DNA from: a virus
Direction: 5' to 3' (one strand)
Virus record (IMG/VR): IMGVR_UViG_3300010232_000155
Length of the DNA: 64,000 nucleotides
Made by a program: the position numbers and the translations under genes
Shown here: positions 1-64,000 of the stretch, piece by piece
Layout of the letters: each line of letters opens with the position of its first letter
Numbering within the stretch: the stretch's first letter is position 1
The notes under the pieces: generated by a model
What the model saw: only the letters and a program-made list of their open reading frames with translations
Databases searched by the model: none
What the model was told of the DNA's origin: nothing

Positions 1-238
1 TTAGAGATGGCTGTTCGAGACCTTCAGCTCTAAAGACTATTGCTACTTCGAGTGGCTCACCTCCTATTTCACCAGTTCCTTGTCCAAACTCTCCAATTAC
101 AAAGACTTGCCTCCCACGAATTAATTCTACTGGACCAGCTATGTCTCCACCTATGAGATTGTTCTGTGCTTCTACTATACCAGTAGTGATGAAATCTTCT
201 AGTTGATCGAGATTAGGATACTCCCAAATACCAGTCAT
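1..238 (-). CDS. Hypothetical protein, 3' end outside window; faint nucleotidyltransferase-like pattern
   Basis: Own translation MTGIWEYPNLDQLEDF...VFVIGEFGQG...LEVAIVF; ATGA overlap with the upstream ORF. Confidence 0.55.
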   Translation of the reverse strand, partial: MTGIWEYPNLDQLEDFITTGIVEAQNNLIGGDIAGPVELIRGRQVFVIGEFGQGTGEIGGEPLEVAIVFRAEGLEQPSL

Positions 239-348
239 TCGTGATCAGGGATATAACCGCAATTCTGACATTCTAACCAGAATCCTTCTGGTAAATACTC
301 TTTTTTCATCTTCCCCTTGCCACACTTCAAACACACGTCTCCTTTCAT
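235..348 (-). CDS. 37-aa zinc-ribbon protein (below ORF-track cutoff)
   Basis: MKGDVCLKCGKG...LECQNCGYIPDHE; two CxxC motifs; ATGA overlaps on both sides. Confidence 0.7.
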   Translation of the reverse strand: MKGDVCLKCGKGKMKKEYLPEGFWLECQNCGYIPDHE

Positions 349-1349
349 TGATCACCAGCAGTCATCACATCGCGCGTTTGATCCTCATCTCTATCGTGAA
401 CGTAACTGCCAATAGTCTGCGTATCTGGATCATGTAAGAGCTGTTGTCTCGCAATTACCTCTGGTGACTCTCCCTCCCAGTCTAAGTGTGTTGCCCTAGA
501 GTGTCTGAGTGACTTGGGAGTAATATTCTTATCAATACCAGCACGCTGTGCTATTTGCTTAATATTCTTATACACAGTATCATACGATACCCTGCCATGT
601 GACGTGGTAAAAATTGGTCTTACAGTCTCCTCTTCCCACTCCTCTTCAGCTTCTACTTCTTGCTCACCACGATACGTGTCCACGTAGTTAACGAGTGGTG
701 CTTTGACAGTGTTGAGCAGGTAGAACGTAGCTCTAAAGGTATCGTCCTTTTTTAGAATTGGGAATGTAATTTCATCTGCTTCTTCGTGTTCACACTCATC
801 ACAGACTAATCGCTTGTACTCGCTTTCTACAGAGTGGAGTGTTCCAAGTTCATCATTTGAATCTGCTCGACACTCTGGACACATATTACCATCGTCAAAA
901 CTGGTAAACGAGACATCATCCATGTTAAGTCTAATAATCTCACCAGGTCTGCGAGCATACCTATACATCATCTCGATAATTACTCGCTCACGTTGGGAGT
1001 AGGCTTTTAGTCTAACCTCGTTAAGTTCTTCTCTAAGTAAGAAATCGCCATGATCTGTATCTCCAGAAGGTATCCAATCACTAATATGATCTATTTGATC
1101 AGCACCTCCCTTCATCCTTCTAAAATAATACCTGACTGCTTTATAATACTGCCTGATAGTACCAGATTTAATTTGATCGTCCTCGTATAGTTCGATGAGA
1201 TCATCAATCCATTCTTCCACATCTTGTACTGTTGGCTCTCCTGAAACGCTGGCTTCTTTTTCAAACCGTTTGAGGGCAGATACTCTGGATTTTACAGTGC
1301 TATCAGAAACATTCTGCCGGTCTCGTCTCTTGTATGCTTTAAAGTCCAT
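345..1349 (-). CDS. Tyrosine recombinase/integrase with inserted Zn-ribbon
   Basis: Catalytic pattern R (YARRPGE), HxxR region (KSLRHSRATHL), H (LLHDP), Y (IGSYVH); CPEC...CDEC insertion. Confidence 0.92.
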   Translation of the reverse strand: MDFKAYKRRDRQNVSDSTVKSRVSALKRFEKEASVSGEPTVQDVEEWIDDLIELYEDDQIKSGTIRQYYKAVRYYFRRMKGGADQIDHISDWIPSGDTDHGDFLLREELNEVRLKAYSQRERVIIEMMYRYARRPGEIIRLNMDDVSFTSFDDGNMCPECRADSNDELGTLHSVESEYKRLVCDECEHEEADEITFPILKKDDTFRATFYLLNTVKAPLVNYVDTYRGEQEVEAEEEWEEETVRPIFTTSHGRVSYDTVYKNIKQIAQRAGIDKNITPKSLRHSRATHLDWEGESPEVIARQQLLHDPDTQTIGSYVHDRDEDQTRDVMTAGDQ

Positions 1350-1493
1350 TATAATCCTCCATGTCAGAGTCCTTATCGTGATCGTCTCTCACTACAATTT
1401 TATCACAGATCCAGCAGTAATGTTGTTTCTCCTGATTCGCCATGCTAGATTTTACGACCGTAAAACATATAAGGCTTGTGCCCGTATGTTGTG

Positions 1494-2507
1494 ATGATGA
1501 CAGATATGGACTTCTCATACATTAGAAAAAACCCAGATTATGTTGATCTACTCAGAAAGGTAATCAGGTATGAGGAGGAGAACGAAGAACCCGAGCGTCA
1601 TTATGTTCAAGATACTGATCATAAGTCTTTTTGGGAAGTGAAAGATGTTAGAGTTAATCCTTCCAGGGTCTATCAATTGGAGATGAATGGTTTTATTGAC
1701 AGGGTGTATGATAGTAATAGTAAGACTGTCTATACTACTGCAGATAGGCAGAAAATCAAGAGTGAACTCCAAGCTGGTGCTACTTCGACTAATGGAATCA
1801 GAGATGAGGCTCATACGTTCCCAGATAGTCTAGATGAACTACCAGATACACTCTTTGAAGAAGTAATCGGGTATGATGATCTTAAGTGGATGCTTGAGAG
1901 AGGTCTTACTACTGATGATATTACTAATTTCTTATTCTTGGGACCACCGGGTAGTGCCAAGTCAGTATTTCTCCTAGCACTAAACTCAGCATTTGAAAAT
2001 GCAGAGTATATTGTCGCTTCTGATGCTACGTCTGCAGGTGTTATGGAAGTAATGTTCCAGAAGAATCCTGAGTTGATGCTCATTGACGAGTTTGATGATA
2101 TGGATAAGGATGATCAGTCAGCTTTTGCCTCGTATACTGAAACGGGTATTCTCAAGGAGACTAAGTACAATAAGACTCGTGAACTGAAGACTAATGCTAA
2201 AACATTTGCTGCTGCTAATAATAAGTCTGATATAAAGAATAATATTATAGATCGGTTTAACGTACTTGAGTTTGATGCGTATACTAAGGAAGAATTTACA
2301 GAGATCTGTATTCACTTATTACCCATGAAGGAGGATAAGGGTGAGGTAGAATCACAAAAGATAGCAGAAGCTGTTTGGGATTATACTGGTCGCGGTGACG
2401 TGAGACAGGCGATACAGATAGCTCGCTTGTCGAGAGGTGATCCTGATAAGGTTATGGAAGTATTGGAAAAGTACTCACAAGCAGATGGTATTATGGAACC
2501 TCTCTAG
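1494..2507 (+). CDS. AAA+ ATPase (MCM/RuvB-like core) with N-terminal winged-helix-like region
   Basis: Walker A GPPGSAKS, Walker B LMLIDEFDDM, FAAAN sensor, IIDRF arginine finger; TATA-like CATATAAG at 1466-1473 favours ATG at 1494/1497. Confidence 0.85.
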   Translation: MMTDMDFSYIRKNPDYVDLLRKVIRYEEENEEPERHYVQDTDHKSFWEVKDVRVNPSRVYQLEMNGFIDRVYDSNSKTVYTTADRQKIKSELQAGATSTNGIRDEAHTFPDSLDELPDTLFEEVIGYDDLKWMLERGLTTDDITNFLFLGPPGSAKSVFLLALNSAFENAEYIVASDATSAGVMEVMFQKNPELMLIDEFDDMDKDDQSAFASYTETGILKETKYNKTRELKTNAKTFAAANNKSDIKNNIIDRFNVLEFDAYTKEEFTEICIHLLPMKEDKGEVESQKIAEAVWDYTGRGDVRQAIQIARLSRGDPDKVMEVLEKYSQADGIMEPL

Positions 2508-2839
2508 ACATCCCAATTGGAAACATCTCCCCAGCCTTCCTCCCAGTTCTCTTTCCATCTCGTTGAACTGTTTCTAGTATTGACTTCCCAAATGGTGGAG
2601 TCAGTATCTAGGTCATCACTATTTTTATACTCTTCCCAGCCATTCTCCCATCCTTCTGACCAGACTTCGCCAATGTCATCAGTATTCTCTACTCCAGCTC
2701 GTCGTAGTCCCCGCTCCCAACGTCTACCAAAAACTACGCCTACTGATCTCTCAACGCCATTACTCCAGCTTGAGCTATCAATACTGTCTCTGAAATTATC
2801 CTCTGCTTGTGGATTAAGCTCGTCTAAATCTACTGCCAT
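2504..2839 (-). CDS. Trp-rich acidic helical protein, paralogue of the next ORF; candidate virion protein
   Basis: Ends WGDVSNWDV; periodic Trp. Confidence 0.7.
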   Translation of the reverse strand: MAVDLDELNPQAEDNFRDSIDSSSWSNGVERSVGVVFGRRWERGLRRAGVENTDDIGEVWSEGWENGWEEYKNSDDLDTDSTIWEVNTRNSSTRWKENWEEGWGDVSNWDV

Positions 2840-2879
2840 TGTAGTAAAAAGTACTGTTGGATGATCTGCTTAAGCTACT

Positions 2880-3158
2880 TCAGATGTCCCAGTTGTCCAC
2901 GTCGCCCCAACCGTCGGCCCACGCTTGGGCGGTGGTGTTATCGTCGTACTCGGTGGCATCTTCTTGGGAGACCTCGTACTCTTCTGCCCAGATCGAGCCA
3001 TCGAGCTGATCGGTGTTTTCGAGGTCCGTATTGTCCTCTAAGCCGGTGACCCAATCATCACCGTCGATCTCAGCATCATTAGCCTCGCTGTACCACTCGT
3101 CTCCATCAGTATTGTTCGCGTACCTCTGAGCCGCAGAGTCACTTGCGTTGACAGCCAT
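2880..3158 (-). CDS. Trp-rich acidic helical protein with internal duplication; candidate virion protein
   Basis: Ends WGDVDNWDI; starts MAV like its neighbour. Confidence 0.7.
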   Translation of the reverse strand: MAVNASDSAAQRYANNTDGDEWYSEANDAEIDGDDWVTGLEDNTDLENTDQLDGSIWAEEYEVSQEDATEYDDNTTAQAWADGWGDVDNWDI

Positions 3159-3248
3159 CTTAGTTCACCTACACCCGGACACAGACATTCCACAAGTATA
3201 AAGTTACCCCTTACCAGCGACAGCACTACTGAAACGTACTTATATGGA

Positions 3249-3635
3249 CTAAGTGCGAGTCCCCATTCTTACTTGTTTCTTGAGTATATTAACAATGTAA
3301 TGTTGAGCTGTTAGAGCAAATTCTTCTCCAAAGAGGTCAGCAACATCTTCAAATTCTTCCAACATTTCAGTTCCTTCATTCATCCTCCTCAAAGAGATCC
3401 GTCTCTGTACTTCCTCCAGTTTCTCCTCCTGTCTCCTCTGTATTTTCTGCTTCTCCTCCGTTAGATCCGGTTTGTTCTCCTCCTCCTTCTCGTCCCACTT
3501 CGGTATCTCCACGTTCTCCCACTCTGCTTGATTCATCGTCAGCTCCTCCTCCCCCTCGGTCAGATACTTCTCCGTGGCTGACTTCCCCCGATTCTTCTCC
3601 CTGAACTCCTCTGGTATCTCCGGTTCCTCGCTCAT
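3249..3635 (-). CDS. Hypothetical acidic/coiled-coil protein
   Basis: 128-aa ORF, Glu/Lys rich. Confidence 0.7.
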   Translation of the reverse strand: MSEEPEIPEEFREKNRGKSATEKYLTEGEEELTMNQAEWENVEIPKWDEKEEENKPDLTEEKQKIQRRQEEKLEEVQRRISLRRMNEGTEMLEEFEDVADLFGEEFALTAQHYIVNILKKQVRMGTRT

Positions 3636-4020
3636 TGCTTACGTCCTGGATGTTAAGTTCATCGAGTGCTGATTGTACGAGAACATCTGTTTCGTTAAGT
3701 GACGTAATATCATCAGCAAACTGCTCGAACTTGAACGGATCAAGATCACCTACTTCTATGCCCAGCTCATCAGCAGCTGATTCCTGCATACCGTCAACTA
3801 GATCATCCCTGGCCTGCTGCTTGTCAACACGACTATCCGATTTGACGATACTGCCGATCAGTTCACCAAGCTCGTTAGAGACATCATCGCCAGATTGACG
3901 CCGGTCCCTGATACGCTCGATAACAGGTGCTCTGTCCCTAACTACTGGGATGATCGGATCATCACTATCTAGAACTCGGAAATCCCTATCAATAATAGGC
4001 ATTATTGGTTCAGTCTCCAT
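3376..4020 (-). CDS. Hypothetical acidic protein; C-terminal Gly/Glu tail overlaps the next gene by 260 nt
   Basis: 214-aa ORF, acidic helical N-terminal half. Confidence 0.65.
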   Translation of the reverse strand: METEPIMPIIDRDFRVLDSDDPIIPVVRDRAPVIERIRDRRQSGDDVSNELGELIGSIVKSDSRVDKQQARDDLVDGMQESAADELGIEVGDLDPFKFEQFADDITSLNETDVLVQSALDELNIQDVSNERGTGDTRGVQGEESGEVSHGEVSDRGGGGADDESSRVGERGDTEVGREGGGEQTGSNGGEAENTEETGGETGGSTETDLFEEDE

Positions 4021-4133
4021 CGCAGTTCACGCACTATCTGCTTCCGTTCTTTCGGCAAGATCATCGGTTCACGATCTAGGACTGCTGGTCCTGTTCTTTC
4101 ATCAGGTTCTCTGAATAGTTTTCTATCTGCCAT
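4002..4133 (-). CDS. 43-aa hypothetical protein
   Basis: MADRKLFREPDERTGPAVLDREPMILPKERKQIVRELRWRLNQ; TATA-like TTTTTAA about 27 nt upstream. Confidence 0.45.
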   Translation of the reverse strand: MADRKLFREPDERTGPAVLDREPMILPKERKQIVRELRWRLNQ

Positions 4134-4178
4134 GTGCAATGCCTCATAAGGAGCCGGGGGTTAAAAAGGTTACCGTAC

Positions 4179-5114
4179 CTACGCGAAGTAAAGCCACTCT
4201 CCAAAGAGGATTCTGAGCCATACGAGCCCCCATCCAAAACTACCCACCAATAACAGAATCATACTGCTAAGATCAATAAACGACAAGGATGCTACTAGTG
4301 TAAAACTGACAATAAACAATTCCCTAATCGTGATCTTACGCTTGGCTACTGATGGTTGGTACTCACCATCGACTGCAGTGATAACTAAATACGAGATAAA
4401 CATGCTGACTATAATCGCTATTGCAGAGTAATAAATAAAATCAGCCATTGCTGCGATGAATAATAATTCTACCAGTGTAATAGTATACCATAAGGATTCA
4501 AACCGTGGTGTAATAACACCAGGTCTGCAATTTAGTAATCGTGGTATCGATGGTTCCCCGGCATGTAAGTCCTTGAGATCACCAGCAATAGTCATTAATA
4601 GCATATGAATAAATAATATTACAGCGAGATCTACAGTACTAGTCGTTGGAGTGCCTGCAGTTAATGCTCCAGTTAGTACGATAAAGATCCCCCATAGTCC
4701 CAGAATGAATGATGAAAACCGAGACTGCTTAGACGTGATATTGTAAATAATCCCAATAATAACTGCGACAAGATATGATAATTGTGCTAAATACGGTAGG
4801 ATGAATATTGTTAAAAATAATGAGACAAAGATCAATGCTAGTGAACCAATAGCAGCCTCGTATCGTCCTATTATTCCAGAGACGAGTGGCTTATCATTAT
4901 TCTTGTGATCTGTATCATACTCATAATCATAAACATCGTTCAGTGCATAGACTCCCAAGTGTCCAATACTAACAATGATCAGTAGTGGGATCACATCACT
5001 AGCTAGTATAGTCTCTGCTACTGTCCCATACGCGAGGAGGATGGTAATAATACTAACTGGGAGTGATTGTACTCTGGTTAGTATGAGCCAATTCTTGAAA
5101 TACTCAACGTCCAT
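4179..5114 (-). CDS. UbiA-family prenyltransferase (copy 1)
   Basis: Multi-pass membrane protein; NDxxDxxxD (ALNDVYDYEYD) followed by KPLVSGII; second motif GDLKDLHAGE. Confidence 0.85.
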   Translation of the reverse strand: MDVEYFKNWLILTRVQSLPVSIITILLAYGTVAETILASDVIPLLIIVSIGHLGVYALNDVYDYEYDTDHKNNDKPLVSGIIGRYEAAIGSLALIFVSLFLTIFILPYLAQLSYLVAVIIGIIYNITSKQSRFSSFILGLWGIFIVLTGALTAGTPTTSTVDLAVILFIHMLLMTIAGDLKDLHAGEPSIPRLLNCRPGVITPRFESLWYTITLVELLFIAAMADFIYYSAIAIIVSMFISYLVITAVDGEYQPSVAKRKITIRELFIVSFTLVASLSFIDLSSMILLLVGSFGWGLVWLRILFGEWLYFA

Positions 5115-5574
5115 ACGTTATTACCATCTCATGATCGGTTTCACTTGGTAGTCTGACAGCTCCTTCGATGAAGTTAATACACGTCCTAGCTGGAGAGTAT
5201 AGTTTCTTCTTCTTATGATGCCCGATGTATATTGGTCGTACTAGGGCTCTCGCACGAACGTGTAATGCCTCGGCATATGCTTGATCATTATTCTGCATAT
5301 ACTCCATATACTTTGCTTCAAACCCCGTTGTCGCCCAACCAGATCCAGCTTCCCTACTATCTCCAGTCTCTAATACGTCATCCCAGTAATTATTAGGTGG
5401 TTTTAGATCTGTTAAGTACATATCGACGTGATCAAGTATTTCTTGAGTTGGATAATTACCAATATAATAGATCATGGCATTTTCAGGTTTATCAGGTATC
5501 CCAGCAACTATTTCTCTATCATGCGTGAATCGTAGTTCGGGTTCATCGTTCTGCTCTGTTTCAAATAGTTTCAT
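5104..5574 (-). CDS. DUF488/YeaO-like protein
   Basis: VDMYLTDLKPP...FEAKYMEYM...IYIGHHKK pattern resembles YeaO; start moved to MKLF by ATGA overlap with UbiA copy 2. Confidence 0.45.
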   Translation of the reverse strand: MKLFETEQNDEPELRFTHDREIVAGIPDKPENAMIYYIGNYPTQEILDHVDMYLTDLKPPNNYWDDVLETGDSREAGSGWATTGFEAKYMEYMQNNDQAYAEALHVRARALVRPIYIGHHKKKKLYSPARTCINFIEGAVRLPSETDHEMVITYGR

Positions 5575-6560
5575 ACTCTTGGTCCAATTAATGAGCCCCA
5601 CAGAGCCTTGTTGCCTATTACAACCCAGAGTATAGACCCGAGTGATAATAAGACTACTGCTATTGTCTTAAACATATGAGCATGTATGATTATGAATATC
5701 AGCAGTGTCCATATTTCGATCATACTTATTGTCCTGATCCGTGCTGGTCTCCGATCTTGTGCGTAGAACATATCTGTCAAGAGTTGATCAGTAGAATAGA
5801 TAAGAGCTATCAAGAGTGGTATTAGTGCAAATTGTATAAGAGTTTGCTCAGTTAAGTATAGTATTAATAGTGCAGTACTAATTGTAATCAGTTTGAGTGA
5901 ATATCCATATACTCGTAGTCTTATATCGTATATTATCTTGCCATCAGAGTGTATTTTAGTAATAAAACGAGATACAATGTTTTCCTCGTCTTGAGTTATA
6001 TCCTTGATCTCGCCACTAATACTAATCTCGAACACATACCAGGTGAATACATAAGTCGCACTGAGTATGAATATAATGTTAGATGGAGAACCGCCGAGTG
6101 CAATAAATGGAGCAATGAATACTGTCGTATGTGCTATAGAGATAAAGATAAACTTGAACTGAGTTTTCTTGCCATAGTAATTGTAGAGGAAACCATTAAT
6201 TGCTCCAATAATAAGTACTCCAGCAGCTATTGGTGAATCGCTAACTAGGTAGATCACATATAATAATAATACGAGTCCTAACGAGTAGTTGAAAATCTTA
6301 GCGTCAAACTCTGTTAGTTTACCACTATTGAGCGGATGGTGCATCTTATGCTCATCATCTGTGTCATAGCCTTTCTGCCAATCTGCTAGACTATTGTTGC
6401 TGTAACCAAAACTATGATAGAGGAGTCCAAACAATCCCCATTGAGCTACTGGAATAGTAAAAATAGATCCTGTGGCTAGTCCAGCTCCAATAATAGCAGG
6501 TATTGTCTCTAAGGGAGAGCTATGGAACCTACACAATTGTAAATATGGTTTAATTCTCAT
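5571..6560 (-). CDS. UbiA-family prenyltransferase (copy 2, MenA-like first motif)
   Basis: Multi-pass membrane protein; NNSLADWQKGYD...HPLNSGKL; second motif GEIKDITQDE. Confidence 0.8.
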   Translation of the reverse strand: MRIKPYLQLCRFHSSPLETIPAIIGAGLATGSIFTIPVAQWGLFGLLYHSFGYSNNSLADWQKGYDTDDEHKMHHPLNSGKLTEFDAKIFNYSLGLVLLLYVIYLVSDSPIAAGVLIIGAINGFLYNYYGKKTQFKFIFISIAHTTVFIAPFIALGGSPSNIIFILSATYVFTWYVFEISISGEIKDITQDEENIVSRFITKIHSDGKIIYDIRLRVYGYSLKLITISTALLILYLTEQTLIQFALIPLLIALIYSTDQLLTDMFYAQDRRPARIRTISMIEIWTLLIFIIIHAHMFKTIAVVLLSLGSILWVVIGNKALWGSLIGPRV

Positions 6561-6566
6561 TTGCTT

Positions 6567-6698
6567 TTAACTGTTGTCAGAAACGTGTTCTATGATCTCT
6601 AGTTTTATAAAATCCCCCTCGTCTATATCATACTCATCTCTGACTGCAACTGGGATGCTAATTCTATGCTGTGTTTGTACTCGGGCCGTGAACTCCAT
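6567..6698 (-). CDS. AbrB/SpoVT/MazE-like DNA-binding protein, 43 aa (below track cutoff)
   Basis: MEFTARVQTQHRISIPVAVRDEYDIDEGDFIKLEII matches the AbrB pattern. Confidence 0.75.
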   Translation of the reverse strand: MEFTARVQTQHRISIPVAVRDEYDIDEGDFIKLEIIEHVSDNS

Positions 6699-6737
6699 AT
6701 ACCAAATATGGTAACTCTACCACATAAACCTTTGGTA

Positions 6738-7988
6738 TCACCAGTCTTCAGACATTCTCATTGTAGCTAGAGCTGAGCCTGATCCTTCAATACCATACGC
6801 TAATAATGAGACTATATTATTCTGACCAAAAGCAATACTAGGCTCTACCCTCGTTGAGCCCTGAGCAGTACCCGTACTTCCAGCATTGAGATGATCTTCA
6901 AACTGCTTAGTACCATCGCCAATACCATCAAACGAACCATCAAATGATACTTCTAAGAGTGTCTCATCTGGGTTAGTAAGAGATGGATTTTGAAAGTTTA
7001 ATCCACTCACGTTAGCCTTGACCACGATAGCATATTTAGAGGTTATACCAGCACTCCACGTTATTCCTTGAACATCGAGCCTTGCATTAGCCTCGTCAGA
7101 TTGTTTTCTCCTCCACGACATTACGTGACCCCAAGAGCTATCAGGTACAGTAATACCACTCTTAGTCTCCGAGGTAGTTCTATCTTCCTCTGGTTCTTGA
7201 CCAAATACGGAGAATTGCCTGCCTCCTATTCTAACTCTAATATCTTCCTTGGAGTTTTGATTATCAGCTTCAACTCTAATAGGCTGATTGGGATCCGAGG
7301 TTGTAGCCTCTTGATTAACCGTAAGTGCATGGAGTCTTATTGTTTTCTGCTTTGGATCTGCAGGTGACTCAGTATTAGCAGACTGCTGTACGATCTTGAA
7401 TATAATAATACCATACCCATACCAACTGAAGTCAATTTGAAAAATGGCACCATCAGTTATATCCCACTCGAATCCCAACGCTTCTTCAATACTCGCACCA
7501 TTCCAATTAGACCTATAAACTCTGCCGAGTTCTACACCAAAATCAATTCTTGCGACAAATAATTCCTGTTGATCTCCATCATAACCGAAATAGTATCCAT
7601 TATTATCATCATAATAACCCCACAGAACTTCACCATTGTTAGGGATTTCTGGGAATCTAATACCGAGTCCTGCTTGTGCAGAGAAACCAGGTGTGTATCT
7701 GCCATAAGAGGCTGATGATAATGTTATTGTAGAACCTTCATCAGTACCAGTTGCTAGTTCTATTTCACCACTATCAGCTGGATCTTTAGATATTGAACCA
7801 GATCCCGTAAAATCTATATCATCCCGTATCACTGAAGTACCAAACGAAGAGGTAGAATCCACGAGGCTCCTTCTCTCAATAGTAGCTGTATCATCAAAAA
7901 GAGATGTTGGATCGCCTATTCCGATTTTATCTAGCTTATCTAAAATTAATTCGAGTTTGCGAATTACTTCTGGATTACTAGTACTCAT
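6738..7988 (-). CDS. Beta-rich putative virion structural protein
   Basis: 416 aa, Gly/Ser/Thr rich with alternating beta pattern (WGYYDDNNGYYFGYDG); lies in the structural gene run. Confidence 0.6.
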   Translation of the reverse strand: MSTSNPEVIRKLELILDKLDKIGIGDPTSLFDDTATIERRSLVDSTSSFGTSVIRDDIDFTGSGSISKDPADSGEIELATGTDEGSTITLSSASYGRYTPGFSAQAGLGIRFPEIPNNGEVLWGYYDDNNGYYFGYDGDQQELFVARIDFGVELGRVYRSNWNGASIEEALGFEWDITDGAIFQIDFSWYGYGIIIFKIVQQSANTESPADPKQKTIRLHALTVNQEATTSDPNQPIRVEADNQNSKEDIRVRIGGRQFSVFGQEPEEDRTTSETKSGITVPDSSWGHVMSWRRKQSDEANARLDVQGITWSAGITSKYAIVVKANVSGLNFQNPSLTNPDETLLEVSFDGSFDGIGDGTKQFEDHLNAGSTGTAQGSTRVEPSIAFGQNNIVSLLAYGIEGSGSALATMRMSEDW

Positions 7989-8503
7989 TATTGCTCTGCT
8001 TCCAGTCTTATTAATTTGAATGTCGTGTTATCATTTTCAGGTCTGATAAGAACGTTAAGGCGTTCTCTAAAGTCATAGTCTGCTACGTGGACAACGTAAT
8101 TATCATCCTTATCTCGATAGGCACCTATTCTGGATAATTCTGTAGACATATCCGAAATATAACTATATGCATCATCGATAATATCATGCTCATCAATCTC
8201 TACTTTAACACTAAAATTAGAATCTTCTGCTATTAGTACAAAGTCTACAAGAGTGCCTGACTGTTTAATAGGCAATTCTTGCATACTACCGATCTCATCC
8301 TCGGCACTAGGCTGGTTGAAAACACCAGCTTTCAGAGTAACATCCTGCTCCTCGATAAAGAAAACGTCACTTGGCTCTGATTCTTGCTGTTCTAACAATA
8401 CACGACCCGACTCGGTATCATCCTCTTCTTCATCTTCTCTTACTGGCGATTGTGATTCCCTCGTCAGGATGTATTCTAGGATTATTTCATCTTCACTCGT
8501 CAT
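7988..8503 (-). CDS. Hypothetical protein, possible beta-sandwich structural protein
   Basis: 171-aa acidic ORF coupled to its neighbours. Confidence 0.65.
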   Translation of the reverse strand: MTSEDEIILEYILTRESQSPVREDEEEDDTESGRVLLEQQESEPSDVFFIEEQDVTLKAGVFNQPSAEDEIGSMQELPIKQSGTLVDFVLIAEDSNFSVKVEIDEHDIIDDAYSYISDMSTELSRIGAYRDKDDNYVVHVADYDFRERLNVLIRPENDNTTFKLIRLEAEQ

Positions 8504-8687
8504 TGATACCCTTGATTATCTCGACACTCTCAATATTACCATGCTCGTTTCTAATTACATTATACTCTTTCACACTAAACGATTCACGATCCTCGCTCTC
8601 GTCTGCTAATTCTATTATCGTATTCAGTATGGGAAACGGCCAGATTTCGAGTGGTCCTCTGATCTTATTCATACTAATGTTCTCCAT
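8493..8687 (-). CDS. Small hypothetical protein
   Basis: 64-aa acidic ORF filling the gap in the operon. Confidence 0.55.
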   Translation of the reverse strand: MENISMNKIRGPLEIWPFPILNTIIELADESEDRESFSVKEYNVIRNEHGNIESVEIIKGINDE

Positions 8688-9304
8688 TTAACGTTTTGCT
8701 TGCCGGGTAATTCCTCGTCAAACTCATCAAACCACATCTGTCTGAAATCGCGTACTCCAAGTCGTCCTGAAACTCCAGGTTGTGCAACATGGCGTGCTGG
8801 TTGCAGCCATGCTGATACCTCCTTATGACATGCAAGGATGATCGAATCATTCACATCATACAGGACTACGTGATACTGGTTTTTAAGCCTTTTCCAAAAC
8901 GTAGGCTGAGCAGAGATCTGTGGTACGTCTAATCGACTACCATCCTCAGTAATAAACTGCCTCGCATACGATGCATCATCGGGACCATACTCATCAGTTA
9001 CCTCGACATATGCAGTCGGATTTGAGCGCATCCCGATCTGGAGGAGTCTATTCGTTACGTCATCGATAGTCGCTCCTGGGACTTCACCAGCGTAGTACTC
9101 GTTCAAGTCAATATCTACAGTTGGATAGTATCTCAAACGGAGTTCTTGTGCAAGATCACCTCTCTTGATCTTGTTAGTAACTTGTACGTCTGGAATATCA
9201 TCGCGTTCGAGTGCAGGAGATTTAGTATCCCCAAGTATAGAGGATTTTAATCCTCTACTCCTGCTTATCCAGAGTCGTGCCTTATTCTTATACGGTGTTG
9301 CCAT
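8669..9304 (-). CDS. Hypothetical protein
   Basis: 211-aa globular-looking ORF. Confidence 0.7.
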   Translation of the reverse strand: MATPYKNKARLWISRSRGLKSSILGDTKSPALERDDIPDVQVTNKIKRGDLAQELRLRYYPTVDIDLNEYYAGEVPGATIDDVTNRLLQIGMRSNPTAYVEVTDEYGPDDASYARQFITEDGSRLDVPQISAQPTFWKRLKNQYHVVLYDVNDSIILACHKEVSAWLQPARHVAQPGVSGRLGVRDFRQMWFDEFDEELPGKQNVKWRTLV

Positions 9305-9685
9305 CTAGCTCAGAGCGGGGATGTCAGCAGGGATCGTGCCATCTTCTCTCTTCTGGTCCCAACTACAAGAAGTACGACTATTCTCATCGTGATCGCAATT
9401 GTGATACCCGATCCTGTACCAAAAAGTACCGGCACCAACGAGTCTCGTTTCCAGATCATCTAGTATGGCTGTTGCACTACTGTCTTGAATATACCGATAA
9501 TCACCGCGAACGTAATCCGTCCCACTACCATCAACTGCTGTATTAGCATCGTTCATCGTATGATCTACTGGATCATTATCCCACTCGTTAAAATTCTGCT
9601 TCCAAAGATCAATAGCATCGAGTGGAGCTTGACCTTGATTTGCCTCGATGAATACTCTCACACAATGTACTGCCATGTTCGGCAA
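9305..9685 (-). CDS. Hypothetical protein with His/Cys cluster
   Basis: 126 aa; YHNCDHDE...C possible metal site. Confidence 0.7.
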   Translation of the reverse strand: MPNMAVHCVRVFIEANQGQAPLDAIDLWKQNFNEWDNDPVDHTMNDANTAVDGSGTDYVRGDYRYIQDSSATAILDDLETRLVGAGTFWYRIGYHNCDHDENSRTSCSWDQKREDGTIPADIPALS

Positions 9686-9730
9686 TTATAGTCCCTTATA
9701 GTTAATACTTGTTACTGAAATCTTATACGA

Positions 9731-9973
9731 TTATGGATCTCCATTATTTTCGAGAGCATTTACTACTATGTAGATCTCACCGAACAGTATTAGGAATACA
9801 GCTGCAATCTTGAGTGCTGGTTCAAAAATACTCCCAAAGTCTAATAATACAGCAGTACCAAGGATGAATAATATTCTCGATTCAAAAGTAGCATCATCCA
9901 CGAATATTCTTAAATACCATGCTGCTGAAATGCCGAACACTGCTGTTGGCAGGAATACTGCTGAGTTAGTCAT
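9731..9973 (-). CDS. Small membrane protein (about 3 TM)
   Basis: Hydrophobic segments over 80 aa. Confidence 0.65.
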   Translation of the reverse strand: MTNSAVFLPTAVFGISAAWYLRIFVDDATFESRILFILGTAVLLDFGSIFEPALKIAAVFLILFGEIYIVVNALENNGDP

Positions 9974-10211
9974 TATTACCTCTATAGCTCAGTGTTAGTC
10001 CAATTATCTCATCAAGTTCGAGGAGTACCCCAATTAGTATTAGCAGTATTTGAACTCTGACTATATCAAATTGAAACGCGGGTATTAGTAAGTGGGCTAA
10101 TAGTGTCAGCACGGCTGCTAAACCTCCTAGTCCCCGAGCCATCTCGATCCAATCGACACCGACGTTCTCTACTTTCTGATCGGGCATTAACGGTCTACCT
10201 ACTGTGTTCAC
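9966..10211 (-). CDS. Small 2-TM membrane protein
   Basis: Two hydrophobic helices; true start may be the internal MPDQ. Confidence 0.65.
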   Translation of the reverse strand: MNTVGRPLMPDQKVENVGVDWIEMARGLGGLAAVLTLLAHLLIPAFQFDIVRVQILLILIGVLLELDEIIGLTLSYRGNND

Positions 10212-10333
10212 ACCTGGCCGAGATCTAATAGCGTCAGTTCTTCAGGTGGTTCCTCATCGAGAGCTGCATACCACCGTGAGAACTTCCGCGTTGAGTCTCT
10301 TGATCTGCCTATTCTATTGCTGGGTGGAATCAC
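10208..10333 (-). CDS. Possible 41-aa protein (GTG start)
   Basis: VIPPSNRIGRSRDSTRKFSRWYAALDEEPPEELTLLDLGQV; stop overlaps the next GTG. Confidence 0.35.
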   Translation of the reverse strand: MIPPSNRIGRSRDSTRKFSRWYAALDEEPPEELTLLDLGQV

Positions 10334-10670
10334 GTTACTTACTCAGTACTACTCACTAATATAAGTTGGGTTAGACGCATACCCATTACGACTAGTCGTT
10401 AGTAACCGTGGAGTAACAGTACAATCTGCTAGGAGGCCATGAGTACGAAGTATACTCTCCTAGCATGGGTTGTTTAGCATGCTCTGGGGGAGATAGCCGG
10501 GTCGAGTAGTTGGAACCGGGTTTCGGGGGTTCGTGAACCGTGGGTAGAGGGCTTCTACTCGGTTAATTCGGGGGGTGGGTAGTGTGAATTAATCCGGAAA
10601 GCGGCTGTTTTGGATTTTCCCTATGCGAGGGGTGGGGGTCGTGGTCGTTTTTTGCGGTTGGAAACCCATC

Positions 10671-11573
10671 TCACGTACTTAGCATTATTTTATCTATTTC
10701 GACTCTCGTAGTAATGTCTGAGATGTTTGTGATTACTTGTACAGCAAAGTCAGAGTGCGTGTTGCTCCAGTTCAGTCTGGTTTCGCCAGTCGTTAGTGTT
10801 GTTTGTTTTACTTCCTCACTATTAGTCTCTGGTGAACCGATCACGTATACTTGGCCAGTGTTGCCATTTAGTGAGCCTGTGATTTCTACGTTGGGGCGTA
10901 TTGCAGTGTCACTGGTTTTGGTTTCAGTGTAGAAAGTATTCCTCTGGGTTGTTTGGTAGAGGTATTGTATTTCGCTTGGAGTAAGAGTGCGATTGTAGAT
11001 TCGCACGTCTGCCATTTTTCCATCAACGTATTTACTTCCAGAATTGCCACCGTTTAAGTTGCCAATACTATTCTGTGTTGAAGTAGTATCTGGACTGTTA
11101 TTGGCTGTTGTGGCATTAGCGTCCTCGGCACCATCAATATATATTTTTAACGTAGAGCTGGATGGCTTCCATGTTCCAGTTAGGTAGTACCAATTTCCAG
11201 ATGACAGAGTAGTATTCGATGCAACTCTTTGATTATTGGTTCCATCATAAAACCCCCAGTTTACAGTATCATCAGACTTTTTTTGGAAACTCCAGTTGTA
11301 CTCTGCTTTTGGACCAAAGTAAGTCTCTTCATTACCAGCAGTATTATGTCTAATCCAACAGGTTATTGTTAATGGCTCTGAACCGTCAAAAATACCGAGC
11401 GTATTTGAAATCTGTATGTAATCATCTGTTCCGTCAAATGAGTAGGCAGTTGCTCCGAGTAGTCCAGTCTCACCTTGTGTTGCTCCTGAAACACTGCCGG
11501 TATAATTATTTCCTGAGTAGTCTTGTGCGTCACCGCTGTTCTCTTGTAGTGTGTAGTGTGCAAGTTTGCTCAT
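10671..11573 (-). CDS. LamG/concanavalin-A-like domain protein (putative spike/receptor-binding)
   Basis: AYSFDGTDDYI...W....G.MADVRIYNRTLTPSEIQYLY. Confidence 0.9.
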   Translation of the reverse strand: MSKLAHYTLQENSGDAQDYSGNNYTGSVSGATQGETGLLGATAYSFDGTDDYIQISNTLGIFDGSEPLTITCWIRHNTAGNEETYFGPKAEYNWSFQKKSDDTVNWGFYDGTNNQRVASNTTLSSGNWYYLTGTWKPSSSTLKIYIDGAEDANATTANNSPDTTSTQNSIGNLNGGNSGSKYVDGKMADVRIYNRTLTPSEIQYLYQTTQRNTFYTETKTSDTAIRPNVEITGSLNGNTGQVYVIGSPETNSEEVKQTTLTTGETRLNWSNTHSDFAVQVITNISDITTRVEIDKIMLST

Positions 11574-12883
11574 ACTTTCACCAGTTCTTTACGAAGGTCA
11601 CGACCACGAGTTCCCCACTGGTATAGATCCTGAATTTCAGCAGGTGAGAGAGCACGATCATAAATCCGAACATCATCTATTTCTCCACCGAAGTAATTCG
11701 CCCCGTCGCTACGTCTGCCAATATCCGGTCCTTCAGTAGCGGCAAAGTCAGTCACCGTACTAGTCTCGGAGGCAACTTCGCCCCCGTTTTGATAAAGTTC
11801 CAAGGTCGGGCCAGCAGAATCATAAACGCCAACGACGTGATCCCATACTCCATTCGTCACACGACCGTCTGTTATTTGGATTCTGTCATTGTTCAAGTCA
11901 CCGACTCTGAATTGGTAAGAATCAGTCCCATTATCGCGTAATTGAAGGATGATAGCAGAGCCATCATATCGACCGATAATCGTGTTCCCGTTACCAGCGT
12001 TTGACCAGTTTACCCATGTACAGATCGAAAATGATGTGTTCTTATCGAAGGCGAAGTTGGGAACATCAACATAGTCATCTGTTCCATCAAACGATTTTGC
12101 CTGACCATCGATTGCATTTTGCGTATATCCTGCTGAGGTGTTATCCGTACCATCGTTCGAGCCCCAGGAGTCCGTAACGTCCCCCTCAAACTTGTATCGG
12201 GAGATTGCGTTAGTATCCGTACCATCTGAGAGTGATGGTTCCGTGTAATCGTCAGTTCCTTGATCGTACAAGGCTTGAACTTCCTTTTGTGAGAGTACTC
12301 TGTTATAGACACGGGCATCAGCTATACTGCCATCAAACCAGTACGATGTGCCGTCAAAACTTCCAATACGGCTACTGACGTTATTCTGTGTAGTGCTGGT
12401 TATACTGTGAGATAGGAAATCTGCAAGACTCCCATCCTTATACAGCTCCATGCTAGAACCTGAGCTGAAAGTACCAACTAAGTGAGTCCACTCATTTGTT
12501 GAAACACTTGCTGTTGTTGCTCGGCTACTTCCTGCACCATCCTGCTCAACTGCGTAGGTAACTTCACCATTAGTAGCACTGTTATAAATTTCTACTTTTC
12601 CCTCTCCTTGAAAGTGAATATGTCTAATATAGTCAGTGGTCAAGTCCTTGGGGCGAATCCAGAGTGCAATTGTGAAATCTTCAGATCCACTAAATACTCC
12701 TATATTATCCGGTATGTCCACATAATCATCAGTTCCATCAAACGAATAAGCGGTCAAACCAGACCGTCCTGCAACTCCTTGAACTGCACCATTAACAGTA
12801 CCATCATTACCCTCACCAGAGAGGTCATTCGCTTCTCCACTATCCTCATGTAACGGCCACCAACCGACAAGATCATTACTCAT
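11570..12883 (-). CDS. Tandem LamG-domain protein (2 domains)
   Basis: Two FDGTDDYV...D.RIY.RALS..E repeats. Confidence 0.9.
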   Translation of the reverse strand: MSNDLVGWWPLHEDSGEANDLSGEGNDGTVNGAVQGVAGRSGLTAYSFDGTDDYVDIPDNIGVFSGSEDFTIALWIRPKDLTTDYIRHIHFQGEGKVEIYNSATNGEVTYAVEQDGAGSSRATTASVSTNEWTHLVGTFSSGSSMELYKDGSLADFLSHSITSTTQNNVSSRIGSFDGTSYWFDGSIADARVYNRVLSQKEVQALYDQGTDDYTEPSLSDGTDTNAISRYKFEGDVTDSWGSNDGTDNTSAGYTQNAIDGQAKSFDGTDDYVDVPNFAFDKNTSFSICTWVNWSNAGNGNTIIGRYDGSAIILQLRDNGTDSYQFRVGDLNNDRIQITDGRVTNGVWDHVVGVYDSAGPTLELYQNGGEVASETSTVTDFAATEGPDIGRRSDGANYFGGEIDDVRIYDRALSPAEIQDLYQWGTRGRDLRKELVKV

Positions 12884-14367
12884 ACGAGTTCACCCCTATT
12901 GATCCGATACGCCCCACGATTATACAATTCCTCAACTTCTCTCTGACTGAGAGCAGCAGAATAGATACGTAAGTCGTCTGCATCACCATTAAATTCCGAA
13001 CCACCACTTGCTCCATCGCTCCCAATATGCCAATCACTATCATTCGATGGTGGAGTCTGCCCAGGTTGATTTGTTCCTACTAATCGTCCATTCTTGTATA
13101 ATCGTTGAGTCGTACCATCCCACGTGTAAACTCCGTGTATCCATACTCCAGTACTCGCTGCTTCTGAGTCTGATACACTATAAGAGGTATCTGATAGTGC
13201 AAATTCCGTATAAAGCTGGTCAGAACCATTCACACCAAACGCTACTGTTCTATCAGATTGATCATAATCGGACAAGAGGATCTGGAAGCCAGTTCCAGAA
13301 TAATTAAACCACGCGCTTATTGTTACCGTACTCACGTCAATATCCGCAGTTGGTATCTGATCATCAGTCCCGTCAAATGACTTGGCCTGACCATACACGC
13401 CAGTTGTAAATCCAGCACTCGTATTATCAGTGCCATTATTAGAGCCCCACGAGTCGGTAACGTCATTCTCGAACTCATAGCGGGAGACACCATTATCAGA
13501 TTGAGATGGAATATCGGACTCTGTTACTTCCCTCCCCGATGGTTCACTCCTGGTAGCAATTGTTTCTATCTCTGGTTGTGATAAGGCTCGTCCGTAAATC
13601 CGTATATCGTCAAGTAAACCATTCATATAGAGGTTATCATTTCGAGCACCTAACTGTGCTGAACCGCTAAATGTGTGCGCCCCAGCATTATTATCTGCCT
13701 GAATTGTCGTTGACACACTGCTACCATCTACATATATATCGAGGTTTGAAGCACCAGCTCCACGTCGTATAAAGGCTATATGATGCCATGCTCCATCAGT
13801 ATATGTGTTATCTGTCTCTATATAATCGGCTCCGCTCCCATCGTTATGAAAGAATCTCGCTCCACCACCAGATGTATCTACAGTGTAATATACTTCAGAC
13901 CCAGTATTTCCATAATCTCCAAATAATCCCTGATCGGCATCGGTGCTGGACTCGAACCATCCGCATACCGTATACAGGTCGAAAGTAATCGTCGGAATAG
14001 ACGTTATATCTACCTTATCATCAGTTCCGTCAAATGAGAGAGCGTTGGATCCAACCTGGCCTGACCCATTCCACGTCGCACCGTTAATCTGCCCGAGATT
14101 ATCCAACGCACCATCACGAGCAACACGACCAGCACCCTCATCGAGAGGGTAATACGCAACGAGTCCTTCTGTTACACTACCAACCTCATAGCCATCAGCA
14201 ACAGTCCCAGTACCAGCGTGATCAGCCAGCGTATCATGAGTAACACCGGAATCCTCCACGTTATTATTAAAATCACTCTCAGAAGTGTACTCAAGAATAA
14301 TACTGGCTATTTCCGACAGGTTCTGCAGACCACTCTTATCAACAACCCCTGATTGATTAAGAGGCAT
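12880..14367 (-). CDS. Tandem LamG-domain protein (2 domains)
   Basis: Two FDGTDD...DDIRIY.RALS repeats. Confidence 0.9.
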   Translation of the reverse strand: MPLNQSGVVDKSGLQNLSEIASIILEYTSESDFNNNVEDSGVTHDTLADHAGTGTVADGYEVGSVTEGLVAYYPLDEGAGRVARDGALDNLGQINGATWNGSGQVGSNALSFDGTDDKVDITSIPTITFDLYTVCGWFESSTDADQGLFGDYGNTGSEVYYTVDTSGGGARFFHNDGSGADYIETDNTYTDGAWHHIAFIRRGAGASNLDIYVDGSSVSTTIQADNNAGAHTFSGSAQLGARNDNLYMNGLLDDIRIYGRALSQPEIETIATRSEPSGREVTESDIPSQSDNGVSRYEFENDVTDSWGSNNGTDNTSAGFTTGVYGQAKSFDGTDDQIPTADIDVSTVTISAWFNYSGTGFQILLSDYDQSDRTVAFGVNGSDQLYTEFALSDTSYSVSDSEAASTGVWIHGVYTWDGTTQRLYKNGRLVGTNQPGQTPPSNDSDWHIGSDGASGGSEFNGDADDLRIYSAALSQREVEELYNRGAYRINRGELV

Positions 14368-14693
14368 TAATCATTGACCTCCATACCAGTAGCGAAAAAA
14401 TCCTGCTGAGACGACGTAGTATTATTAATCAGAATACGATGGTTTTCTGACGACGATATAGTTAACTGGTTCTGCTGTGAGTGCCACTCGTTAGTAACCT
14501 GATCAATTAATATTGAAACTTCAAACGTACCATCACCATCGACATCTGTCTCCCTATAAATGTCTGCATCCCCAGTTCCACCAAACTCGTGAATTTCAGC
14601 AGCTCCAGTTGCCGAACTACTTCCATCTATGATAAAATCTGCTCCTGCTGCAATATCAACCCCAGTCTCGTGGTACGTATCATTAACAGCCAT
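14367..14693 (-). CDS. Small beta-rich putative structural protein
   Basis: 108 aa, beta-strand pattern, coupled to the LamG gene. Confidence 0.6.
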   Translation of the reverse strand: MAVNDTYHETGVDIAAGADFIIDGSSSATGAAEIHEFGGTGDADIYRETDVDGDGTFEVSILIDQVTNEWHSQQNQLTISSSENHRILINNTTSSQQDFFATGMEVND

Positions 14694-14752
14694 CTACTCG
14701 TAATCCTCTCTATGTTCAACCCATACTCCGGGAGGGGTTAAATAAATTCCGG

Positions 14753-15232
14753 TCATTGCTGGTTGCCGAAAGCACGACGAGCAAGCATCTGAGATGCACT
14801 ATCGCCCTCACCCGATTCCTCTTCAATATACTCTGGAGTAAGATCCTGCTGCATACGAGCTAAGTGCTGTGCAACTTGAGTTACGGGAACAACTGGAGTT
14901 GGTGTTGTCGTAAACGTGAAAAACGATCCCTCGTCTCTTACTGGTACTTCGACTACACCAACACTCTTGAACTCATACTCTGTTTCTGGAGATAATCCAG
15001 TAACACGCGTTTCGACACTCTCCGTGGTCGAAACGGTCGTCGTACTAGTATTACTCAACGAGTCACTACCCGTTTCTCGATACTCAAAATTAAAATCAGC
15101 ATCTCCACTCCTCGAAGTTAACTCGGTTACAGATCCTTGTAGATCTGCCTCCGTATCAAAGATATTACCCACTCCATCAGTACTAACTGAAATCCGTTGA
15201 AACGCTGGGAATTGAAACGAGGGAAACGGCAT
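14753..15232 (-). CDS. Fibronectin type III-like domain protein
   Basis: RVTGLSPETEYEFKSVG FN3 signature. Confidence 0.7.
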   Translation of the reverse strand: MPFPSFQFPAFQRISVSTDGVGNIFDTEADLQGSVTELTSRSGDADFNFEYRETGSDSLSNTSTTTVSTTESVETRVTGLSPETEYEFKSVGVVEVPVRDEGSFFTFTTTPTPVVPVTQVAQHLARMQQDLTPEYIEEESGEGDSASQMLARRAFGNQQ

Positions 15233-15335
15233 TACTCACTATCATCCTCTTCTTCTTCAGAAACTACTACCTCGCCACCATCTGTTGTAATCACCGTAAA
15301 CTGGACTGAAGCCATACTGTTAATACTATCAATCG

Positions 15336-15779
15336 TCATTGTTGAACGTCTGTTACCTCTCCAATGATACCCACGTTCACATTCTGCGAAGCTCCAGTAC
15401 CATTATTGAAATTGCCATTATCAACCACTACGGCAATACTCTCATCATTTGACCCCGTATTCTCATAATCAGTAATCGGATTCCCAACCTCGTCATCATA
15501 AATAGCCGATCCATCTCCAGTTAGTATATCCTTGATCTTTTCACCGCCTCCAGTATTATCTAACCTGATGATAATAAGATCGAGATTATTCGGTACGGCA
15601 GCTCCACCACCATCGAGTAATGCAGCTCGTTCTATGACGAGTTTCTCATTACTCTTGACTTCAGTCATATACACGACACCTGATTCTCCTGCTTGTACTG
15701 TGCCTCCGATATTAGAAACTATACTAGCATCTGTTACTCCCGAACCTGCACCACCGCCTCCTGATACTCCAATGGACAT
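15336..15779 (-). CDS. Putative structural protein, paralogue of the N-terminus of 15819..17168
   Basis: Shared GGGG N-terminus and LDLII..LDNTGGG....I.TGDGS. Confidence 0.7.
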   Translation of the reverse strand: MSIGVSGGGGAGSGVTDASIVSNIGGTVQAGESGVVYMTEVKSNEKLVIERAALLDGGGAAVPNNLDLIIIRLDNTGGGEKIKDILTGDGSAIYDDEVGNPITDYENTGSNDESIAVVVDNGNFNNGTGASQNVNVGIIGEVTDVQQ

Positions 15780-15818
15780 GTACTCAATTAATACTCCCCA
15801 TACACTTAACTATGGTGG

Positions 15819-17168
15819 TTATGAGGATTGTTTTTTTGCATAGTCAAATTTGACCTTGCTATCAGATGAATTATTGTTATTGCCATATCCGATCCCACCG
15901 CTAGTGTGGTCAGTATTAGTTGTTGAGAGTGTTCCGAGTGAATTACCACTAGCATCGATAGCTTCTGCTGTGATTGTACTGCTATCTGTTTGTATATCCC
16001 ATTTAACCCACTCGTTAGTTGGTGTTGGTGTGTCCTCAACAGTATCGAGTATGTTTGGTGATGAATTTAGATCACCCTCATGTTCTCGAAGTTCTAGACC
16101 AGGAACACTCTGATCAGTAGCTACATCTGCATATTCTAGTATGACTACGTATCCAGTTTGAGCTGAGACATCTACGAAGAATTTGAAATTGGCCCTAGTA
16201 TCATTGCCTTGCGGATTTACATAGGCGTCAACATCATCACCGCGACTTATTGGAAGCTGTGGACGATCTTCAGTAGCAGCCCATGCGGAGTCACTACCAT
16301 TATCATATACTAAGTACTTATCTCCATCTTTTGCTCCATTTGCTTGAACTGAAAATGCAGTTTGATCGTCAAACGTATAATCTGATAACGGGTCAGTACG
16401 CTCGAAGTTTTCAATAACTGGATCTCCAGTAGTAAACGTCTTTACATCCCCTCTCGTAATACTGAGATCACCACCATACGTCGTTACTGCCCTCCACTTG
16501 TACTCTGTGTTAGCATCTAAACCACTGATAGTCTTAGTATATGATTGTGCTTGTTCAACCAGGTCTTGATCATCATTAGTTACATAGAGATTATCTCCCT
16601 TCGGTTTATACTCGACAATTTCTCTCGCTCGACTATAACCACCGAGGTCAGTAATTTCTCCTGTTAAGTCTGCACTAACACTAACAACGTTTGAATCAAG
16701 AGTAATTACCGTGGGAGTTTCAAAATCTGACCCACGACCAGATTGTCCGACCATACCACCTGCTGCCACTGTCGCTGATCCCTCTCCTGTCCCACTACCA
16801 AAATGTCCATTATCTATGAGTACTCCAACAGTTTGAGGACCACCACTAGTATTAGTATACTCTCCAAGTCCAGTCGTCTCGTCAATCTTGAGACTGCCAT
16901 CACCAGTGATAATCTCTACTTGCTTGGTTCCTCCACCAGTATTATCTAGAGTGGCAATAATCAGGTCAAGCCCTGATGGAGCTGGACTGCCATCAGCAGA
17001 TACTAGATATGCTTGTTGAATATCGAGTGATTCATTCTCTTTGAGCAGATCCACGTAGATAATTCCAGCATCACCTGATGATATTGTTCCAGTTGCATTA
17101 CCAACTACAGTTGCAGTATCTAATTCTGCTCCTCCACCACCACCACCGCCGAGAACATTGATTGGCAT
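15819..17168 (-). CDS. Multidomain structural protein (N-terminal paralogous domain + FN3 + beta-sandwich)
   Basis: ISGLDANTEYKWRAV FN3 motif; beta-rich C-terminal domain. Confidence 0.7.
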   Translation of the reverse strand: MPINVLGGGGGGGAELDTATVVGNATGTISSGDAGIIYVDLLKENESLDIQQAYLVSADGSPAPSGLDLIIATLDNTGGGTKQVEIITGDGSLKIDETTGLGEYTNTSGGPQTVGVLIDNGHFGSGTGEGSATVAAGGMVGQSGRGSDFETPTVITLDSNVVSVSADLTGEITDLGGYSRAREIVEYKPKGDNLYVTNDDQDLVEQAQSYTKTISGLDANTEYKWRAVTTYGGDLSITRGDVKTFTTGDPVIENFERTDPLSDYTFDDQTAFSVQANGAKDGDKYLVYDNGSDSAWAATEDRPQLPISRGDDVDAYVNPQGNDTRANFKFFVDVSAQTGYVVILEYADVATDQSVPGLELREHEGDLNSSPNILDTVEDTPTPTNEWVKWDIQTDSSTITAEAIDASGNSLGTLSTTNTDHTSGGIGYGNNNNSSDSKVKFDYAKKQSS

Positions 17169-17211
17169 ATCCTCTGGTACTAGCGCAGTACACTTATATG
17201 TTGGGTTGATC

Positions 17212-18153
17212 TCAATACAGTATTTCAGTAGCCAAGGGTATCACTACGCACAGCACCATACCAACGTAGTAATACGACCAAGCGGGATGGTTTCCAGTTC
17301 GTTCTGATATACTCTCAGGATACTGGTGCATATAGAAACACATTATGAGAGCTGGTACTGCAATTGCATTCATCGTCCACAAATACTCTGGTAATATACC
17401 AGCATCAATCGCTATAATTATTACTCCAACCATCAAGAACGTGCATACTAGTGCAATATAGGCAACTGCCTCTGTACCAAATACGACAGCAAAGGTTTTA
17501 ATCCCATACTCCTCATCCGTTTCACGATCAATAATATCTGCGGAATTTTGAAATCCCAAAACATATAGAGAGAGAAACAGACCAAGTACCCACGGTGTCA
17601 ATTGGAACGGGTCATCATACACTGCCCAGATCGTGGGGAACAAGAGCAGTCCACGACTAGCAGCTTGCCAGGGTATTGAAATAATCCGTTCCTTCGCACG
17701 TATTGGATCGAGATTATAGAACACTCCAAAGAATATGAGTACGGATACGAAGATACCGAACATCGTGCCCGTAATATACGCACGTCCTACCGCCATGAGC
17801 ATTAAGATCCAAGCTATACTACGAGCTTCTTCCTCCGTCATAACACCAGCTGGGATTGGTCTATCTTGCTTGTGAGGCGTATTCTTGTCTATCTCTGCGT
17901 CCTCTGCCATGTTCAAGCTCTGCGAACCGGCATGAGCAAAGGCAATTGTGACTGAAACAAAGATAATAGTATCTATCTCTTGCATGATCATAGCAGATTG
18001 GTTTTCATAGTAGAAGTAGAACACAAGCCCCACCATGTACGCCCCGGCAACCCCGACCGTACTGAGAGGTTTCGAGGCGTCCAGATATGCTCTCGTCTTA
18101 ACAGGGAGTATCGTTACTTTATCGTAACTTTCACCGAGTCCCCACTTGACCAT
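17212..18153 (-). CDS. UbiA-family prenyltransferase (copy 3; DGGGP-synthase/chlorophyll-synthase-like motifs)
   Basis: SLNMAEDAEID...DRPIPAG and NSADIIDRETDEEYGIKTFAVVFG; multi-pass membrane; own TATA (TTTTATA) upstream. Confidence 0.9.
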   Translation of the reverse strand: MVKWGLGESYDKVTILPVKTRAYLDASKPLSTVGVAGAYMVGLVFYFYYENQSAMIMQEIDTIIFVSVTIAFAHAGSQSLNMAEDAEIDKNTPHKQDRPIPAGVMTEEEARSIAWILMLMAVGRAYITGTMFGIFVSVLIFFGVFYNLDPIRAKERIISIPWQAASRGLLLFPTIWAVYDDPFQLTPWVLGLFLSLYVLGFQNSADIIDRETDEEYGIKTFAVVFGTEAVAYIALVCTFLMVGVIIIAIDAGILPEYLWTMNAIAVPALIMCFYMHQYPESISERTGNHPAWSYYYVGMVLCVVIPLATEILY

Positions 18154-18202
18154 ATGGAGAGTGCTAAGACCGGGTAGTATAAAACCCTTGTGGGACTCCT
18201 AA

Positions 18203-18457
18203 CTAATATAGATCCTCAGCATCATTATTGTGTGCTATTGTAACGAGATACCGTTTCCTAAACCCGAGATCCCTATCTACAGTAAGATTAATTACTTCTT
18301 GATCCCTCAAGGGAATAAGCGGGTGTACCTCAGTCCTGGCTGCCCTCCTAGCATTGAACTCTGAGAAGGGTTTGAATCCAGTTGCCAGTACGGAGAAAAT
18401 ATCCTCTTCGCTTTGACCAACATCACGACGGTCTACAATTTTAGCATTGAGTGTCAT
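18203..18457 (-). CDS. Small alpha/beta protein (possible member of the paralogue family)
   Basis: beta-helix(ARRAAR)-beta-beta pattern. Confidence 0.6.
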   Translation of the reverse strand: MTLNAKIVDRRDVGQSEEDIFSVLATGFKPFSEFNARRAARTEVHPLIPLRDQEVINLTVDRDLGFRKRYLVTIAHNNDAEDLY

Positions 18458-18840
18458 TGCATTAACTCCCTATCAGTGACTTCCACGGTTACTTGCCACG
18501 TCGTAACTGTCGACCTCTCTGTTACCTTGGCAGTTCCAGTTACCTCGGTTTCTCTAATGAAGAAATCAGCACTCGATGGAGCAGCACGTAATCGTGCAAC
18601 TGCCTCTGCTATATCCCGACTATACGCATCGATCCGAAACGTGTGTGTTCCATTTCTGTTCTCGTGAGATTGTACCCTATATCCTGGATCAAGTTCATCT
18701 CCAGGGACGAGACCTCTTACTAGTGAGACTGCTGCTACTCCAGTAAAGCCAACAAGATCACCATCGCCAGCAATTCCTAATGGTCCATTGGGAATACTAC
18801 TCGTGACTTCTTCAAATGCTGATCGTATTGGTCTAGCCAT
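18454..18840 (-). CDS. Small alpha/beta paralogue-family protein
   Basis: Clear paralogue of 21088..21594 (GDLVG, PGY.V, T..I.A.S.D.AE.VA, PS..DF). Confidence 0.75.
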   Translation of the reverse strand: MARPIRSAFEEVTSSIPNGPLGIAGDGDLVGFTGVAAVSLVRGLVPGDELDPGYRVQSHENRNGTHTFRIDAYSRDIAEAVARLRAAPSSADFFIRETEVTGTAKVTERSTVTTWQVTVEVTDRELMQ

Positions 18841-19240
18841 TATCGATCACTTCATACGGGACTGTCCAAATGTTCATATACGTTCCACGTCTAAACTCGT
18901 CAAACTTCAAACGCTCTTGGAGTCTCTCCGTTAGTATTTCTCCAAACTTGGAAGCGTGTTCAATCTCCTTATACTGGAATGTTATCTCCCCAGCATCTTC
19001 AAACTTTTCCTCGGGTTCGACAGTGGTAAATGGTCCTTCTCTCCAGACCATGTCTATACCCAGCTCGTCAAATGCTGCAACTGCGAGTGTTCTCTGACCA
19101 AGACCATGACCAACGACAGCCCTGTTTGCTACCCTGTTGAGTGATGCCCTATTAGATATTGCGAATCTCGTAACTGCGTATATTCTAAGTACTTGCTCAT
19201 CGTCGTCGTACTGGTATGATACGTCTGTTAGTATTCCCAT
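18833..19240 (-). CDS. Hypothetical protein (possible distant family member)
   Basis: 135-aa coupled ORF. Confidence 0.65.
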   Translation of the reverse strand: MGILTDVSYQYDDDEQVLRIYAVTRFAISNRASLNRVANRAVVGHGLGQRTLAVAAFDELGIDMVWREGPFTTVEPEEKFEDAGEITFQYKEIEHASKFGEILTERLQERLKFDEFRRGTYMNIWTVPYEVIDNG

Positions 19241-19626
19241 TATGATTCCTCTCTATATGCTGTGTATGATGTGGACCAAACACCTGCTCTCTCGATTTCT
19301 ATTGCACCACCATGAACAGATGGCGCGAATGTTATTCTAAACTCACCAGTACCGATGAATCTTTCAAACATTCTCCTCCCAATCTCAGGTCTATCTACAT
19401 CCATGACATTGACGAGACGTTCCATCTGATTTTCCATATGTATCTTTACCCAGTCTACATACTCTTGATCTGGTGTATCTATCTTTTCAATATGATCTAA
19501 TGGAATAGAAATAATATTATTATGTTCTTCGCCAACTCTGAGACTCTTATTTTCTATTCTTGGATTAAGATAATCCATTTCTTCTAAGTGCTGTACTGCT
19601 TCCTGTGCGCGTTCTCTATCAACCAT
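19240..19626 (-). CDS. Hypothetical protein
   Basis: 128-aa coupled ORF. Confidence 0.65.
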   Translation of the reverse strand: MVDRERAQEAVQHLEEMDYLNPRIENKSLRVGEEHNNIISIPLDHIEKIDTPDQEYVDWVKIHMENQMERLVNVMDVDRPEIGRRMFERFIGTGEFRITFAPSVHGGAIEIERAGVWSTSYTAYREES

Positions 19627-19913
19627 TATGATTCGACCTCTATTGTGAACACCATTTCTTCAGCGAACATCCTCGCAAACTCCCCAGATGACTCATCACT
19701 GATTACGTTTACTCTCTTTCTTGCCAGTGGCAAGTGTTTACGACTTGCCTCTGAGACTATTCCTGCTTCTGCTAGTCCTCGTAATTGTGCTCTGAACTTG
19801 GCTACGTTAGCACCTCCTGGGATCTTATCTCCACCAGATGTTACGGTAACTTTCATCCTCCAATTACCATTACTTAGTCTGGTTTTATCCGATACTCTAG
19901 TTATCAGGGTCAT
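19626..19913 (-). CDS. Small alpha/beta protein (paralogue-family candidate)
   Basis: beta-beta-Ala-rich helix-beta-beta pattern. Confidence 0.6.
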   Translation of the reverse strand: MTLITRVSDKTRLSNGNWRMKVTVTSGGDKIPGGANVAKFRAQLRGLAEAGIVSEASRKHLPLARKRVNVISDESSGEFARMFAEEMVFTIEVES

Positions 19914-19971
19914 TATTCAGCCTGTATGCTGTACCTCATATCATCACTTGCTATTGATCCGTTCGACATTA

Positions 19972-20259
19972 TTATTCTTGCTCCTCTTGTCTGAACTCAG
20001 TTAGCTCACCTTCTTGTACTCCAAATACTCTAAATGCAGATGGAAAACCTCGAAGAACTACAATCATCGGACCAACATAAGGAGGTGTAATTGAAACAAA
20101 TTCATCCTTTACTGCTACTTTATTTTGTTCTTCAAAGTACTCTCTCAGACCGGGGTCGTCAAACCACTCATCTATCATCTCCATTTCTTCATCAGTAGGA
20201 GCCCTCCATCCTTCAGGCTCTGCAAAAGGACGTGGACCTCCTAGTGGTCCTTCTACCAT
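19972..20259 (-). CDS. Hypothetical protein with N-terminal GPLG motif
   Basis: MVEGPLGGP; 95 aa. Confidence 0.65.
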   Translation of the reverse strand: MVEGPLGGPRPFAEPEGWRAPTDEEMEMIDEWFDDPGLREYFEEQNKVAVKDEFVSITPPYVGPMIVVLRGFPSAFRVFGVQEGELTEFRQEEQE

Positions 20260-20261
20260 TG

Positions 20262-20594
20262 TTAATCTCTGTTAACTGCCACAGTTATTATTTTGGTCTG
20301 CAGGGGCTTACCAAGAACTGGTACTTCCTCACCAACAAAATTAACATCAGATGGCGTATCCATAACTTCTCTCCTGACACCCCTGACTTCAGTAAGCCTG
20401 CTTACCCTGCCCATTGGTACGTCACCAATAGTATCCACCACTGTAGGCACCATACCGACAGTTACGAGTGCTCTCGCTCTGGCTCTCAGTTTCATCGCCT
20501 GATCCATTCCGAGTGGACCTCGCACTCCAACGTCTACTATCATCTTATCACCACGACGCTCGACAGTCTGAGGTTCTGTGATAATATCAAACAT
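20262..20594 (-). CDS. Small alpha/beta protein (paralogue-family candidate)
   Basis: VGVRGPLGMDQAMKLRARARALV. Confidence 0.65.
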   Translation of the reverse strand: MFDIITEPQTVERRGDKMIVDVGVRGPLGMDQAMKLRARARALVTVGMVPTVVDTIGDVPMGRVSRLTEVRGVRREVMDTPSDVNFVGEEVPVLGKPLQTKIITVAVNRD

Positions 20595-21085
20595 TACTTC
20601 GTTACCTGAACAGTTGCACTATAGATGTCAAACGGATCTTCATCGCTACTCAAATCCTCATCCTTCTCGATGTTACTAACATCGATCACTTCTGGTTCAA
20701 ATGGATTCTTTACTCTGACAAACGCTCTCGAACGTAGTGCAACTCCTCGAACTTTTATGCCTCTCGTTATCATGGATACTGCTGATTTTCGGATCGGTGG
20801 TGTCGTTCGGACTTTGAGATTATACGTAAGTTTGAACTCGTCAATGAACGGGCCAACTTGATTCTCTGCTTCGTTAATGAACGCTCCAACAGTATCAGCA
20901 CTAAACTCAGCAGCACGTTGGAGTGCTTCAAACTCCTTAGCAACTCCTCGGCTTACTGCCTCCTCCATGACACCCTCCTCAGGACGAGAGTATCCTTCAA
21001 CTACGAAACCACGATCAGGTGGTGCTTGTCCTTTCACTTCCATCGATTCAACCCAGATTCCAGGGAACGCGGTTTGTCTTGCCAT
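20594..21085 (-). CDS. Hypothetical protein (paralogue-family candidate in C-terminal half)
   Basis: 163 aa; C-terminal beta-helix-beta-beta pattern. Confidence 0.65.
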   Translation of the reverse strand: MARQTAFPGIWVESMEVKGQAPPDRGFVVEGYSRPEEGVMEEAVSRGVAKEFEALQRAAEFSADTVGAFINEAENQVGPFIDEFKLTYNLKVRTTPPIRKSAVSMITRGIKVRGVALRSRAFVRVKNPFEPEVIDVSNIEKDEDLSSDEDPFDIYSATVQVTK

Positions 21086-21087
21086 TG

Positions 21088-21594
21088 TTAGCTTCTCTCG
21101 TTAATATCGACTGTTATCCTGAACGTTGTGTACGTCGGTCGTTCTGTTACTATTTCAGTATTATACAAGTCGATGTCAGTAGTGAGGAAGTCAATATTCG
21201 ACGGTGTAGCAGTATACCCAGCAACGAACTCTGCAACGTCCTCACTAATTGCTTGTATAGTGACCGTGTGTCTCTCGATATTAGCCGGCAGTTTTTCAGT
21301 ACTATGAGCGTTGACCTTATATCCTGGCTGTTTCAAGCCAGGGACAAACTCGATCAACGGACGAGTTGCCTCGACAGCTACGAAACCACCAAGGCCAACT
21401 AGATCTCCCTCACCTACCTTATCGAGCGGTCCTGTCGGAATACGATCAGTGATACTCTCGAACTTATCACGAAGTGGTCTAGTACTGGATACTCGATCTG
21501 GTCCTCCAGTAATCCCGAGATTACCTCCCTGTCTGACCATTGGAGTATCCTCCTCTTCGTAGAAGCTTAGTCCATCATTATCACGACCTGACAT
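21088..21594 (-). CDS. Small alpha/beta paralogue-family protein
   Basis: Paralogue of 18454..18840. Confidence 0.75.
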   Translation of the reverse strand: MSGRDNDGLSFYEEEDTPMVRQGGNLGITGGPDRVSSTRPLRDKFESITDRIPTGPLDKVGEGDLVGLGGFVAVEATRPLIEFVPGLKQPGYKVNAHSTEKLPANIERHTVTIQAISEDVAEFVAGYTATPSNIDFLTTDIDLYNTEIVTERPTYTTFRITVDINERS

Positions 21595-21596
21595 TG

Positions 21597-22070
21597 TTAA
21601 TCCTCTACGAACACGTCAATCGCATACGTATCTCTCAATACTCTCGTCCGTACAAGATCGACAGAAGTAACTTTACTGAGATCAGTTACATACGTAGTAT
21701 AGCCAGTACCTGCCTCGATGATGGCTCTTGCCTCGGCCATTGTTTGAGTTGGTGCGTTAACATTGAGACTATACATGACTCCATCGGAGCCTTGATAACT
21801 GGCACTATTATCAATGCCAACCATCTCTGTTTCAGCACCAAACGGTACGCCGACTACATCTTCAAGTATATCAGCAATACCAGCTTGAGCAGCACCTGCC
21901 AGTACACCACTACCGAAATTCCTATTCTCGTACCTTGGGAATCTATCGGCCAGTAGATTATTTAACTCGTCTCTGGTAGCACGAGGAATCCTCTTAATTT
22001 GATCCTCATTACGCCTCCAGATAGGTTCACGATCCAACCGCTGCTCCATAGCTTCTCTAATTCTTGGCAT
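21597..22070 (-). CDS. Small alpha/beta paralogue-family protein
   Basis: YSLNVNAPTQTMAEARAIIEAG...TYAIDVFV. Confidence 0.7.
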   Translation of the reverse strand: MPRIREAMEQRLDREPIWRRNEDQIKRIPRATRDELNNLLADRFPRYENRNFGSGVLAGAAQAGIADILEDVVGVPFGAETEMVGIDNSASYQGSDGVMYSLNVNAPTQTMAEARAIIEAGTGYTTYVTDLSKVTSVDLVRTRVLRDTYAIDVFVED

Positions 22071-22076
22071 CTTTGA

Positions 22077-22520
22077 TCACACGAAGTCTGCCTCGCCACT
22101 AGACCGTGTATTCTTCCTCTGGGGCTGTTCGGGTTCACCCTCTCGCTCGTCACTCGAAGTATCACTACTAGGACTCCTAGTATTCCTATTCATCATACCC
22201 ATGCCAAGAGGTCCGTCACCACGTCCTCCGAGATTGAACATCCCACCATTTCCGAGTCCTCTAAGACTGAGATTATCCATCCCGAGTTCGAGACCGGAAC
22301 TGCCGAATAATCGTCCTCTTACGGGACCGCTCGGGAATACGAGTGTTCCTGCTGCACCTCTGACTAGTGTGAGACTAAAGCCAGAGTTTTCCATATAGAT
22401 AATGCTATCACCTAGTGAGCCAGTTTGAACCCAGCCGTTAGAATTTAGTTCAGTCCGAACTCGACTGAGTGATCTTGTATCTCTACGAACTACCGATGAA
22501 CCGATGTTTGGTCCTGCCAT
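22077..22520 (-). CDS. Gly-rich hypothetical protein with GPLG motif
   Basis: 147 aa, low-complexity C-terminus. Confidence 0.65.
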   Translation of the reverse strand: MAGPNIGSSVVRRDTRSLSRVRTELNSNGWVQTGSLGDSIIYMENSGFSLTLVRGAAGTLVFPSGPVRGRLFGSSGLELGMDNLSLRGLGNGGMFNLGGRGDGPLGMGMMNRNTRSPSSDTSSDEREGEPEQPQRKNTRSSGEADFV

Positions 22521-22522
22521 GA

Positions 22523-22804
22523 TTATACGTTTTCGAGTACGTCGGTGTTACGCTCTTGGAGGAAGTTACTCACTCGCCTCTTGGCTATTCTGCCACCAGC
22601 TTCTTGTAACCGATCAAAGGCCATTAACACTCCTTGTTCGGCCACATTATCTGGTCTCCTCCTGTCACAGATTACTTCATCCAACTGTGCCAACAATTCA
22701 TCTCTGAAACCAAAGTCCACTGCCCTCGGACGATCACGAAGTCGTCGTATGAGACGAGGTTCGATCAGCGGATCGTCAAGTAACTCCTCGTCATTAGTTG
22801 GCAT
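22523..22804 (-). CDS. Arg-rich small hypothetical protein
   Basis: 93 aa, preceded by TATA-like TTTATA. Confidence 0.6.
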   Translation of the reverse strand: MPTNDEELLDDPLIEPRLIRRLRDRPRAVDFGFRDELLAQLDEVICDRRRPDNVAEQGVLMAFDRLQEAGGRIAKRRVSNFLQERNTDVLENV

Positions 22805-22858
22805 CGGCTGATCCTAACGGGGGAAGGGGATATAAAGGTATGGGTCAGGAACTGTATC

Positions 22859-23164
22859 TCAAGCGGTCGCTATCCAGCGAACATCATTACCAGACGTTTC
22901 TGGTAGCACGTAGATGTCCTCTTGATTAACATCTAAGTCCAAGCTGATAGAAACGCCCTCGTCTAATGGGAACCCATTATCACTATCCAGGTTATCATCG
23001 AAGCCAACATAGATCCTGCCAGTCTCAGCAATTATCGCTATCGAACGTGTCTCAGTGCCAATAGAGACTAATCGTTCGGGATCGGTTGTACTACTCAGAG
23101 TCTTACCATCGTAACCAGCACCCTTGTTTGAGGCTGTCTGATTATTAGTATCTACTCCAGGCAT
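22859..23164 (-). CDS. Small beta-sandwich (jelly-roll-like) structural protein
   Basis: I.A..G.IYVG......GFPL..G.SI......IYV pattern shared with the C-terminus of the next ORF. Confidence 0.55.
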   Translation of the reverse strand: MPGVDTNNQTASNKGAGYDGKTLSSTTDPERLVSIGTETRSIAIIAETGRIYVGFDDNLDSDNGFPLDEGVSISLDLDVNQEDIYVLPETSGNDVRWIATA

Positions 23165-23811
23165 TATGCCATCCCCAATAATTGCACGACTTGTCCTTCG
23201 GTCTCTGAACTCATGTATAGTGTCTCGCCTCGAAGGTCTGCTTCAACCCAGAATACTTCTCCTGGTCCAAGAATGAACCCAGATTCTGGTTTTGACTTAC
23301 TATCCCCGATCACGACTGTATCATTATTATCCTCGTCTGCTCTTACGAACAGAACCCTCGTTTGAATATCCGTCGTGTCCGATTGAGGGACGAGCGGTTG
23401 AACACTATTATCATCATCGATCGCGTTATTCCCACTCACGGTAATATTATTATACGGCTCCATATAATTAGACATATCGATCAGTGTAGACAGTTGTGCG
23501 AGTTCAATACGCGCAATAATCTGCAATAATGCTGGCGTATCCAGGTTCTGTAATTCATCTAGGTCAATATCCAACCCAAACTCCCCCCTCGGGTCATTAC
23601 GATCAGGCTCTGGTACGTCACCACCAACATCACGACCTGGTTTGAGAAAATCAGGTATCGTGACTGAAATGTCCTCTACTTCCTCCTCTACTTGCTCTCT
23701 TGCCTCGTCTGTCAATTCATCAGCAGGGTTTACGAGTCCTTCAAGATGTTCCTCTTCTTCTGGAGTTTCTTCTTGTTTCCTGTCAACAGCGTCCTCGTAT
23801 GTTTCTGGCAT
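23164..23811 (-). CDS. Acidic N-terminus + helical segment + beta-sandwich domain; putative vertex/spike protein
   Basis: VRADEDNNDTVVIGD...GFILGPGEVF...LYMSS. Confidence 0.55.
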   Translation of the reverse strand: MPETYEDAVDRKQEETPEEEEHLEGLVNPADELTDEAREQVEEEVEDISVTIPDFLKPGRDVGGDVPEPDRNDPRGEFGLDIDLDELQNLDTPALLQIIARIELAQLSTLIDMSNYMEPYNNITVSGNNAIDDDNSVQPLVPQSDTTDIQTRVLFVRADEDNNDTVVIGDSKSKPESGFILGPGEVFWVEADLRGETLYMSSETEGQVVQLLGMA

Positions 23812-23852
23812 CTGTAAGAGCGTATGTTACGTGTATACTTAAGTTTTAGTGG

Positions 23853-25346
23853 TTACACTCGGGAGACTGCTTCTTTCACGTTTACTTTCCCATTCCCAAA
23901 TCGAGCATCGTATCCAGCCTTGCTGAATAAGAAACTGAAACTGTTAATGTGGGTACGATGCGGAACTTCTGCAGTTTCTTCGAGTATTTGTTTGATCTCC
24001 TCGTCTTGCATCGGTTCACCACGCTCTTCAACAGCTCTTGATTGCATCAACGTAATCACACCAGCGATCGATGGTGACGCGTGACTCGTTCCACCACCAC
24101 TCCCAAAAGGCCCTGTTGACAAGTCTTTGAGTTTCCACCCATCCTCAACTCCATAGTAAGTGACCATCGGTATGGGGAATGAGACGTTTGGCTTGGGATC
24201 AGCTATTGGGGCACAATCCCCTCTGCCGTGACTACTATATCGTTGAGCCTCTCTGCCATTGGTCAGTAATGCTCCGACTGTGAATACGTTTTGGATCGAG
24301 TTAGTACCAGTAATCGCGTTCGTGACACCGCTCGGTCGCCGTCCGCAATAACTCGCTTCATTTCCTGAGGCATATACTCCTGTCAGTCCTGCAGTTGAAG
24401 TTGCTACCCTGATCATATCATTAGCTGCTGAATTACAGAATTTCTGCTTCGGTCTGCCACTACACAGGGGAGTGCCGTACGAATGATTTGATATGATCGC
24501 TCGATCATATTCTAGTGTACTTATCCAATCCCATGCTTCAGTAATAATATCAGATCTAATCTGTCCCTCGTCATCAGTAATCCGAACGAGAATTACGTCC
24601 GACTCGGGAGCCATCCCATTGAACGGTACTCCCTCATCCCTATTAGCTGCCATCGCACCTGCCGTCATTGTTCCATGAGCTTCAGCAGGTGCGTAGACAC
24701 TCTCAACCGAGTCACTATGGTATGTTTCTATCACTCGTTCTTCACCTATGAGTCCCCTCGCATAGCCAGTATCAAAGATAGCACTGATGGCATTCTCGCC
24801 TCTCGTAAATCGTGACCAGACTTCTGGCACTCCTTCTTGCTCGTGAAGTCGTCGTAGGTTACCCTCAGCATTTTCAGCTGCTACTGGATCTATATCAGGT
24901 TGTGAGGAAATATCAAAGCGAAGATTCTCAGGGCCAAAGTCAGCCTTGGTCATTACAAACTCTGCTAGTTCAACATCGTCAATACCAGTAATTTCAGATA
25001 ATAATGCGTCAGTTGCTTTCACTGTAGCTACGGAGGCATCAATAATATTCTCCTCTCCTTTTCTGGCTTCTCGTATATCCCGTACTCCCTCTCTGATGAC
25101 CTCTGGTGTTAGATTGGCTTCTTCGATCACTTCTTCGATCGTATCCCTCGGGTTGGCAGTTACGATGGGAGCATTGTCTAGCTCGGTTATTGTGAGTCCA
25201 ATATTATCTAGTTCTGATCTAATGTTTTCTACGTCGTCAAATGTCTCTGCTTTTATGATGAAACTGTCTCTCAGTTCTGCAAATTGACGTGGTCCACCTG
25301 CACGAATTTTGGAGAGTTGATTTCTTAGTATCATTTGCAGTATCAT
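23853..25346 (-). CDS. Subtilisin-like S8 serine protease with N-terminal prodomain, no signal peptide
   Basis: Catalytic D (IFDTG), H (HGTMTAG), oxyanion N (ASGNE), S (GGTSHASP). Confidence 0.92.
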   Translation of the reverse strand: MILQMILRNQLSKIRAGGPRQFAELRDSFIIKAETFDDVENIRSELDNIGLTITELDNAPIVTANPRDTIEEVIEEANLTPEVIREGVRDIREARKGEENIIDASVATVKATDALLSEITGIDDVELAEFVMTKADFGPENLRFDISSQPDIDPVAAENAEGNLRRLHEQEGVPEVWSRFTRGENAISAIFDTGYARGLIGEERVIETYHSDSVESVYAPAEAHGTMTAGAMAANRDEGVPFNGMAPESDVILVRITDDEGQIRSDIITEAWDWISTLEYDRAIISNHSYGTPLCSGRPKQKFCNSAANDMIRVATSTAGLTGVYASGNEASYCGRRPSGVTNAITGTNSIQNVFTVGALLTNGREAQRYSSHGRGDCAPIADPKPNVSFPIPMVTYYGVEDGWKLKDLSTGPFGSGGGTSHASPSIAGVITLMQSRAVEERGEPMQDEEIKQILEETAEVPHRTHINSFSFLFSKAGYDARFGNGKVNVKEAVSRV

Positions 25347-25379
25347 TTTTCAGTACACACCCACATAAGCTTTGGCATT

Positions 25380-25870
25380 ACTTTGCTGTTTAATAGAGAG
25401 TGTTCTGACAGTATAGTATTGATCTGATCTCACAGTCACAATATAAATACGCAGATGTTCTGACAGTGTAAATAAAATTTTTTGAGCAAAATCTCCTCGC
25501 GCGCGCGCACACGCGCGTTTTAACTTAACTTATCTTATCTTGATCAGATCAGATCAAGATGGAGCCCTCGTGGCGCGTGTGGGCGGGTACGAGCGATCGC
25601 GCGACCTCACCGCTACTGCACCGCACCGCTGTACAGTAATAATATAATAATAGTTCAACAGCAAACAGCGCGCGAGCATGCGAGCGCCCGCACGCGTGGC
25701 TACAAAAATTGAGATCGAACTGAAATAATTTATTTTTATTATAGAGAGTTTTTTAAAAAACAGATCGTCTATTTAAATTAAAGTTATTAAAAACAGAGTT
25801 ATTTAGATCGATCTTATAGAGAGTTTTTTTTTTAAAACAGAGTTAAAAAAACAGATTGTTAAAAAGAGTA
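25380..25870. repeat. Non-coding cassette A: (CG)n tracts, GATC repeats, AT-rich GAGTT/AACAGA microrepeats; origin-like
   Basis: cgcgcgcgcgcacacgcgcg at 25498; gatcagatcagatc at 25542; A/T-rich repeats 25730-25865. Confidence 0.75.
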
Positions 25871-26653
25871 TTATTTAGAGAAGTAATGCTCTGTTTCTTC
25901 TTCGATTATAATTTCTACACTGTTAAATGCCTCCTCTCCACACCAGTCTTTGATCTTGTAATAATTATTTGAATCATAGAACTCCTTATAGATGTCAGCA
26001 AAATGTTTGAACCTTCTTTCATCGTTCCTGATCAGCTTCAGTGTTGATTCATCAAGGATCCTGAATCGACGCAGTAGAATAAAATAGAATTGTGTTTGTG
26101 GAGCAATCAGGATACTCTCAATATTATTCCAGTGAGGTTCGATTTGTTCTACTTTTATTTGTTCTGCTTTTCGGTCATACTCGAAAACATCTTTTGGTCC
26201 ATTACTAATACCAGACAGATGCTTATACGTACAACACCTGAAGATTACAGATTGATCTAAACCAGTATCTGTTTCAATCTGATTTACTTTTCTCAAGTAT
26301 TTATCTGACACGGTAAATTGAAATTTATCCTTATAAATCTTATTACTCCATTTTGCATCTGTTCTACACTCTGGTACTGACTCGTTAAATCCTTCAATCC
26401 TATTCAGATGCCGTACTTGTTTTCGCACTATGGTCCCTCCAGTCGTTATTGCACTGATGTCCCTAGCTTGATTTACGATTGCACGTTCGATAAATTCAGA
26501 AATTGAGGAACAGCTCCTGTCTGATCTTACAATATTATCTCGGATTATTGAAATAGGCGCTTCTTCCAGTCTGCAGGATCTTTTTCTCTCTTGCATCGCG
26601 TAATAGTATACGTCGGGGGTACTACTTAAAACTATGTTGATCTGGAGACTCAA
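25871..26653 (-). CDS. Putative double ribbon-helix-helix DNA-binding protein, atypically non-acidic
   Basis: SISEFIERAI and FQFTVSDKYLRKVNQI...DQSVIFR RHH-like segments; K/R rich; likely start MQERK. Confidence 0.5.
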   Translation of the reverse strand: MSLQINIVLSSTPDVYYYAMQERKRSCRLEEAPISIIRDNIVRSDRSCSSISEFIERAIVNQARDISAITTGGTIVRKQVRHLNRIEGFNESVPECRTDAKWSNKIYKDKFQFTVSDKYLRKVNQIETDTGLDQSVIFRCCTYKHLSGISNGPKDVFEYDRKAEQIKVEQIEPHWNNIESILIAPQTQFYFILLRRFRILDESTLKLIRNDERRFKHFADIYKEFYDSNNYYKIKDWCGEEAFNSVEIIIEEETEHYFSK

Positions 26654-26725
26654 GACTCACTAGAGTTTTAGAGTCAACAGCTTTATATATAATTCGGACT
26701 CTTAGACCGGCTCGGGGTTGCATAG

Positions 26726-26751
26726 CCCCACTTCCACCCCCCACCCACCCC
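26726..26751 (-). promoter_or_regulatory. G-quadruplex-forming motif upstream of the promoter of 25871..26653
   Basis: Minus strand GGGGTGGGTGGGGGGTGGAAGTGGGG; TATATAAAG about 40 nt downstream. Confidence 0.5.
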
Positions 26752-26890
26752 ACTCCTCTCAGGAGTATGGGAGACTCGTCATCTCCCTCCTTCCCCGTTC
26801 GCATCACCTGTGTAATGGGGTCAGATCAGCAGGGAGGGTTCCCATCACCCATCCTCGTCTTTTAACATACTCTGGGTATTCTGTAACTGG

Positions 26891-27487
26891 TTATTTACCA
26901 CCGAGGACGTTCTCTGGTCCATATTGTTCACACTTCTCTAAGAACATTTCTCTTTCCTTAATCTCCATCATAGCTCTCCTCTTTTCTTCATCTGTTTCGA
27001 GAATAGCATGTACTTCTAACTCTTCTATTTCCATAATATCATACTCAATGTCAGTAGTAGTGTCTAAATTACTTTCAATATGCTGTGCTAGTCTTTGTTC
27101 AATTTGTGTTGTTCTACCAACATAGAGTTGAACAACAGAACTTGGCTCTTTTACTTTGAGAGAGTATACGTAGAATATTAGGAGCTTCTGTTCTAAACCA
27201 AACTCATTAAGGAGATAATCTGAACGAAGTTCAACTTCTTTATCAAAACTAAATATGCTATTATCAGGTTCTCTGTTATTATTTCTTTTCCGCTTTCTCT
27301 CATAATATCCTTCACCATGCATCTCTATCATCAGTTCTTTCCAACTATCTCCGGTTTCTGATAGCTCCCATGTCTCTGCTTCTTCTGGTGTTTTGTCCAT
27401 GCTGGAGTCCTCACTATTCTCTATGTACACCAACTCCCATAAAACGTGGCCTCGATCAGCCATACTGAAAACCAGAAAATCTGCCAT
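26891..27487 (-). CDS. GIY-YIG nuclease
   Basis: FYVYSL...LYVGRTTQIEQRLAQH...E signature. Confidence 0.8.
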   Translation of the reverse strand: MADFLVFSMADRGHVLWELVYIENSEDSSMDKTPEEAETWELSETGDSWKELMIEMHGEGYYERKRKRNNNREPDNSIFSFDKEVELRSDYLLNEFGLEQKLLIFYVYSLKVKEPSSVVQLYVGRTTQIEQRLAQHIESNLDTTTDIEYDIMEIEELEVHAILETDEEKRRAMMEIKEREMFLEKCEQYGPENVLGGK

Positions 27488-27552
27488 ACTCGTAGTGGCC
27501 TAAATCCAGTTTCACATAACTTAATTAAGTACGGGGGTATTAGTGATACTGT

Positions 27553-28860
27553 ATGCCCGAAGGACCGCCGCTATTATGCTCAGCTTGTGGTCATGAGCTA
27601 TCAGGCAATAAGGAAGAGGAGGTTAGAAGCGAACAAAAAGACCAAGATCCCGATGATCCACACTTTGAAGAAGTTACTGGTGAGAAGGGTGATAGACTAA
27701 AATGCCTCGTAGCTGGCCAATTTGCTGCTCCTGTTAGTCCGAATAACAAAGAAAAGTATATTAAAACAGCACAAGATAATGGTAAAGCACATCTCATTCC
27801 AGAAGGTGCTGGGAAAGGAGGGACAGCTAAAACTGAGCAAAACGAAGATTCTCAAGAGGCTGGTACGCCACAGAGATCACGTAACGAGGTTTTCGAGTTT
27901 GAAGAAGAACAAGAGCAGATAGGAGTATTACAGGACGTTATCGTTAACCCACACTACGAACTCGGACAAGGCCAGATCAAAGAAGTCCTAAGCTGGGCTG
28001 AGGACTACAATGGACAAATGCCACCTGACGTACTCGAAGATATTCTCAAAAACATGTCTGGCATCTCTAAGCAAAAAGCCCAATTAGTCAAACAACGCTA
28101 CGAACTCAAACTGAACAAGTGGATCCAAGAACAACACAATGAAGAAGCTGGTCCACCAATTGGGATCGGAAGGGGACCAATGCCCACTACTCCAGCAAGT
28201 AACGGGTCACAATCAGGACCACCCCCTTCTCCATCACCACCACCGGATACTGACAATACTAGTGATGGGGATGAAAGTGACGAGGAAGATCGTAGTATTA
28301 GGAGTAGAATATCCGGTGGTGGCTCGGATGAGAATCCTAGGAAGAAACGACAGATGAACAGGATCGAGAGACGAACTAAAGCCGCTGATATTGCAGCAGA
28401 GGAAATGGCAAAGCAAGTAGCCCCCGAGGTAGCTCGTGAACTAAGTCGTAATTTCGGTACGTACTTCGGACTACCAGCTAAAGTATTGGAAGCTAAGGCA
28501 GAGAGAGATCCCGACTGGTTCCTCGAAAAGACCGATGAAATCGAGGAAAAACTCGGAATAAGCCTATTCGACTTGTTAGAAGAATCCCAAGCCAAGCAAG
28601 AACGTGATGATCAACAGCACGAAGAAACTACGAGTTCACAACCAGCCCCGGATAGGGAATTGGATAATGCACTCGATGAAATCAATACTGACGAACAGGC
28701 AGTTGAATCAGAACGCAGGCAGACAGAACCCGGTAATCCGATGAAAGCACACCCAGATGAACTAGAAGAGGAAGAAGAGTCAGATGAAGTACTACAACAG
28801 GAAGAAGAATCAGAGGATCCGTTTGATGGGATCTTTGGCGATGAAGCGGAGGCACAATAA
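27553..28860 (+). CDS. Hypothetical protein: N-terminal Cys cluster, helical core, Pro-rich linker, acidic tail
   Basis: CSAC...C at N-terminus; TATA-like TTAATTAAGTA about 25 nt upstream. Confidence 0.8.
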   Translation: MPEGPPLLCSACGHELSGNKEEEVRSEQKDQDPDDPHFEEVTGEKGDRLKCLVAGQFAAPVSPNNKEKYIKTAQDNGKAHLIPEGAGKGGTAKTEQNEDSQEAGTPQRSRNEVFEFEEEQEQIGVLQDVIVNPHYELGQGQIKEVLSWAEDYNGQMPPDVLEDILKNMSGISKQKAQLVKQRYELKLNKWIQEQHNEEAGPPIGIGRGPMPTTPASNGSQSGPPPSPSPPPDTDNTSDGDESDEEDRSIRSRISGGGSDENPRKKRQMNRIERRTKAADIAAEEMAKQVAPEVARELSRNFGTYFGLPAKVLEAKAERDPDWFLEKTDEIEEKLGISLFDLLEESQAKQERDDQQHEETTSSQPAPDRELDNALDEINTDEQAVESERRQTEPGNPMKAHPDELEEEEESDEVLQQEEESEDPFDGIFGDEAEAQ

Positions 28861-29237
28861 TGGGTAGTGGTCTCATTGGAGGTAGTGGTGGAGGTATCGA
28901 CGAACGAATAGCAGACATACTCGTTAACGTTTTCGACAGGTACGACATCGAACCAGGAGAGTTGAATAAGAACATCAACGATACCATCGAACTGGTCAGG
29001 GAGTTTGCCCCCGAGATCAGGGAATTACAAGAATTGACTGACAGTATGGAGAATGACGTACAGGATATGAGGAGGGATCTCAATAGTCTAGATCGTAACA
29101 TGGACGATCTCGGTGATACGCTGGATACGTTCAACGAGAACTCCGATGAACTGGCTGATCAATTAGAACGAGTTGCTGATTCAATGGAACAGTTTAACGA
29201 ACTTATCGATGACGCAGTAGAGGCTGATCAAAAATGA
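28860..29237 (+). CDS. Coiled-coil protein
   Basis: Heptad pattern L..L.D.M...V..M...L..L...M. Confidence 0.8.
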   Translation: MGSGLIGGSGGGIDERIADILVNVFDRYDIEPGELNKNINDTIELVREFAPEIRELQELTDSMENDVQDMRRDLNSLDRNMDDLGDTLDTFNENSDELADQLERVADSMEQFNELIDDAVEADQK

Positions 29238-30535
29238 CCTGGGCTATACTCGTAACTAACAATAAGGGCGGTACTGGTAAGAGTACGATGGCCGTAGAAA
29301 TTGCGAAGGAACTCCGTGATCGTGATTATGATACGGGCTTGATGGATGCAGATATTGACTCTGCTAACCTGGCATCCCGATTAGGTTGTGAAAAGAAAGT
29401 TACGTTCGAGGGAGATCACATCATCCAACCTGTTACGCACATGGGGATGAAACTCTACTCGATGGAGAACGCGTTTGAAGAATCTACATTCTCCCAATCA
29501 GGTGAGTTCTTCAAGGAAGTGATCGATAACATGATCAATCATTCCAATTGGGGCAAGCTGGATTATATAGTCGTTGATTGTCCACCTGGCTCTTCAGACG
29601 TGTTTGACGAGCTTGTTCGTGCTTTGCGTCCAAGTATCAAGGGAGCCGTGTCTATCGGTCAACCAAATGCTGCCGATGATACTGTACGACTCATGAAAGT
29701 CTGTAATCACAATTGGGTTCCGATTATCGGATTCATCGAGAACATGTCCGGTCTCGTTTGTCACGGGAGTCCAGTCACTTGTACTGGCAATGGTGCCGGT
29801 GCCGTACAAGACTTGTTCAGCGATGATAGTAATAGTGAGAATGGCAGCGGTGAGTCGCACGAGGTAGAACCATTTGGATCTGGTGACATTCAACAACTGG
29901 TTGAGAGCGTTGGTGGCAATTTCACTGGACGGATCCCCTTGGTGGTCGATAGGAGTGAAATCAGAGAACACGATGATGATACTATTGACAATACTGTTGA
30001 TGCTATTGTTGAAGCTGATAGTCCTCAGTTACCGGATGATAATACGGGTGATGCGAGCTTTATAAAGAACGTGTGGAAGATAATTCAGGATGGCATTGAG
30101 AAGATGAACGAGACGTATAACATCGAGGAGATTCAAGATCAATTCGGTGTCGAGAATAGGGATCCTCTTGTGATGAAACTTGAGTTGACTGATGCTGGTC
30201 CTATTAGTTCTCGTGTTCTGAGTGCAGTTGTTCTTACTGTCGATAATGGTAATATCAAGCCAGTTAAGGAGTCCAAGGCTAAACGTTTGGGGTATACGGT
30301 CGAGGGTGGTATTAGAATCAGTAGTCAGGATCTGTATGATTCTATTCGTGGTGAGAAGGAAGTAATGCGAGCTGTTGATGGTACTATTATGACTGAAGAT
30401 TATTCTATCACCAAGGCAGTACAAATGGGTGATGCTGAAGTTTGGGGTGATAAGACGGTCAATCGTCTCGCAGTTCTGGATAAGATCCTATCGCGTGTCG
30501 TGGATATGGATGAAGTGCGCGAGCTTACGACGTGA
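29234..30535 (+). CDS. Mrp/NBP35/MinD-family P-loop ATPase fused to a C-terminal SCP2-like domain
   Basis: Deviant Walker A KGGTGKST, DADID, DCPPGSSD, ENMSGLVC; C-terminal IRISSQDLYDSIRG...AVQMGDAEVWGD resembles SCP2. Confidence 0.8.
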   Translation: MTWAILVTNNKGGTGKSTMAVEIAKELRDRDYDTGLMDADIDSANLASRLGCEKKVTFEGDHIIQPVTHMGMKLYSMENAFEESTFSQSGEFFKEVIDNMINHSNWGKLDYIVVDCPPGSSDVFDELVRALRPSIKGAVSIGQPNAADDTVRLMKVCNHNWVPIIGFIENMSGLVCHGSPVTCTGNGAGAVQDLFSDDSNSENGSGESHEVEPFGSGDIQQLVESVGGNFTGRIPLVVDRSEIREHDDDTIDNTVDAIVEADSPQLPDDNTGDASFIKNVWKIIQDGIEKMNETYNIEEIQDQFGVENRDPLVMKLELTDAGPISSRVLSAVVLTVDNGNIKPVKESKAKRLGYTVEGGIRISSQDLYDSIRGEKEVMRAVDGTIMTEDYSITKAVQMGDAEVWGDKTVNRLAVLDKILSRVVDMDEVRELTT

Positions 30536-30749
30536 CTCTGACGTGGTAGATACTCCCACCGGGAGGTGCCTGATCGGATCTTACTTGTTGTGGTTCTCCG
30601 ACTTCGTACTCTAAGAGTCCTTTCAATCGTGCGTTTAGACTGGCCCTGCGTTTGGCACCACTCTTAGAGATCGCTGGTATTTTAAAGACTGTGATATTGT
30701 TACCTTCCTCTCTGAACGAGCGTTCGACGTTTCCGAATAGTTCGACCAT
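30525..30749 (-). CDS. Small alpha/beta paralogue-family protein (outlying copy)
   Basis: VFKIPAISKSGAKRRASLNARL...IYHVRVTS. Confidence 0.65.
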   Translation of the reverse strand: MVELFGNVERSFREEGNNITVFKIPAISKSGAKRRASLNARLKGLLEYEVGEPQQVRSDQAPPGGSIYHVRVTS

Positions 30750-30751
30750 TG

Positions 30752-30985
30752 TTATCTGTTGAGGAGTCTCATTGCGTATTTCCCGACGTAGTAGTCATCG
30801 ATCACTTCGTCGAGCTTTTCTTTGCCATGATCTTTAGCTACTTGCTTGATCAATGGCTCGATCAAAACCCCTTCCAGAATCAGGTCGTGAAGCAGCTCCA
30901 GGTCTTCTTTTTTCATGCGACTAAAATCCATCTCTGTACCGAGTACGTTGTTTATTTCCTCACTCAACTGCTCCTTCGGGGGCAT
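30752..30985 (-). CDS. Small helical protein
   Basis: 77 aa; TATA-like CTTATATG just upstream. Confidence 0.65.
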   Translation of the reverse strand: MPPKEQLSEEINNVLGTEMDFSRMKKEDLELLHDLILEGVLIEPLIKQVAKDHGKEKLDEVIDDYYVGKYAMRLLNR

Positions 30986-31046
30986 ATAAGTTTATATACT
31001 ATGGGTGCTTATTAATCTTTATGAGCGCTTGCAGGAGTGATACGAG

Positions 31047-34000
31047 ATGGTAAGTTCAACGACTCCATTTGAGAGTGGTATATATACACTGTTCGTCACC
31101 GCAGATCAGACACCTGGCAATCTTAGACTAGAGAACGAGTTTGAAGTAGATCTCGGACCTGATGTACCATTTGATCCGACTAGCGTGAGCCGACCTGCTA
31201 CCTACGATACGTATACGATCAAATACAGGCCTGCATTTGCCATGGCAGATCTCAATGTTACTGATGATGTTGCTTCGAGGATCGCCAGTGAGGTGACTGA
31301 TAATCCTGTTCAAAAGGAGATTGTTCTTAATTACATTAATAATAATTCACCTGATTTCTCCAGGATTTATGATGCACTATCCGATGCTGGCTTGACAGCG
31401 GAATTTGAGATGGATTTCCCTAATAATCCTCTTGCTGGTGGAACAGTAAGGGAGTCCAATACTATTGAAGTCTCGAACATACCGACGATAACGCTCCCAG
31501 TTCCTCAAAATGCTCCTATTGATAGCGGGGATGTCCGCGGGTTCATCAACGATGCTTTAACTGATGCTAATCAGCCTGGGTTCATTAGTGTTCCTTCAGA
31601 GAGTCCAAGTAGACCAGTTCTGGGTTTTGAAGTATGGGGCGGTCCAGCAGATAACACTGGTACTAGAGTTATGTCTGGGGATATTATTATTGAAGATGAA
31701 CTCGTCTATGAAACCAGAACTGTCGATCTCCTTGGCGAACTTAGATGCATTGACATGGATAGTTTTTCCAGTATTCAAGATAGGATAACTACACGAGTAC
31801 AGAGAGATATGCCTAACGTAAGTAGACTGCAGGATATGGAAGCCGATCTCAATAGTATTGAGAGTGACCTTGGAATACAAAATCAATTTGACGTATCAGT
31901 ACCGGGAGCTGACCTACCAGATGGGACTAATGACTTCTCTGCTGGAGATCAAGTAGGAGATAATATTGTAGAACCATTTGAGGATAGTAGTGGTGTCTCA
32001 TTCCTCGATGGCAGTATTAATGTTTCGACACCAGACGCATCAGATGTTGCCCAGCAATTATCCAATAGGGGTGTAAGTACTGCAAGAGAGGATATACAAA
32101 ATGCTCTTGAACGCGCAACAGATATCCAAGATAATCTTGGTAACGTAGATGATCCTTCTAATCTTCTCAATCAATTCTCCAATATAAGAGATGATGCAGG
32201 TAGGCGATTGCCAGAACGATGTATAGAGGAGCTTGGATTAGACGCTCTCGAAGATGAACTCATGTCAGCCTCTGACTTATACACGCTCGTCGAACAACAT
32301 GCACGCGAACTTATCAGCTTCTTAGAGGACTTACTCGAAGAACTTGGAGAGTTAGATGTTGGAGGGGCTGTAGACTGTCTCGAAGTCCCAGGTTACTCGG
32401 ATCTGAAATCCGAAATACAAGCACTTGGCAGGTTAGTCGGGAAAGTACCCGACGTGCGTGATGGTAATGTGAATATCAGAGATGCAAGGCCACAATTACC
32501 AGATGGCTTTTCACCCAATGCTACTGGAGTACGTAATATAGAGAGTATGGATATTACCAATATTGACAGTACTACAATCAGTAATCTCACACCTGGGAAT
32601 CTTAGAACAAAAGTAGATAGTCTGAGAAGTGAAATTAGAACTCGTGTTCCTAGCGAGTCCTCTGTTGGTGCAGGTATTACTGGACCACTAGGTCCTGCTG
32701 GACCAGGTACACCCGATAATACTATCAGGGATTGTTTTGCACAATTACTTCAAATGCTGAACGCGATCGAAGAAGGTATAGACGAGGTTGCTCAAGGAAC
32801 TAATATCGGTGATTGTGCAGCAGAGTTCACTACTATCGACAGACAACTCAGCCAATTAGAATCAGAAGTTGATCTGGGCCGGCAAGCTGACACAAGTAGT
32901 GTCGGATTGCCTATTAGTGGTAGTGAGAGAATAACAGAAATTACTGATACCAGAGGCAGTTATCTCAGAGATTCACTAGAAGATGTAAAGAACAGTATCA
33001 CCACGCAAATTAATCGACAGAATAGATGCAGATCTGAGCTTATGCAGCGTGCTAACAGGATTGAAGATAGACTAGATCAATTATCATCAGGACCAGGAGA
33101 ATTAGACTGCAGCCAGAGATACTCGGATATAACGAGTGCTTTTAATGATCTGCAAACCATAACCCCAGATGGTTCTGGTCCTATCACCCAATCCCGTCAA
33201 GCAGAAATTACTTCTGGTTTGAGTGATATTACAACACTCATCGAGAGTGAAGTTCAAGAACAACAATGCATAGAGGAGTTCACCAATAGTGTCAATGCTA
33301 TACGCTCGGACTTATTCAACGTTAGAGTACGACAACCACCATCATCTGAAGTTAGTATTGACTGCAAAGGACGGTTTGACGGGTTAATCGAGACTGGTGA
33401 GGAAATCTACGAAGATGCACAGAATCTAAGAAGGAATCAAATACAGCAATTGAGAAGAAAACTCAGAGAACCTGAAGGATTCCTGCCGAATCTCACCGTA
33501 GAAGAATTAATCCAAATTGCTCAAGACGAGAAGGCAGATATAGAACAACGGCAGAGTGAATGGTCATCTGAAATATCCAGTCGAGTGAATACCTCTGCAT
33601 TTGATGGTGACTCGCCAGCAGCAAGTACGTGTCAAAACGGACTATTCGATCTTAATGGAAATATCACTAGAGAACTTAATGGTTATGAGAATAGCTTTAG
33701 TCAGATACTAGAACGTGCCGACTCCATCGGTGGAAGTGATCCCACCTGTGAAGATGTCTCACAGGATCTGAAAACTGCCGTGGGGGATTACGAAGAACAA
33801 TCTAACCAATTCCTCGATAAGTCAGTAGACGAGCGAACCGAGGAGAGGAAGAATACTCTCCTGTCCAATGGAGAAGACCTACGATCTCGTATTAACTCTG
33901 AAGTAGATAGTGCAAACCCGTGTAAATCGGACTTGCGAACTCGCGTTAGTAACAAGCTCAATAACGTCAGAGACGCACGCACGGAACCACGGATTACGTG

Positions 34001-34580
34001 TGATAATGTCCCAGCAAGGATTAAGAATAATGTCTCCTCCTTCGAGAGTGGTGTCCAATCCTTCCTATCACGACCAGTTTCGAGACGAACGAGAGAAAGG
34101 CGTGATTCACTTGTCGAAGAGGCGAGTGAAACCCTGGACAATATTAATGCTGAAATAGATGATGATGATCCGTGTAAGGGTAGGTTTCGGAACAGGGTTA
34201 ATACTCCCCTCACCCAATTACAAAATGCTGAACTCAGGTCCAGGGCTTCGATCCCCTGTGCTGAATTATACCCAGATGCGAACGAGCGGCTCGAAGCGTT
34301 TGACCAGCGAGTATTGAACCTGACGGCACCAGTCACACCTGAGCAAGTTCAATTAATTGCAGAATCGGGTCAGGAAGTTACTGATGTGATCAGGAATAAC
34401 GTACCGTCAGACGATCCGTGTAGGCAGCGGATGATCAATAGGACGAGAAATCTTGTTAATAGGGCTCAATCGTTAACGACTCAAGTTCGGATTGAAGAGG
34501 CACAAGAGGGAGATTCGGATCGGCAGGAATTGCTGCAAAACGTACTGACTAATCTTAACGAGTTAAACACTAGAGTCTAG
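31047..34580 (+). CDS. Large protein with eight Cys-paired helical repeats; putative virion/extracellular fibre
   Basis: 1177 aa; 16 Cys arranged as 8 pairs, each bracketing amphipathic helices. Confidence 0.85.
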   Translation: MVSSTTPFESGIYTLFVTADQTPGNLRLENEFEVDLGPDVPFDPTSVSRPATYDTYTIKYRPAFAMADLNVTDDVASRIASEVTDNPVQKEIVLNYINNNSPDFSRIYDALSDAGLTAEFEMDFPNNPLAGGTVRESNTIEVSNIPTITLPVPQNAPIDSGDVRGFINDALTDANQPGFISVPSESPSRPVLGFEVWGGPADNTGTRVMSGDIIIEDELVYETRTVDLLGELRCIDMDSFSSIQDRITTRVQRDMPNVSRLQDMEADLNSIESDLGIQNQFDVSVPGADLPDGTNDFSAGDQVGDNIVEPFEDSSGVSFLDGSINVSTPDASDVAQQLSNRGVSTAREDIQNALERATDIQDNLGNVDDPSNLLNQFSNIRDDAGRRLPERCIEELGLDALEDELMSASDLYTLVEQHARELISFLEDLLEELGELDVGGAVDCLEVPGYSDLKSEIQALGRLVGKVPDVRDGNVNIRDARPQLPDGFSPNATGVRNIESMDITNIDSTTISNLTPGNLRTKVDSLRSEIRTRVPSESSVGAGITGPLGPAGPGTPDNTIRDCFAQLLQMLNAIEEGIDEVAQGTNIGDCAAEFTTIDRQLSQLESEVDLGRQADTSSVGLPISGSERITEITDTRGSYLRDSLEDVKNSITTQINRQNRCRSELMQRANRIEDRLDQLSSGPGELDCSQRYSDITSAFNDLQTITPDGSGPITQSRQAEITSGLSDITTLIESEVQEQQCIEEFTNSVNAIRSDLFNVRVRQPPSSEVSIDCKGRFDGLIETGEEIYEDAQNLRRNQIQQLRRKLREPEGFLPNLTVEELIQIAQDEKADIEQRQSEWSSEISSRVNTSAFDGDSPAASTCQNGLFDLNGNITRELNGYENSFSQILERADSIGGSDPTCEDVSQDLKTAVGDYEEQSNQFLDKSVDERTEERKNTLLSNGEDLRSRINSEVDSANPCKSDLRTRVSNKLNNVRDARTEPRITCDNVPARIKNNVSSFESGVQSFLSRPVSRRTRERRDSLVEEASETLDNINAEIDDDDPCKGRFRNRVNTPLTQLQNAELRSRASIPCAELYPDANERLEAFDQRVLNLTAPVTPEQVQLIAESGQEVTDVIRNNVPSDDPCRQRMINRTRNLVNRAQSLTTQVRIEEAQEGDSDRQELLQNVLTNLNELNTRV

Positions 34581-34960
34581 ACGTACGTGCCACTCTCATC
34601 CAGTACTTCCTCGGGATCTATATGATCCTGGCTTCTAAGACAGTCTAGAAACAGGTGAGACTGATTATGATATTCATTTTCTTCGAGTAATTTCTCTATT
34701 GCTTCGCACATCTCGTCATCCTTGACGTAAACTGAGAAACTCATACCGTTCTGTCCTTCATTAATATGACCATTACGAGTGGCTTCTTTTCTCGATAAAT
34801 CGGGTTTAAGATGATCATAGAAACCTTCAGTTTGATGTACCTTGCTATGACATGATCTACAAAGTGAAACAGTTATATTTTCCTGATAATCTGTATGATG
34901 CTGGTCTACATCTGTGTTTTCGAGACAAATAAAACAGAGATTATCTTCAAATAATTTCAT
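34577..34960 (-). CDS. HNH-motif protein fused to a C-terminal RHH
   Basis: CFIC...HH..Y.....LCRSCHSKVH; MSFSVYVKDDE...NQSHLF. Confidence 0.7.
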   Translation of the reverse strand: MKLFEDNLCFICLENTDVDQHHTDYQENITVSLCRSCHSKVHQTEGFYDHLKPDLSRKEATRNGHINEGQNGMSFSVYVKDDEMCEAIEKLLEENEYHNQSHLFLDCLRSQDHIDPEEVLDESGTYV

Positions 34961-35145
34961 ACGTAACTACTATCTGAATCATCTTGATCCTTAAGTTGTT
35001 TTAATGCATCACCATAATCATCTTTAAACTTTTTTAATGCCTTTCTGAATAGCTCTGATCTATTTTCATAGACATCATTTTCCATCTCCTCAATAAAATT
35101 ATTCAACTCATCACTATCTATTGATACTGAATATCTCTCTGTCAT
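34957..35145 (-). CDS. Ribbon-helix-helix (CopG/Arc-like) regulator
   Basis: RYSVSIDSDE...YENRSELFRKAL. Confidence 0.8.
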   Translation of the reverse strand: MTERYSVSIDSDELNNFIEEMENDVYENRSELFRKALKKFKDDYGDALKQLKDQDDSDSSYV

Positions 35146-35302
35146 CGATACTACTGAGTATGTGTGGGTAGCACATAAGTATTACCCAGTGTTGTCGGTT
35201 TTTCGTAGCACCTGTTATTAATATGTGTAATACTCAGTACGATGCTGTCTTAATTACCTTTATACCCCTCTACCATCTTAGAGTAGTTTGGAGGCACAAT
35301 GG

Positions 35303-35611
35303 ATGCCTGAAATGCTGGGAAATAACTTTCTCCCGGAATCTGTGACCTCTGCTCGCAGGCGTTTTCGTGAGCAGGTCATGCAGATGCGTCGGCCCGTCAG
35401 ACGGTTCAGGGAGAAAAACGTTCCCGGTCCCGACATCGTAGGTAGAGTTGAGGATGAGTTGACAAGCCTCCGTGACAATTTCGTTAGGAGGGAATCCGTC
35501 CTATCGCAGATCAATCGACGTAGCATGATCGGCGCTAGTGGCAATAATAATCCCTCTAACGGAGGCTCTACAGATAGTCCCAATAGTACTAGTCCAGAGG
35601 ATCACGTATAA
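35303..35611 (+). CDS. Arg-rich protein, candidate genome-condensing core protein
   Basis: ARRRFREQVMQMRRPVRRFRE; GGAGG Shine-Dalgarno upstream; first gene of the capsid-like operon. Confidence 0.65.
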   Translation: MPEMLGNNFLPESVTSARRRFREQVMQMRRPVRRFREKNVPGPDIVGRVEDELTSLRDNFVRRESVLSQINRRSMIGASGNNNPSNGGSTDSPNSTSPEDHV

Positions 35612-35617
35612 CAAACC

Positions 35618-36349
35618 ATGTCAGCAAGAACCAACATGATGGTGGATCTGACCAGCAAGCTCACTGCTCCCGATAGTGACTTTACGGTCACGGTCCACGA
35701 TACGACATTCCCTGCTGAAGCGTTCAGTCAGGACGAGGCAGAGGTTTTCAACAGTCAGTTCAACCAGCTCATTGCTAGCGTCAACTCATCGACGCTCAGC
35801 AACATCCTAGTTAATCGTCAGGATGTAATCGCCAATGCAGCAGCGTATGCGAAGAACGAGCTGGACGGTAAAGTGTTCGGTGGGATCAACGCTGGTGACA
35901 ACGAGGTTGGCTTCTCGATGCTCCGACCAGGTCACATCAGAGCAGATCCTGCCAATGGCAATGCCCAAAACAATTGGGAATATCAGCCAGGATCGACTGG
36001 TTGGAGTGACTGGATCGGTGATGGCAGTAGTAATAATTACCAAGTTAACGAGGATCAGGTCAGCGTTGTCCTCGCCTTCGTCGATCAAGACCCCGGTACG
36101 TCAGCGATTTCTGGTCTCAACATCGACCAGTGGGGTCGTAACATGGACATGCTCCCGCATGATCTGAATGGTCTCCGTGTCCGTGATAATGATACGGATG
36201 TTCAGGTCAAAGAACTGCCAACCATGATCGCTCGTGACGGGAACGACATCTACGCACGTCTGAGATACGACAGTAACGTAGAACGACAGCCCCGACTGTA
36301 CGGTATCACGTTCGGTCTTGGATCGTTCCTCAACACCGAGGACTACTAG
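35618..36349 (+). CDS. Candidate major capsid protein (N-terminal helix + beta-rich, jelly-roll-like domain)
   Basis: 243 aa; GC3-rich codons suggest high expression; beta pattern with conserved-looking Trp/Gly; family not recognised. Confidence 0.45.
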   Translation: MSARTNMMVDLTSKLTAPDSDFTVTVHDTTFPAEAFSQDEAEVFNSQFNQLIASVNSSTLSNILVNRQDVIANAAAYAKNELDGKVFGGINAGDNEVGFSMLRPGHIRADPANGNAQNNWEYQPGSTGWSDWIGDGSSNNYQVNEDQVSVVLAFVDQDPGTSAISGLNIDQWGRNMDMLPHDLNGLRVRDNDTDVQVKELPTMIARDGNDIYARLRYDSNVERQPRLYGITFGLGSFLNTEDY

Positions 36350-36353
36350 AGCA

Positions 36354-36635
36354 ATGGCTGACATCCTCAGAACAGCTACGGGCGAGACTCAATCCGGTAG
36401 TGATGATAGTCCACCCAGTTCGTACCCGAGCGGTGGCTACAGTCTTGGAACTGACCTGTACAGGGTCAGTAATGCTCTTGTAGAGATCGACAATAACGAT
36501 CTAGAGGCGAGGGCAACGAGTTACGATTCTAACACAGTGATAGTCGAAGTGTTCAGCGAGGACACTGGTAGTGAAGTCAGCGGTGGCTTCGACCTCAGTA
36601 CTGACGAGGTCGGCTACACTGCTGTTATGAATTAA
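36354..36635 (+). CDS. Small beta-rich capsid decoration/vertex-like protein
   Basis: YPSGGYSL...YDSNTVIVEVF...EVSGGFDLS pattern typical of small virion proteins next to capsid genes. Confidence 0.55.
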   Translation: MADILRTATGETQSGSDDSPPSSYPSGGYSLGTDLYRVSNALVEIDNNDLEARATSYDSNTVIVEVFSEDTGSEVSGGFDLSTDEVGYTAVMN

Positions 36636-36670
36636 AGCGTCATCTATAGGGAGAGAAAGAGAACACCCCT

Positions 36671-37432
36671 ATGCACGCACCATCGAGCATTCGCAATCAT
36701 CTGGTTAAACCAGGTCACATCGTTGGACTGAAGTTCAGCGATGGATGGTGGTTTATCCAGAGTATCGGAATGGAGTATAACGAAGTAAAACCATGGACTC
36801 TGCTCAACGAGAACAATAGCAGAGGAGAAGTTGGAGCTGGTGAATCCGGTCAAGACGATCAGAACATCGTTGATGATTCGGGGAACGATAGGATCCTCGA
36901 ACCCAATGATGATGATCGTAACACTGTTCACCAGATCTTCTACGGCGTATCCCCGAGCAGGATGCAAGTGTTTAACCTGTTCGGGAGAAACCGAAACGAG
37001 GCAATCGAAGATTACGACAGTCCCGGTGAAGCAGGAGTGTATACGACTGGTTATGACAGTCCGTATAATAATCCATCATCGGAGACTGAAGTATTCTACG
37101 TGAACTCGATGTCGCCTCTCAGACTTCAACCATACAATCCGATGGATGAAGCTGCAGAGGCTAACATCAGTTTCCACGTTAACAAGATCAGGTATACCAC
37201 AATCACCAGTGAGAGTAAGCAGAAAGCAATACTGCAAAACCAGGAACCCGGAAAGCTCGTAATGGCTGGTAAGGGGATCCAAGACGCTGACCAGGTCAAC
37301 ATCCCATCCTGGCTCCGTGAAGCGTTTGGTGAGCATATCAGATCCACACAAGAGATTCTGGATAGTTCACAAGATGGCACTGAGGGTAACGTAGCAGTCG
37401 GTGAGCGTGGTGCCCTCGAACGGGGTCAATAA
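36671..37432 (+). CDS. Second candidate capsid protein (beta-rich)
   Basis: 253 aa in the same operon; beta-strand pattern. Confidence 0.45.
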   Translation: MHAPSSIRNHLVKPGHIVGLKFSDGWWFIQSIGMEYNEVKPWTLLNENNSRGEVGAGESGQDDQNIVDDSGNDRILEPNDDDRNTVHQIFYGVSPSRMQVFNLFGRNRNEAIEDYDSPGEAGVYTTGYDSPYNNPSSETEVFYVNSMSPLRLQPYNPMDEAAEANISFHVNKIRYTTITSESKQKAILQNQEPGKLVMAGKGIQDADQVNIPSWLREAFGEHIRSTQEILDSSQDGTEGNVAVGERGALERGQ

Positions 37433-37884
37433 TGCCTAGAGACGAGAACACTCAATACGAGCAAGACCGACTGGGGAACGAGAATCGTAAGCTGGATACT
37501 CTCAGAGGGCAAGAAGGCCAGCAAACTGGTGATAGTGGTCTAACCGAAATTGGGAGTGCTGATACTGACTCCGTTAACACTCTGTACACGCTCCCGGATC
37601 ACGCTGACAGGGTATTCGTAACGAGAGCCTATGGGTTCAACTCTGCAGCCAGTGGTAATAATACGTTTACCCTGTTCGACGTGGAACTGGATAGTGATGG
37701 CAACATCACTAGTTCTAACAGACGCAGTGTCCCACTCACTGTTGGTAGTGCTAGCACGGATCACTACGAGTATGAGGGACGTGCGTTTGAAAAAGACATC
37801 GGTGTCGAGTCAGAGTTTGAAGGCTGGGTCGGTATTGGTCTAGTCGTAGACCACGATGAAGAATCCGAAGATCTTAGCACATAG
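37432..37884 (+). CDS. Small jelly-roll-like structural protein
   Basis: TLYTLPD..DRVFVTRAYGFN...FTLFD...VPLTVG beta pattern. Confidence 0.5.
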   Translation: MPRDENTQYEQDRLGNENRKLDTLRGQEGQQTGDSGLTEIGSADTDSVNTLYTLPDHADRVFVTRAYGFNSAASGNNTFTLFDVELDSDGNITSSNRRSVPLTVGSASTDHYEYEGRAFEKDIGVESEFEGWVGIGLVVDHDEESEDLST

Positions 37885-37998
37885 CTGCTGAAGCATCGGA
37901 TCGGCATTTTTTAATAGGTGGGCTATGTACGGGTAGACTGTAACAATGAATAAAACTGATGGTCGAGAAGCAATCAATGAGATGATGGAGGATAAACT

Positions 37999-39261
37999 GT
38001 GAAGATTATCTATCAGAGTGTAGTTCCGTGGATGCATACTGGTTTTAGCACGGTCACGGAAGAAGTAGCAACTCGATTGCATAATGAAGGTCACGAGGTG
38101 GCAATCCAAAGTCTCACGACAGTACGCAAGAAGAAAATCACGTGGCACGGTGAAGGGACCAGCGTAGAATTAGATCGACCAATGGAGATTTATCCCTCTG
38201 GTTCAAAGTTTGGACTCGGAGAAGTCAAAGATAATTATGAGGATTTCAACGCAGATTTCTTATTTACACATTTCGACTCGTGGATGAGTCAAGCAAAAGA
38301 AGTAATCCCACAACTGAACGTACCATATTCGAGTTACGTAATCGTAGACCACGATCCAGCTCCAGAGGCTGTCATCGAACAAGTCACCCAAGCCTATGAA
38401 ACCATATCAATGTCTAATTTTGGCAAGCATCAATTAGAACAGAAGGGGGTCGATAACAGGATGATCCCACATGGGATCGATACGAGCGAGTACTATCCCC
38501 TAGACAAATCTGATACTCCCAGTCAGATTGAGAACGAGGATGGCGATGGTAATACAAAAATGATCGATGTTGACGATCACTTTATCTTTGGCATCGTGGC
38601 TGCTAATGTTGGGTCGAGGAAGAATATTCCAAATCAATTAGAAGCATTTAAAACATTCATAGAGAGAATTGATGATACTGCCCTACTCTACGTTCACACT
38701 GCCCAAGAAACGGAACAAGGATATGATCTTTACAGGGTACAACGTGAATTGGGAATACCTGATGAAAACGTGATCTGGACTAGAGACGAGGATTACGGAG
38801 ACGTGGGTAATGAGTATTTAAACGCTCTCTATAATACTTTTGACGTACTGCTTAATTGCAGTTTTGGTGAATCGTGGGGACTCACAATAACCGAAGCCCA
38901 AGCAGCTGGGACTCCAGTGATCACTACAAATTTTAGTTCGACTCCAGAACAACTCGGAGTCAACATCCCAGATAAGGATAATCTAGAACAATTAGAAATG
39001 GACAATGTTTACAAGGCACCTCACGGTATTGTTTGCGATCCTTCAACTCCCTTTTGGAAGAATAAGGTCGATTCTAGGCAGTACATCGTCGCACCTGAGA
39101 CAATCTACGGAGCGATGAAGTATTATTACCATAATAGGGATCAAGTTGCCAAAGATGGTAGAAGAGCTTCTAAATACGTTGGGAATAATTACGATTGGGA
39201 GCAGGACGTGCTACCAGAGTTCCAAGACCACTTTGACAAGATGGAAGAACTAGTCACCTAA
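37999..39261 (+). CDS. GT-B (GT4-like) glycosyltransferase
   Basis: NVGSRKNIPNQLEAF; SFGESWGLTITEAQAAGTPVI signature. Confidence 0.9.
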   Translation: MKIIYQSVVPWMHTGFSTVTEEVATRLHNEGHEVAIQSLTTVRKKKITWHGEGTSVELDRPMEIYPSGSKFGLGEVKDNYEDFNADFLFTHFDSWMSQAKEVIPQLNVPYSSYVIVDHDPAPEAVIEQVTQAYETISMSNFGKHQLEQKGVDNRMIPHGIDTSEYYPLDKSDTPSQIENEDGDGNTKMIDVDDHFIFGIVAANVGSRKNIPNQLEAFKTFIERIDDTALLYVHTAQETEQGYDLYRVQRELGIPDENVIWTRDEDYGDVGNEYLNALYNTFDVLLNCSFGESWGLTITEAQAAGTPVITTNFSSTPEQLGVNIPDKDNLEQLEMDNVYKAPHGIVCDPSTPFWKNKVDSRQYIVAPETIYGAMKYYYHNRDQVAKDGRRASKYVGNNYDWEQDVLPEFQDHFDKMEELVT

Positions 39262-39455
39262 TCGTACTCCTGATGATCACCGGAGTACCACCCCGAACAC
39301 CCCCCTATAGCCGGTTTTCGTTATGCCAGTACACCAATTTGCCCGATCTGCCCCCTAAATTCGGACGGTACAAGCCCTCTATTGCCGGTTTTAGCGCGAG
39401 TAGATTGTAATCGCGTTAGGGATAGGGGTCGTGGGTAATAGGCCGGGTTGAAAAC

Positions 39456-39779
39456 CTATCTCCAATCCTCTAGCAGTTCAGGCCAGTTGATGCTCGGGAA
39501 AAATTCTTGCCAGTGGGCTTGTTCAAACCAACCACACGTAAATTGGACGACAGCACAATCGTCATTGCTACACTGGTATACTCTCTTGCGTTCCTTATAA
39601 GATACTGTCATACACTGTGGGCAGCACTTCCTTGCAGCGGTAATATCAATCCCATTATCAGGATCATGAGCGTATACTTCGTCTAGATCAATTGTTTCAT
39701 CATCGTTTACTGGATTATCGTCTTTGTCCTCATCATCCGATGCTCCCTCGTAATCGTCTATGAGGTCTTCGAGTGTCAT
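39456..39779 (-). CDS. Zn-ribbon protein with acidic N-terminus
   Basis: CPQC...CSNDDC; starts MTLEDLIDD. Confidence 0.7.
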   Translation of the reverse strand: MTLEDLIDDYEGASDDEDKDDNPVNDDETIDLDEVYAHDPDNGIDITAARKCCPQCMTVSYKERKRVYQCSNDDCAVVQFTCGWFEQAHWQEFFPSINWPELLEDWR

Positions 39780-40093
39780 ACTTTGAAGTGTTCGTCCTCT
39801 GCTTGTTTACCCAGTGCTTTCTCATAAAAGGCCATTCTGTAATAGGTCAGCAAGTCATCCACGTTCTTCAAACTGGGGCTAGTGTCTCCTTTCTCCCAAC
39901 TTCTGAGCGTACGTGCTTTCACTCCAAGATCATTGGCAACTTGGGTTTGTGGAAGGTCGAGATATAATCTCATAATCCTGAGCTGGTTTGGTGTTGGCAG
40001 TTTGTACTGCCACGGGTTGACTTGCTCGATACCATTACTCATCTTTTTTGAGTGCAATCGCTCGTTCTTCGTTTTTGAAATTGTATACTCCAC
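39776..40093 (-). CDS. XRE-family helix-turn-helix regulator
   Basis: LRIMRLYLDLPQTQVANDLGVKARTLRSWEKGDTSP. Confidence 0.9.
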   Translation of the reverse strand: MEYTISKTKNERLHSKKMSNGIEQVNPWQYKLPTPNQLRIMRLYLDLPQTQVANDLGVKARTLRSWEKGDTSPSLKNVDDLLTYYRMAFYEKALGKQAEDEHFKV

Positions 40094-40183
40094 AGATCAT
40101 ACAATACGAACTATATTGTTTCGGTTCTTCATAGGCGAGTGTCACTCGTGCTTTCCTATTACAACCAAGAGCATCGCAGTCCA

Positions 40184-40444
40184 TTACATTTCGGTCCTAT
40201 CGATCCTAGGTTTGGTCGGGATGTACGTAATAACGTTACAATTGCCATTATTACATCTCCAGTAATACGCAACTTGCTCAGTGTCATCAGTCGCACACTC
40301 TGGGCATACTTCGGGATTACTGAGCTTATCCTTATTACTCTTGACTCCAACTAGTGTTCCCAGTCCAGATGACTCGTCCTCGAATAGTTTGACACCATCC
40401 TCATCTTCTTCTTCTGCCTCGTCAATTAGATCATTCAGTGACAT
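40184..40444 (-). CDS. Zn-ribbon protein with acidic N-terminus
   Basis: CPEC...CNNGNC; start set at MSLNDLIDE. Confidence 0.7.
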   Translation of the reverse strand: MSLNDLIDEAEEEDEDGVKLFEDESSGLGTLVGVKSNKDKLSNPEVCPECATDDTEQVAYYWRCNNGNCNVITYIPTKPRIDRTEM

Positions 40445-40640
40445 GCTCTTCACATAGTACGCCATCTTCGATTATTGCCCATCCTCTCTCCTCAATTTTA
40501 TCATCTATGTTATCAACATCGTCTACTATGATCCTGAGAATATTCGTACACTCGCCGGAAGATGTACTGACATGATCACAATAGACTGTTACTTGGTACT
40601 TCATGTGCAGGACTGTGAGTCCTGCTCTAGTTTCCCACAC
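40431..40640 (-). CDS. Small zinc-binding protein
   Basis: YCDH...EC...W......LCEEH. Confidence 0.6.
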   Translation of the reverse strand: MWETRAGLTVLHMKYQVTVYCDHVSTSSGECTNILRIIVDDVDNIDDKIEERGWAIIEDGVLCEEHVTE

Positions 40641-40657
40641 GTATAGTAGTTATGCTC

Positions 40658-41815
40658 TCAACTAAATTGATCCTCACCAATCGTGATACTTGCAGACTCA
40701 TAGCCATCCTTATTTGCAGTTATCGTGTAATCGCCAATTGGTACGTCTTTGAATACTGCAACTCCATCTTCACCTGCTGACTTACTATCACCAGTTTCTC
40801 CCTTAATACTTACTTGGGCATTGGGAACTGCGTTGGCATTAGGATCTGAAATAACTGCCTTAATATTGCCAAGATCCGGCTCACCATCGTCTTTTTTCTC
40901 CAAGATCAGATTAACCGTCGCAACTGGCCTTCTCGTTCCCTCACCAGTCACGATCTCAAGACCAGTCTCGGATTCTACGTTGGTCGCATAATTCATCACT
41001 GTGGCACGACTCGACCCTGCAAATAAGAGTCCAGCTGGCAAGTGCGTCTCGTCGAATAGTACGGCAGAACCAGAGTCACCTGGGTCACTCATATCAGTCG
41101 TGATGAATTGATCCTTCATCGTAATGACTCCAGGATCGCCAAAGTTAACATCGACACTCACGCTCACTTGTCTGACTTCACCAGTCGTAACACCGGTAGT
41201 ACGACCACTCTTGACAACCACGTCTCCAAGCTCGGGTCTCTCGGGTTCGCCTCGTGGCATCCCGACTGTTACTAGTTCGTTCGTATGCTCGACTTCTTGA
41301 GATGCCCAGGCCACGTCCACGGTAGTACCATCTTCAACTGGAACGTAGCCTGCGAGTGTTGCAGATTGATCATCCACGGTCCCACCATCAGCTGATCCTG
41401 GCTGGATTATAGTGTCTCCCTCTTCGCCCTTGTTGATATTAGCGTAGACGTGATTGTTCGAGGCTGTGTATTGCGTACTGCCATCTGTTAGCACGTATGA
41501 AACAGTGCCAGCAGTAACGTCAACGTGACCGACTGAGACACCACTGACGACTGGCCTGTTCTTCTCCTTGCGACCAGTTTGTGGTTCGGCTAATTGTGAG
41601 ACAACTTCGATAGTAAACTCCTCGCCTTCTTCTACTCGCGTGTTAGTATTTTCTAATTCTTGTGGGAGGCTGAGTGATTCAGCAGTTCCCTCTTCGACTG
41701 TAATAACTACGGCCTCATTGCCATCACCGTCGAGACCAATACCAACAGCGTGTACGTTTTCCTCGTTGAGGAGTGCATCCTCGTATTGTTCTTTTATTTC
41801 TTGTAGTTCAGCCAT
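40658..41815 (-). CDS. Trypsin-like (S1/PA clan) serine protease with N-terminal prodomain and C-terminal Ig/carboxypeptidase-regulatory-like domain
   Basis: SNNHV (His), DVAWA (Asp), SGRTTGVT, PGDSGS (Ser); C-terminal G...F..VP.GDYTITA.K.GY. Confidence 0.85.
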   Translation of the reverse strand: MAELQEIKEQYEDALLNEENVHAVGIGLDGDGNEAVVITVEEGTAESLSLPQELENTNTRVEEGEEFTIEVVSQLAEPQTGRKEKNRPVVSGVSVGHVDVTAGTVSYVLTDGSTQYTASNNHVYANINKGEEGDTIIQPGSADGGTVDDQSATLAGYVPVEDGTTVDVAWASQEVEHTNELVTVGMPRGEPERPELGDVVVKSGRTTGVTTGEVRQVSVSVDVNFGDPGVITMKDQFITTDMSDPGDSGSAVLFDETHLPAGLLFAGSSRATVMNYATNVESETGLEIVTGEGTRRPVATVNLILEKKDDGEPDLGNIKAVISDPNANAVPNAQVSIKGETGDSKSAGEDGVAVFKDVPIGDYTITANKDGYESASITIGEDQFS

Positions 41816-41818
41816 TGA

Positions 41819-41953
41819 TGGGCACAGGGGGATTTGAACCCCCGATCAATTACTTTCTCCCGAGAGTAGGCTGACTGTGACATCTGGTTCTCTCGCGGAA
41901 GTCCTACTCTCGTTAGAAAACAATTGCTCTAGTCCGTGCTGAGCCATGTGCCC
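41819..41953 (-). tRNA. trnR: tRNA-Arg(TCT) with 59-nt canonical 37/38 BHB intron
   Basis: Acceptor GGGCACA/TGTGCCC, D-stem GCTC/GAGC, T-arm GGGGG-TTCAAAT-CCCCC; intron helix CGAGAGTAGG/CCTACTCTCG; two G-U pairs in the anticodon stem; no encoded CCA. Confidence 0.88.
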
Positions 41954-42084
41954 GAGTAGTGGGTTAAGCCCACTAGTCTGCCAGTGACCAACTGACCATT
42001 TGCACGTTGAGCATCGTGAACCCATGAGTGGCAACACACAGCGAGATGCTCTCCCACGTTTTATAACGCGCTGTGCAGGCGCAG

Positions 42085-42203
42085 TAGTCCCGAGCGGATT
42101 TGAACCGCTGTCGTGAGCTTTCTTCTCAGGCTGATGGCACGCTAGTATGGCAGGGATTATCTGATCCAAAGGCTCATGTGATTGGCCGCTACACCACGGG
42201 ACT
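42085..42203 (-). tRNA. trnQ: tRNA-Gln(TTG) with 46-nt canonical 37/38 BHB intron
   Basis: AGTCCCG/CGGGACT acceptor, TGAGC/GCTCA anticodon stem, CTTT:GAAG central BHB helix, T-arm AGCGG-TTCAAAT-CCGCT. Confidence 0.92.
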
Positions 42204-42366
42204 GAACCACCCAGGATGTCTGGGTGGATTTTTCCGGGCTTGGGATCGACGGGCAGTGATAGGGAGTTGCCAGCTCCTCCTCCAGATCCACGAGCGTGAG
42301 CAGCAGCGCGTGACCTGAACTCAGCAGACCTCATTGCTGGATATTTAACGCCTCCAGCAGGGCAAG

Positions 42367-42541
42367 TGGGATACGAAGGAGTCGAACCTTCGACCTCTCC
42401 TACCGCTGACCTATTATCCCATAATAGCAACCGAGGGCTATCACCCTCCTCGTGAGTACGGTTGCCAGTTCCAGCTCCGTTGCTCCTACGGATCGTGCTG
42501 GGATCGGGATCAAGTTTGCATCCAATGCAAACTGTGATCCC
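42367..42541 (-). ncRNA. tRNA-like RNA (175 nt): intact T-arm and 3' acceptor strand, no recognisable anticodon arm, multi-hairpin insert
   Basis: 3' end AGGTC-GAAGG-TTCGACT-CCTTC-GTATCCC-A; 5' GGGAT(C)AC can pair with GTATCCC; several perfect internal hairpins. Confidence 0.55.
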
Positions 42542-42545
42542 TAAC

Positions 42546-42696
42546 TGGGCCACCTCGGATTTGCACCGAGAATGAGAAGCAACGGTGGGAACTGAGGGGA
42601 ATGACGGACACTTGATCCTCGGGAGTGAATCAGCCTCGGTCATGCTGCTTCTCATTTCTTGAGCCGAGTACTGTTACCAGACTTGGCTAATGGCCC
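42546..42696 (-). ncRNA. tRNA-Leu(CAA)-like RNA (151 nt) with a long insert replacing positions ~38-48
   Basis: Acceptor GGGCCAT/GTGGCCC-A, Leu-like D region, CTCGG-CT-CAA-GA, then a 13-bp helix AATGAGAAGCAGC/GTTGCTTCTCATT abutting the T-arm CTCGG-TGCAAAT-CCGAG. Confidence 0.6.
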
Positions 42697-42729
42697 TGAC
42701 ATACGCCATCGATCCATACGCACGGGGGG

Positions 42730-42737
42730 TACTTAAA
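42730..42737 (-). promoter_or_regulatory. TATA box of the RNA operon
   Basis: TTTAAGTA 34 nt upstream of the first tRNA-like RNA; same TTTAAGTAC core at 63194-63202. Confidence 0.7.
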
Positions 42738-42747
42738 CCCACCTATC

Positions 42748-43629
42748 CTACGATGAGTCAGTCACTGCAAGAGTACGATCTTCAATTACTCGATCAGGAA
42801 CTTTACCGAGTTCACCAGTGGCTGGGAAGCGTGGTGAGATGAACCACGTTGCTTTAACGTCAGTCTCCGTTTGACACACTACTTTCATCGGCACGGCATG
42901 ACCGAAACCGAGCCTGGCTTGCTCGCCAAACACGTTAATATCACTAGTAAGATCCAATGATAATAGTACTTCTGCTCGCTTTTGTTCAGTCGGATCGTCA
43001 ATAGCAACACCCTCCTTGTTGGGTGGAGTCAGGTCACCCCAATTAATTTCATACTCATCAAAATCCTCCCAATGGATAGTTTCTGCTAACTCGTAATCAT
43101 CCCTACTAGAATAAAGATGCAATAAGCCTTCACTGGCAGACATCCAGAAGTGCCCACGATCATCATTCCCATCGAACACGTAACTCTGAGCTTCGGTAAT
43201 GAAGTCCATGATCCAATCATCATCTCCATAAACTTTGATGGGTAAGTCCAAGTTAGGAACAGATTCGGGGATCTGGGCTACGTCACTCACATCTGTCAGT
43301 GGTACTGTATACGTCCTACCAGCAACACTCATCTTAATCTTGTGAACACCGTGACCAAGGTCAATATTGAGTGTTACTGGATCATCAGTATTGGGAATAA
43401 TCCCTTCAATATCCCCAATACGGACACCGATCTCAGTACCTGGATCGACATCGTAGGTTTCCATCGCTGATTCTGGAATCAACGAGGCGTATGCACTGGC
43501 ACCCGATGGGTGTTCTAATTCTTGTATGATCCCGGCTGATTTCAACTTGAACACTGACTCGTCACTATACTGTGCTGCTGCCGCGACGACCTCGTAGAGG
43601 TCTTGCGATTTTTTGATCTGTATTTTCAT
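42748..43629 (-). CDS. pcn: Divergent PCNA sliding clamp
   Basis: DESVFKL...EHPS...L....METY.V.....IGVRI pattern, two-domain length, adjacent to PolB. Confidence 0.7.
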   Translation of the reverse strand: MKIQIKKSQDLYEVVAAAAQYSDESVFKLKSAGIIQELEHPSGASAYASLIPESAMETYDVDPGTEIGVRIGDIEGIIPNTDDPVTLNIDLGHGVHKIKMSVAGRTYTVPLTDVSDVAQIPESVPNLDLPIKVYGDDDWIMDFITEAQSYVFDGNDDRGHFWMSASEGLLHLYSSRDDYELAETIHWEDFDEYEINWGDLTPPNKEGVAIDDPTEQKRAEVLLSLDLTSDINVFGEQARLGFGHAVPMKVVCQTETDVKATWFISPRFPATGELGKVPDRVIEDRTLAVTDSS

Positions 43630-43718
43630 GGTTTCACTATAGGAATGATTCTCTCCACACCCTATTCATCCGGGCACCATATAAAAGTGTCGGTGGCGGG
43701 ACGACTGGACTAACGTGC

Positions 43719-46700
43719 TTACCAGTCAGCAAGTGATGGTTGATCTGGTTCATCATCGTCATCATCCTCCTCCCCTATTGTCTTATTATTATTTATCTCA
43801 GACAAGTCAACTGTTTCTATCTCCTTGTTATCGTCATTATCTGTAATATCTTCCTCGTCGTTTTCCACGTCCAAGTCGAACTCGTCAAATACTGAATCTC
43901 TATTATCCTGATCTGTAAACGTGTCGATCACTTCGGGTTCTTCCTCGTCCTCTTCTGGTGGTACGTCTCGCTCCCAGTCAATAGTATCGACAGCATCCTC
44001 GTTTTCAGTACCATTACTAATAAAGTCATCATCATCTGCGATAGTCTCCTCCGTGTTAGAATCAAAACTGCCTATCGAGGCTTGATCTTGTCCAGTTCTG
44101 ATTTCCTCCCATAACCATTCAGTACACTCGATAATTCTCGATAATGGGCCATCGATCTGTATATCTAAGTACTTATCAAAGTCAATCGTGACCGTATCTG
44201 GCACATTGTTCTGATTCATCCAGACTATGAATTTTGAATCCTTTAGAGTTGGTGCTGGTGGATACTCTCCACCAACACGCTCAACATAGATGCCCTTCGG
44301 CTTATCTCCGGGTTGTATCTGCTCACCAAGATGCTCGTTAGCATACTCTGCACCTCGAACATGCTTGGTCTTACTATCGTACTGGTCAAACGCACGACCG
44401 ATGCCACCAGCGATGCCTAACTCGTCATATTCAAATGCTAAGTTCTTGATCTTCTCAATCCTGTCACGGACTAGATCGGATACTTCTTGTTTTTCAGCAC
44501 CCATCAGTATTGCTTCTATCAAGTCCATTTGTAGGTTCCTGGCAACGTCACTGTAGTCAGATCGTTGGAACTCGAAACCAACGATGTCAATATCATCGAC
44601 GTGTTTTCCCTCTTTCCAAATGATATGACCAGCATAGCGTTTCTTCTTACCAGCTTGGATGAATATCCTGTAAAGTTTCTCGAACTCCATTTCAAACCAA
44701 TGCTCATCTGTATTAAGACGTTCTCTAGCAAACTCATCATAGGCCTCGTTAATTACTTTCTCCATCTCAAAAGAAAGTTCGATAACTTCAGTAGCAGTAT
44801 TAGTATCAGTAAATTCAACCATAACGCTGTCAGTGTCTCCGTATATGACCTCATAGCCCATATCACTGACTTTCTCTTGGGTAAACTTGATCACTTCTCG
44901 ACCAGTTGCTGTCACGGCAGCTGCATTATCTTGATCGTATAATCGGAAACGATCCCAACCGAGTAACCCGTACAAAGTATTACCAGTCCATTGGAATTTA
45001 CCATTACGACCTGCGAGTACAGTATAATTACCTCTCACAGTTATACAGTATACTTGACCGTCATGATCTTTAGTTTCTACTTCTTCTTTTCTGAATGAGC
45101 CACTATTTCTGTTAAGATATATCGTCCAAAAATCATCATCTTGCGATACAGAGGGTTTAAATCCGCACTTGACAGATAATTTTACAAGATCCTCTTTCAT
45201 CTGATCGCTTGTAGTACTGTATGCATAGGAATCATTCCCGTGTTGACGACCGTTAGCTCTGATCAATACATCAAGCAGGTGCATCAAGATTGTACCATCT
45301 ATCTGGTTATCAAATATATACTCTGGTATCTTTCTATTTTTTGATCCTAAATAGCTGGGCATCTCCGTATCTTTTGGTTCTGCAATAGTTTGGTCTACAA
45401 AAATATCGTAAACTAGTCTATTACTTATAATAATATCATCGTCACTCGTACCATACTGAATACCAAGTCTATCAAGCAGAGTTTTAATTTTACTCGTCTC
45501 ATAATCATCTGTCCGAGTCATATTTATTCTCTTATATTCACCTCCAGTTGATTTTTCCCCATGATAAAATGATCCTCTTGCGATAATCCAACCAGTTAAC
45601 TTGAGCCAGTCATAAAGATCATACCTTAGATAGATACTGCCTTTATTTTTATCAGGCTGTATCTGAATAATATCTGCCTTTTCATACAGTTCTTCTCCGT
45701 ACTTCCAATATAGATCAAGATCAGTAAGTAAGTACTGATTGCGTCGGTCATAATAGGATAGAGCATTTTCAAGTTCCGATGGTAAATTAGCTTTAAATGT
45801 GCTGCCATGCGCTGTCGGTGTTATCCAGAGCATTGCCTCATCCACGAAGTTAACAATATCCACCACTGTTTCAGCACGTCCGTCAAACTTATTATGGAGT
45901 GGTATATTATAATCGTATCCCCTGCTGAGATCATCATAATGTTCCATGAAGGAACCAGTATGTGAGTCACTATTTACAAACATTCTATGACTAGGAGTAA
46001 TCATAAGATCAGTATGTTGAGTCTGAATATGCTCTAATTCCCTATGCAGATTTTCTTGCCTAGTCGTATCAATCACATCCCTGATCTCAACATCATGAGT
46101 ATCTGGATTAATAGTATAAACCTCATCTCCAACTTCAATGTCTTTAATATTCCGTATTCCATCTGGCGTAACTACATCAGTATCTCCACTAAAACAGTTC
46201 ATAATTACCTTCACCGCACGCTGCTGCATATCGAACTTATGATACTGTCTTGATCCAGCTGATTGGGAATTACGCTTTTCCTTTAACAAATCCCGCTCAT
46301 CAAGTAGATCATCAATCATCTGCTTAACGATTGAATCCTTCTCCGTCGTATATGAAACACCATTCGGAGCTGTAATCTCACCATCAGGATCCTTAGTACG
46401 CGGTCCCGCGTTGAGCGTCTCCATCGACATCGGATAGAGAGACTTCAGATCCAGAACTGAAATCATTTCCTTAACTTCAGTAGCCGGATCAAACACTTCA
46501 GCTCCTTCAAACTCCTCATCACCACCTTCCACTGTCCTAGACGATGGGAGTACGAACCTCCCATTACACGTTCTCAACACGTAAATATCAGCAGCCTTGG
46601 AATAATCAACAACCTCACCGAGCCTACCACCGACAAAATTACAGACCTCCTCATAAAAAGCGACAATATCACGCTCCTCCTCTAGTGCAACTGTAAGATA

Positions 46701-47735
46701 CACGTCCCTGATGTTATACTCTAAAAGTGTACTAAGATCATCGTGATACATCGTATTGATGGATTGTCCTTCTTTCTCCAGCTTGCCAATATCTAATTCT
46801 TCCTGGGCTACGTCATCGAGACTAAACGAGTCAAGCTCGCTAAACTCTAGATTCTTATACCCATCGAGCATGTCGAACACTGCAATACCCTTGATCTTCC
46901 CAATAGTCCTCCCGTAAAACGTATCATCATACGCAGTTCCTAATGGCGAAAGCGTATCTGACTCAATGCCATCTAACGTTTCACACCTGTTAATCAGATA
47001 GACCGCGTCGAACTCTTTAAAATTCCATCCAGTAAGTACATCAGGCCAATGCTCATCAAGATACTCTGCAAATGCTTCAAGCATTTTAACCTCGTCATCA
47101 AAGATCTCAAGATTAACATCATCAACATACTGCGTCTCAATAGCAGGTTCACGTCCTTTCTTCTCGAACAAGTAGACATGATACTCTCCCGTAAACGAAT
47201 CATAGAAAGAGATGCATACTATTGGTTTAATCGCTTCTTGCTCGTCGGGGAAACCACCCTCATCATCGACTTCAATATCGCAAAAGAGCATTCTCGTCTC
47301 AGTAGAGTACTCGATCTTGTCTATATCCTCCAGTGGGACTTCCTGTCCTGCTACATCATCAATCTCGACACCACGATAAATGCCAGTATCCAGGGAGAAC
47401 CTATTTGGGAACAGGATGTCAGCCTCGTAATGCTCGAAACGATCCCTGACTTGAGGCACGTCACCGGGCATGTACGTGTAAACCCTGCTCAATTCCCTCC
47501 CCCTGATCGAAGTATATCCATCTTCGACTCGATCAACCAGGTGGTGATTCAATAAGTCAGTATCAACTTGCTCGCTCGGTACGCAGAAGTAAGGGTCGAC
47601 TTCACGATTCTCAAGATGGATCCTATTATCATCTTCATCTCGTCCGATCAGGTTCATCACTGGTCGATCTCGACCATTACGCTGTTCACGAGTATAGTCT
47701 AACTTCTTAAGTTCTACTCTCATAATCTTCAACAC
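43719..47735 (-). CDS. polB: Family B DNA polymerase with intein and acidic C-terminal tail
   Basis: Exo I DIE, motif A DLKSLYP, motif B KVIMN/TLYG, motif C YGDTDS; tail ends QPSLADW (PIP-like). Confidence 0.97.
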   Translation of the reverse strand: MLKIMRVELKKLDYTREQRNGRDRPVMNLIGRDEDDNRIHLENREVDPYFCVPSEQVDTDLLNHHLVDRVEDGYTSIRGRELSRVYTYMPGDVPQVRDRFEHYEADILFPNRFSLDTGIYRGVEIDDVAGQEVPLEDIDKIEYSTETRMLFCDIEVDDEGGFPDEQEAIKPIVCISFYDSFTGEYHVYLFEKKGREPAIETQYVDDVNLEIFDDEVKMLEAFAEYLDEHWPDVLTGWNFKEFDAVYLINRCETLDGIESDTLSPLGTAYDDTFYGRTIGKIKGIAVFDMLDGYKNLEFSELDSFSLDDVAQEELDIGKLEKEGQSINTMYHDDLSTLLEYNIRDVYLTVALEEERDIVAFYEEVCNFVGGRLGEVVDYSKAADIYVLRTCNGRFVLPSSRTVEGGDEEFEGAEVFDPATEVKEMISVLDLKSLYPMSMETLNAGPRTKDPDGEITAPNGVSYTTEKDSIVKQMIDDLLDERDLLKEKRNSQSAGSRQYHKFDMQQRAVKVIMNCFSGDTDVVTPDGIRNIKDIEVGDEVYTINPDTHDVEIRDVIDTTRQENLHRELEHIQTQHTDLMITPSHRMFVNSDSHTGSFMEHYDDLSRGYDYNIPLHNKFDGRAETVVDIVNFVDEAMLWITPTAHGSTFKANLPSELENALSYYDRRNQYLLTDLDLYWKYGEELYEKADIIQIQPDKNKGSIYLRYDLYDWLKLTGWIIARGSFYHGEKSTGGEYKRINMTRTDDYETSKIKTLLDRLGIQYGTSDDDIIISNRLVYDIFVDQTIAEPKDTEMPSYLGSKNRKIPEYIFDNQIDGTILMHLLDVLIRANGRQHGNDSYAYSTTSDQMKEDLVKLSVKCGFKPSVSQDDDFWTIYLNRNSGSFRKEEVETKDHDGQVYCITVRGNYTVLAGRNGKFQWTGNTLYGLLGWDRFRLYDQDNAAAVTATGREVIKFTQEKVSDMGYEVIYGDTDSVMVEFTDTNTATEVIELSFEMEKVINEAYDEFARERLNTDEHWFEMEFEKLYRIFIQAGKKKRYAGHIIWKEGKHVDDIDIVGFEFQRSDYSDVARNLQMDLIEAILMGAEKQEVSDLVRDRIEKIKNLAFEYDELGIAGGIGRAFDQYDSKTKHVRGAEYANEHLGEQIQPGDKPKGIYVERVGGEYPPAPTLKDSKFIVWMNQNNVPDTVTIDFDKYLDIQIDGPLSRIIECTEWLWEEIRTGQDQASIGSFDSNTEETIADDDDFISNGTENEDAVDTIDWERDVPPEEDEEEPEVIDTFTDQDNRDSVFDEFDLDVENDEEDITDNDDNKEIETVDLSEINNNKTIGEEDDDDDEPDQPSLADW
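44979..46196 (-). mobile_element. Intein (406 aa) in polymerase motif B with degenerate LAGLIDADG-type endonuclease
   Basis: KVIMN|CFSGDT...GRNGKFQWTGN|TLYG. Confidence 0.92.
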
Positions 47736-48150
47736 CTCCGATGGTTGAGTTCCGTGGGTCTAAAATATTATCGTCCGATACCAATAAGTCTTTCGCTAGC
47801 TCTGTTCTCAAGAATACGAGAATCACGACCTCGTCACCAGCATCAAACGAACCATCACTACCCCTCGGGTGAATACGCTTCAAAGCTTCACCAACGTCTC
47901 TCGTATTGGCAACGTAGGCTTTGAGAATATCTGGTACTTCAGACCACTCACACTTAGTTTTGGCTATCAGTACTGCCTCGTGCATGTAATTATACGGTCC
48001 CTCGTCACCATTCTCCTCGTCTCTAATTCGGATCTCGTATTCTTTAAACAAGTCATAACTGTTCTGATGTGGTGTCGTGATCTTAACGTACACTGGTTCT
48101 TTCATTGTTGGATTATAATACTTGACAGTATCAATGGGCATTATTACCAA
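47707..48150 (-). CDS. Hypothetical protein
   Basis: 147-aa ORF in the replication operon. Confidence 0.7.
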   Translation of the reverse strand: MVIMPIDTVKYYNPTMKEPVYVKITTPHQNSYDLFKEYEIRIRDEENGDEGPYNYMHEAVLIAKTKCEWSEVPDILKAYVANTRDVGEALKRIHPRGSDGSFDAGDEVVILVFLRTELAKDLLVSDDNILDPRNSTIGGVEDYESRT

Positions 48151-48431
48151 TTAAGATCATTATCATCTGTCTCTTCTTCATCACTGTGTTCCTCGTCAGT
48201 CAGTTCTCGTTGAACGATGGCTTCGAGCAGTACTACTCGATTTTCGAGATCCTCTAATCGTTTATCATAATGAGCGAGACCTCTACTAATATATCCTACT
48301 TTTTCTTCTAATAGTTCAAGATCCTCCTTGGATTCGACACCAAGATCATCCAGTATATCTAGTTTCTCTTGCTGTTCGACACTCTTATCTACTTGATCTA
48401 CGAGATCGTCAATTCCCATCTTACCACCCAA
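48144..48431 (-). CDS. Coiled-coil protein with GIDDLV N-terminal motif
   Basis: Heptads LAHYDKRLEDLENRVVLLE. Confidence 0.7.
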   Translation of the reverse strand: MGGKMGIDDLVDQVDKSVEQQEKLDILDDLGVESKEDLELLEEKVGYISRGLAHYDKRLEDLENRVVLLEAIVQRELTDEEHSDEEETDDNDLNW

Positions 48432-48840
48432 GTCTGTCTATCAATGCAAGTCCTTCTTCTGGTTTATCTACAATCTCATCAGCAAATACCTCCATAAACC
48501 CTGGGATCTCAACATCATTACCCTCGGTAAACACGACATTCGGTACTCCGTTTAACCAAGCATAATACTGCTCAATTGGTGTTCCCCATGTTACCTCTGG
48601 TTCTCCCCAATAGATGAGAACTCCATCAGCGAGTGTGATTTGACGGAGACACTCAACTGCTATATAGTATCTCGCATATGGATCGTTCTGCATTTCATCT
48701 ACAGTTACATCAATATGATCTGTTGGATCTATATATTCATAAAATGCTCTATTTTCTTGAATCTCATATCTCCAGCGATAAGGATCATCAGACTGTTCTA
48801 TCGGTCCAGACAGATATATTCTCTTACGAGTCATTGTCAC
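48421..48840 (-). CDS. Nucleoside 2-deoxyribosyltransferase-family protein
   Basis: IYLSGPI...WR...Y.DP...ADGVL...GT..E..YA. Confidence 0.8.
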   Translation of the reverse strand: MTMTRKRIYLSGPIEQSDDPYRWRYEIQENRAFYEYIDPTDHIDVTVDEMQNDPYARYYIAVECLRQITLADGVLIYWGEPEVTWGTPIEQYYAWLNGVPNVVFTEGNDVEIPGFMEVFADEIVDKPEEGLALIDRLGW

Positions 48841-49214
48841 TCATAATAATATACTTCCAAACCGTGTTTCTCGTAGGATTCAGTCTCTCTCATCCCTGTT
48901 CTCTTGGCAGTATCCATCGCGCTTCGAGTACTAGTACTCTCACCTTCCCATATGATTATCAGTTTTTGAGATTCTTCTACGATAGTATTCTTCCTCTTAA
49001 CAGGAGCAAGTTTTTGTGGATACCTATGATGCTGAGATTGTACCACTTGAGTATCAATCCCCTCGATTGCCGCGTACATGCCTGCTGCCGTACCAACACC
49101 GTCAGTATCAGTATGAATAATCAGACTAGGATTAAACGGTGCTTCATCAATTGCTTCTGCAACGAGTCCTCGATTCTTGATAGCTCGTGATCCAGCAACT
49201 CCAACCTCGCTCAT
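48837..49214 (-). CDS. SLOG-superfamily (YspA/DUF2493-like) protein
   Basis: VGVAGSR...GVGTAA...A...RKN.IVE.S..LIIIW.GES.STRS.MD.AK. Confidence 0.7.
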   Translation of the reverse strand: MSEVGVAGSRAIKNRGLVAEAIDEAPFNPSLIIHTDTDGVGTAAGMYAAIEGIDTQVVQSQHHRYPQKLAPVKRKNTIVEESQKLIIIWEGESTSTRSAMDTAKRTGMRETESYEKHGLEVYYYE

Positions 49215-49423
49215 AATTCAACCTCTAAAGAGTCCCACGTCCAATTGTATAGACTACCAACGGGATCGTAAAACTGCATTTTAGACGAGACGAATAATTC
49301 TTTCGGACAATCCTCATTAGGACACCTCCAGAACCCCTTGTGGCCCTCTTCGTCTCCCTGTGCTGGTCCCGTTGTACTGCAAACAGGACAGTCTTTCTCT
49401 AAATTGAGTACAGTATCAACCAT
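49211..49423 (-). CDS. Zn-ribbon protein
   Basis: CPVC...CPNEDC. Confidence 0.65.
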   Translation of the reverse strand: MVDTVLNLEKDCPVCSTTGPAQGDEEGHKGFWRCPNEDCPKELFVSSKMQFYDPVGSLYNWTWDSLEVEL

Positions 49424-49626
49424 TATGTGTCAAAGAGGATGTGGCCATCGGCGTCAGTGATGTTCGGGTATTTCCTAGGATCGATGTTCCAGTGTTCATC
49501 CAAACTATGTCTGAGTCGTCCATCACTATCCTCGAACCACTCTTCACAATCATCGTACATGCACTGATAATTGTGTTCAATTTCCTCTTCCTCCTGATCT
49601 TCTCCATCATCTTCAAACATGCCCAT
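49423..49626 (-). CDS. C2H2-type zinc finger protein
   Basis: YQCMYDDCEEWF...RHSLDEH. Confidence 0.65.
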   Translation of the reverse strand: MGMFEDDGEDQEEEEIEHNYQCMYDDCEEWFEDSDGRLRHSLDEHWNIDPRKYPNITDADGHILFDT

Positions 49627-49888
49627 TGTTATCGTACCTCGTTTCGTAGTGTGGTATCATAATACTTTCGGTACTAGACTATCTCCTTCCGAATAACCAG
49701 CAGTATTCGGACGTGTAATCGTCCAGATTACGAGATAGGTTTTCATCGTCGTTTGCCGCGTGTTTACCCTACCTTTTGCGTATACGATAATCGCTCGCTT
49801 CTTAGTAGGCCGTACAGCGTCTGTACCGTCGGATTTTCGGGGGCAAAATCGGGGTTTTGGTCTACTCGTGGGACGGTAGGGCCGATTC

Positions 49889-50683
49889 CTACTTGCTCCC
49901 TTCGATCAATTCATTCACACCTCCTAAAACACCATTCTTTTCCGGGCAGTAGTCAGAGTGGGAGCAATACTTGCACTCACCGTCGTATGCCGGGATCTGG
50001 GCTCTGTCGAAGAACCTGGTAACTTGCTTCCAGAATTCAGGTCGCTTCTCACGGAGCCAATCGGGTTCCCACTTCTCATCATCGTACTCCGATAATGACT
50101 CGCTGATGTTGATCGCCTTCGACTTGACAATATCCCAATTCTCGTCACTAAGCTCACCACTGAGAACATGAATGTCCTCACCGAGCTTCTGAGATCGAGA
50201 ATTAATCATGATCAAGCCGTAATTTTCAGCCCCGAACATCTTCGCGTACGTGTTTGCCTGACTGAAGTACTTGTAGATCCTCGGGTGGTTACTTTCTACC
50301 GGGATCGATGAGTACTTGATGTCATAGATAGTGAGTTCACCAGTGTCCTTGTCTTTCACTTTGATGTCACAAGTACCGTTGATCCAGACGTTCGGTGCGA
50401 TGGGATACTTGATGTTCTCCTCGTACTCTATGAATGCTGGATGGAAGCCAGCATTTTGGAGTGCGGCATCGAGCAATCCTGTCTCTTGAAGGTAATAGTG
50501 AACTGCCGAGCCTTGGAATAACCACGAGTTGAGTGTAGTCTCGTGATCAGTCTTCTCGTTCAGCATCACCTTCAGCGGGCACCCTGTGATCTGTGATGGA
50601 TGGAAGTGATGATCTGGTGTACTTCGCTTACCATCCTCAACGAGGGTTTCACGCAGCGATTCTTCTAATTCTCTAGATCTCAT
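49889..50683 (-). CDS. Cas4-like PD-(D/E)XK exonuclease
   Basis: SQITGCP; GTCD...YDIKYS; QANTYA; CKYCSHSDYCP Fe-S-type Cys cluster. Confidence 0.85.
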   Translation of the reverse strand: MRSRELEESLRETLVEDGKRSTPDHHFHPSQITGCPLKVMLNEKTDHETTLNSWLFQGSAVHYYLQETGLLDAALQNAGFHPAFIEYEENIKYPIAPNVWINGTCDIKVKDKDTGELTIYDIKYSSIPVESNHPRIYKYFSQANTYAKMFGAENYGLIMINSRSQKLGEDIHVLSGELSDENWDIVKSKAINISESLSEYDDEKWEPDWLREKRPEFWKQVTRFFDRAQIPAYDGECKYCSHSDYCPEKNGVLGGVNELIEGSK

Positions 50684-50686
50684 CGG

Positions 50687-51334
50687 TTACTCCTCTAGGA
50701 TCTGTTGTTTCTTCTGTGCTGCCATCTCCTCAGCGGAGACTTCCCCGCCACCGACAAGATCGCTGATTGCACGATTCTTTGCACGAGTCTCTGCAGTTGC
50801 CATGATGTCGTGCTGATCGACTTCTCTTGGTTTGAGCAGTTCACGATACTTGCCATCTATGAACAACACATTGTCCGGTCTGTCTGCTCGTTCTTTGGCT
50901 TCCTCACGACCAGCATCTTCATCTGCTAACCTCCGAGTGAAGTTAGACTCGTTACTGGCACACATACCAGTACCACTCGTATACTTGCCATTGGGAGCTA
51001 CTGCCCTAGCAGTGACAGTATATCTCACAATGTCATTATTGATCTTACTGTTAACAGATACTGTTTCGACTGATACGTTGAACGCGGTGGCTATCTTCCG
51101 CCAGCCACTCTTGGTAATGAACCAATCACTACCGATTGTGACAGCATCCTGTTCTGGAACGAGGAGTTCGTTCTTGACCTCCTCATACCGTTCATAGGCA
51201 TCTGCCACTGCGTCTAGATCATCAACCGGTTCTACGATACCACCAGTCTGATCGTGTGACGTGTCCTCTCCAATATCGATAATGTCCTCCTCTGGATCAT
51301 CATCGTCATCAAAGAGTTTTTCAGAATCAGCCAT
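50687..51334 (-). CDS. Putative single-strand annealing protein (Rad52/Red-beta superfamily-like)
   Basis: FITKSGWRKIA...TVTARA...G.G.C...ATAETRAKNRAI; next to the exonuclease. Confidence 0.55.
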   Translation of the reverse strand: MADSEKLFDDDDDPEEDIIDIGEDTSHDQTGGIVEPVDDLDAVADAYERYEEVKNELLVPEQDAVTIGSDWFITKSGWRKIATAFNVSVETVSVNSKINNDIVRYTVTARAVAPNGKYTSGTGMCASNESNFTRRLADEDAGREEAKERADRPDNVLFIDGKYRELLKPREVDQHDIMATAETRAKNRAISDLVGGGEVSAEEMAAQKKQQILEE

Positions 51335-51336
51335 TG

Positions 51337-51540
51337 TTAGTTTGTTGCCATCGGATGAATCTTATCAAGATCCAACTCGTCAACAGCCATTTCGACTATC
51401 ACGTTTGTCTCGTGACAGCAAGGTGTCTCAGGCTTGTGACGAACGATTATTTCGTCCTCTTTGACGAGACGCTGGATGCTGTTCTCCTCTGGGACGAACA
51501 GTACTCCGCAATCACAGACAACCGTATTATCTGGAATCAT
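51337..51540 (-). CDS. Small Cys/His-rich protein
   Basis: VVCDCG...H.P..PCC. Confidence 0.6.
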   Translation of the reverse strand: MIPDNTVVCDCGVLFVPEENSIQRLVKEDEIIVRHKPETPCCHETNVIVEMAVDELDLDKIHPMATN

Positions 51541-52544
51541 TAGATGTCGAAGAGTTTGGCATCGTCATCCTCTTCTTCTTCATCATCCTGACTCCGATGC
51601 CCTTCGACGACATCAATCACGACTTCACCAGTTGCTTCCAGATCAGAATTGTTGAGGTCATCAAGCTGATTGATGACGACTTGCGTGATCCGCTGGTGGT
51701 TCTTCGTACCTTCTTCGATCTCCCACAATTGCGGTTCTTCGTCATCGTCTTGCACTTCAGCCATCTCCTCCAACTTCGCAGCGATCTTATCATAGGGAAC
51801 AGGCTCTGACTCGTCTCCTCCTTCATCTTCGACTTCTTGATCAACGAGGGCTGCCATCCCACTAGCACCAGACGATTCGGACGATGACTCGGAACTAGTA
51901 CTGTCGTCCTCCTCTTCTTCATCATCACCGAACATGTCAGGTTTCGTACTCTCTGCATCCTCTTCGACTTCATCCAGTTCTTCTTCTTCTGGTTCTTCTA
52001 CTGCCTCGTCCGAATCTTCAGATTCTTCACTGAACTCTGTTTGCTCTGCTTGCTCGGCGTATTCCTGTGCTTCGTCCAGAGTTGCGATCCCACGAACGGG
52101 GTAGATATTCTTGTAAACCTCGCCCTCGTCACCTTCTTGCTCGTCAATGTTACCAACGACGATCACCCAATCTCCTTGACTGAGCTTGGCAACGTCTTGT
52201 TTCTGTGGGAACGTGGACCAGTACCACTCTCCCAAGTAGTCGAGCGGGAGTCGAGCAGCTCCTTCCCACGGTTCGGACAAGTTCTCCCAAATCTCTCGTC
52301 CTTGTGGGTCGGGAACCTGCATGAGCAGGACGTTATGAGTGAGCCCGTTATCCGTAGTGTACGTGAACATCGGATCTCCCTCGTCGGGATCAAACTCGTT
52401 ACCCTGAATAGCTCTAGCACAGATGGTCATGAGCTGCTCGTCGGTAACACGATTGCGTTCTTCACGCCGTTCAGCCGCGCGCTGCTGAATTTTACTTGAG
52501 AACTCTTCTCCGAATACTGCTTCTAGTTGGTCTTCGTCTGCCAT
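51540..52544 (-). CDS. OB-fold single-stranded DNA-binding protein with long acidic tail
   Basis: LSQGDWVIVVGNI...YKNIYPV OB-like strands; ends DDDAKLFDI. Confidence 0.55.
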   Translation of the reverse strand: MADEDQLEAVFGEEFSSKIQQRAAERREERNRVTDEQLMTICARAIQGNEFDPDEGDPMFTYTTDNGLTHNVLLMQVPDPQGREIWENLSEPWEGAARLPLDYLGEWYWSTFPQKQDVAKLSQGDWVIVVGNIDEQEGDEGEVYKNIYPVRGIATLDEAQEYAEQAEQTEFSEESEDSDEAVEEPEEEELDEVEEDAESTKPDMFGDDEEEEDDSTSSESSSESSGASGMAALVDQEVEDEGGDESEPVPYDKIAAKLEEMAEVQDDDEEPQLWEIEEGTKNHQRITQVVINQLDDLNNSDLEATGEVVIDVVEGHRSQDDEEEEDDDAKLFDI

Positions 52545-52568
52545 TGTTATAGTCGTGGATCTGCTGAT

Positions 52569-52721
52569 TTATTGTTCTGTGCCACTACTTTCTTCTATTG
52601 CTTCACCAAGCAACTCAGACACGATGTCATCGAGTGTATCATCGTCATCGTGCCGCTCCACTCTCATATGCCTGAGTTTTTGATGAAGTTCATCAGGGAT
52701 CTCAACATTGATTCGTCCCAT
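52569..52721 (-). CDS. RHH regulator, 50 aa (below track cutoff)
   Basis: MGRINVEIPDELHQKLRHMRVE...TLDDIVSELL. Confidence 0.75.
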   Translation of the reverse strand: MGRINVEIPDELHQKLRHMRVERHDDDDTLDDIVSELLGEAIEESSGTEQ

Positions 52722-52853
52722 GCTCCACCCGTATTACGGTTCTTATCGACATAAACCTTCTTACAGTGATAATACTTGCCGGTTCTTGTGTCACTATACT
52801 AACACTAATTCTCGATCAAGCTGACGGAGGCGGAATCCCTCTTGAGAACATGA

Positions 52854-53993
52854 TCATTGTTCTGGGAAGTTAATACGCTCTTTTTCTATCTCGATTTTGA
52901 TTAAGTTGATCGCATCCCAAAACATCTCGTATGGTAAGTCATCACTCTTTAGGATCATATCTTCACTAATAGCGTATCCTCTTATGATCTTGTATGGTAT
53001 CTCATCATACTTTACGAGTCCATCGTCAACTGCTTTTCTCCAAGCATGATAATGTAGTGAGCCATCTTTTCGCCATTGGCGTCTGATAGTATCACACGCT
53101 TTGCCAGTAGAGATCTGTGCTAGTAATTGCCGTGAATTGAGACCACAACCAGGACCAGAAGCATAATTATGCCTCCAACACATAAACGTCTCACGATCTT
53201 CATTCTTCATAAAATTCATACGAGTATCCGAACCGTGACCTGGATGTGGAACACGCTTTTCGGGCTCTAACCACGGAACAACATCATCAGCATCAAGATT
53301 ATAAAACTCGTACTTACTGTCAACGTAGGTATCAGGTTCTCTTTCAAACAATTGAACTGGTCGATCCTTAGTTTCATGAATAAACTCATCAAGAGCGTCT
53401 AATAATTCCTCCCTAGAAATACTACCAATCTCGTCTCCCTGCAGTGGTCCATAATAATTACCTGATGGATGTTTAGACCCTGGTCCTACGACATACCCGT
53501 GAGGATCTGCTTTTACCTCGCCAATATGAGTCCGAAGCGTAGAGAAGTACTCGTAATCGTGAAACCACTGCCAGTAAAGTATTTGTCGAGTATTGAGATC
53601 TGGACACTTGAGAAAAACGTGAACACCTTCTCTCGACCCTGTTACTTGCCACAGGGACTCTGGCAGTCGATCCATGATCTCATCAACTACACCTGGTACG
53701 TCAATATCGATCACAATCAGATCATCTGCACACGCTATACCATACCCACAACCAGCCTCAATATACGCATTAAACTTCTCATCTGTTGGTTTGTACCTGT
53801 ACTCCTGCTTGTGATGCGGGTACGGCCATGCCTTGCGAGCCCTCGGTAGTGGGAATAAGAGTTCCCCAAGCTCCCAGAGTTTAACTGGTACAATGTGATC
53901 CTCTACTCCGATCCAATTCGCTTTGTGATCAATATATCTAGCTCGATGTGCCCAATCGGGCTCACGTTCTTGATCGGGTTTTGGTGTCATCAT
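52854..53993 (-). CDS. Bifunctional primase-polymerase (prim-pol, AEP superfamily)
   Basis: GYGIAC..DLIVIDID, TGS.EGVHVF, GYVVGPGSKHPSG.YY. Confidence 0.88.
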   Translation of the reverse strand: MMTPKPDQEREPDWAHRARYIDHKANWIGVEDHIVPVKLWELGELLFPLPRARKAWPYPHHKQEYRYKPTDEKFNAYIEAGCGYGIACADDLIVIDIDVPGVVDEIMDRLPESLWQVTGSREGVHVFLKCPDLNTRQILYWQWFHDYEYFSTLRTHIGEVKADPHGYVVGPGSKHPSGNYYGPLQGDEIGSISREELLDALDEFIHETKDRPVQLFEREPDTYVDSKYEFYNLDADDVVPWLEPEKRVPHPGHGSDTRMNFMKNEDRETFMCWRHNYASGPGCGLNSRQLLAQISTGKACDTIRRQWRKDGSLHYHAWRKAVDDGLVKYDEIPYKIIRGYAISEDMILKSDDLPYEMFWDAINLIKIEIEKERINFPEQ

Positions 53994-54288
53994 CTATGCT
54001 GAAAGTATTGCTGTGATATACGGCTGGTACGACAATATTATCCTCACCGAAGTCCTCATAGGGAACATAATTGTCTCGATCATTCTTGACTCCTACTACG
54101 GCAGCTATCTTGTCTCTAATGTGGATCGGCGGTTTCTCTGGATCCGAGTGATGTATTCGTTCAGGATTTACTGCTGCAATTCTAATTTTCTTCTTGATAC
54201 TTTCTCTTTCTTCCCTGTCTGTTTCAAGTGGGTCTTCCTCGATTATACGATTAATGTAATTATCGATGGCATGAGTATAAATCTCCAT
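53962..54288 (-). CDS. Hypothetical protein, faint RelE-fold pattern
   Basis: YTHAIDNY..R...AVV...IVVPAVY. Confidence 0.55.
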   Translation of the reverse strand: MEIYTHAIDNYINRIIEEDPLETDREERESIKKKIRIAAVNPERIHHSDPEKPPIHIRDKIAAVVGVKNDRDNYVPYEDFGEDNIVVPAVYHSNTFSIDDDTKTRSRT

Positions 54289-54293
54289 CTATT

Positions 54294-55454
54294 TCACTCT
54301 CCTAAATCCGCGAAGTACTGCTGTTTTGTTTCCTCCTCGGTCTTATCACCACTACGGACGACCCATTTAAGATCATCATGTGATACTCCGGCACGTTGAG
54401 CATCTACATCTTGTAAGATTCCATGTATCTCGAATTTAGTAAGTCCTGTTTTAGTCATGATCTCCTCGTAGGTCAATGGATTATCAAAGATCAAGTTTTT
54501 AACTCGTTCTTTAGTACTCATAGCAGCTACACGTCTACTCCTCTTATGCTCTTTAATAAACTCGATCATGATGTCAGGATTGACTTCCAGACCCCACCAG
54601 TTTCTCGCGGCCATGTACGATTGAACATCCCTGGACTCTCTGGGTGACAGACTGAACTTTCTGTATATTTGACTCGGTGGTTTGAAGTTAGTAGCAACTT
54701 CTTTCTCTGATTTTACGATTGTTCTCACATCCTGTATTGTCGTATTATCCAGTGTTTTCGTGATCGGTGGTGACTTGTCCATTAGTTCAGTAACCTCACC
54801 AGTAAGCGGTTCTGCTGGTGCCACAATATTGAACCGTGATTTTAGAGCATTTTCAGCTAGTAGTGTCGGATCGTGTGTAGCTCCCCAGAACACAAAGTCT
54901 ACCTCCAGGTCGAACTCATTATTCTCCTTAAACGTGATACCATCAAAGCGTTTCTGAGCGTTTCTTTTTGCTCCCTCAGACAAGCCTGCGATCTTATTCA
55001 GTGAAACGTTAGTCTTTCCCTCTTCCAGCAAGGCCAAGTACGTGTTAAGCAGCTCGTCGTTAAACTCTGTTTGACCGAACTCTGTTGACGCAACTATTGG
55101 TGCTTTCAGTGGAGCTGGTGGTGAGAACTTACCACCACTAACAGATCCACGTAGTACGGCAGCAGTGAGCTTACCACAGGTACTAACTAGATCGTCTCCT
55201 AGAACCATCTGCATCTTTCGTAGTAGTGTCGATTTCACCCATCCTGGCTCCCACGTTAGCATGACGTGGTTTCTGTATCTGAATGGTGGATTAGAGTACT
55301 TGTCTATATTCCAAGAGGCTGCAGACATTAAGAGTTCACGAGCTGATCTAGCACCGAGAAATGAATACTTATCAGCAAATGCATCACGAATATCTTGATA
55401 GACTTGTTTCCTCTCTTGTCGCTCATCTTTGGAGAGATTTGTTTTGGCTTGCAT
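54294..55454 (-). CDS. MCM-like AAA+ protein with degenerate Walker motifs and C-terminal HTH
   Basis: TWEPGWVKST, LTAAVLRGS, IVASTEF, LALLEEG, SRF. Confidence 0.7.
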   Translation of the reverse strand: MQAKTNLSKDERQERKQVYQDIRDAFADKYSFLGARSARELLMSAASWNIDKYSNPPFRYRNHVMLTWEPGWVKSTLLRKMQMVLGDDLVSTCGKLTAAVLRGSVSGGKFSPPAPLKAPIVASTEFGQTEFNDELLNTYLALLEEGKTNVSLNKIAGLSEGAKRNAQKRFDGITFKENNEFDLEVDFVFWGATHDPTLLAENALKSRFNIVAPAEPLTGEVTELMDKSPPITKTLDNTTIQDVRTIVKSEKEVATNFKPPSQIYRKFSLSPRESRDVQSYMAARNWWGLEVNPDIMIEFIKEHKRSRRVAAMSTKERVKNLIFDNPLTYEEIMTKTGLTKFEIHGILQDVDAQRAGVSHDDLKWVVRSGDKTEEETKQQYFADLGE

Positions 55455-55476
55455 AGTTTCTACTCAGACGTTCACT

Positions 55477-56487
55477 CTAAGTGTTATCCCCGAACAACTT
55501 AACCGTGTCGTCTGTATCATTCTCATCGGGATCATCAAATAGTGTTACTTCTTCAGTTTCGTCGTCTTGGCCATCCTCAGTTGAAGATTGCATATCTGAT
55601 AATGATGATTGCCCACTCGAATAGAACTTGGCGATACTATTGGGATCGAAGTTAGTAATTATACTCTCAACAGTATCCTTACCCTCGCCACTGACACCAG
55701 AATCGATGAAGTTAGTTGACTCTTCGACGGTAATATGATACTCACTAAGTCTTTGAGGAACTTCATCATAAGAGACGATCCAATACCCGTCGATCTCCTC
55801 CAGTGTATCAATGAACCTATTGTGATCAAACCCGTCTTTACTGGCTAGATAATACGTCTCCGTACCAATATACGGTGGGTCAAAGTAGAACAGTGTTTCC
55901 TCGCCATCGTACAGTTCGACTATTTTTTCAAAATCAAGACACTCAATAGTAACGTGATCCCAACAACCTTTGAAATTGTCTAATCGTTCTTTGGCATTAT
56001 GGAATGTTTCAGCTCCGTTTTGAACTTTACTTCGTCCAAACCCTGCTCTGCCACTGTACTTCGCACCGAATTGCATATAGCGTAGTGCAAAGAAGATCCC
56101 AGCACGCCTGACTTGATTGTGTGAAATATCATCACCAGTAGCTAGATTATCAGTAATAGGCTCTCCTGGTAGTCTACTCTCATCACGTTCAACATCAGGT
56201 TCACCGTAGAACTCATCAATGAAATCCTTGTACTGCTCTTTTGAGTATGGGATTCCATTGAGCCATTCGACGAGCCTCTCTGGAGCCTCGCGGTACACGA
56301 TGAAGAAGTGTACTAGCTCGTTGTCTAGGTCATTGTAAACATCAACATCTGATGGTCGTTTGTTGAGTGTAACAACACCTGAACCACCAAATGCTTCGAC
56401 AAAGCACTCGTGTTCTGGCATTAGGGTTTTGATTCTCTTGAACTGGCCGCCCTTTCCCCCTGGCCACTGGAGTAGTGTGTCTACCAT
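55477..56487 (-). CDS. dam: Dam-like (D12 class) adenine methyltransferase
   Basis: WPGGKGG, EAFGGSG, YNDLD, FYFDPPY. Confidence 0.9.
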   Translation of the reverse strand: MVDTLLQWPGGKGGQFKRIKTLMPEHECFVEAFGGSGVVTLNKRPSDVDVYNDLDNELVHFFIVYREAPERLVEWLNGIPYSKEQYKDFIDEFYGEPDVERDESRLPGEPITDNLATGDDISHNQVRRAGIFFALRYMQFGAKYSGRAGFGRSKVQNGAETFHNAKERLDNFKGCWDHVTIECLDFEKIVELYDGEETLFYFDPPYIGTETYYLASKDGFDHNRFIDTLEEIDGYWIVSYDEVPQRLSEYHITVEESTNFIDSGVSGEGKDTVESIITNFDPNSIAKFYSSGQSSLSDMQSSTEDGQDDETEEVTLFDDPDENDTDDTVKLFGDNT

Positions 56488-56493
56488 CTTTTG

Positions 56494-56889
56494 TTACGTA
56501 TAATTGATTAATGCTTCCAATCCAGAACTGGCCTCCGGTTCCTCTTTTAATTCAAACTCACTAGTATCAGTCGGTTCTTCCTCATTTATCCACTCTTCCC
56601 ACTCCTCGTTATCGTATTGTTCAAAATCGTGAGCTTCGGATTCTTGAATCCCACGGATCACAGTACGAGTAAGACAGTGGGATTCATCTGCTATCTTGCC
56701 TATTGTCTGCACAGTATCCTCCATGTCTGACTTGTACTTGTTCCAGATCCGCTCCCAGTAGTCATCTGGTTCATAGCCTCTCGTAAATGGGTTTCCGGGT
56801 ACGTCTCTCTTGCCCTCGGTACTTTTCTTCTTTGGTCGACCGCCCCTTGCGTCTGGTTTACCGACGCCTTCGAGATCTTTAAGTGCCAT
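56494..56889 (-). CDS. Hypothetical protein
   Basis: GGRPKKK basic patch plus acidic tail. Confidence 0.7.
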   Translation of the reverse strand: MALKDLEGVGKPDARGGRPKKKSTEGKRDVPGNPFTRGYEPDDYWERIWNKYKSDMEDTVQTIGKIADESHCLTRTVIRGIQESEAHDFEQYDNEEWEEWINEEEPTDTSEFELKEEPEASSGLEALINYT

Positions 56890-56891
56890 CC

Positions 56892-57089
56892 TTATTGTGT
56901 TGATTGATGAGTATACTTACAGTTCTCACAGAGATTCTCAATGGTTTCTACATCTTTGAAAAAAGATGTTGATCCCTGAAGTCGCTCTCTGCATAGTGTC
57001 AAGTAGTATCTTGTTGAGTTAATTACTGCTGAGTGATTTGTGATTATGTGCCTTTTCTCGTATTGATCTGCTTGAATTACCCTTACCAT
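56892..57089 (-). CDS. Small Cys/His-containing protein
   Basis: H...LC...LCENC. Confidence 0.5.
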   Translation of the reverse strand: MVRVIQADQYEKRHIITNHSAVINSTRYYLTLCRERLQGSTSFFKDVETIENLCENCKYTHQSTQ

Positions 57090-57173
57090 ACTCTGGCTAT
57101 TCTTGTGAGTACACTATTAATTAGGACTTCGGGGGTAATAAAAGTGCCGGATCGTATATTACTGAAGAAATAT

Positions 57174-57332
57174 TCAGGCCCAATCCGAAACGTCGTCGAT
57201 GACAGACTCATCATCTGCCATAACCCACTGCTCTTCATCCATGAAGAAAACAGTCTGATTGTCGCCCCAGTTCTCAGATTTAACTTCGGGATCGTCCGAG
57301 TCGGGTCGTTTTGGGGGCGGAACGGTAGACAT
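57174..57332 (-). CDS. 52-aa acidic protein (replaces track ORF 57083..57388)
   Basis: MSTVPPPKRPDSDDPEVKSENWGDNQTVFFMDEEQWVMADDESVIDDVSDWA; GGAGG Shine-Dalgarno upstream. Confidence 0.65.
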   Translation of the reverse strand: MSTVPPPKRPDSDDPEVKSENWGDNQTVFFMDEEQWVMADDESVIDDVSDWA

Positions 57333-57417
57333 TTAGCGTTACCTCCTGTCTGTCCTGTAATAGCGCGAGTCATATAAGACTTGTGCATGGTAAGACGTGT
57401 GTAACAGGGTTTTGATG

Positions 57418-59283
57418 TTAATACTTACCCGGCTGGGCTGTCCGACCACGGATCTCAAGTTCATCGACAGTGTTACTGTCTAAGAGACTTTCAATAGAAA
57501 TAGTATAGTCAGCATCCGTAACATCCTCTGCTAGGATAAGCTTCTGGGCGGCTCTAGTCATACCGACATAGTGAACACGTCGCTCCTCATCGGCTATCGG
57601 ATTGCCATGTTGCCCACTGCCTCTCATATCTAACTCGTCATCCATATTCTCAATAATAGTTCGAGTACTATCAGTAGCCAGTAGGACATTCTCAGCTTCT
57701 TTACCCTTTGCACTATGGATAGTACCGATCCTGATCCGTTCAGGACTCATATCACTATTATCCATCATTATATTACCCTTGAGAGCTTCTTTCTCGTAAT
57801 AGTTAATTTCACCCTCGTCTTTGAGAGTCTGCAGGTAATTTCTCACGTTCATGGGAACACTACGACCATCTTGCTTTACTCGCAGGTTCTTCCTGACCTT
57901 ATCAGCATCAATACTAGAAAAGTTCCCCATAGCAAGATCGTGTGGGTCAAAGTCGTTTTGACCTTTGATCATATCATCAGTCGCATAATCCATGATCGTT
58001 TCAATATGACGCCCTTTGATCGTGTCTCCACCGTTTCTAAAATTAGCCAGAGCATCTCGGAGTTTGACGAGGTTTTGTGTCCAATTGTCAAACGTACTCA
58101 TATTGCGGAATGGGATCCCCATATCATGTAGATCATTTGAGAACTCATTGATCTGATACCGTGCCCTGAACAAGATGAGCCACTCGCCTTCCTCTAAGTG
58201 TTTCATCAATTCTCTCGATGTAGGATTCCTATACGCCAAAAACTCTCCTCCTTCACCATTTGGTTCGATCATCTTCTCCTGCCGTGTATTGACTTGCTGG
58301 ATGACACCATTACAAACTTCCCAGATAGTACGAGGGATGCGATACGTGGTTTCCAGTACTTCAAGCTCTCCTTCTTCTCCAAGCATGAAGTCAGGATCAG
58401 CTCCTGACCAACTGTAAATGCATTGGTCATCGTCGCCGCCGAGGAATACTTTATCACAGACCAACTTTTGAAGCAAGTACCATCGGTACTGAAGTGCTGT
58501 TAGGTCTTGAACCTCATCAACGTAGAGTACTTGAGTATCGACAAAAGGACCAGTCCCACGGAGTGCTTCCTTATCCAGCATGGGATCACTACGCGCTTGC
58601 TCGAATAATTCTGGAGTAGTAAGATCATCATCTGGGAACAATGGACCATACCCTTGTTCTAATAGCATTTTCTCACCCCAGTCTACAACTTTCTCAATCA
58701 TATCTCCGAAACCAACAAGTTCTTGATTTTTCTTATACGCTTCCCACTCGTTCATCAGCATTTCTGGATTCTCCTCCCATTCCCATTCCAAGGGACATTG
58801 TTTCCACTCACTGATCGGGAGACAGTTGGATTGGAGCCAACTGTACATTCTGAATAAGGCGTCACCCTCATCTAGATCACCAGCCATGATGTCATCGTCA
58901 TCATCATCATGTCCGAACTCCAGTCCAAATTTCATACAGAAGTTATTCTTGTCTCTGTAAAGTATGATGTTTCCTTGTTCAAGACCGAGTAGTTGGTAAC
59001 AACGACTGTGGATCGTCGTAACACGTTCTTCGATCTCGTACTTGTAGTAATCAGTCATCCGATAGAGTCTGTCAGCTGCTTCGTCTACACCCGAGTTTGT
59101 ATACGTTACCAACATTTGATCTTCGAGTGGATACTCGTCACTATGTTCGAGAAATAGACCGTCTAGTTCAAGTTCTGGATTACCAACAACCCTGGTAGTT
59201 TTACCAGTTCCAGGCCCACCGATGACTCGATGAACTTCAATATTATTATTCTCGTTATCTGATTCGCTCACAGTGTTGTTCAT
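57418..59283 (-). CDS. uvrD: UvrD/Rep-family SF1 helicase
   Basis: GGPGTGKTT, VDEVQD, GDDDQCIY, YRIP, TIHSAKGKEA, EERRVHYVGMTRA. Confidence 0.93.
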   Translation of the reverse strand: MNNTVSESDNENNNIEVHRVIGGPGTGKTTRVVGNPELELDGLFLEHSDEYPLEDQMLVTYTNSGVDEAADRLYRMTDYYKYEIEERVTTIHSRCYQLLGLEQGNIILYRDKNNFCMKFGLEFGHDDDDDDIMAGDLDEGDALFRMYSWLQSNCLPISEWKQCPLEWEWEENPEMLMNEWEAYKKNQELVGFGDMIEKVVDWGEKMLLEQGYGPLFPDDDLTTPELFEQARSDPMLDKEALRGTGPFVDTQVLYVDEVQDLTALQYRWYLLQKLVCDKVFLGGDDDQCIYSWSGADPDFMLGEEGELEVLETTYRIPRTIWEVCNGVIQQVNTRQEKMIEPNGEGGEFLAYRNPTSRELMKHLEEGEWLILFRARYQINEFSNDLHDMGIPFRNMSTFDNWTQNLVKLRDALANFRNGGDTIKGRHIETIMDYATDDMIKGQNDFDPHDLAMGNFSSIDADKVRKNLRVKQDGRSVPMNVRNYLQTLKDEGEINYYEKEALKGNIMMDNSDMSPERIRIGTIHSAKGKEAENVLLATDSTRTIIENMDDELDMRGSGQHGNPIADEERRVHYVGMTRAAQKLILAEDVTDADYTISIESLLDSNTVDELEIRGRTAQPGKY

Positions 59284-59339
59284 TGTCGTTCACCTTCTGT
59301 TACAGTGTTTTCGTTCATTTTTTATTCTTGTCCAGTACG

Positions 59340-60445
59340 TTCAGATCGTCTCACATGGGTTTTATGTTTTCCAAATCTCATCCTCAGACTGTCTCACCTG
59401 GGTTTTCTATTCAGATCGTCTCACAGTGCTGATGTGGTAATTAGCTGATCTGATCTCTTTCAGTTATCGATCTGTATTCTTGTGGTTGTATTTGGACTAT
59501 GGGGTATTTAAATCTTACGATGCAATAATGGAGTAGTAACTCGGGTTATTTTTTGATTAATACTCCTATCATCAAAATCTGGTACTCTCAGATCTTTACG
59601 CGCGCGCGCGCGGTATTTGCTATGTACCACAGTTGATCTCATTTTAATATTTGATGTTGATCTCATTTTTATATTTGGTGTTGATCTGGTTAAATCAATT
59701 CAGAATATACTCATAACAACAAAACTCTTTAAACTCATCATCTGTTAATTTAAATCAGAATAAACTCATTAAATTTTAATCTCATCATCTGTTTACTCAT
59801 CAAGACTAAACTCATTAAATTTAGATCTGAATATACTCATGACATCAAAACTCTTTGAGATAAATCTTATTAAACTCATCAAAATTAATCTTAGAAAATC
59901 AGTTGAGAATATACTTACCAAATTTACATCAGAATATACTCATCAAAATCAATCTTATTATGTTCAAACCAGAGGATACGGTTCGCCCGGACGGGGAGGG
60001 ATCGAGCCACCGCAGGGCGGTTGGACGGGAGGGTTTCAGTTCAGCCTCATCATCTCAGAATTTTTCTCGCGCGCGCGTGCAGATTAGCTGATTTGATCTA
60101 GTTCTCAGAATCTCAGATACTTACGCGCGCGAGCGCGCTCGCGCGCCGCGCGCGCGTATTTGCTCTTGATCTCTTTTTTTATTATTTCTGTTGATCTCTT
60201 TTTATTAGGGGAGGGGTTTTTATTATAAGGGAGGGTTTAAATAGGGGGTGTTTATAAGGGGAGGGTTTAAATAGGTATGCTGTTTTTATATATGCTGTGC
60301 TGTATAAGGGTGGTAAACACGGAACTCCGGTTACCGCTCCGCTACGCCGCCTATTGTATTAAAGGTTACGATATCGGGTCCAGTCTCGATCAAATCAGAT
60401 CAAATCAGCTTATACCGCGCGCGCGCGAGGAGAATCTCAGATTTT
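59340..60445. repeat. Non-coding cassette B: direct repeats, AT-rich iterons, four (CG)n tracts, 22-bp palindrome, G-quadruplex motif; origin-like
   Basis: cagatcgtctcac-type x3 (59342, 59385, 59412); 24-nt tandem at 59632; about 8 ACTCAT iterons; (CG)7 at 59599; palindrome 60125-60146; G runs 60208-60265. Confidence 0.85.
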
Positions 60446-60461
60446 CAGATTTCGCTCATAG

Positions 60462-60767
60462 CTATAGTGTCTCGTGATTTCGGAACCTATCCTTCAGACG
60501 AAAGTCACCAACTACGTCAATAGTTCCATCGTGACTCCAACCATGCTCTTGAGCAATTTCTGAGAATGTATCATCAGGAACGACCCGCTCTCTCTTTTCC
60601 TGATGGAATTTTTCTGCTACTCCCATGTTCCGTTTTGAATGAGTCACTGTCACTCTCGTTTCCACATGGACTTTCGTCACACCGTCTAATTCGAGCAGTG
60701 CATCGATCAGGTCAGTGTTTGTCTCGTCAGTCATGTTATTACTCGTCAGTATCTCGAACTCGCTCAC
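60462..60767 (-). CDS. Hypothetical protein
   Basis: 101-aa ORF; probable start MTDETN. Confidence 0.65.
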   Translation of the reverse strand: MSEFEILTSNNMTDETNTDLIDALLELDGVTKVHVETRVTVTHSKRNMGVAEKFHQEKRERVVPDDTFSEIAQEHGWSHDGTIDVVGDFRLKDRFRNHETL

Positions 60768-61056
60768 GAAGTCGATCCATTTTGAACTTTACACGTTCTG
60801 CGACTTGCTCCTCACCGTAGATGCGAGCCAACTGTCTCGTGGCTATCAACACATCTGCTATTTCGTCAACCACGTCCTCGGTGTCGTTTCGCTCTCGGTA
60901 GTCTCGTGCGAGTTCTGTATTCAACTCTGAGTTTTCCTCTATTGCCAGCATGATCTGGGCTTCTGCACCCCATACTTCTAAAGCACGGTCAAACAAGTCT
61001 ACGGGATCAGCCCCAAACAGTAAACTCTCTATCTTCTCACTATCGTCTTTAGACAT
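60739..61056 (-). CDS. MazG-like nucleotide pyrophosphohydrolase
   Basis: QIMLAIEENSEL...VVDEIADVLI. Confidence 0.85.
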   Translation of the reverse strand: MSKDDSEKIESLLFGADPVDLFDRALEVWGAEAQIMLAIEENSELNTELARDYRERNDTEDVVDEIADVLIATRQLARIYGEEQVAERVKFKMDRLRERVRDTDE

Positions 61057-61062
61057 TCCTCG

Positions 61063-61323
61063 TTACCTCCAGAATGACCACTTTTCAAATTGATTAAATA
61101 ATCTCTTCTTAAAACACTGAGACAGCAGTCCCTTACGATGATCATACATTTGCTGTCTCGTTACTGCAATGAAACCGCACTTGAGACACTTATAGCCAGA
61201 ATCGAGATCCTCGATACTATGTAAGAAATGGATCCTGTATCGCTCATCATGAAACGGAGGCTTATCATTACTCATCATCATCAATACTAACCGACGTATC
61301 AGCATGTTCAATCTGGTAATCAT
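61063..61323 (-). CDS. Small zinc-finger protein
   Basis: YKCLKCGF...MYDH; probable start MMSNDK. Confidence 0.6.
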   Translation of the reverse strand: MITRLNMLIRRLVLMMMSNDKPPFHDERYRIHFLHSIEDLDSGYKCLKCGFIAVTRQQMYDHRKGLLSQCFKKRLFNQFEKWSFWR

Positions 61324-61663
61324 CTGAGATCAGTCCATTATAATAATCCAGATTGAACGGATGCTCACCCGACGGTTCTTCATCTGCGAGAATAGCAAGC
61401 ATACACTGAATGAGATGTGTTGCATCCTTTCGATTAACAAAACACGATACAGAGCCTCGAAGGGGAGAGTGTATCGTGAGACGATACTGATTACGATGTG
61501 TTCGATCACCGAACGAGTGAGTTTTCTCTTGATCGGGTTTTGAAATACAGAACCAACTATCCTGACCAGATTCCCAATTGGATGGATCCCTTACTGACGA
61601 GTGAATTATCTCCTCACCTGGGAATGGAAACACTGGTGGTTCTTGTCTTACTGGTTCAGTCAT
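61268..61663 (-). CDS. Hypothetical protein
   Basis: 131-aa coupled ORF. Confidence 0.65.
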   Translation of the reverse strand: MTEPVRQEPPVFPFPGEEIIHSSVRDPSNWESGQDSWFCISKPDQEKTHSFGDRTHRNQYRLTIHSPLRGSVSCFVNRKDATHLIQCMLAILADEEPSGEHPFNLDYYNGLISDDYQIEHADTSVSIDDDE

Positions 61664-62057
61664 CGTACTGGTGATTCGGCTTTCTGTCTACTAGCCCCTG
61701 CGTTGCATCTATCCAGATCTCTATTGCATCCAATTCGTCTCCTAATATTTCGACTGCTTCGATGAAGGGACCATTATGAGAGTACTTTACTACAACTAGG
61801 GTCTGCTGAAACGAAACGACAACACCCCAAGCCTCGCAAGGATCAGTTGGTGGTTTCTCGTGTTGGATCTCCACTGGTCCCTCACGAACATCATAAATAC
61901 CATCGAGACTGTAATTAGTCTCGTCGTTAAGTAACGAGAGAACTGTTTCTTTTTTAGGTGCCGAGGCTCTATTGTAATCATCACCGATAACAACAAGAGC
62001 TGGATGAGATCCACCAACTCTGTTAACGTACACTGACTCGTCGTAGTTCTGATTCAT
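61656..62057 (-). CDS. Hypothetical protein
   Basis: 133-aa acidic coupled ORF. Confidence 0.7.
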   Translation of the reverse strand: MNQNYDESVYVNRVGGSHPALVVIGDDYNRASAPKKETVLSLLNDETNYSLDGIYDVREGPVEIQHEKPPTDPCEAWGVVVSFQQTLVVVKYSHNGPFIEAVEILGDELDAIEIWIDATQGLVDRKPNHQYDD

Positions 62058-62374
62058 TCTTTTGTGTCTAACTTCTTGATGTGTTCTGATTCCAAGAAAG
62101 TCTCCATCACTTGTAACTTCTGCAGCATATCTTCAAACGCTTCAAACACTTCGGGATTATTGTCAGCATCCATCTTACTGAGAATAGTAAGAGTATCATT
62201 GATCGACCTATCCGTGTAATGATACAGGTTGGCAATGACAAGTTGCAGATCATCAGCATCTTCTACCTCGGATTTCTTCGGTTTCTGTCCCTCGCGTACT
62301 TGCTCAGCCAATTCTTCACCGAATACGTTTTCGAGTTCGTCTGTCATTCTACTATGTCCTTTGTGTTCTGACAA
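62054..62374 (-). CDS. Hypothetical helical protein
   Basis: 106-aa acidic ORF. Confidence 0.7.
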   Translation of the reverse strand: MSEHKGHSRMTDELENVFGEELAEQVREGQKPKKSEVEDADDLQLVIANLYHYTDRSINDTLTILSKMDADNNPEVFEAFEDMLQKLQVMETFLESEHIKKLDTKE

Positions 62375-62841
62375 TCAGGATACTCTCGACAGCCATAGAA
62401 TCTCCCATGCTTTCCATCCCGAATAACCATCATCGAACCACATTGATCACACTTCATCATGTACTCACTAGTTTCATCAGCCAGATCGTGTAGTTTATCC
62501 AGTAGATTGTTTCTCCACGTTCTAATGCGTATTGTCTTATTGCGACCACCGACTGGTCTGTGAGCTTCTTTGTCCCAGATCAGTGTTCTGATCGCGTCAC
62601 TACCCTTTGAGCGAGCTTTACCACGCATCTTGTCGATAGTACTGAATACTCTCACAACGCGACCCGTATGATCTGGTAGAAAATCAGATGATTCATACAC
62701 GATCTCACCAGCATCTGCATCCTCGACTTCACTCCAATCCCACGGAGTGTATTCTAATACTTGTTCAAAATCATCTTTCGATGGTCGAACGTATTTCTTT
62801 GCCGATTCATCATCTTCTTCGTCGTCTGACCAGATTTTCAT
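62344..62841 (-). CDS. Protein with C-terminal topoisomerase-type C4 zinc ribbon
   Basis: CDQCGSMMVIRDGKHGRFYGCREYPDC. Confidence 0.8.
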   Translation of the reverse strand: MKIWSDDEEDDESAKKYVRPSKDDFEQVLEYTPWDWSEVEDADAGEIVYESSDFLPDHTGRVVRVFSTIDKMRGKARSKGSDAIRTLIWDKEAHRPVGGRNKTIRIRTWRNNLLDKLHDLADETSEYMMKCDQCGSMMVIRDGKHGRFYGCREYPDCQNTKDIVE

Positions 62842-63140
62842 TTTCCTGTTATTTCCTCTATGATCCTCTCGCGCACGCTTTCGAGATTGTTTTGCTCCTC
62901 TTCAGTTACGTCGATCCCATCAACATTGTTTTGAATGAGAGTATCAATGTGTTTGATGACTTCTTTCTTACCCTCCTTGTCTTGTTCTTGTGCCAGCACT
63001 TCAGCAATGTATGGATGTCCTGCAATGAGTCGTTTCCACGCAAAATTGGAAAGCGTCAGTTCATCCAGATTGATTTCTTTACTACTTACCATTCCGAGAG
63101 AGTAGTCCTTGCTACTCTCGATGAGTTCGTCTATTCCCAT
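62838..63140 (-). CDS. Hypothetical protein with MGIDELI N-terminus
   Basis: 100-aa acidic ORF. Confidence 0.7.
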   Translation of the reverse strand: MGIDELIESSKDYSLGMVSSKEINLDELTLSNFAWKRLIAGHPYIAEVLAQEQDKEGKKEVIKHIDTLIQNNVDGIDVTEEEQNNLESVRERIIEEITGK

Positions 63141-63205
63141 GTTTAGCCTAACTCAGGATTTGAACCTGACGTTAGACACTACGATCCGGAGGTACTTAAA
63201 ACCCC

Positions 63206-63472
63206 CTACGAGAGTCCAAGAATACTCCGCCCACGATCCCTGCTAATAACTCCCTCCTCGATCAGCGTATGCACGTAACGCTCGTCAGCTCGTCTAATAT
63301 CTGACTTCCCAATACGTATCACATCGTACCCACCACACTCTGTACAGACTTGGGCATTGACCCATGCTAGATTATCATCAGTTTCTTCTATTGCTGCTAG
63401 TGGGATCATGCCGAGTCTGACGAACTCGACTACCTCGCCACAATTACTACAATCATCCTCTACGCGTATCAT
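63206..63472 (-). CDS. Zn-ribbon protein
   Basis: CSNC...CTEC. Confidence 0.65.
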   Translation of the reverse strand: MIRVEDDCSNCGEVVEFVRLGMIPLAAIEETDDNLAWVNAQVCTECGGYDVIRIGKSDIRRADERYVHTLIEEGVISRDRGRSILGLS

Positions 63473-63900
63473 TCTTGGGATTGTACTTCTTTATCGAGTG
63501 CATCTGCTATTTGCATAGCATTATGCATCTCGTGAACTGGCTTACCTTCTATCTCGATATACCCGTGCGAGCAATCATTCCCACAGACTGCACAGCGAAT
63601 ATCTGTCGTGTAATCACGATCTGGAGTATCCTCCGTGAGAGCTGATACTGCAATCTCGTGAATTACATTGTGTCTCTTCTCGGCTTCCATATTACAGACT
63701 TCGTTAACAACGTAGGGATATTCAGCTCTGATCTCTTGTTTTATCTTATCCCACTGATCTTCGGTAAACTTCTTTACACCGAGATCAGAGTGGAATTGTT
63801 GTACGTACTCATTGTCGTCTCGTCCTGATTGTTGGGCTGTATTACGACCTCCCCTTCTGGGCGGATCTGCATCATCGGGTATTAAATCATCGATGCCCAT
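63469..63900 (-). CDS. Hypothetical protein with MGIDDLI N-terminus and C-terminal zinc motif
   Basis: CAVCGNDC...H. Confidence 0.7.
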   Translation of the reverse strand: MGIDDLIPDDADPPRRGGRNTAQQSGRDDNEYVQQFHSDLGVKKFTEDQWDKIKQEIRAEYPYVVNEVCNMEAEKRHNVIHEIAVSALTEDTPDRDYTTDIRCAVCGNDCSHGYIEIEGKPVHEMHNAMQIADALDKEVQSQE

Positions 63901-63913
63901 TTTGTGCTGTACT

Positions 63914-63964
63914 AAAAAAATCGAGCTTTTGGTTGACGGTCTTACTCTTCGGGAGTGAAGACCG
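63914..63964 (-). terminator. Hairpin plus T7 tract after a gene entering from the right edge
   Basis: acggtctt/aagaccgt stem around the stop at 63942-63944; minus-strand TTTTTTT at 63914-63920. Confidence 0.45.
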
Positions 63965-64000
63965 TGTTGGCCAGCTCCTGGCCACGTTCGTACTCACCGT

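Follow-up and report, generated by a model that had tools for sequence, protein, structure and literature searches.

A conserved trio of divergent UbiA-fold prenyltransferase genes in an undescribed lineage of haloarchaeal virus-like elements

To our knowledge, archaeal viruses rely on the host for lipids and carry no genes for lipid-synthesis enzymes, and the literature that we searched agrees with this view. Eukaryotic giant viruses encode lipid-pathway genes, such as the sphingolipid pathway of coccolithoviruses, which were recently captured from the host. The three UbiA genes described here (c1, c2, and c3; Table 1) would resemble these in concept, as an element's own membrane-lipid enzymes tailoring host or virion membranes, but they differ in enzymes, chemistry, and hosts and have no close cellular homolog. 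UbiA-like genes do occur in some viruses, and c3 weakly matched the phage UbiA-like family phrog_18914, of unknown function (1.1e-10); however, that PHROG family is not known to include a conserved multi-copy set. The haloarchaeal Caudoviricetes HGTV-1, HRTV-25, HCTV-5, and HVTV-1 share with the element an acidic proteome and a PolB that is 31–34% identical, and the structural protein gp10 of HGTV-1 is 54% identical to a 416-aa protein of the element. In contrast to these viruses, the element has no recognized terminase, portal, HK97 capsid, sheath, or tape-measure gene, and a search of virus records found UbiA genes in none of the four. Among characterized enzymes, the M. jannaschii DGGGP synthase (MjDGGGPS; PDB 6M31/7BPU) has the same UbiA fold and Asp-rich Mg2+/diphosphate motifs, and is the best solved-structure profile match of c1 (4.9e-16), the sole one of c2 (8.8e-6), and the top Foldseek PDB match of both c2 and c3 (TM 0.6–0.7). 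However, identity is just 17–19%, the DGGGP synthase (EC 2.5.1.42) NCBIfam equivalogs give c3 only 41 bits against a cut-off of 296 (NF009521) and 32 against 353 (NF009522), the first motif of c2 and the second of c1 are non-canonical, and c1, c2, and c3 are three paralogs carried by a mobile element. Heme O synthase (protoheme IX farnesyltransferase, CtaB/CyoE) is the top AlphaFold/Swiss-Prot match of c3 (TM 0.7–0.78), but it is 13–20% identical to c3, its equivalog TIGR01473 reaches 48.5 bits against 210, and DGGGPS and homogentisate phytyltransferase fit c3 nearly as well.

The DNA that we analyzed (the window) is a 64,000-nucleotide stretch of an unclassified, haloarchaeal, virus-like element of ~82 kb, whose lineage ranges in size from ~55 to 130 kb and occupies hypersaline habitats. 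All three UbiA ORFs of the original prediction were found at the coordinates given there, on the minus strand, and are mutually divergent. Both c1 and c3 exceeded the family threshold of Pfam UbiA (PF01040; 66.6 and 111.3 bits, respectively; cut-off 34.2), and more than 170 homologs of c3 were found at 48–66% identity. c2 itself gave no Pfam or NCBIfam match. PF01040 is carried by three of five c2 homologs (36–43% identity to c2), the c2 profile matched that of c1 over its full length (hhalign, probability 100%, E = 1.6e-42), and an AF2 model of c2 (pLDDT 91.6) matched DGGGP synthase, AfUbiA, and ApUbiA at TM 0.6–0.7 in Foldseek, with MjDGGGPS at the top. Homologs, profile, and structure model thus agree that c2 is a UbiA protein too, though missed by Pfam. 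The c3 model (pLDDT 94.3, nine TM helices) matched DGGGPS, AfUbiA, and ApUbiA at TM 0.64–0.76, and both models superposed on the solved UbiA structures 6M31, 4TQ3, and 4OD5 with a Foldseek probability of 1.00 and TM of 0.6–0.76. The structure-prediction check, run on c2 and c3, therefore returned a confident UbiA fold for each, and c1 is predicted to share the all-helical fold from its hhalign alignment to c2.

Table 1. Positions of the UbiA genes and surrounding features in the window.
Feature	Position	Strand	Size, match, or distribution
Tyrosine recombinase (integrase)	345-1349	-	Pfam Phage_integrase 7.9e-13; same position in L001, L005, L092
MCM-like AAA+ ATPase F4, closes module on opposite strand	1476-2507	+	Pfam MCM/AAA
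F21, very acidic, after c1	3376-4020	-	214 aa; family directly after c1 in 5 loci
c1, UbiA-fold prenyltransferase, fastest-evolving of trio, reduced second Asp motif	4179-5114	-	311 aa; Pfam UbiA 2.8e-18
F28, soluble, between c2 and c1	5104-5601	-	165 aa; accessory; few relatives
c2, divergent UbiA-fold prenyltransferase, sister paralog of c1	5571-6560	-	329 aa; hhalign to c1 and AF2 model
Homolog of tailed-virus head-module 'virion structural protein'	6738-7988	-	416 aa; phrog_1645, 5e-64
Small conserved proteins F22 (7988-8503) and F10 (8669-9304)	7988-9304	-	Families in 5 and 9 loci
Three Laminin_G_3 (concanavalin-like lectin) paralogs, fiber-like	10671-14367	-	Pfam 5.5e-28 to 1.7e-59; phrog_8510, phrog_18503
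Two proteins with 'baseplate protein' C-terminal domain	15336-17168	-	147 and 449 aa; phrog_20556, 2.3e-23 and 9.4e-22
c3, UbiA-fold prenyltransferase, slowest-evolving of trio, anchor gene of lineage	17212-18153	-	313 aa; Pfam UbiA 6e-32
Small conserved soluble proteins F3, F5, F7, F8, F19, F15, F9	18203-23811	-	Between S8 protease and c3
S8 subtilase, head of same-strand block	23853-25346	-	Pfam Peptidase_S8 9e-27
F24, a 125-aa protein, ParA/Mrp-NBP35-type ATPase	27553-30535	+	435, 125, and 433 aa; Pfam ParA/NUBPL 1.6e-40

Rather than a one-off, the trio forms a core module that is conserved and inherited together throughout an entire undescribed lineage. The order c3, c2, c1 was kept in 12 of 12 related metagenomic loci that reach the module end, as marked by the MCM-like ATPase or the integrase; five further loci end at c2 through the contig end and lie outside this count. 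Divergence of the three genes ran in parallel (Mantel r 0.84–0.92, p≤0.0005), their subtrees are congruent, each with 100% support, and dN/dS values from unsaturated dS (0.06 for c1, 0.13 for c2, and 0.02 for c3) indicate purifying selection. RNA-library contigs from halite cover parts of c1, c2, and c3 at 100% identity, with DNA carry-over possible. A pair of c2-type and c3-type genes lies beside F24 and a ParA-like ATPase in distant, non-halophilic contigs of 43–70 kb, the order F24, ParA, c2-type, c3-type is kept in distant loci L126–L134, and the distant relative L171 also has the pair, which is older than the trio and reaches non-halophilic relatives.

Searches of 185,579 species genomes yielded no close homolog of c1, c2, or c3 (best matches 22–34% identical, E~1e-9), and the c3 HMM scored cellular homologs at ≤64 bits versus ≥220 for element copies, which together argue against recent host capture. 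The nearest named cellular homologs belong to DPANN archaea (Iainarchaeota). None of the three genes had a tblastn match in 50,697 annotated virus records or a close homolog in the searched IMG/VR set. As the original prediction had supposed, our survey of annotated virus records and literature turned up no described archaeal virus with such a UbiA set, and UbiA sets in archaeal virus-like elements have not been described previously in the literature searched. The trio does not fit the class of host-derived AMGs, recognizable by a close cellular homolog and sporadic presence among related viruses, given its distant matches in the species genomes searched and its genes being core and syntenic in all relatives extending to the module end. 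Two observations count against our main explanation: one relative (L006/L175) has neither c2 nor c1 within 20 kb downstream of c3, and c1 has a reduced second Asp-rich motif.

The UbiA genes belong to a same-strand block with recurrent neighbors. The S8 subtilase lies upstream of c3 both in 19 loci and in distant L171, the seven small proteins that follow it are common to 6–15 loci in kept order, and F3 adjoins c3 in both subclades. F22 and F10 precede c2 in subclade-A relatives, and an F10 homolog also marks the region in L175. As anticipated, a single ORF separates c1 from c2; this protein, F28, clusters solely with a 144-aa ORF of L004/L005 and has no Pfam, PHROG, or NCBIfam match. The F4 ATPase lies downstream of c1 in 12 loci and has homologs in L171 and L172, with no match in plasmid or phage collections. 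F24, the 125-aa protein, and the ParA-type ATPase, the last with Fe-S carrier/Mrp proteins as PDB homologs (2e-17), stay associated with the UbiA pair as far out as the distant relatives. By hydropathy, the window copies of the neighbor families examined have no TM segment, and c1, c2, and c3 are the only predicted membrane proteins of the block among these families. Glycosyltransferases (GT1/GT4 and GT2) occur in the element and its relatives, a possible glycolipid link.

Our preferred reading, held tentatively and with slightly less than even confidence, is that c1, c2, and c3 are a conserved, vertically co-inherited core trio making element-specific isoprenoid membrane compounds, and that a particle or cell-surface membrane is remodeled. 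Each enzyme would bind a host-made isoprenoid diphosphate via Mg2+ and its Asp-rich motifs and hand the prenyl group on to a membrane-embedded acceptor distinct from those of the other two; alternatively, the three would act in successive steps. The products would be lipids or lipid carriers specific to the element. Because they would be made alongside the protease, the small proteins, and the adhesins encoded in the same-strand block, these products would remodel the membrane that builds the particle or the surface of the infected cell. We infer the catalytic activity, donor, acceptor class, timing, and particle link of this scheme, and the roles first proposed, namely a custom virion membrane, altered quinones, or protein lipidation, are likewise putative. 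The data suggest that the whole element group rebuilds host membrane lipids or lipid carriers. If true, a widespread unclassified lineage with a core of two or three prenyltransferases under selection would represent a different case, in which an archaeal mobile element chemically modifies isoprenoid membranes or lipid carriers. Neither the annotated virus collections that we searched nor the species reference genomes contain this lineage, and the c3 family provides a sequence marker for such elements in metagenomes. Moreover, c1, c2, and c3 give enzymology three new UbiA subfamilies whose motif variants are unusual, and the trio offers a testable way to study how virus and host interact at the membrane in archaeal communities, hypersaline and other.

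The acidic proteome marks the element as halophilic, its genes include PolB, prim-pol, an integrase, and fiber-like genes, and haloarchaeal tailed viruses come nearest to it in the replication module (intein PolB, prim-pol, UvrD, D12 methylase). The 416-aa protein is 53.6% identical to HGTV-1 gp10 and 31% identical to gp4 of Sulfitobacter phage phiGT1, both of which adjoin the portal gene in their genomes. Together with the three Laminin_G_3 and two baseplate-domain proteins, whose phrog_20556 matches cover profile positions 394–527 only, this homolog partly sustains the earlier description of the neighbors as virion-like; no capsid, portal, or terminase gene was found. In ~79 of the ~82 kb, Pfam and PHROGs recognized neither a terminase nor a portal gene, and no capsid gene of HK97 or other type; the terminase large subunit, portal, and HK97-fold MCP that define Caudoviricetes went undetected in the window and ~13 kb of flanking contigs, where very divergent forms could have escaped these searches. 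Since these genes are not detectable, 'virus-like' is the limit of our claim, and the original prediction is supported as far as a halophilic virus-like mobile element. Nor did the element resemble an integrated provirus, as no host genes or att/tRNA junction were seen beside the integrase; the 10 kb past it (L174) contain a glycosyltransferase, a methylase, and otherwise unknown ORFs. The 185,579 species genomes yielded no provirus and the searched IMG/VR set and INPHARED no relatives, and there was no specific pointer to Haloferax as host.

It is somewhat unlikely, yet deserving of weight, that the element is plasmid-like or integrative and possibly spread by vesicles, with a UbiA set for vesicle or host-membrane biology and not for a virion. 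The lack of recognized capsid and packaging genes and of relatives in the virus collections fits this alternative, and ParA-type ATPases, integrases, and MCM-like ATPases are also typical of plasmids. However, the HGTV-1 structural homolog, fiber-like lectins, baseplate-like domains, and tailed-virus-like replication module all speak for a virus, the small conserved proteins behind the protease look like a morphogenesis block, and capsid proteins of a novel type would slip past Pfam and PHROGs. Rather unlikely is a further reading, in which possession of the UbiA pair or trio characterizes a large unrecognized archaeal element lineage that dispenses with conventional capsid and packaging genes and builds a membrane-bounded, vesicle- or envelope-type particle from its own isoprenoids. 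If true, this would be the first archaeal case of a lipid-synthesis step encoded by a virus-like element itself. That lineage would span halophilic and non-halophilic elements, and one possible role is to supply a lipid-synthesis step to lipid-synthesis-poor hosts. Counting against the particle side of our preferred reading, there was no sign of a membrane-containing particle and capsid and packaging genes went unrecognized.

The block also encloses a hypervariable adhesin/fiber cassette between c3 and c2, variable in content and 1 kb to >20 kb in length among relatives; a related strain skips positions 11623–13429 within it. The bracketing of this cassette by UbiA genes, the GT1/GT4 and GT2 glycosyltransferases, and the presence of DPPR synthase among the PDB and NCBIfam matches of c1 and c3 would all suit enzymes that modify a lipid carrier or cell-surface component instead of bulk lipid; they might, for instance, act on polyprenyl or dolichyl phosphate in the manner of decaprenyl-phosphate phosphoribosyltransferase, or on a lipid anchor. 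The outcome would be a changed surface glycan or S-layer, for superinfection exclusion or receptor masking, or glycosylation of the element's own adhesins. We regard this proposal as decidedly unlikely, as DPPR synthase is never the best match and falls far under cut-offs, and no other feature suggests PRPP or a sugar-phosphate donor. Furthermore, the cassette is an insertion of which compact relatives, with a c3–c2 gap of 1 kb, have almost nothing, and the UbiA-adhesin adjacency is therefore not ancestral.

Substrate class was approached through curated subfamilies. The best NCBIfam match of c1 was NF009523 'prenyltransferase' (55 bits versus a cut-off of 269), and scores were likewise low for 4-HB polyprenyltransferase (TIGR01474, 38 versus 275), ChlG (chlorophyll synthase, 48 versus 313), and DPPRS (31 versus 207); the heme O, 4-HB, chlorophyll, MqnP, and DPPR synthase equivalogs all came out 4- to 10-fold under cut-off. 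Because every curated subfamily threshold was missed, no acceptor class can be assigned. Structure searches likewise failed to discriminate, with matches of about equal quality to heme O synthases, 4-HB prenyltransferases, DGGGP synthases, and homogentisate phytyltransferase. The enzyme to which c1 and c2 come closest is DGGGPS, the archaeal ether-lipid synthase, and no other isoprenoid-pathway genes appear among the listed Pfam matches for the element. AMGs boosting host respiration or pigments, whether MenA-like, heme O synthase-like, or lycopene-elongase-like, are a very unlikely explanation: the best reviewed-protein matches of c3 are heme O synthases, whose first motif likewise lacks the position-2 Asp, and JGI auto-annotation calls homologs 4-hydroxybenzoate polyprenyltransferase, but the heme O (48 versus 210 bits) and 4-HB thresholds are missed widely, there is no close cellular donor, and three syntenic core paralogs across deep divergence and habitats are unlike sporadic capture.

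Finally, the two conserved Asp-rich Mg2+/diphosphate motifs of UbiA proteins (NDxxDxxxD and DxxxD) are present, with the second reduced in c1, and each orthogroup (12–30 sequences, 20–59% identity) has a distinct set of invariant residues, comprising Asp-rich, YN...K, and K/R positions. c1 has an invariant first motif, N(D/E)xxDxxxD, and a second cut down to (D)xKD...E; its invariant residues in 12 locus copies are N59, D63, D67, P76, G80, Y124, S128, K181, and D182. In c2 the first motif is altered (NSxxDW..G.D..D) and the second canonical (DxxxD(E), seen as KDxxxDE), both invariant; 13 locus copies share N56, S57, D60, W61, G64, D66, D69, K72, P76, L77, N78, G80, Y126, N127, K131, K186, D187, D191, and E192. 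The shortened second motif originally ascribed to both proteins thus holds for c1 and not for c2. The motifs of c3 are NxxED...D and DxxDxxxD, and 30 sequences share N81, E84, D85, D89, K95, R98, Y146, N147, R152, K154, D206, D209, and D213; here the claim of two intact motifs applies to the second, as the first lacks the Asp at position 2. All of c1, c2, and c3 appear catalytically competent. There is only a slim chance that one or more copies, c1 especially, are dead enzymes serving as structural or regulatory membrane subunits, since c1, though fast-evolving (mean pairwise identity 30%) and down to (D)xKD in its second motif, keeps its canonical first motif and invariant K181-D182, c2, though non-canonical in its first motif, keeps three invariant Asp there and DxxxD in its second, and dN/dS of the two is 0.06–0.13. 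Of the 16 differences listed within c1 between the window and a related strain, 13 fall at third codon positions.

The original prediction placed three open reading frames for UbiA-type prenyltransferases in the window, and all three (c1, c2 and c3) were present as described. c1 and c3 are recognised directly by Pfam. c2 itself had no match in Pfam, NCBIfam or PHROG. It aligns end to end with c1, PF01040 is found in three of five c2 homologues (36-43% identity to c2), and profile-profile comparison of c2 with c1 gave 100% probability (E 1.6e-42). The AF2 model of c2 (pLDDT 91.6) superposes on M. jannaschii DGGGP synthase, AfUbiA and ApUbiA. For c3, the model (pLDDT 94.3) shows nine TM helices and gives the same structural matches. 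HMMs built for the c1, c2 and c3 types detected no additional UbiA-like ORF in the window, and none of the three proteins reached an NCBIfam curated subfamily. Together, profiles and models place the predicted products of c1, c2 and c3 in the UbiA superfamily, outside every characterised subfamily. The suggested c1/c2 heterodimer received a complex-prediction score of 0.00, which counts neither for nor against binding.

Features of the window and of two related loci
Feature	Coordinates	Strand	Description
MCM-like AAA ATPase	1476-2507		
c1	4179-5114	-	above the Pfam UbiA threshold, 2.8e-18
c2	5571-6560	-	UbiA by homologues, profile comparison and AF2 model
Segment skipped in a related strain	11623-13429		1805 bp
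c3	17212-18153	-	above the Pfam UbiA threshold, 6e-32
Small proteins, family F5	18454-18840; 21088-21594		
Small proteins, family F9	22859-23164; 23164-23811		
Three-gene unit	27553-30535	+	F24, 125-aa protein, ParA/Mrp-NBP35-type ATPase
tRNA gene	41819-41953	-	
269-aa ORF	41846-42655		probably spurious
tRNA gene	42085-42203	-	
Family B DNA polymerase (PolB)	43719-47735	-	1338 aa, intein-interrupted
LAGLIDADG homing endonuclease gene	10969-11748 (L006 coordinates)		loci L006/L175, directly downstream of c3
Ferritin/rubrerythrin-like gene	8071-8676 (locus L007)		among small proteins upstream of c3

Homologues of c3 numbered more than 170 at 48-66% identity, many of them on contigs of 50-130 kb. 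We compared about 45 related loci, typing their ORFs with HMMs of the three orthogroups. In each of the 12 loci that run as far as the MCM-like ATPase or the integrase, one strand carries c3, c2 and c1 in that order, and five further loci are cut at c2 by the contig end. Two subclades share a common frame: S8 protease, small conserved proteins, c3, a variable cassette, c2, c1, small acidic proteins and then the MCM-like ATPase. The cassette, made up of lectin, Kelch, PQQ-propeller and CarboxypepD_reg adhesin-like genes, gives a c3-c2 gap of about 1 kb up to 10.6 kb, the latter in the window. Pairwise divergences of c1, c2 and c3 correlate tightly (Mantel r 0.84-0.92, p≤0.0005). In a maximum-likelihood tree every orthogroup is monophyletic (100% bootstrap), c1 and c2 are sisters (100/100) and all three subtrees have the same internal structure, with mean pairwise identities of 54% for c3, 39% for c2 and 30% for c1 that reflect unequal evolutionary rates. 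The UbiA set is thus a conserved core module of this lineage. In one relative (L006/L175), for which c2 and c1 had been predicted further downstream, neither was seen in the 20 kb after c3; F10, the gene preceding c2 elsewhere, lies at +17 kb, so c2 and c1 may be positioned beyond 20 kb from c3.

Assignment to an acceptor class gave a mixed picture. DGGGP synthase was the best match of c1 (4.9e-16) and c2 (8.8e-6) in a PDB profile search, in which chlorophyll synthase, DGGGP synthase, ApUbiA and decaprenyl-phosphate phosphoribosyltransferase were about equal for c3. In structure searches against reviewed proteins the leading matches were heme O synthases for c3 and, for c2, 4-HB prenyltransferases and DGGGP synthase, all at 13-21% identity. 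The rankings from NCBIfam, PDB profiles and Foldseek are mutually discordant and all weak. We saw no other isoprenoid-pathway genes in the element, so the prenyl donors must be host-derived. Since hydropathy found no TM segments in the window copies of the neighbour families examined, the UbiA proteins appear to be the block's sole multi-pass membrane proteins. Our best explanation, held tentatively, is that the UbiA enzymes would take prenyl diphosphates from the host and with them form or remodel isoprenoid membrane compounds, acting within a block that also encodes a protease, small conserved proteins and adhesins, the outcome being a tailored membrane of a transmission particle or of the infected cell. 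One less likely rival is that the enzymes modify a lipid carrier or the cell surface; another is that the genes are respiratory or pigment auxiliary metabolic genes.

The element has a GC content of ~44%, and its proteome is strongly acidic (median pI 4.56, 73% of proteins below pI 5), which points to a salt-in halophile as host; the window DNA is present in halite metagenome runs, and an Atlas cluster label ('Archaea 54%, Methanobacteriota') gives a weak hint in the matter of the host. The window encodes a tyrosine integrase, the MCM-like AAA ATPase, an intein-bearing PolB, a prim-pol, a UvrD helicase, a D12 methylase, a PD-(D/E)XK nuclease, a ParA/Mrp-type ATPase, an S8 subtilase and a glycosyltransferase. 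PolB proteins of haloarchaeal tailed viruses are 31-34% identical to that of the window, and the 416-aa ORF adjoining c2 is 54% identical to the HGTV-1 virion structural protein gp10, whose gene adjoins the portal gene in the HGTV-1 genome. The c3-c2 interval encodes three Laminin_G_3 proteins, together with two whose C-terminal domain is of the 'baseplate' family. In the 64-kb window plus ~13 kb of overlapping same-sample contigs, Pfam and PHROGs identified neither a terminase nor a portal or capsid protein, and a capsid search (Atlas) with a 243-aa beta-rich protein returned unnamed viral clusters and weak cupin-like similarity, nothing else. No host-like genes flank the integrase, and no provirus was found in species genomes. 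Therefore, from its gene content, the undetected terminase, portal and capsid genes and the non-host-like integrase flank, we describe it as a free, unclassified virus-like element of ~82 kb, neither a demonstrated virus nor a provirus. A plasmid- or vesicle-type lifestyle in place of a viral one is a rival for which these undetected genes speak and against which the likeness to HGTV-1 speaks. In the host search, the MCM-like ATPase had no match among plasmids or phages.

Each orthogroup keeps its own set of invariant residues. In c3 these are N81, E84, D85, D89, K95 and R98; Y146, N147, R152 and K154; and D206, D209 and D213. In c2 they are N56, S57, D60, W61, G64, D66, D69, K72, PLN76-78 and G80; Y126, N127 and K131; and K186, D187, D191 and E192. 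The c1 set comprises N59, (D/E)60, D63, D67, P76, G80, Y124, S128, K181 and D182; the second motif of c1 is reduced. For a pair of close relatives whose dS is unsaturated, dN/dS was 0.06 for c1, 0.13 for c2 and 0.02 for c3, and the differences from c1 seen in a related strain (DNA run) fall mainly at third codon positions. Contigs from two halite RNA-seq libraries are 100% identical to parts of c1, c2 and c3, a result compatible with natural transcription, though DNA carry-over could also give it. Given the invariant motifs, low dN/dS, third-position differences and RNA-library matches, all three UbiA proteins are likely to be catalytically active, and the rival in which one or more of them are pseudoenzyme subunits instead, for which the reduced motif of c1 speaks, is the least likely.

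No close homologue was found in 185,579 species-representative genomes. The best cellular homologues (22-34% identity, E~1e-9) come from Iainarchaeota, Heimdallarchaeota and various bacteria, and score at most 64 bits with the c3 HMM versus at least 220 for element copies. c1, c2 and c3 were unmatched in 50,697 annotated virus records (INPHARED), where the window DNA likewise had no close relative; single-protein searches with c1 and c3, and one with the c3 alignment, gave no match among the IMG/VR contigs searched. c3 falls inside a radiation of unnamed metagenomic proteins. Among distant members on element-like contigs, L171 carries S8, c3, a c2-type UbiA and the MCM-like ATPase, and L172 the MCM-like ATPase and c3. 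Non-halophilic contigs of 43-70 kb (median pI 6.3-9.0) show the order F24, ParA/Mrp-like ATPase, c2-type UbiA, c3-type UbiA. Because the pair recurs in these distant, non-halophilic contigs, the pairing of c2-type and c3-type UbiA is older than the halophilic group, the only one in which c1 has so far been found. On the timing of the c1/c2 duplication, a quick tree groups the distant c2-like genes with c2 (SH-aLRT 88) and gives weak monophyly for c1.

UbiA genes in viruses have a precedent: the PHROG family phrog_18914 consists of UbiA-like proteins from phages, of unknown function. For archaea, we found no virus-encoded UbiA or DGGGP synthase in the literature searched, which left most subscription journals outside its coverage. 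Nor could we find, in annotated virus collections or that literature, any archaeal mobile-element lineage whose core genes include two or three divergent UbiA paralogues, conserved and inherited together, although an earlier mention in the uncovered journals is possible. What appears new is this multi-paralogue core set of an archaeal mobile-element lineage, not viral UbiA as such.

Every relative, the distant L171 and L172 among them, keeps the MCM-like ATPase at the module end, and tblastn against 72,556 plasmids and 50,697 virus records gave no match to it; it may therefore be a second marker of the lineage. Linkage of the three-gene unit with F24 to the UbiA pair extends to non-halophilic relatives (L126-L134) at ~30% c3 identity. 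An SCP2-like C-terminus noted earlier for the unit's ATPase was not confirmed, the sole match being the Mrp/NBP35 N-domain, and the C-terminal half (~250 aa) has no recognisable family. The Hint and intein-splicing domains of PolB occupy approximately residues 511-903, between the exonuclease and polymerase domains. Both tRNA genes contain introns, as they are 135 and 119 nt long yet match the full Rfam tRNA model (48 bits each); ARAGORN reported no tRNA at either position, and the 269-aa ORF overlaps both.

A contig of a related strain (DNA run, 90-95% identity) skips the tabulated segment within the Laminin_G_3 paralogue array, which points to strain-level gain or loss inside the adhesin cassette. 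The L006/L175 relative has a variable adhesin region of more than 20 kb, with Kelch and PQQ beta-propeller proteins among its products. BLAST places both F5 proteins in one family, confirming that the run of small proteins holds at least one genuine paralogue pair; the F9 proteins are a second. In subclade B (L099, L101, L106, L109 and others), F6 is a conserved ~200-aa protein encoded two genes downstream of the subtilase, with a JAB/MPN-like metalloprotease motif, HxHP...S..D.

Follow-up and report, generated by a model that had tools for sequence, protein, structure and literature searches.

Two non-coding blocks of an uncultivated DNA element of halophilic archaea, which resembles a virus or plasmid, are located in the 64-kb window analyzed here, i.e., the whole stretch of DNA under study. 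They share a set of motifs that occurs nowhere else in the window, and their distal parts are inverted relative to each other. In the best reading, this pair of blocks, A (25347..25870) and B (59284..60461), appeared recently and within a single narrow lineage of the element family. Our tentative interpretation is that they are paralogous platforms to which the same proteins bind, with B likely acting as an origin and in the control of the replication operon, and A as a second origin or as a copy-control or enhancer site. As such, the pair represents a known kind of arrangement, i.e., dispersed homologous origin/enhancer regions, in a variant specific to its lineage.

Location and gene context of the blocks

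The element family carries genes for PolB, PrimPol, a UvrD-type helicase and an S8 protease. The earlier reading of the sequence alone suggested that they would be roughly opposite each other if the genome were a circle of about 70 kb. Since 34 kb separate the blocks and the element spans at least 78 kb, this holds only loosely. Each block is found at the head of a long same-strand operon. Block B is located between a small-gene operon and the replication operon, which encodes a UvrD/PcrA-type SF1 helicase as its first gene (57418..59283, minus strand; Pfam UvrD-helicase, 1.7e-17; UvrD_C, 6.4e-16), a Dam-type (D12 class) N6-adenine methyltransferase (55477..56487, minus strand; Pfam MethyltransfD12, 7.4e-19), PrimPol, a PD-(D/E)XK nuclease and PolB. 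Judging from its family, the methyltransferase is presumably specific for GATC.

Block A is located between the gene of a 260-aa protein (25871..26653, minus strand), which it abuts, and an operon that starts with an S8 subtilase (23853..25346, minus strand; Pfam Peptidase_S8, 9e-27). This operon is long and probably structural. The subtilase is encoded by a core gene of the family and has 116 homologues, many of which share contigs with the helicase. The 260-aa protein is lineage-specific; its gene is found in contig L127 and missing from the corresponding place in L129-L135. It shows a weak ribbon-helix-helix (RHH) signal (RHH_1 at E = 0.005, under the Pfam cut-off), and Atlas gives similarly weak leads to TraY/NikA/CopG-like folds.

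No gene for an Orc1/Cdc6 or Rep initiator adjoins block A or block B. The sole AAA+ candidate (1476-2507), with weak matches to clamp-loader and MCM proteins, is located 23 kb from block A, and a Phage_integrase-family tyrosine recombinase (345-1349) 24 kb from it. GC skew, proposed earlier as a check, tracks gene orientation only and has no inflection at either block. Like the poor conservation of distal B described below, the lack of an adjoining initiator gene and of a skew inflection speaks against an origin.

Anatomy and inverted arrangement of the blocks

Motif scans covered the window plus ~12.6 kb of fetched flanks (L081 and L082). Over this range, (CG)n tracts of at least four units and tandem GATC-spaced repeats are confined to the two blocks. 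All 14 matches to CGCGCGCG in the window fall within A or B, with 0.07 expected from shuffles, and the motif was not found in the fetched flanks past both window ends. GATCWGATC (eight matches), GATCARATC (seven) and TGATCTGATC (four) are likewise present in A and B, with zero matches elsewhere in the window. The raw GATC density of the blocks, 19 and 14 per kb vs. an element mean of 8.4 per kb (540 sites in the window), is not exceptional for this element. Matches of at least nine bases between A and B number 26 in direct and 24 in inverted orientation, against ~2.3 in control windows. The (CG)n tracts, GATC-spaced repeats and AACTC-type iterons described in the sequence-only reading as shared are real, and the sharing is stronger than first claimed. 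The module type common to both blocks, of which there are six copies, consists of a (CG)n tract followed by TATWWGCT and TTGATCT-type repeats. Two convergent copies of the module flank a GC-rich core, beside a one-stranded, AT-rich array of GAGTW iterons.

Block A contains no ORF, has a GC content of 38% and includes 10 GATC sites. Its S8-promoter side (25347..25476, minus strand) comprises repeat families D3 and I4, with two ACTGTCAGAAC-type boxes (25401-25415 and 25456-25470) around an AT box; L127 has additional CTGTGAGATCA copies in this part, which may have a promoter/operator role. Next, module A1 (25478..25562, plus strand), the counterpart of B4, contains TCTCCTC, a (CG)5-type tract and three GATCA in a near-palindrome. 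The GC-rich core (25563..25627) lies between A1 and the convergent module A2 (25628..25712, minus strand), which contains a GC-alternating tract, TGTTTGCT, GTTGAAC and an AT-rich tail. The core is 97% identical to L127 and its predicted fold is no more stable than those of shuffles (z = -0.6); the A dyad is 91-97% identical vs. about 93% for the flanking genes. The polar iteron array (25716..25870, plus strand) has a GC content of 20% and differs in copy number in L127.

In block B, three GTGAGACRRTCTGA boxes (59340..59425, minus strand; repeat family D8) are located just 5' of the helicase start, at a distance of ~60-150 nt. They occur nowhere else in the window, are 94-95% identical in L085, and could function as operators. 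Module B1 (59578..59690, plus strand) consists of (CG)7, GTATTTGCT and 2.3 copies of a 24-nt iteron with GTTGATCT. The adjacent AT-rich polar array (59690..59965, minus strand; 276 bp, GC 24%) is bracketed by two direct (CG)n-iteron modules and varies in copy number, with extra copies and a scaffold gap in L082 and a different number in L085. The GC-rich core (59966..60045) has two GGACGGG(G)AGGG repeats on the plus strand and no Rfam match, and is 98% identical to L085, with the helicase gene at 78-96%. It is followed by module B2 (60046..60106, plus strand), with TCTCAGA, (CG)5, TTAGCT and GATTTGATCT, and module B3 (60100..60215, plus strand), with two TCTCAGA, a 33-nt CG-alternating tract that contains a perfect 22-bp palindrome (60125-60146), TATTTGCT, and 2.1 copies of a 25-nt TTGATCTC iteron. 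The variable center of the B3/B4 dyad (60208..60385, plus strand), which comprises G-string repeats (60208-60275) and a GC-rich segment, shares only 39-61% identity with L085, which has different CG-tract modules in its place. Module B4 (60380..60452, minus strand) contains the 17-mer described below, with (CG)6, followed by GTATAAGCT and two copies of GATTTGATCT.

On its plus strand, block A is colinear with block B once the latter is reverse-complemented. The 17-bp inverted repeat noticed in the sequence-only reading, TCTCCTCG(CG)4C, is exact and was confirmed at 25492-25508 (plus strand) and 60417-60433 (minus strand), with 0.01 expected by chance; it is mostly a simple CG repeat that is found five times in block B, and the sequence 3' of the CG tract differs between the two copies. 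Local alignment of A with reverse-complemented B gives a best score of 55, which pairs A2 with its counterpart B3, vs. 30 in direct orientation and 25 +/- 2.8 (maximum 34) for shuffles. Iteron polarity is strict: GAGTW is present five times on the plus strand and never on the minus strand of the A array, and 10 times on the minus strand and never on the plus strand of the B array, both above all 2000 shuffles. Many other shared motifs are palindromic and, therefore, orientation-neutral, and block B has modules in both orientations. Thus, the claim that the cassettes are mutually inverted is based on their asymmetric features: three independent ones, namely the iteron polarity, the 17-mer and the A2/B3 alignment, together with the order in which the parts occur. 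Whereas the distal cassettes are inverted relative to the two co-oriented operons, the promoter-proximal boxes are direct relative to transcription: TGATCTGATCTC is found at 25420-25431 and again, in the same orientation, at 59446-59457, and both blocks also have CTGTGAGA with GATC after it.

Distribution among relatives

The A position, i.e., the intergenic region upstream of the S8 gene, is kept in every relative examined and is the one large intergenic region retained by all of them. In these relatives, it is a divergent promoter region with its own iterons, G-strings and hairpins. The (CG)n/GATC motifs, however, are limited to kin with a DNA identity of at least ~91%, and were not found at the A position of relatives having the same replication genes. 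Block B was found in L082 and L085 and not in L083, L084, L086 and L136; it is missing in all examined relatives with a helicase that is 60% identical or less. Hence, conservation of the cassettes in relatives, on which the sequence-only reading had made its proposal depend, extends to the A position but not to the motifs or to block B, and the cassette cannot be the general origin design of the element family. The proposal of paired origins retains the origin-like anatomy and the location of B next to the replication operon in its favor, and has the absence of the cassette outside ~91% kin against it.

Among close kin, identity to the sister lineage is 94-98% over the promoter-proximal half of B (59362-60061), except for 100 nt (59762-59861) that are interrupted by indels in iteron copy number, and distal B (60162-60361) is poorly conserved even in this lineage. 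Iteron copy number is strain-variable and breaks assemblies. Gene order and orientation on both sides of the blocks are identical in all relatives and sister contigs, and the contigs spanning A (the window, L127 and L139) or B (the window, L082 and L085) have the same flanks in the same orientation.

Possible functions and related systems

The AT-rich arrays of 20-24% GC and the 24-25-nt tandem iterons beside (CG)n tracts, dyads and GATC repeats constitute an origin-like anatomy, and the blocks may accordingly have origin activity and be occupied by the same DNA-binding proteins. Most likely, B would combine an internal replication origin with the region that controls the replication operon, and A would be a shorter inverted copy within the divergent control region that the family conserves 5' of the S8 operon. 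The latter would most likely be a second origin, or a site communicating with B through titration or handcuffing of an iteron-binding initiator or through enhancer action. The (CG)n tracts, which are Z-DNA-prone in a molar-salt cytoplasm, may be torsional or boundary elements.

It is possible, if rather unlikely, that the blocks are purely transcriptional, with modules and boxes forming operator or enhancer arrays for one set of regulators that coordinates the replication and S8 operons. A purely transcriptional control region fits the anatomy about as well as an origin does. Both blocks head long same-strand operons, their proximal boxes are direct relative to transcription, the three GTGAGACRRTCTGA boxes are near the helicase start, and the A position in relatives is a divergent promoter region. 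Candidate regulators are also encoded, e.g., an Xre-type HTH protein (39776-40093), the RHH-like protein and small zinc-ribbon proteins. However, this explanation does not account for AT-rich polar iteron arrays of 155-276 bp with variable copy number, nor for distal cassettes that are inverted while the proximal boxes are direct, and 1 kb is long for an archaeal promoter region.

A role as centromere-like partition sites, in which an adaptor protein would bind the arrays and a ParA/Mrp-type ATPase operon (27553-30535) would use them for segregation, is improbable. In all relatives, a conserved three-gene operon, encoding a protein of ~430 aa, a coiled coil of ~117 aa and a P-loop ATPase, is located directly downstream of the A-position region, with TAAGGC-type iterons on that side, and the ATPase matches the Pfam family named ParA at 1.6e-40, as well as CbiA and MipZ. 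That Pfam family, however, is of the Mrp/NUBPL iron-sulfur carrier type and not a proven partition ATPase. Moreover, in the window, two inserted genes (1.7 kb) part block A from the operon, a relic of the ancestral iterons is found elsewhere (27488-27552), and nothing links block B to the ATPase operon.

We also strongly doubt that the blocks are largely non-functional, i.e., CG/GATC microsatellites and AT-rich minisatellites, prone to slippage, that duplication or gene conversion spread across two permissive intergenic regions. The restriction of the motifs to one narrow lineage, the variable copy number and the replacement of the B3/B4 dyad center in the sister lineage would fit, but the cassette cores match or exceed the adjoining genes in conservation. 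Moreover, both blocks, as well as the sister lineage, retain the composite module, the same order of parts and strictly polar iterons, which random growth would not keep.

Genome ends or packaging signals, the hairpin ends of the sequence-only reading included, are very improbable. The cassettes are inverted in the manner of terminal repeats and could be former ones of a linear genome, or pac/cos sites, as A heads the probable structural operon, a frequent location of packaging sites; one JGI contig (Ga0304726_1000162) terminates within the A iteron array at ~25807. Such contig ends carry little information, because that assembly breaks at several other places, and the window and L127 are continuous through A, as are the window, L082 and L085 through B. 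Furthermore, no terminase, portal or protelomerase was found among the ORFs of at least 300 aa, and PolB, which is accompanied by PrimPol, matches primer-extending Pfam families.

Inversion of the 35-kb segment between the 17-mers by the tyrosine recombinase, as a switch or for 2-micron-like amplification, is hardly credible despite the exact repeat, the encoded integrase and an origin-like array beside one copy: the 17-mer, mostly CG repeat with different sequences after it, has no recombinase-type core or dyad (two inverted arms with a 6-8-bp spacer), gene order is syntenic even in distant relatives with one orientation in all spanning contigs, promoters would not be exchanged, and the integrase is located at the far window end, which fits a role in chromosomal integration. 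The yeast 2-micron plasmid has its origin beside one repeat. Its FRT/Flp system and the Int1 invertible region of halovirus phiCh1 also combine inverted repeats with a tyrosine recombinase, but, unlike these, the element has a distant recombinase gene, only a 17-bp repeat, and no inverted isomer in any contig.

The favored reading, i.e., paired origin or enhancer platforms, has counterparts in several systems. Baculovirus hrs, which have been proposed to be both origins and transcriptional enhancers, are likewise dispersed, paralogous, AT-rich non-coding regions between gene blocks with repeated imperfect palindromes. In contrast, the element has two copies only, belongs to an unrelated group with a host of another domain, has other motifs, and has no known IE-1-like binder. 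Herpes simplex virus, with two inverted copies of oriS and an oriL, also has multiple inverted dyad-type origins per genome that are located between transcription units and adjoin replication genes. However, the HSV copies are centered on an AT-rich palindrome and are embedded in long inverted repeats of identical sequence, whereas blocks A and B have only motifs and architecture in common and a GC-rich dyad center.

Archaeal origins consist of an AT-rich element and repeats, which carry G-strings in halophiles (PMC3528665). The cassette resembles them in its AT-rich stretch with flanking repeats in inverted arrangement, and halophile origins in particular in the G-runs of B (60208-60275) and of the relatives' A-position region. 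Unlike in classical archaeal origins, which counts against an origin, the inverted modules enclose a GC-rich core and leave the AT-rich array outside, to one side; an orc1/cdc6 gene is neither adjacent nor recognizable, and no ORB-like consensus of 20-40 bp was seen.

Differences from the iteron replicons P1 and R6K are the lack of a Rep or initiator gene adjoining the blocks, the distance of 34 kb between the clusters, the (CG)n tracts and GC-rich dyad cores, which have no counterpart there, the archaeal host and the PolB and PrimPol genes. Iteron origins have an adjacent AT-rich region, and in P1 (incA) and R6K a second iteron cluster is used for control. Similarly, as in P1 oriR/incC with incA and R6K gamma with alpha/beta, the element has 24-25-nt tandem repeats beside an AT-rich region and a second cluster of related repeats elsewhere on the replicon. 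GATC-bearing repeats are combined with Dam methylation in P1 oriR, which is Dam-dependent, and in E. coli oriC; the element has tandem GATC repeats and its own Dam-type methylase, which suggests methylation-coupled control.

Organization of the two control regions

Blocks A (25347-25870, upstream of the S8 protease operon) and B (59284-60461, upstream of the helicase operon) are shown by the data to be paralogous, selectively maintained and recently evolved cis-regulatory cassettes. The exact 17-bp inverted repeat (17-mer) that had been reported in the sequence-only reading was recovered with one copy per strand, at 25492-25508 (+) and 60417-60433 (-). The motif CGCGCGCG occurs 14 times in the window, where 0.07 occurrences are expected; all copies are located inside the two blocks, and none was found in the flanks fetched beyond the window. 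Tandem GATC-spaced repeats are also confined to A and B, in a window with 540 GATC sites. Both blocks end in an AT-rich array of GAGTW motifs (the AT array; 20-24% GC) that is strictly limited to one strand: five motifs on the plus and none on the minus strand in A, ten on the minus and none on the plus strand in B, each number exceeding those in all 2000 shuffles. Furthermore, 9-mers common to A and B are approximately ten times as frequent as in control windows, in both orientations.

Alignment of the six (CG)n contexts revealed a single module type, in which a TCTCAGA-like box (optional) is followed by a (CG)4-7 tract, (G)TATWWGCT, and one to three TTGATC-type repeats. Next to modules B1 and B3, the latter repeats form 24-25-nt tandem iterons (24 nt x 2.3 and 25 nt x 2.1). 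On the plus strand, A1, B1, B2, and B3 run forward and A2 and B4 backward. Block A is composed of A1, a GC-rich core, reversed A2, and the AT array. When read as its reverse complement, block B contains B4, a core, reversed B3 and B2, a second GC-rich core, the AT array, reversed B1, promoter-proximal boxes, and the helicase gene; thus, the two blocks are colinear. The counterpart of A1 is B4, which has the same 17-mer and GATC repeats of the same type, and local alignment of A2 with B3 scored 55 in the inverted and 30 in the direct orientation, with a maximum of 34 among shuffles. The TGATCTGATCTC and CTGTGAGA/GATC boxes have one orientation relative to both downstream operons, and three GTGAGACRRTCTGA boxes are found directly upstream of the helicase start. 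Hence, the earlier description of A and B as mutually inverted applies to the distal cassettes, but the promoter-proximal boxes are co-oriented relative to the downstream operons, and block B is a larger mosaic with modules in both orientations. As the predicted RNA fold of the block A dyad was no more stable than that of shuffles on either strand (z ~ -0.6), no structured RNA is claimed there.

Distribution among related elements

The window has a GC content of 44% over its 64 kb, and near-identical JGI contigs from one sample added 11.4 kb to its left and 3.0 kb to its right side, which brings the element to at least 78 kb. Pfam matches identified a tyrosine integrase (345-1349), an AAA+ protein (1476-2507; RFC and MCM matched weakly), the S8 subtilase (23853-25346), an Mrp/ParA-type ATPase (29234-30535), a Dam-type methylase (55477-56487), and the UvrD-type helicase (57418-59283), besides UbiA prenyltransferases, concanavalin/LamG-type proteins, a PD-(D/E)XK nuclease, and a PrimPol. 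In tblastn searches, the ORF at 15819-17168 matched halovirus baseplate proteins, sharing a baseplate-like domain with Haloarcula tailed viruses. A Halorarum plasmid carries a homologue of the helicase with 43% identity. We interpret the window as a virus- or plasmid-like element, as yet uncultivated, from hypersaline archaea. For each of two proteins, the helicase and the S8 protease, more than 100 homologues of 45-65% identity were found; they are often encoded on the same 50-100-kb metagenomic contigs and thereby define an element family.

Within this family, the A/B pair is confined to one narrow lineage. Block B was found only in L082, a locus of the same population, and in L085 (91% identical). 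No counterpart was found in the relatives with a helicase of 52-60% identity (L083, L084, L086, and L136), in which a gene abuts the helicase start. Block A as such was found only in L127, at 93% DNA identity. Compared with its sister lineage, the window shows 94-98% identity in the proximal half of B, except for a stretch with iteron indels (59762-59861), and 78-96% in the helicase gene; the corresponding values are 91-97% for the A dyad and ~93% for its flanking genes. The copy number of both AT arrays varies between the lineages, and other CG-tract modules replace the centre of the B3/B4 dyad in the sister lineage. Assembly is disrupted at the iteron arrays, with an N gap in the B array of a JGI scaffold and an end inside the A array at ~25807.

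The position of block A has a longer history. All relatives examined (L128-L135) have an intergenic region of 400-1000 nt directly upstream of the S8 gene. Where enough upstream DNA was recovered, this region (L129:9476-10000, L130:3283-4006, L131:2938-3955, L132:2981-3399, L133:3502-3949, L134:1157-1554, and L135:3580-3985) separates the S8 operon from a divergently oriented, conserved three-gene operon ending in a P-loop ATPase gene. Neither (CG)n tracts nor GATC repeats were found in the S8-upstream regions of L128-L135. Their conserved layout comprises five to six TAAGGC/TAGGC iterons and G-runs by the ATPase operon, GC-rich hairpins, an AT-rich repeat zone, and the S8 gene; an identical 22-nt box is common to L130 and L131. 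Some of the hairpins display compensatory changes between two or three sequences. The family-wide region is a candidate origin, centromere or structured RNA of the element family. Its TAAGGC iteron cluster is located solely upstream of S8 in the distant relatives, and no second region sharing significant motifs with it was found within the other DNA fetched. This search covered the 65-kb relative over 43 kb of its contig (L086 and L129), and compared L130 with the replication module of L083, a similarly long contig of a different assembly that may or may not represent the same element.

In the window lineage, the ancestral region carries an inserted gene for a 260-aa RHH-like protein, and the window also contains an inserted GIY-YIG endonuclease gene; relics of the region are found at 26654-26890 and 27488-27552. 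The former, a GC-rich non-coding stretch flanked by the two inserted genes, contains long runs of C (of G on the opposite strand) and is 97% (26670-26769) and 88% (26770-26869) identical to L127; probably, it is a fragment displaced from the ancestral control region. The GIY-YIG (T5orf172-like) gene at 26891-27487 (-) is present in the window and in a further contig (L139); in the 93%-identical L127, it is missing, and an unrelated 66-aa ORF takes its position. Probably, it is a recently inserted homing-type endonuclease gene that splits the ancestral divergent control region. Since the cassette is lineage-specific and other repeats occupy its place in the relatives, cis-elements appear to turn over rapidly on a conserved gene backbone, which helps to pair repeats with their binding proteins by comparison.

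The phage, plasmid, IMG/VR, and species-genome collections and Rfam yielded neither a matching sequence nor a described system. BLAST searches of phage and plasmid collections with block B gave no match, and neither did searches of the collections with window segment 23000-28000 and the S8 protein. A search of the species genomes with the S8 protein alignment gave no relative and, therefore, no host or provirus, and a first metagenome scan with the single S8 protein was negative as well. The helicase found only distant marine-phage relatives in IMG/VR (at most 29% identity). The 40 matches of the 17-mer in IMG/VR were rejected as chance or unrelated occurrences, since none resembles the window: 16 are on contigs below 50% GC that are unrelated to the window, all within coding sequences, and the rest on contigs of at least 55% GC. 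On the IMG/VR contigs below 50% GC (L088-L124), the 17-mer encodes a conserved peptide, SPRARARF, near the gene start. The composite module pattern matched twice in 185,579 species genomes, in a Pseudomonadota and a Micrarchaeota MAG; both are chance matches without similarity to the window past the short matched motif and, thus, the scan revealed no copy of the module in a host.

Candidate functions of blocks A and B

Block B fits a putative internal replication origin. This reading is based on the iterons beside an AT-rich array of variable copy number, the GATC-bearing repeats in an element that also encodes a Dam-type methylase, and the position directly upstream of the replication operon. 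Iteron-type origins have tandem direct repeats of ~17-25 bp adjoining an AT-rich region, and the blocks likewise combine tandem 24-25-nt repeats, here beside the (CG)n tracts, with AT-rich, polar GAGTW arrays. If B is an origin, A would act either as another origin or as a partner site. Among the closest analogies are P1 incC/incA and R6K, systems with two iteron clusters, and the baculovirus hrs and the HSV oriS copies, which are dispersed origin/enhancer repeats. The kind of arrangement, dispersed homologous origin/control repeats, is already familiar; what is new is its composition, i.e., Z-DNA-prone (CG)n tracts and GATC iterons in inverted polar cassettes of a halophile element.

The evidence against an origin is substantial. 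In archaeal ORB-type origins, inverted ORB repeats, which carry a G-string in halophiles, enclose an AT-rich unwinding element (PMC3528665). In the blocks, AT-rich arrays are present, as are G-runs in B, but the inverted modules flank GC-rich cores, and the AT array of B is bracketed by direct modules (B1 and B2/B3), not inverted ones. No orc1/cdc6 gene was found next to A or B, where the neighbours encode the S8 protease, the RHH-like protein, the UvrD-type helicase, and a 101-aa ORF; nor was Orc1/Cdc6 found among the 21 of the 22 ORFs of at least 300 aa that were scanned with Pfam, the remaining one being the baseplate-like ORF. Thus, without an orc/cdc6 gene and with dyads that flank GC-rich rather than AT-rich DNA, the blocks appear to depart from the classical haloarchaeal origin. 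No Rep-family domain was found in the genes neighbouring the iterons. GC skew gave no signal at the blocks; it follows the coding strand and turns where the latter switches, near 27.5 kb and 39.3 kb. Finally, since relatives with the same replication genes lack the cassette, it is not the general origin of the family.

That A and B are purely transcriptional control regions, each being located at the head of a long minus-strand operon, is nearly as likely as an origin at B. It is possible that the ancestral region at the position of A served as a centromere for the ATPase operon, a role that poorly fits the present A and B cassettes. Inversion between the blocks, as envisaged in the sequence-only reading, is poorly supported: the 17-mer (TCTCCTC and a CG run) lacks both a second, inverted arm and a surrounding recombinase-type core, and its two copies have different flanks; the integrase gene is distant from the blocks; and in the assembled contigs examined, the junctions of all those spanning A or B are as in the window and the relatives are syntenic. 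Hairpin ends and packaging sites, also suggested there, are poorly supported too, as contigs continue through both blocks and neither a protelomerase nor a terminase was found among the ORFs of at least 300 aa; protein-primed ends are disfavoured by a polymerase that matches DNA_pol_B and DNA_pol_B_exo1, the primer-extending type, alongside a PrimPol.

The pair offers two compact, motif-defined candidate sites for the start of replication and its coordination with expression in large, PolB- and PrimPol-encoding elements of hypersaline archaea, with the predictions that the same proteins bind A and B, that B replicates autonomously, and that GATC methylation matters. The practical impact is modest at present. 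The (CG)n tracts, found solely in the two control regions of a halophile element, provide a natural test of the use of Z-DNA-prone sequences at molar salt. We consider it quite improbable that these tracts, which would be near-constitutively in the Z form in multi-molar salt, are functional parts of a two-site replication control. In that case, Z-forming boundaries and Dam-methylatable GATC iterons would define an inverted polar origin pair, or an origin with a handcuffing partner, and the element would possess a natural origin design gated by Z-DNA and methylation, for which no counterpart is described in archaea or archaeal viruses. Neither a Z-alpha (Z-DNA-binding) nor another informative domain was found among 20 small ORFs, whose matches comprised zinc ribbons, an HTH_3 protein, and, weakly, MazG.

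Other features of the element family

The HTH_3 protein (Xre-type, 105 aa, E = 5.8e-8) is encoded at 39776-40093 (-), at the convergent end of the plus-strand gene block, and is a candidate repressor acting on the shared promoter-proximal boxes. A zinc-ribbon protein is encoded at 62344-62841. In Rfam searches of the window and both blocks, the only matches were two intron-containing tRNA genes on the minus strand within 41819-42203, at 41819-41953 (135 nt) and 42085-42203 (119 nt), with 48 bits each and none in the blocks; both were missed by ARAGORN, consistent with archaeal introns. The family B DNA polymerase (43719-47735) contains an intein (Hint and Intein_splicing matches in Pfam). In several relatives, an intein is found in the UvrD-type helicase instead (P0032, P0035, P0040, P0047, and P0053; ~980-aa forms), and inteins appear to be mobile among the replication genes of the family.

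One relative, on Logan contig SRR34348088_349 (65,201 bp; L086 and L129), appears, judged from coordinates alone, to have the gene order of the window, with its contig ends near the PolB region, as would be expected if its genome of ~65 kb were circular or circularly permuted. In the Dam-encoding lineage, GATC is approximately twice as frequent as predicted from base composition (8.4 per kb in the window and 8.0-10.5 in L127, L082, and L085). Three relatives' loci, i.e., L086 and L129 (43 kb) and L133 (9.5 kb), are devoid of GATC, and L086 encodes an N6_N4-type methylase in place of Dam. Self-methylation and site avoidance look like opposite strategies towards a GATC-directed host restriction activity.

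Follow-up and report, generated by a model that had tools for sequence, protein, structure and literature searches.

Two disrupted tRNA genes as candidate tRNA-like processing elements in a virus-like element from a halophilic community

Two elements encoded on the minus strand of the 64-kb stretch of DNA analysed here (the window), RNA1 and the 3′ end of RNA2, are best read as derivatives of tRNA genes that are dead for decoding and still act as tRNA-like processing substrates, of the kind known as t-elements. This reading is given a probability of roughly 0.6. A preliminary description had taken both elements for functional tRNA mimics and not simply decayed tRNAs. By origin they are decayed tRNAs, with deletions and drifting remnants; part of the functional claim is supported too, in that the acceptor and T-arm halves (the top halves) are conserved and RNA1 looks discrete. 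Their appearance is that of processing tags or stable by-products and not of exotic mimics.

The window has a G+C content of about 44% across its length, contains many genes without a database match and encodes a family-B DNA polymerase with an intein (43719-47735, minus strand). Halite-nodule metagenomes and metatranscriptomes are the sole places in which near-identical DNA or RNA was found, and the window is therefore regarded as a virus-like element from a halophilic community. The minus strand encodes RNA1 and RNA2 within a gap of 930 nt, which separates a 293-aa ORF (42748-43629) from a gene for a 385-aa S1-protease/CarboxypepD_reg protein (40658-41815). The 293-aa neighbour protein has just three relatives among 5.8 billion proteins, and the comparative set consists of the contigs of these relatives together with contigs reached via the protease. 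The sister strain, L001, shares 92-95% protein identity with the window and has both elements in unchanged order. Relatives were also sought in a phage collection, which gave no match, and in IMG/VR by protein and by DNA pattern, which gave nothing close; searching IMG/VR with a protease profile returned distant proteases only (27-45% identity). A scan of JGI metagenomes with the RNA1 5′ pattern returned unrelated cellular tRNAs only.

RNA1 and its parts are as follows, all on the minus strand.

42696 to 42546, minus strand: RNA1, 151 nt, an unspliceable derivative of an intron-bearing tRNA(CAU)
42696-42690, minus strand: acceptor 5′ strand
42689-42669, minus strand: D remnant
42668-42657, minus strand: anticodon-stem 5′ strand and loop
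42656-42644, minus strand: helix 5′ strand
42643-42584, minus strand: apical ex-intron
42583-42571, minus strand: helix 3′ strand
42570-42554, minus strand: T-arm
42553-42546, minus strand: acceptor 3′ strand and discriminator A

The acceptor stem of RNA1 has 7 bp (GGGCCAU/GUGGCCC) and is followed by discriminator A. Its 5′ half is tRNA-like, the last part reading CUCGG CUCAAGA with CAA at the anticodon position. After the anticodon loop begins a 13-bp helix, AAUGAGAAGCAGC/GUUGCUUCUCAUU, which abuts the T-stem. This helix closing onto the T-arm, reported in the preliminary description, is seen both in the sequence and in the fold, and the reported absence of the BHB partner and of positions 38-48 was verified by alignment and by a BHB scan. 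The minimum-free-energy fold is a four-way junction of -64.3 kcal/mol with z = -6.1 against shuffles, none of 200 shuffles being as good; the ex-intron arm comprises 86 nt. The pyrimidine run described for its loop is present and unpaired in this fold, but it is not conserved in L001. Perfect T-arms had been described for both RNAs, and here too the description holds in part: the T-arm of RNA1 (CUCGG-UGCAAAU-CCGAG, with a 5-bp T-stem) has G instead of U at T-loop position 55 and so is not fully canonical, while that of the RNA2 module is perfect. Recognition of the RNA1 T-arm might be weaker as a result of G55.

The descent of RNA1 can be followed in three contigs of the comparative set which carry an intact tRNA(CAU) gene.

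L003, 2848-3000: intact tRNA(CAU) with BHB intron
L030, 3228-3368: intact tRNA(CAU) with BHB intron
L035, 8348-8496: intact tRNA(CAU) with BHB intron

All three genes have a long intron within a perfect BHB, of the form stem-CUCA-UAA-long helix...UGAG-AAA/UAA-stem-5-nt variable loop-T-arm. The acceptor GGGCCAU is common to them and to RNA1, and the anticodon stem CUCGG/CCGAG of RNA1 is matched in L030 and L035. Alignment with the intact genes indicates that RNA1 is complete as far as the end of the intron helix, after which about 15 nt have been lost. The missing segment comprises the UGAG strand and bulge together with positions 39-43 and the greater part of positions 44-48. On this alignment RNA1 is a deletion derivative of an ordinary viral tRNA(CAU) with a BHB intron, and it is not spliceable because the 3′ BHB half has been deleted. 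The deletion in its ancestor would have brought the ex-intron helix up against the T-arm and left the splicing endonuclease without a site. A C-rich intron loop is found in L003 also, so the C-rich loop of RNA1 is viewed as an inherited trait. The 5′ half of RNA1 had been described as resembling tRNA-Leu(CAA), which did not hold up: the window has CAA as the anticodon, L001 has CAT and the three intact orthologues have CAU, and since the anticodon drifts between strains RNA1 is not considered Leu-like.

RNA2 was described as a 175-nt RNA (42541 to 42367). It is not a single RNA, and only its last 54 nt are tRNA-like.

42421 to 42545, minus strand: spacer with three independent hairpins (folds)
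42541-42506, 42501-42471 and 42467-42425, minus strand: the spacer hairpins, 5′ of the RNA2 module
42420 to 42367, minus strand: RNA2 module, 54 nt, tRNA-Val-derived (alignment, minihelix scan)

The 5′ strand proposed for the longer RNA does not close; GGGAUCA at 42541 pairs locally with UGAUCCC, and against the 3′ strand it makes only 5 of 7 pairs. Four or five hairpins had been counted; the region instead forms three individual hairpins, and after them comes an independently folding 54-nt unit, GGGAUAA...GUAUCCCA, for which the described lack of an anticodon arm stands. The 121 nt upstream of this module are ordinary spacer hairpins. Their leader motif, GGAGCTGG...CAAC / TATCACTG-type, is common to the other inter-tRNA spacers of the window, of L002 and of L003, and L001 retains the first spacer hairpin, its inner stem being longer there and not the same. 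The module itself has an acceptor stem with 6 of 7 pairs (GGGAUAA/GUAUCCC), a D-arm remnant, the variable-loop sequence AGGUC, a perfect 5-bp T-arm and discriminator A, without an anticodon arm. Aligned with the intact tRNA-Val(UAC) of contig L002 (4630-4701), it shows one 18-nt gap, which corresponds to the anticodon arm. The intact gene occupies the equivalent position in L002, behind a conserved promoter shared with the window. By this comparison the RNA2 module is a derivative of tRNA-Val(UAC) that has undergone a clean loss of the 18-nt anticodon arm.

The promoter and the genuine tRNAs of the cluster are listed here.

42740-42728, minus strand: BRE/TATA-like motif GGGTTTAAGTACC, about 31 nt upstream of RNA1
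42085 to 42203, minus strand: tRNA-Gln(UUG) with a 46-nt BHB intron (42165-42120), Rfam 48.2 bits
41819 to 41953, minus strand: tRNA-Arg(UCU) with a 59-nt BHB intron (41913-41855), Rfam 48.2 bits

The motif at 42740-42728 agrees with the TATA box that had been placed just before the RNAs. Exact copies of GGGTTTAAGTACC number two in the 64 kb, one before RNA1 and one (63203-63191) before an armless minihelix considered below. The motif is conserved in L001 and L002, where it also lies upstream of tRNA clusters, and it probably acts as the promoter for RNA1. The cluster in the window runs promoter, disrupted CAU, spacer, disrupted Val, spacer, Gln, spacer, Arg; that of L002 runs promoter, Val, spacer, disrupted Gln, spacer, Arg. 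Across the window Rfam detects two tRNAs (41819-41953 and 42085-42203), both with large inserts, which alone pass the RF00005 gathering threshold of 29 bits; ARAGORN with introns agrees, although it labels them wrongly (Stop-tta for Gln(UUG) and Leu-taa for Arg(UCU)) because it misplaces the intron borders. The tRNA-Gln BHB, TGAGC CTTT GGA TCAG...CTGA GAAG AAA GCTCA, is conserved in L001, and the exons show 0 changes between the two. The tRNA-Arg BHB, CAATTGT TTTC TAA CGAGAGTAGG ... CCTACTCTCG GGAG AAA GTAATTG, has a 10-bp intron helix and is likewise conserved in L001; L002 and L003 have UCU orthologues of this tRNA that are intronless.

Neither RNA1 nor RNA2 is assigned to a known class by the usual searches. 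Rfam, used at gathering thresholds and at E ≤ 10 in a 1.2-kb search, places no tRNA, tmRNA or credible family on them; the best non-tRNA matches are plastid UTR models, at chance level and on the wrong strand. An ARAGORN search of the window for tRNAs and tmRNAs returned 0 genes, and with introns allowed only Gln and Arg were called, neither RNA1 nor RNA2. Relaxed ARAGORN calls on the two elements were mutually inconsistent and were rejected, as was a relaxed Leu(caa) call whose 234-nt ‘intron’ fuses RNA1 with RNA2. Both elements lack the Rfam score and the complete anticodon stem-loop of a canonical tRNA, and RNA1 also lacks a conserved anticodon. The preliminary comparison with tmRNA survives as a likeness of architecture only: as in tmRNA, a large non-tRNA insert is enclosed by an acceptor stem and a T-arm, but neither ARAGORN (0 genes) nor Rfam finds a tmRNA with its tRNA-Ala-like domain, tag reading frame and pseudoknots. 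In contrast to tmRNA, which is bacterial, RNA1 and RNA2 are without a tag reading frame, pseudoknots and the alanine identity pair. The idea of an attP remnant was also rejected, as each element has both acceptor strands. Standard tRNA finders miss RNA1 and the RNA2 module.

Another explanation would make RNA1 and RNA2 cryptic tRNAs, matured by non-canonical, multiple or trans splicing from multi-intron, split or permuted genes. This virus group does contain cryptic tRNAs: the second element of L003, which Rfam missed, contains a strong BHB, and when spliced there it received a default ARAGORN call as a tRNA with anticodon CUA, serving as a positive control. In addition, two internal CCGAG copies in the RNA1 of the window could pair with the orphan CUCGG strand, and ARAGORN accepts some artificial three-exon constructs that use them. 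The introns which such products need, however, have no BHB. The BHB scan recovered the canonical motif from all genuine tRNA genes with introns and detected none within either RNA1 or RNA2; BHB matches that reach across from one of the two to the other are weak (H2 = 3 bp) and have no counterpart in L001. A rescue test presented ARAGORN, at default stringency, with all single-deletion products of 66-95 nt and, for RNA1, also with all three-exon products that retain 36-38 nt at the 5′ end and 25 nt at the 3′ end. None of the 6030 constructs from L001 RNA1 and none of the 2385 from RNA2 was called a tRNA; for the RNA1 of the window, calls came solely from constructs with two arbitrary cuts, which rely on the internal CCGAG copies and lack a BHB. 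The preliminary description had named a multi-intron model yielding ordinary tRNAs as the outcome that would count against it, and no such rescue works in both strains. A split or permuted partner of the form UGAG-NNN-CCGAG occurs 12 times in the 64-kb window against 14 expected, with no exact copy, and no missing segment joined via a BHB was found within the window. Together with an anticodon that is not the same across strains, and with the full unspliced 151 nt in which the RNA is found in nature, these results make the cryptic-tRNA explanation highly improbable. Amber recoding in L003 was considered as a separate matter; TAG ends 2 of the 10 called genes of this small contig, and no sign of recoding was seen.

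Evidence for RNA1 as a molecule comes from two runs of one halite metatranscriptome study, which contain contigs of 153 nt (42546-42696) and 152 nt (42547-42696) at low depths of 2.5 and 7.7; as assembled contigs they do not prove the ends and carry no information on strand, CCA status or abundance. Both are 100% identical to the window (0 differences) and unspliced, with 1-2 extra letters at their ends, and the ends coincide with the predicted G1 and discriminator. All sampled RNA1 words are present in both runs, and the flanking genes are not assembled in these two very small runs. RNA1 looks like a discrete, end-matured, unspliceable RNA. A lack of discrete transcripts had been put forward as a further sign against the preliminary description, and for RNA1 the two unspliced contigs of the predicted size and ends point the other way. 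The positions at which strain X1 varies inside RNA1 (42553 and 42615) do not break the contigs, so the contig ends do not arise from strain-variant branching. The largest RNA run (X2) yielded no RNA1 contig. In a third run the flanking ORFs are covered, and a 260-nt contig (42107-42364) begins 2-3 nt past the 3′ end of the RNA2 module. Runs X2-X4 may belong to the halite data set of Gelsinger et al. 2020, whose libraries were of the SMARTer stranded type and were made from RNA that had been tested for DNA by RT-PCR (PMC7002113).

The pattern of substitution between the window and L001 distinguishes the parts of the elements from one another. The counts below derive from this one pairwise comparison with the sister strain.

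Acceptor and T-arm, both elements: 2 of 64 changed, each at a variable T-loop position; all 48 stem nt unchanged
Gln and Arg exons: 5 of 149 changed
D and anticodon remnants: 7 of 55 changed
RNA1 apical arm: 13 of 55 changed, and a 9-nt indel
Neutral pool (spacers, Gln and Arg introns, RNA1 apical arm): 97 of 576 changed

A Fisher test separates the top halves from the neutral pool (p = 0.0017); no difference is seen between the top halves and real tRNA exons, nor between the D and anticodon remnants and the neutral pool (p = 0.57). Since the top halves change like exons and the remnants like spacers, selection appears to act on the half that is read by RNase P, tRNase Z and the CCA enzyme, and nowhere else. 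Random decay had been a further outcome that would tell against the preliminary description, and acceptor and T-arm halves as conserved as tRNA exons do not fit it. In L001 the four-way architecture of RNA1 survives overall, and a C-to-T change lets the orphan anticodon-stem strand and the D strand form a perfect 8-bp hairpin. In strain X1 the RNA1 pair U7.G66 has become U7-A66; this strain is about 4% diverged and adds no power, and its two top-half changes are compatible with the structure.

It is nevertheless conceivable that the elements are neutral relics, that is, tRNA pseudogenes which are transcribed and trimmed merely because their minihelix is intact, which have no selected role and which are heading for deletion. 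The decay of the D-stem, of the anticodon and of T-loop position 55 is in keeping with this, as is the lack of conservation in the RNA1 apical domain, where 11 of the 13 changed pairs are broken in L001 and a 9-nt indel occurs. The window, L001 and X1 are closely related, and persistence among them requires little time; long intron hairpins are, moreover, plausible deletion hot spots, which could explain why the lesions fall in the anticodon region. On the other side, the low rate of change in the top halves (2 of 64 against 97 of 576), equal to that of tRNA exons, the unchanged 48 stem nt, the change that creates a perfect 8-bp hairpin in L001 and the recurrence of armless minihelices in several relatives all argue against mere relics, and we consider this explanation unlikely.

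A trans-acting mimic, or natural tRNA scaffold, is a somewhat more doubtful proposition again. According to it selection would favour RNA1, and possibly the 54-nt module too, as a stable RNA in which the top half provides maturation and stability and the ex-intron arm, or mimicry itself, is the working part, for instance as a decoy for nucleases or tRNA-targeting enzymes or as a guide. RNA1 appears as a discrete species in very small RNA runs that lack assembled flanking viral genes, its fold is compact and very stable (z = -6.1), and the four-way architecture is retained in L001. A second tRNA body in which a long structured insert replaces the anticodon loop exists at L002:4856-5095, and fast evolution of the loop would suit an arms race, speculative as this is. 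The sequence and the inner pairing of the insert differ, however, between close strains; no antisense target of the pyrimidine-rich RNA1 loop is present in the 64-kb window; inspection of the insert for a C/D-box guide found no properly arranged box C/D pair, and inspection and Rfam revealed no known motif; and RNA2 is without RNA support. Among the roles first suggested for these RNAs, that of processing tags is favoured and those of decoy and guide find no support, as the insert loop is not conserved and finds no target in the window.

Under the preferred reading, that of t-element-like processing substrates, the cluster would be transcribed from the conserved BRE/TATA promoter, and RNase P and tRNase Z would cleave at the intact acceptor and T-arm half, as the anatomy of the elements suggests. 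For RNA1 this cleavage step gains support from RNA contigs whose ends fall on the predicted G1 and discriminator. Neither spliced nor decoded, RNA1 would then accumulate as a stable 151-nt RNA, which agrees with the contigs recovered for it from RNA libraries. Selection most likely maintains a punctuation role, by which the ends of neighbouring RNAs of the cluster would be defined, and the ex-intron arm would be a passenger. The tRNAs downstream of RNA1 and RNA2 have TATA-like boxes of their own, and the punctuation role may therefore be dispensable.

Haloarchaeal t-elements are an established class of RNase P and tRNase Z substrates (PMC4326828). In Haloferax these tRNA-like structures undergo cleavage by RNase P and tRNase Z, and one of them sets the 5S rRNA 5′ end (PMC4326828, PMC3296008); for the t-element upstream of 5S rRNA in Haloferax volcanii, PMC4326828 cites Hoelzle et al. 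(2008, 2012). The t-elements provide the nearest known parallel, being non-decoding tRNA-like structures with an acceptor and T-arm from a halophilic archaeal system. The corresponding structure is present in RNA1 (7 + 5 bp) and in the RNA2 module (6 + 5 bp), each with discriminator A and no decoding, and contig ends at 42696 and 42546/7 fall where cleavage of RNA1 is predicted, with a contig start at 42364 just past the RNA2 module, contigs being unable to prove ends. The differences are that RNA1 and RNA2 are virus-encoded, with a descent traceable to an intron-bearing tRNA(CAU) and to tRNA-Val, that RNA1 bears its 86-nt ex-intron arm and itself accumulates, and that cleavage is here a prediction. 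If the punctuation role is true, t-elements, known so far from Haloferax cells, are also used by archaeal viruses in shaping their transcripts.

RNA1 also resembles archaeal BHB pre-tRNAs with introns at 37/38, sharing with them the 5′ exon, the 5′ BHB half (stem, CUCA, 3-nt bulge) and the intron helix; it differs in having no 3′ BHB half, so that the unspliced form is the end product. As a natural unspliceable pre-tRNA look-alike it may be used to probe the fate of such RNAs in archaeal cells. The TMERs of murine gammaherpesvirus 68 consist of viral tRNA-like RNAs followed by hairpins, which are separated by tRNase Z. They belong to a eukaryotic pol III and microRNA context, the vtRNAs have a full cloverleaf, and the tRNA-like part is non-aminoacylated. 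The likeness lies in a virus-encoded tRNA-like unit placed directly before stable hairpins as a processing signal; their pol III and microRNA context and full cloverleaf set the TMERs apart, and the two systems are evolutionarily unrelated. In the engineered tRNA scaffold a foreign structured RNA replaces the anticodon region and gains precise end maturation and nuclease resistance; RNA1 similarly carries a structured RNA on a tRNA body, but is natural and arose by deletion and not by design. The two elements offer a sequence-level snapshot of how tRNA-like processing elements may arise: a splice site or an anticodon arm is lost, decoding stops, and the half recognised by RNase P and tRNase Z stays.

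Related structures were found by a minihelix scan, which looks for a T-arm joined through a short linker to an acceptor stem, and their recurrence speaks in favour of a processing role. Over the window and its relatives (119 kb) it gave 11 matches against 0.6 in shuffles, some of them within real tRNAs, and it sees only elements that retain a T-arm, so that the survival of top halves is partly an ascertainment effect. The RNA2 module was found in both the window and L001. The further matches are as follows.

63177-63145, window: minihelix, 33 nt
L027, 695-736; L030, 5352-5311; L032, 83-124; L032, 4384-4424: minihelices of 41-42 nt
56006-55955, window: weak minihelix match inside a coding ORF, probably false

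It is rather doubtful that these structures amount to a viral toolkit of tRNA-derived tags, with RNA1 as a selected tRNA-scaffolded ncRNA whose fast-evolving arm acts in trans as a decoy or guide in conflict between virus and host. The stages of such a toolkit may lead from an intron-bearing tRNA to RNA1, to the 54-nt module and to minihelices of 33-42 nt between protein genes. The 33-nt minihelix of the window and the four in relatives are all intergenic and lie on the sense strand of the flanking genes. The former (63177-63145) is found just after the second exact copy of GGGTTTAAGTACC, 5 nt ahead of an ORF start.

The two intron-bearing genes downstream of the 54-nt Val-derived module in the window's tRNA cluster are genuine tRNAs, Arg(UCU) and Gln(UUG), as established from BHB (bulge-helix-bulge, the archaeal splice motif) geometry and intronless orthologues:

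Window 41819-41953, (-) strand: tRNA-Arg(UCU)
Window 42085-42203, (-) strand: tRNA-Gln(UUG)

ARAGORN wrongly labels this pair Leu(taa) and Stop(tta), because the intron borders are misplaced. Many DNA and RNA contigs from the halite community match the virus's tRNA-Gln in its 5' exon (42165-42204) at ~90–92% identity. These contigs are unrelated, far deeper and different in their flanks, and one matching RNA contig is without the intron. They presumably represent cellular tRNA-Gln genes, possibly including that of the host.

The spacers between the tRNAs contain motifs common to the virus family:

Window 42366-42204 and 42084-41954, (-) strand: inter-tRNA spacers
Related viral contig L002, about 4840: inter-tRNA spacer
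Related viral contig L003, about 3270 and 3585: inter-tRNA spacers

In one of them, each tRNA is directly succeeded by a hairpin and then a TATA-like box. A second motif is a leader of the GGAGCTGG..CAAC..TATCACTGC type. Spacer 2 and the unspliced pre-tRNA-Gln are present as RNA in a metatranscriptome contig (42107-42364).

Two of the related contigs carry further tRNA-like elements:

L002:4856-5095: Gln-type tRNA body with a large insert
L003:3004-3174: element following tRNA(CAU)

The first is a second, independent tRNA body with a large insert. Its acceptor, D-arm, anticodon stem, variable loop and T-arm are intact, and the insert of ~140 nt is entered by a 14-bp helix which prolongs the anticodon stem; neither an anticodon loop nor a BHB is present. 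The L003 element receives no tRNA call from Rfam. Its BHB is strong, with helices of 6 and 10 bp around an intron of ~100 nt, and once spliced it is called by ARAGORN (default settings) as a tRNA with the amber-reading, Pyl-like anticodon CUA. TAG is still the stop codon of 2 of the 10 genes on this contig.

Minihelices, consisting of an acceptor stem and T-arm without the anticodon part, also occur:

L027:695-736: armless tRNA-like minihelix
L030:5352-5311, (-) strand: armless tRNA-like minihelix
L032:83-124: armless tRNA-like minihelix
L032:4384-4424: armless tRNA-like minihelix
Window 63145-63177, (-) strand: tRNA 'top-half' minihelix, 33 nt
Window 63191-63203, (-) strand: promoter motif preceding that minihelix

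In those of the related contigs L027, L030 and L032, a linker of 9-11 nt connects an acceptor stem of 6-7 bp to the T-arm. They occupy short gaps between genes and run in the sense direction of the genes on either side. The unusual T-loop of L032:4384-4424, TGCAATT, is that of RNA1 (the unspliceable tRNA(CAU) derivative) in the sister-strain contig L001. The window's minihelix has a 7-bp acceptor-like stem, 1 nt and a perfect T-arm with the loop TTCAAAT, and its promoter motif is the window's sole other exact copy of that preceding RNA1. The ATG of a 100-aa ORF follows 5 nt past the minihelix, which may be an RNase P/Z site yielding a near-leaderless mRNA.

The DNA polymerase differs between the window and L002:

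Window 43719-47735, (-) strand: family-B DNA polymerase with a Hint/intein domain

PolB of L002 is 882 aa long and free of this domain, which splits the window's polymerase at about residues 511-903.
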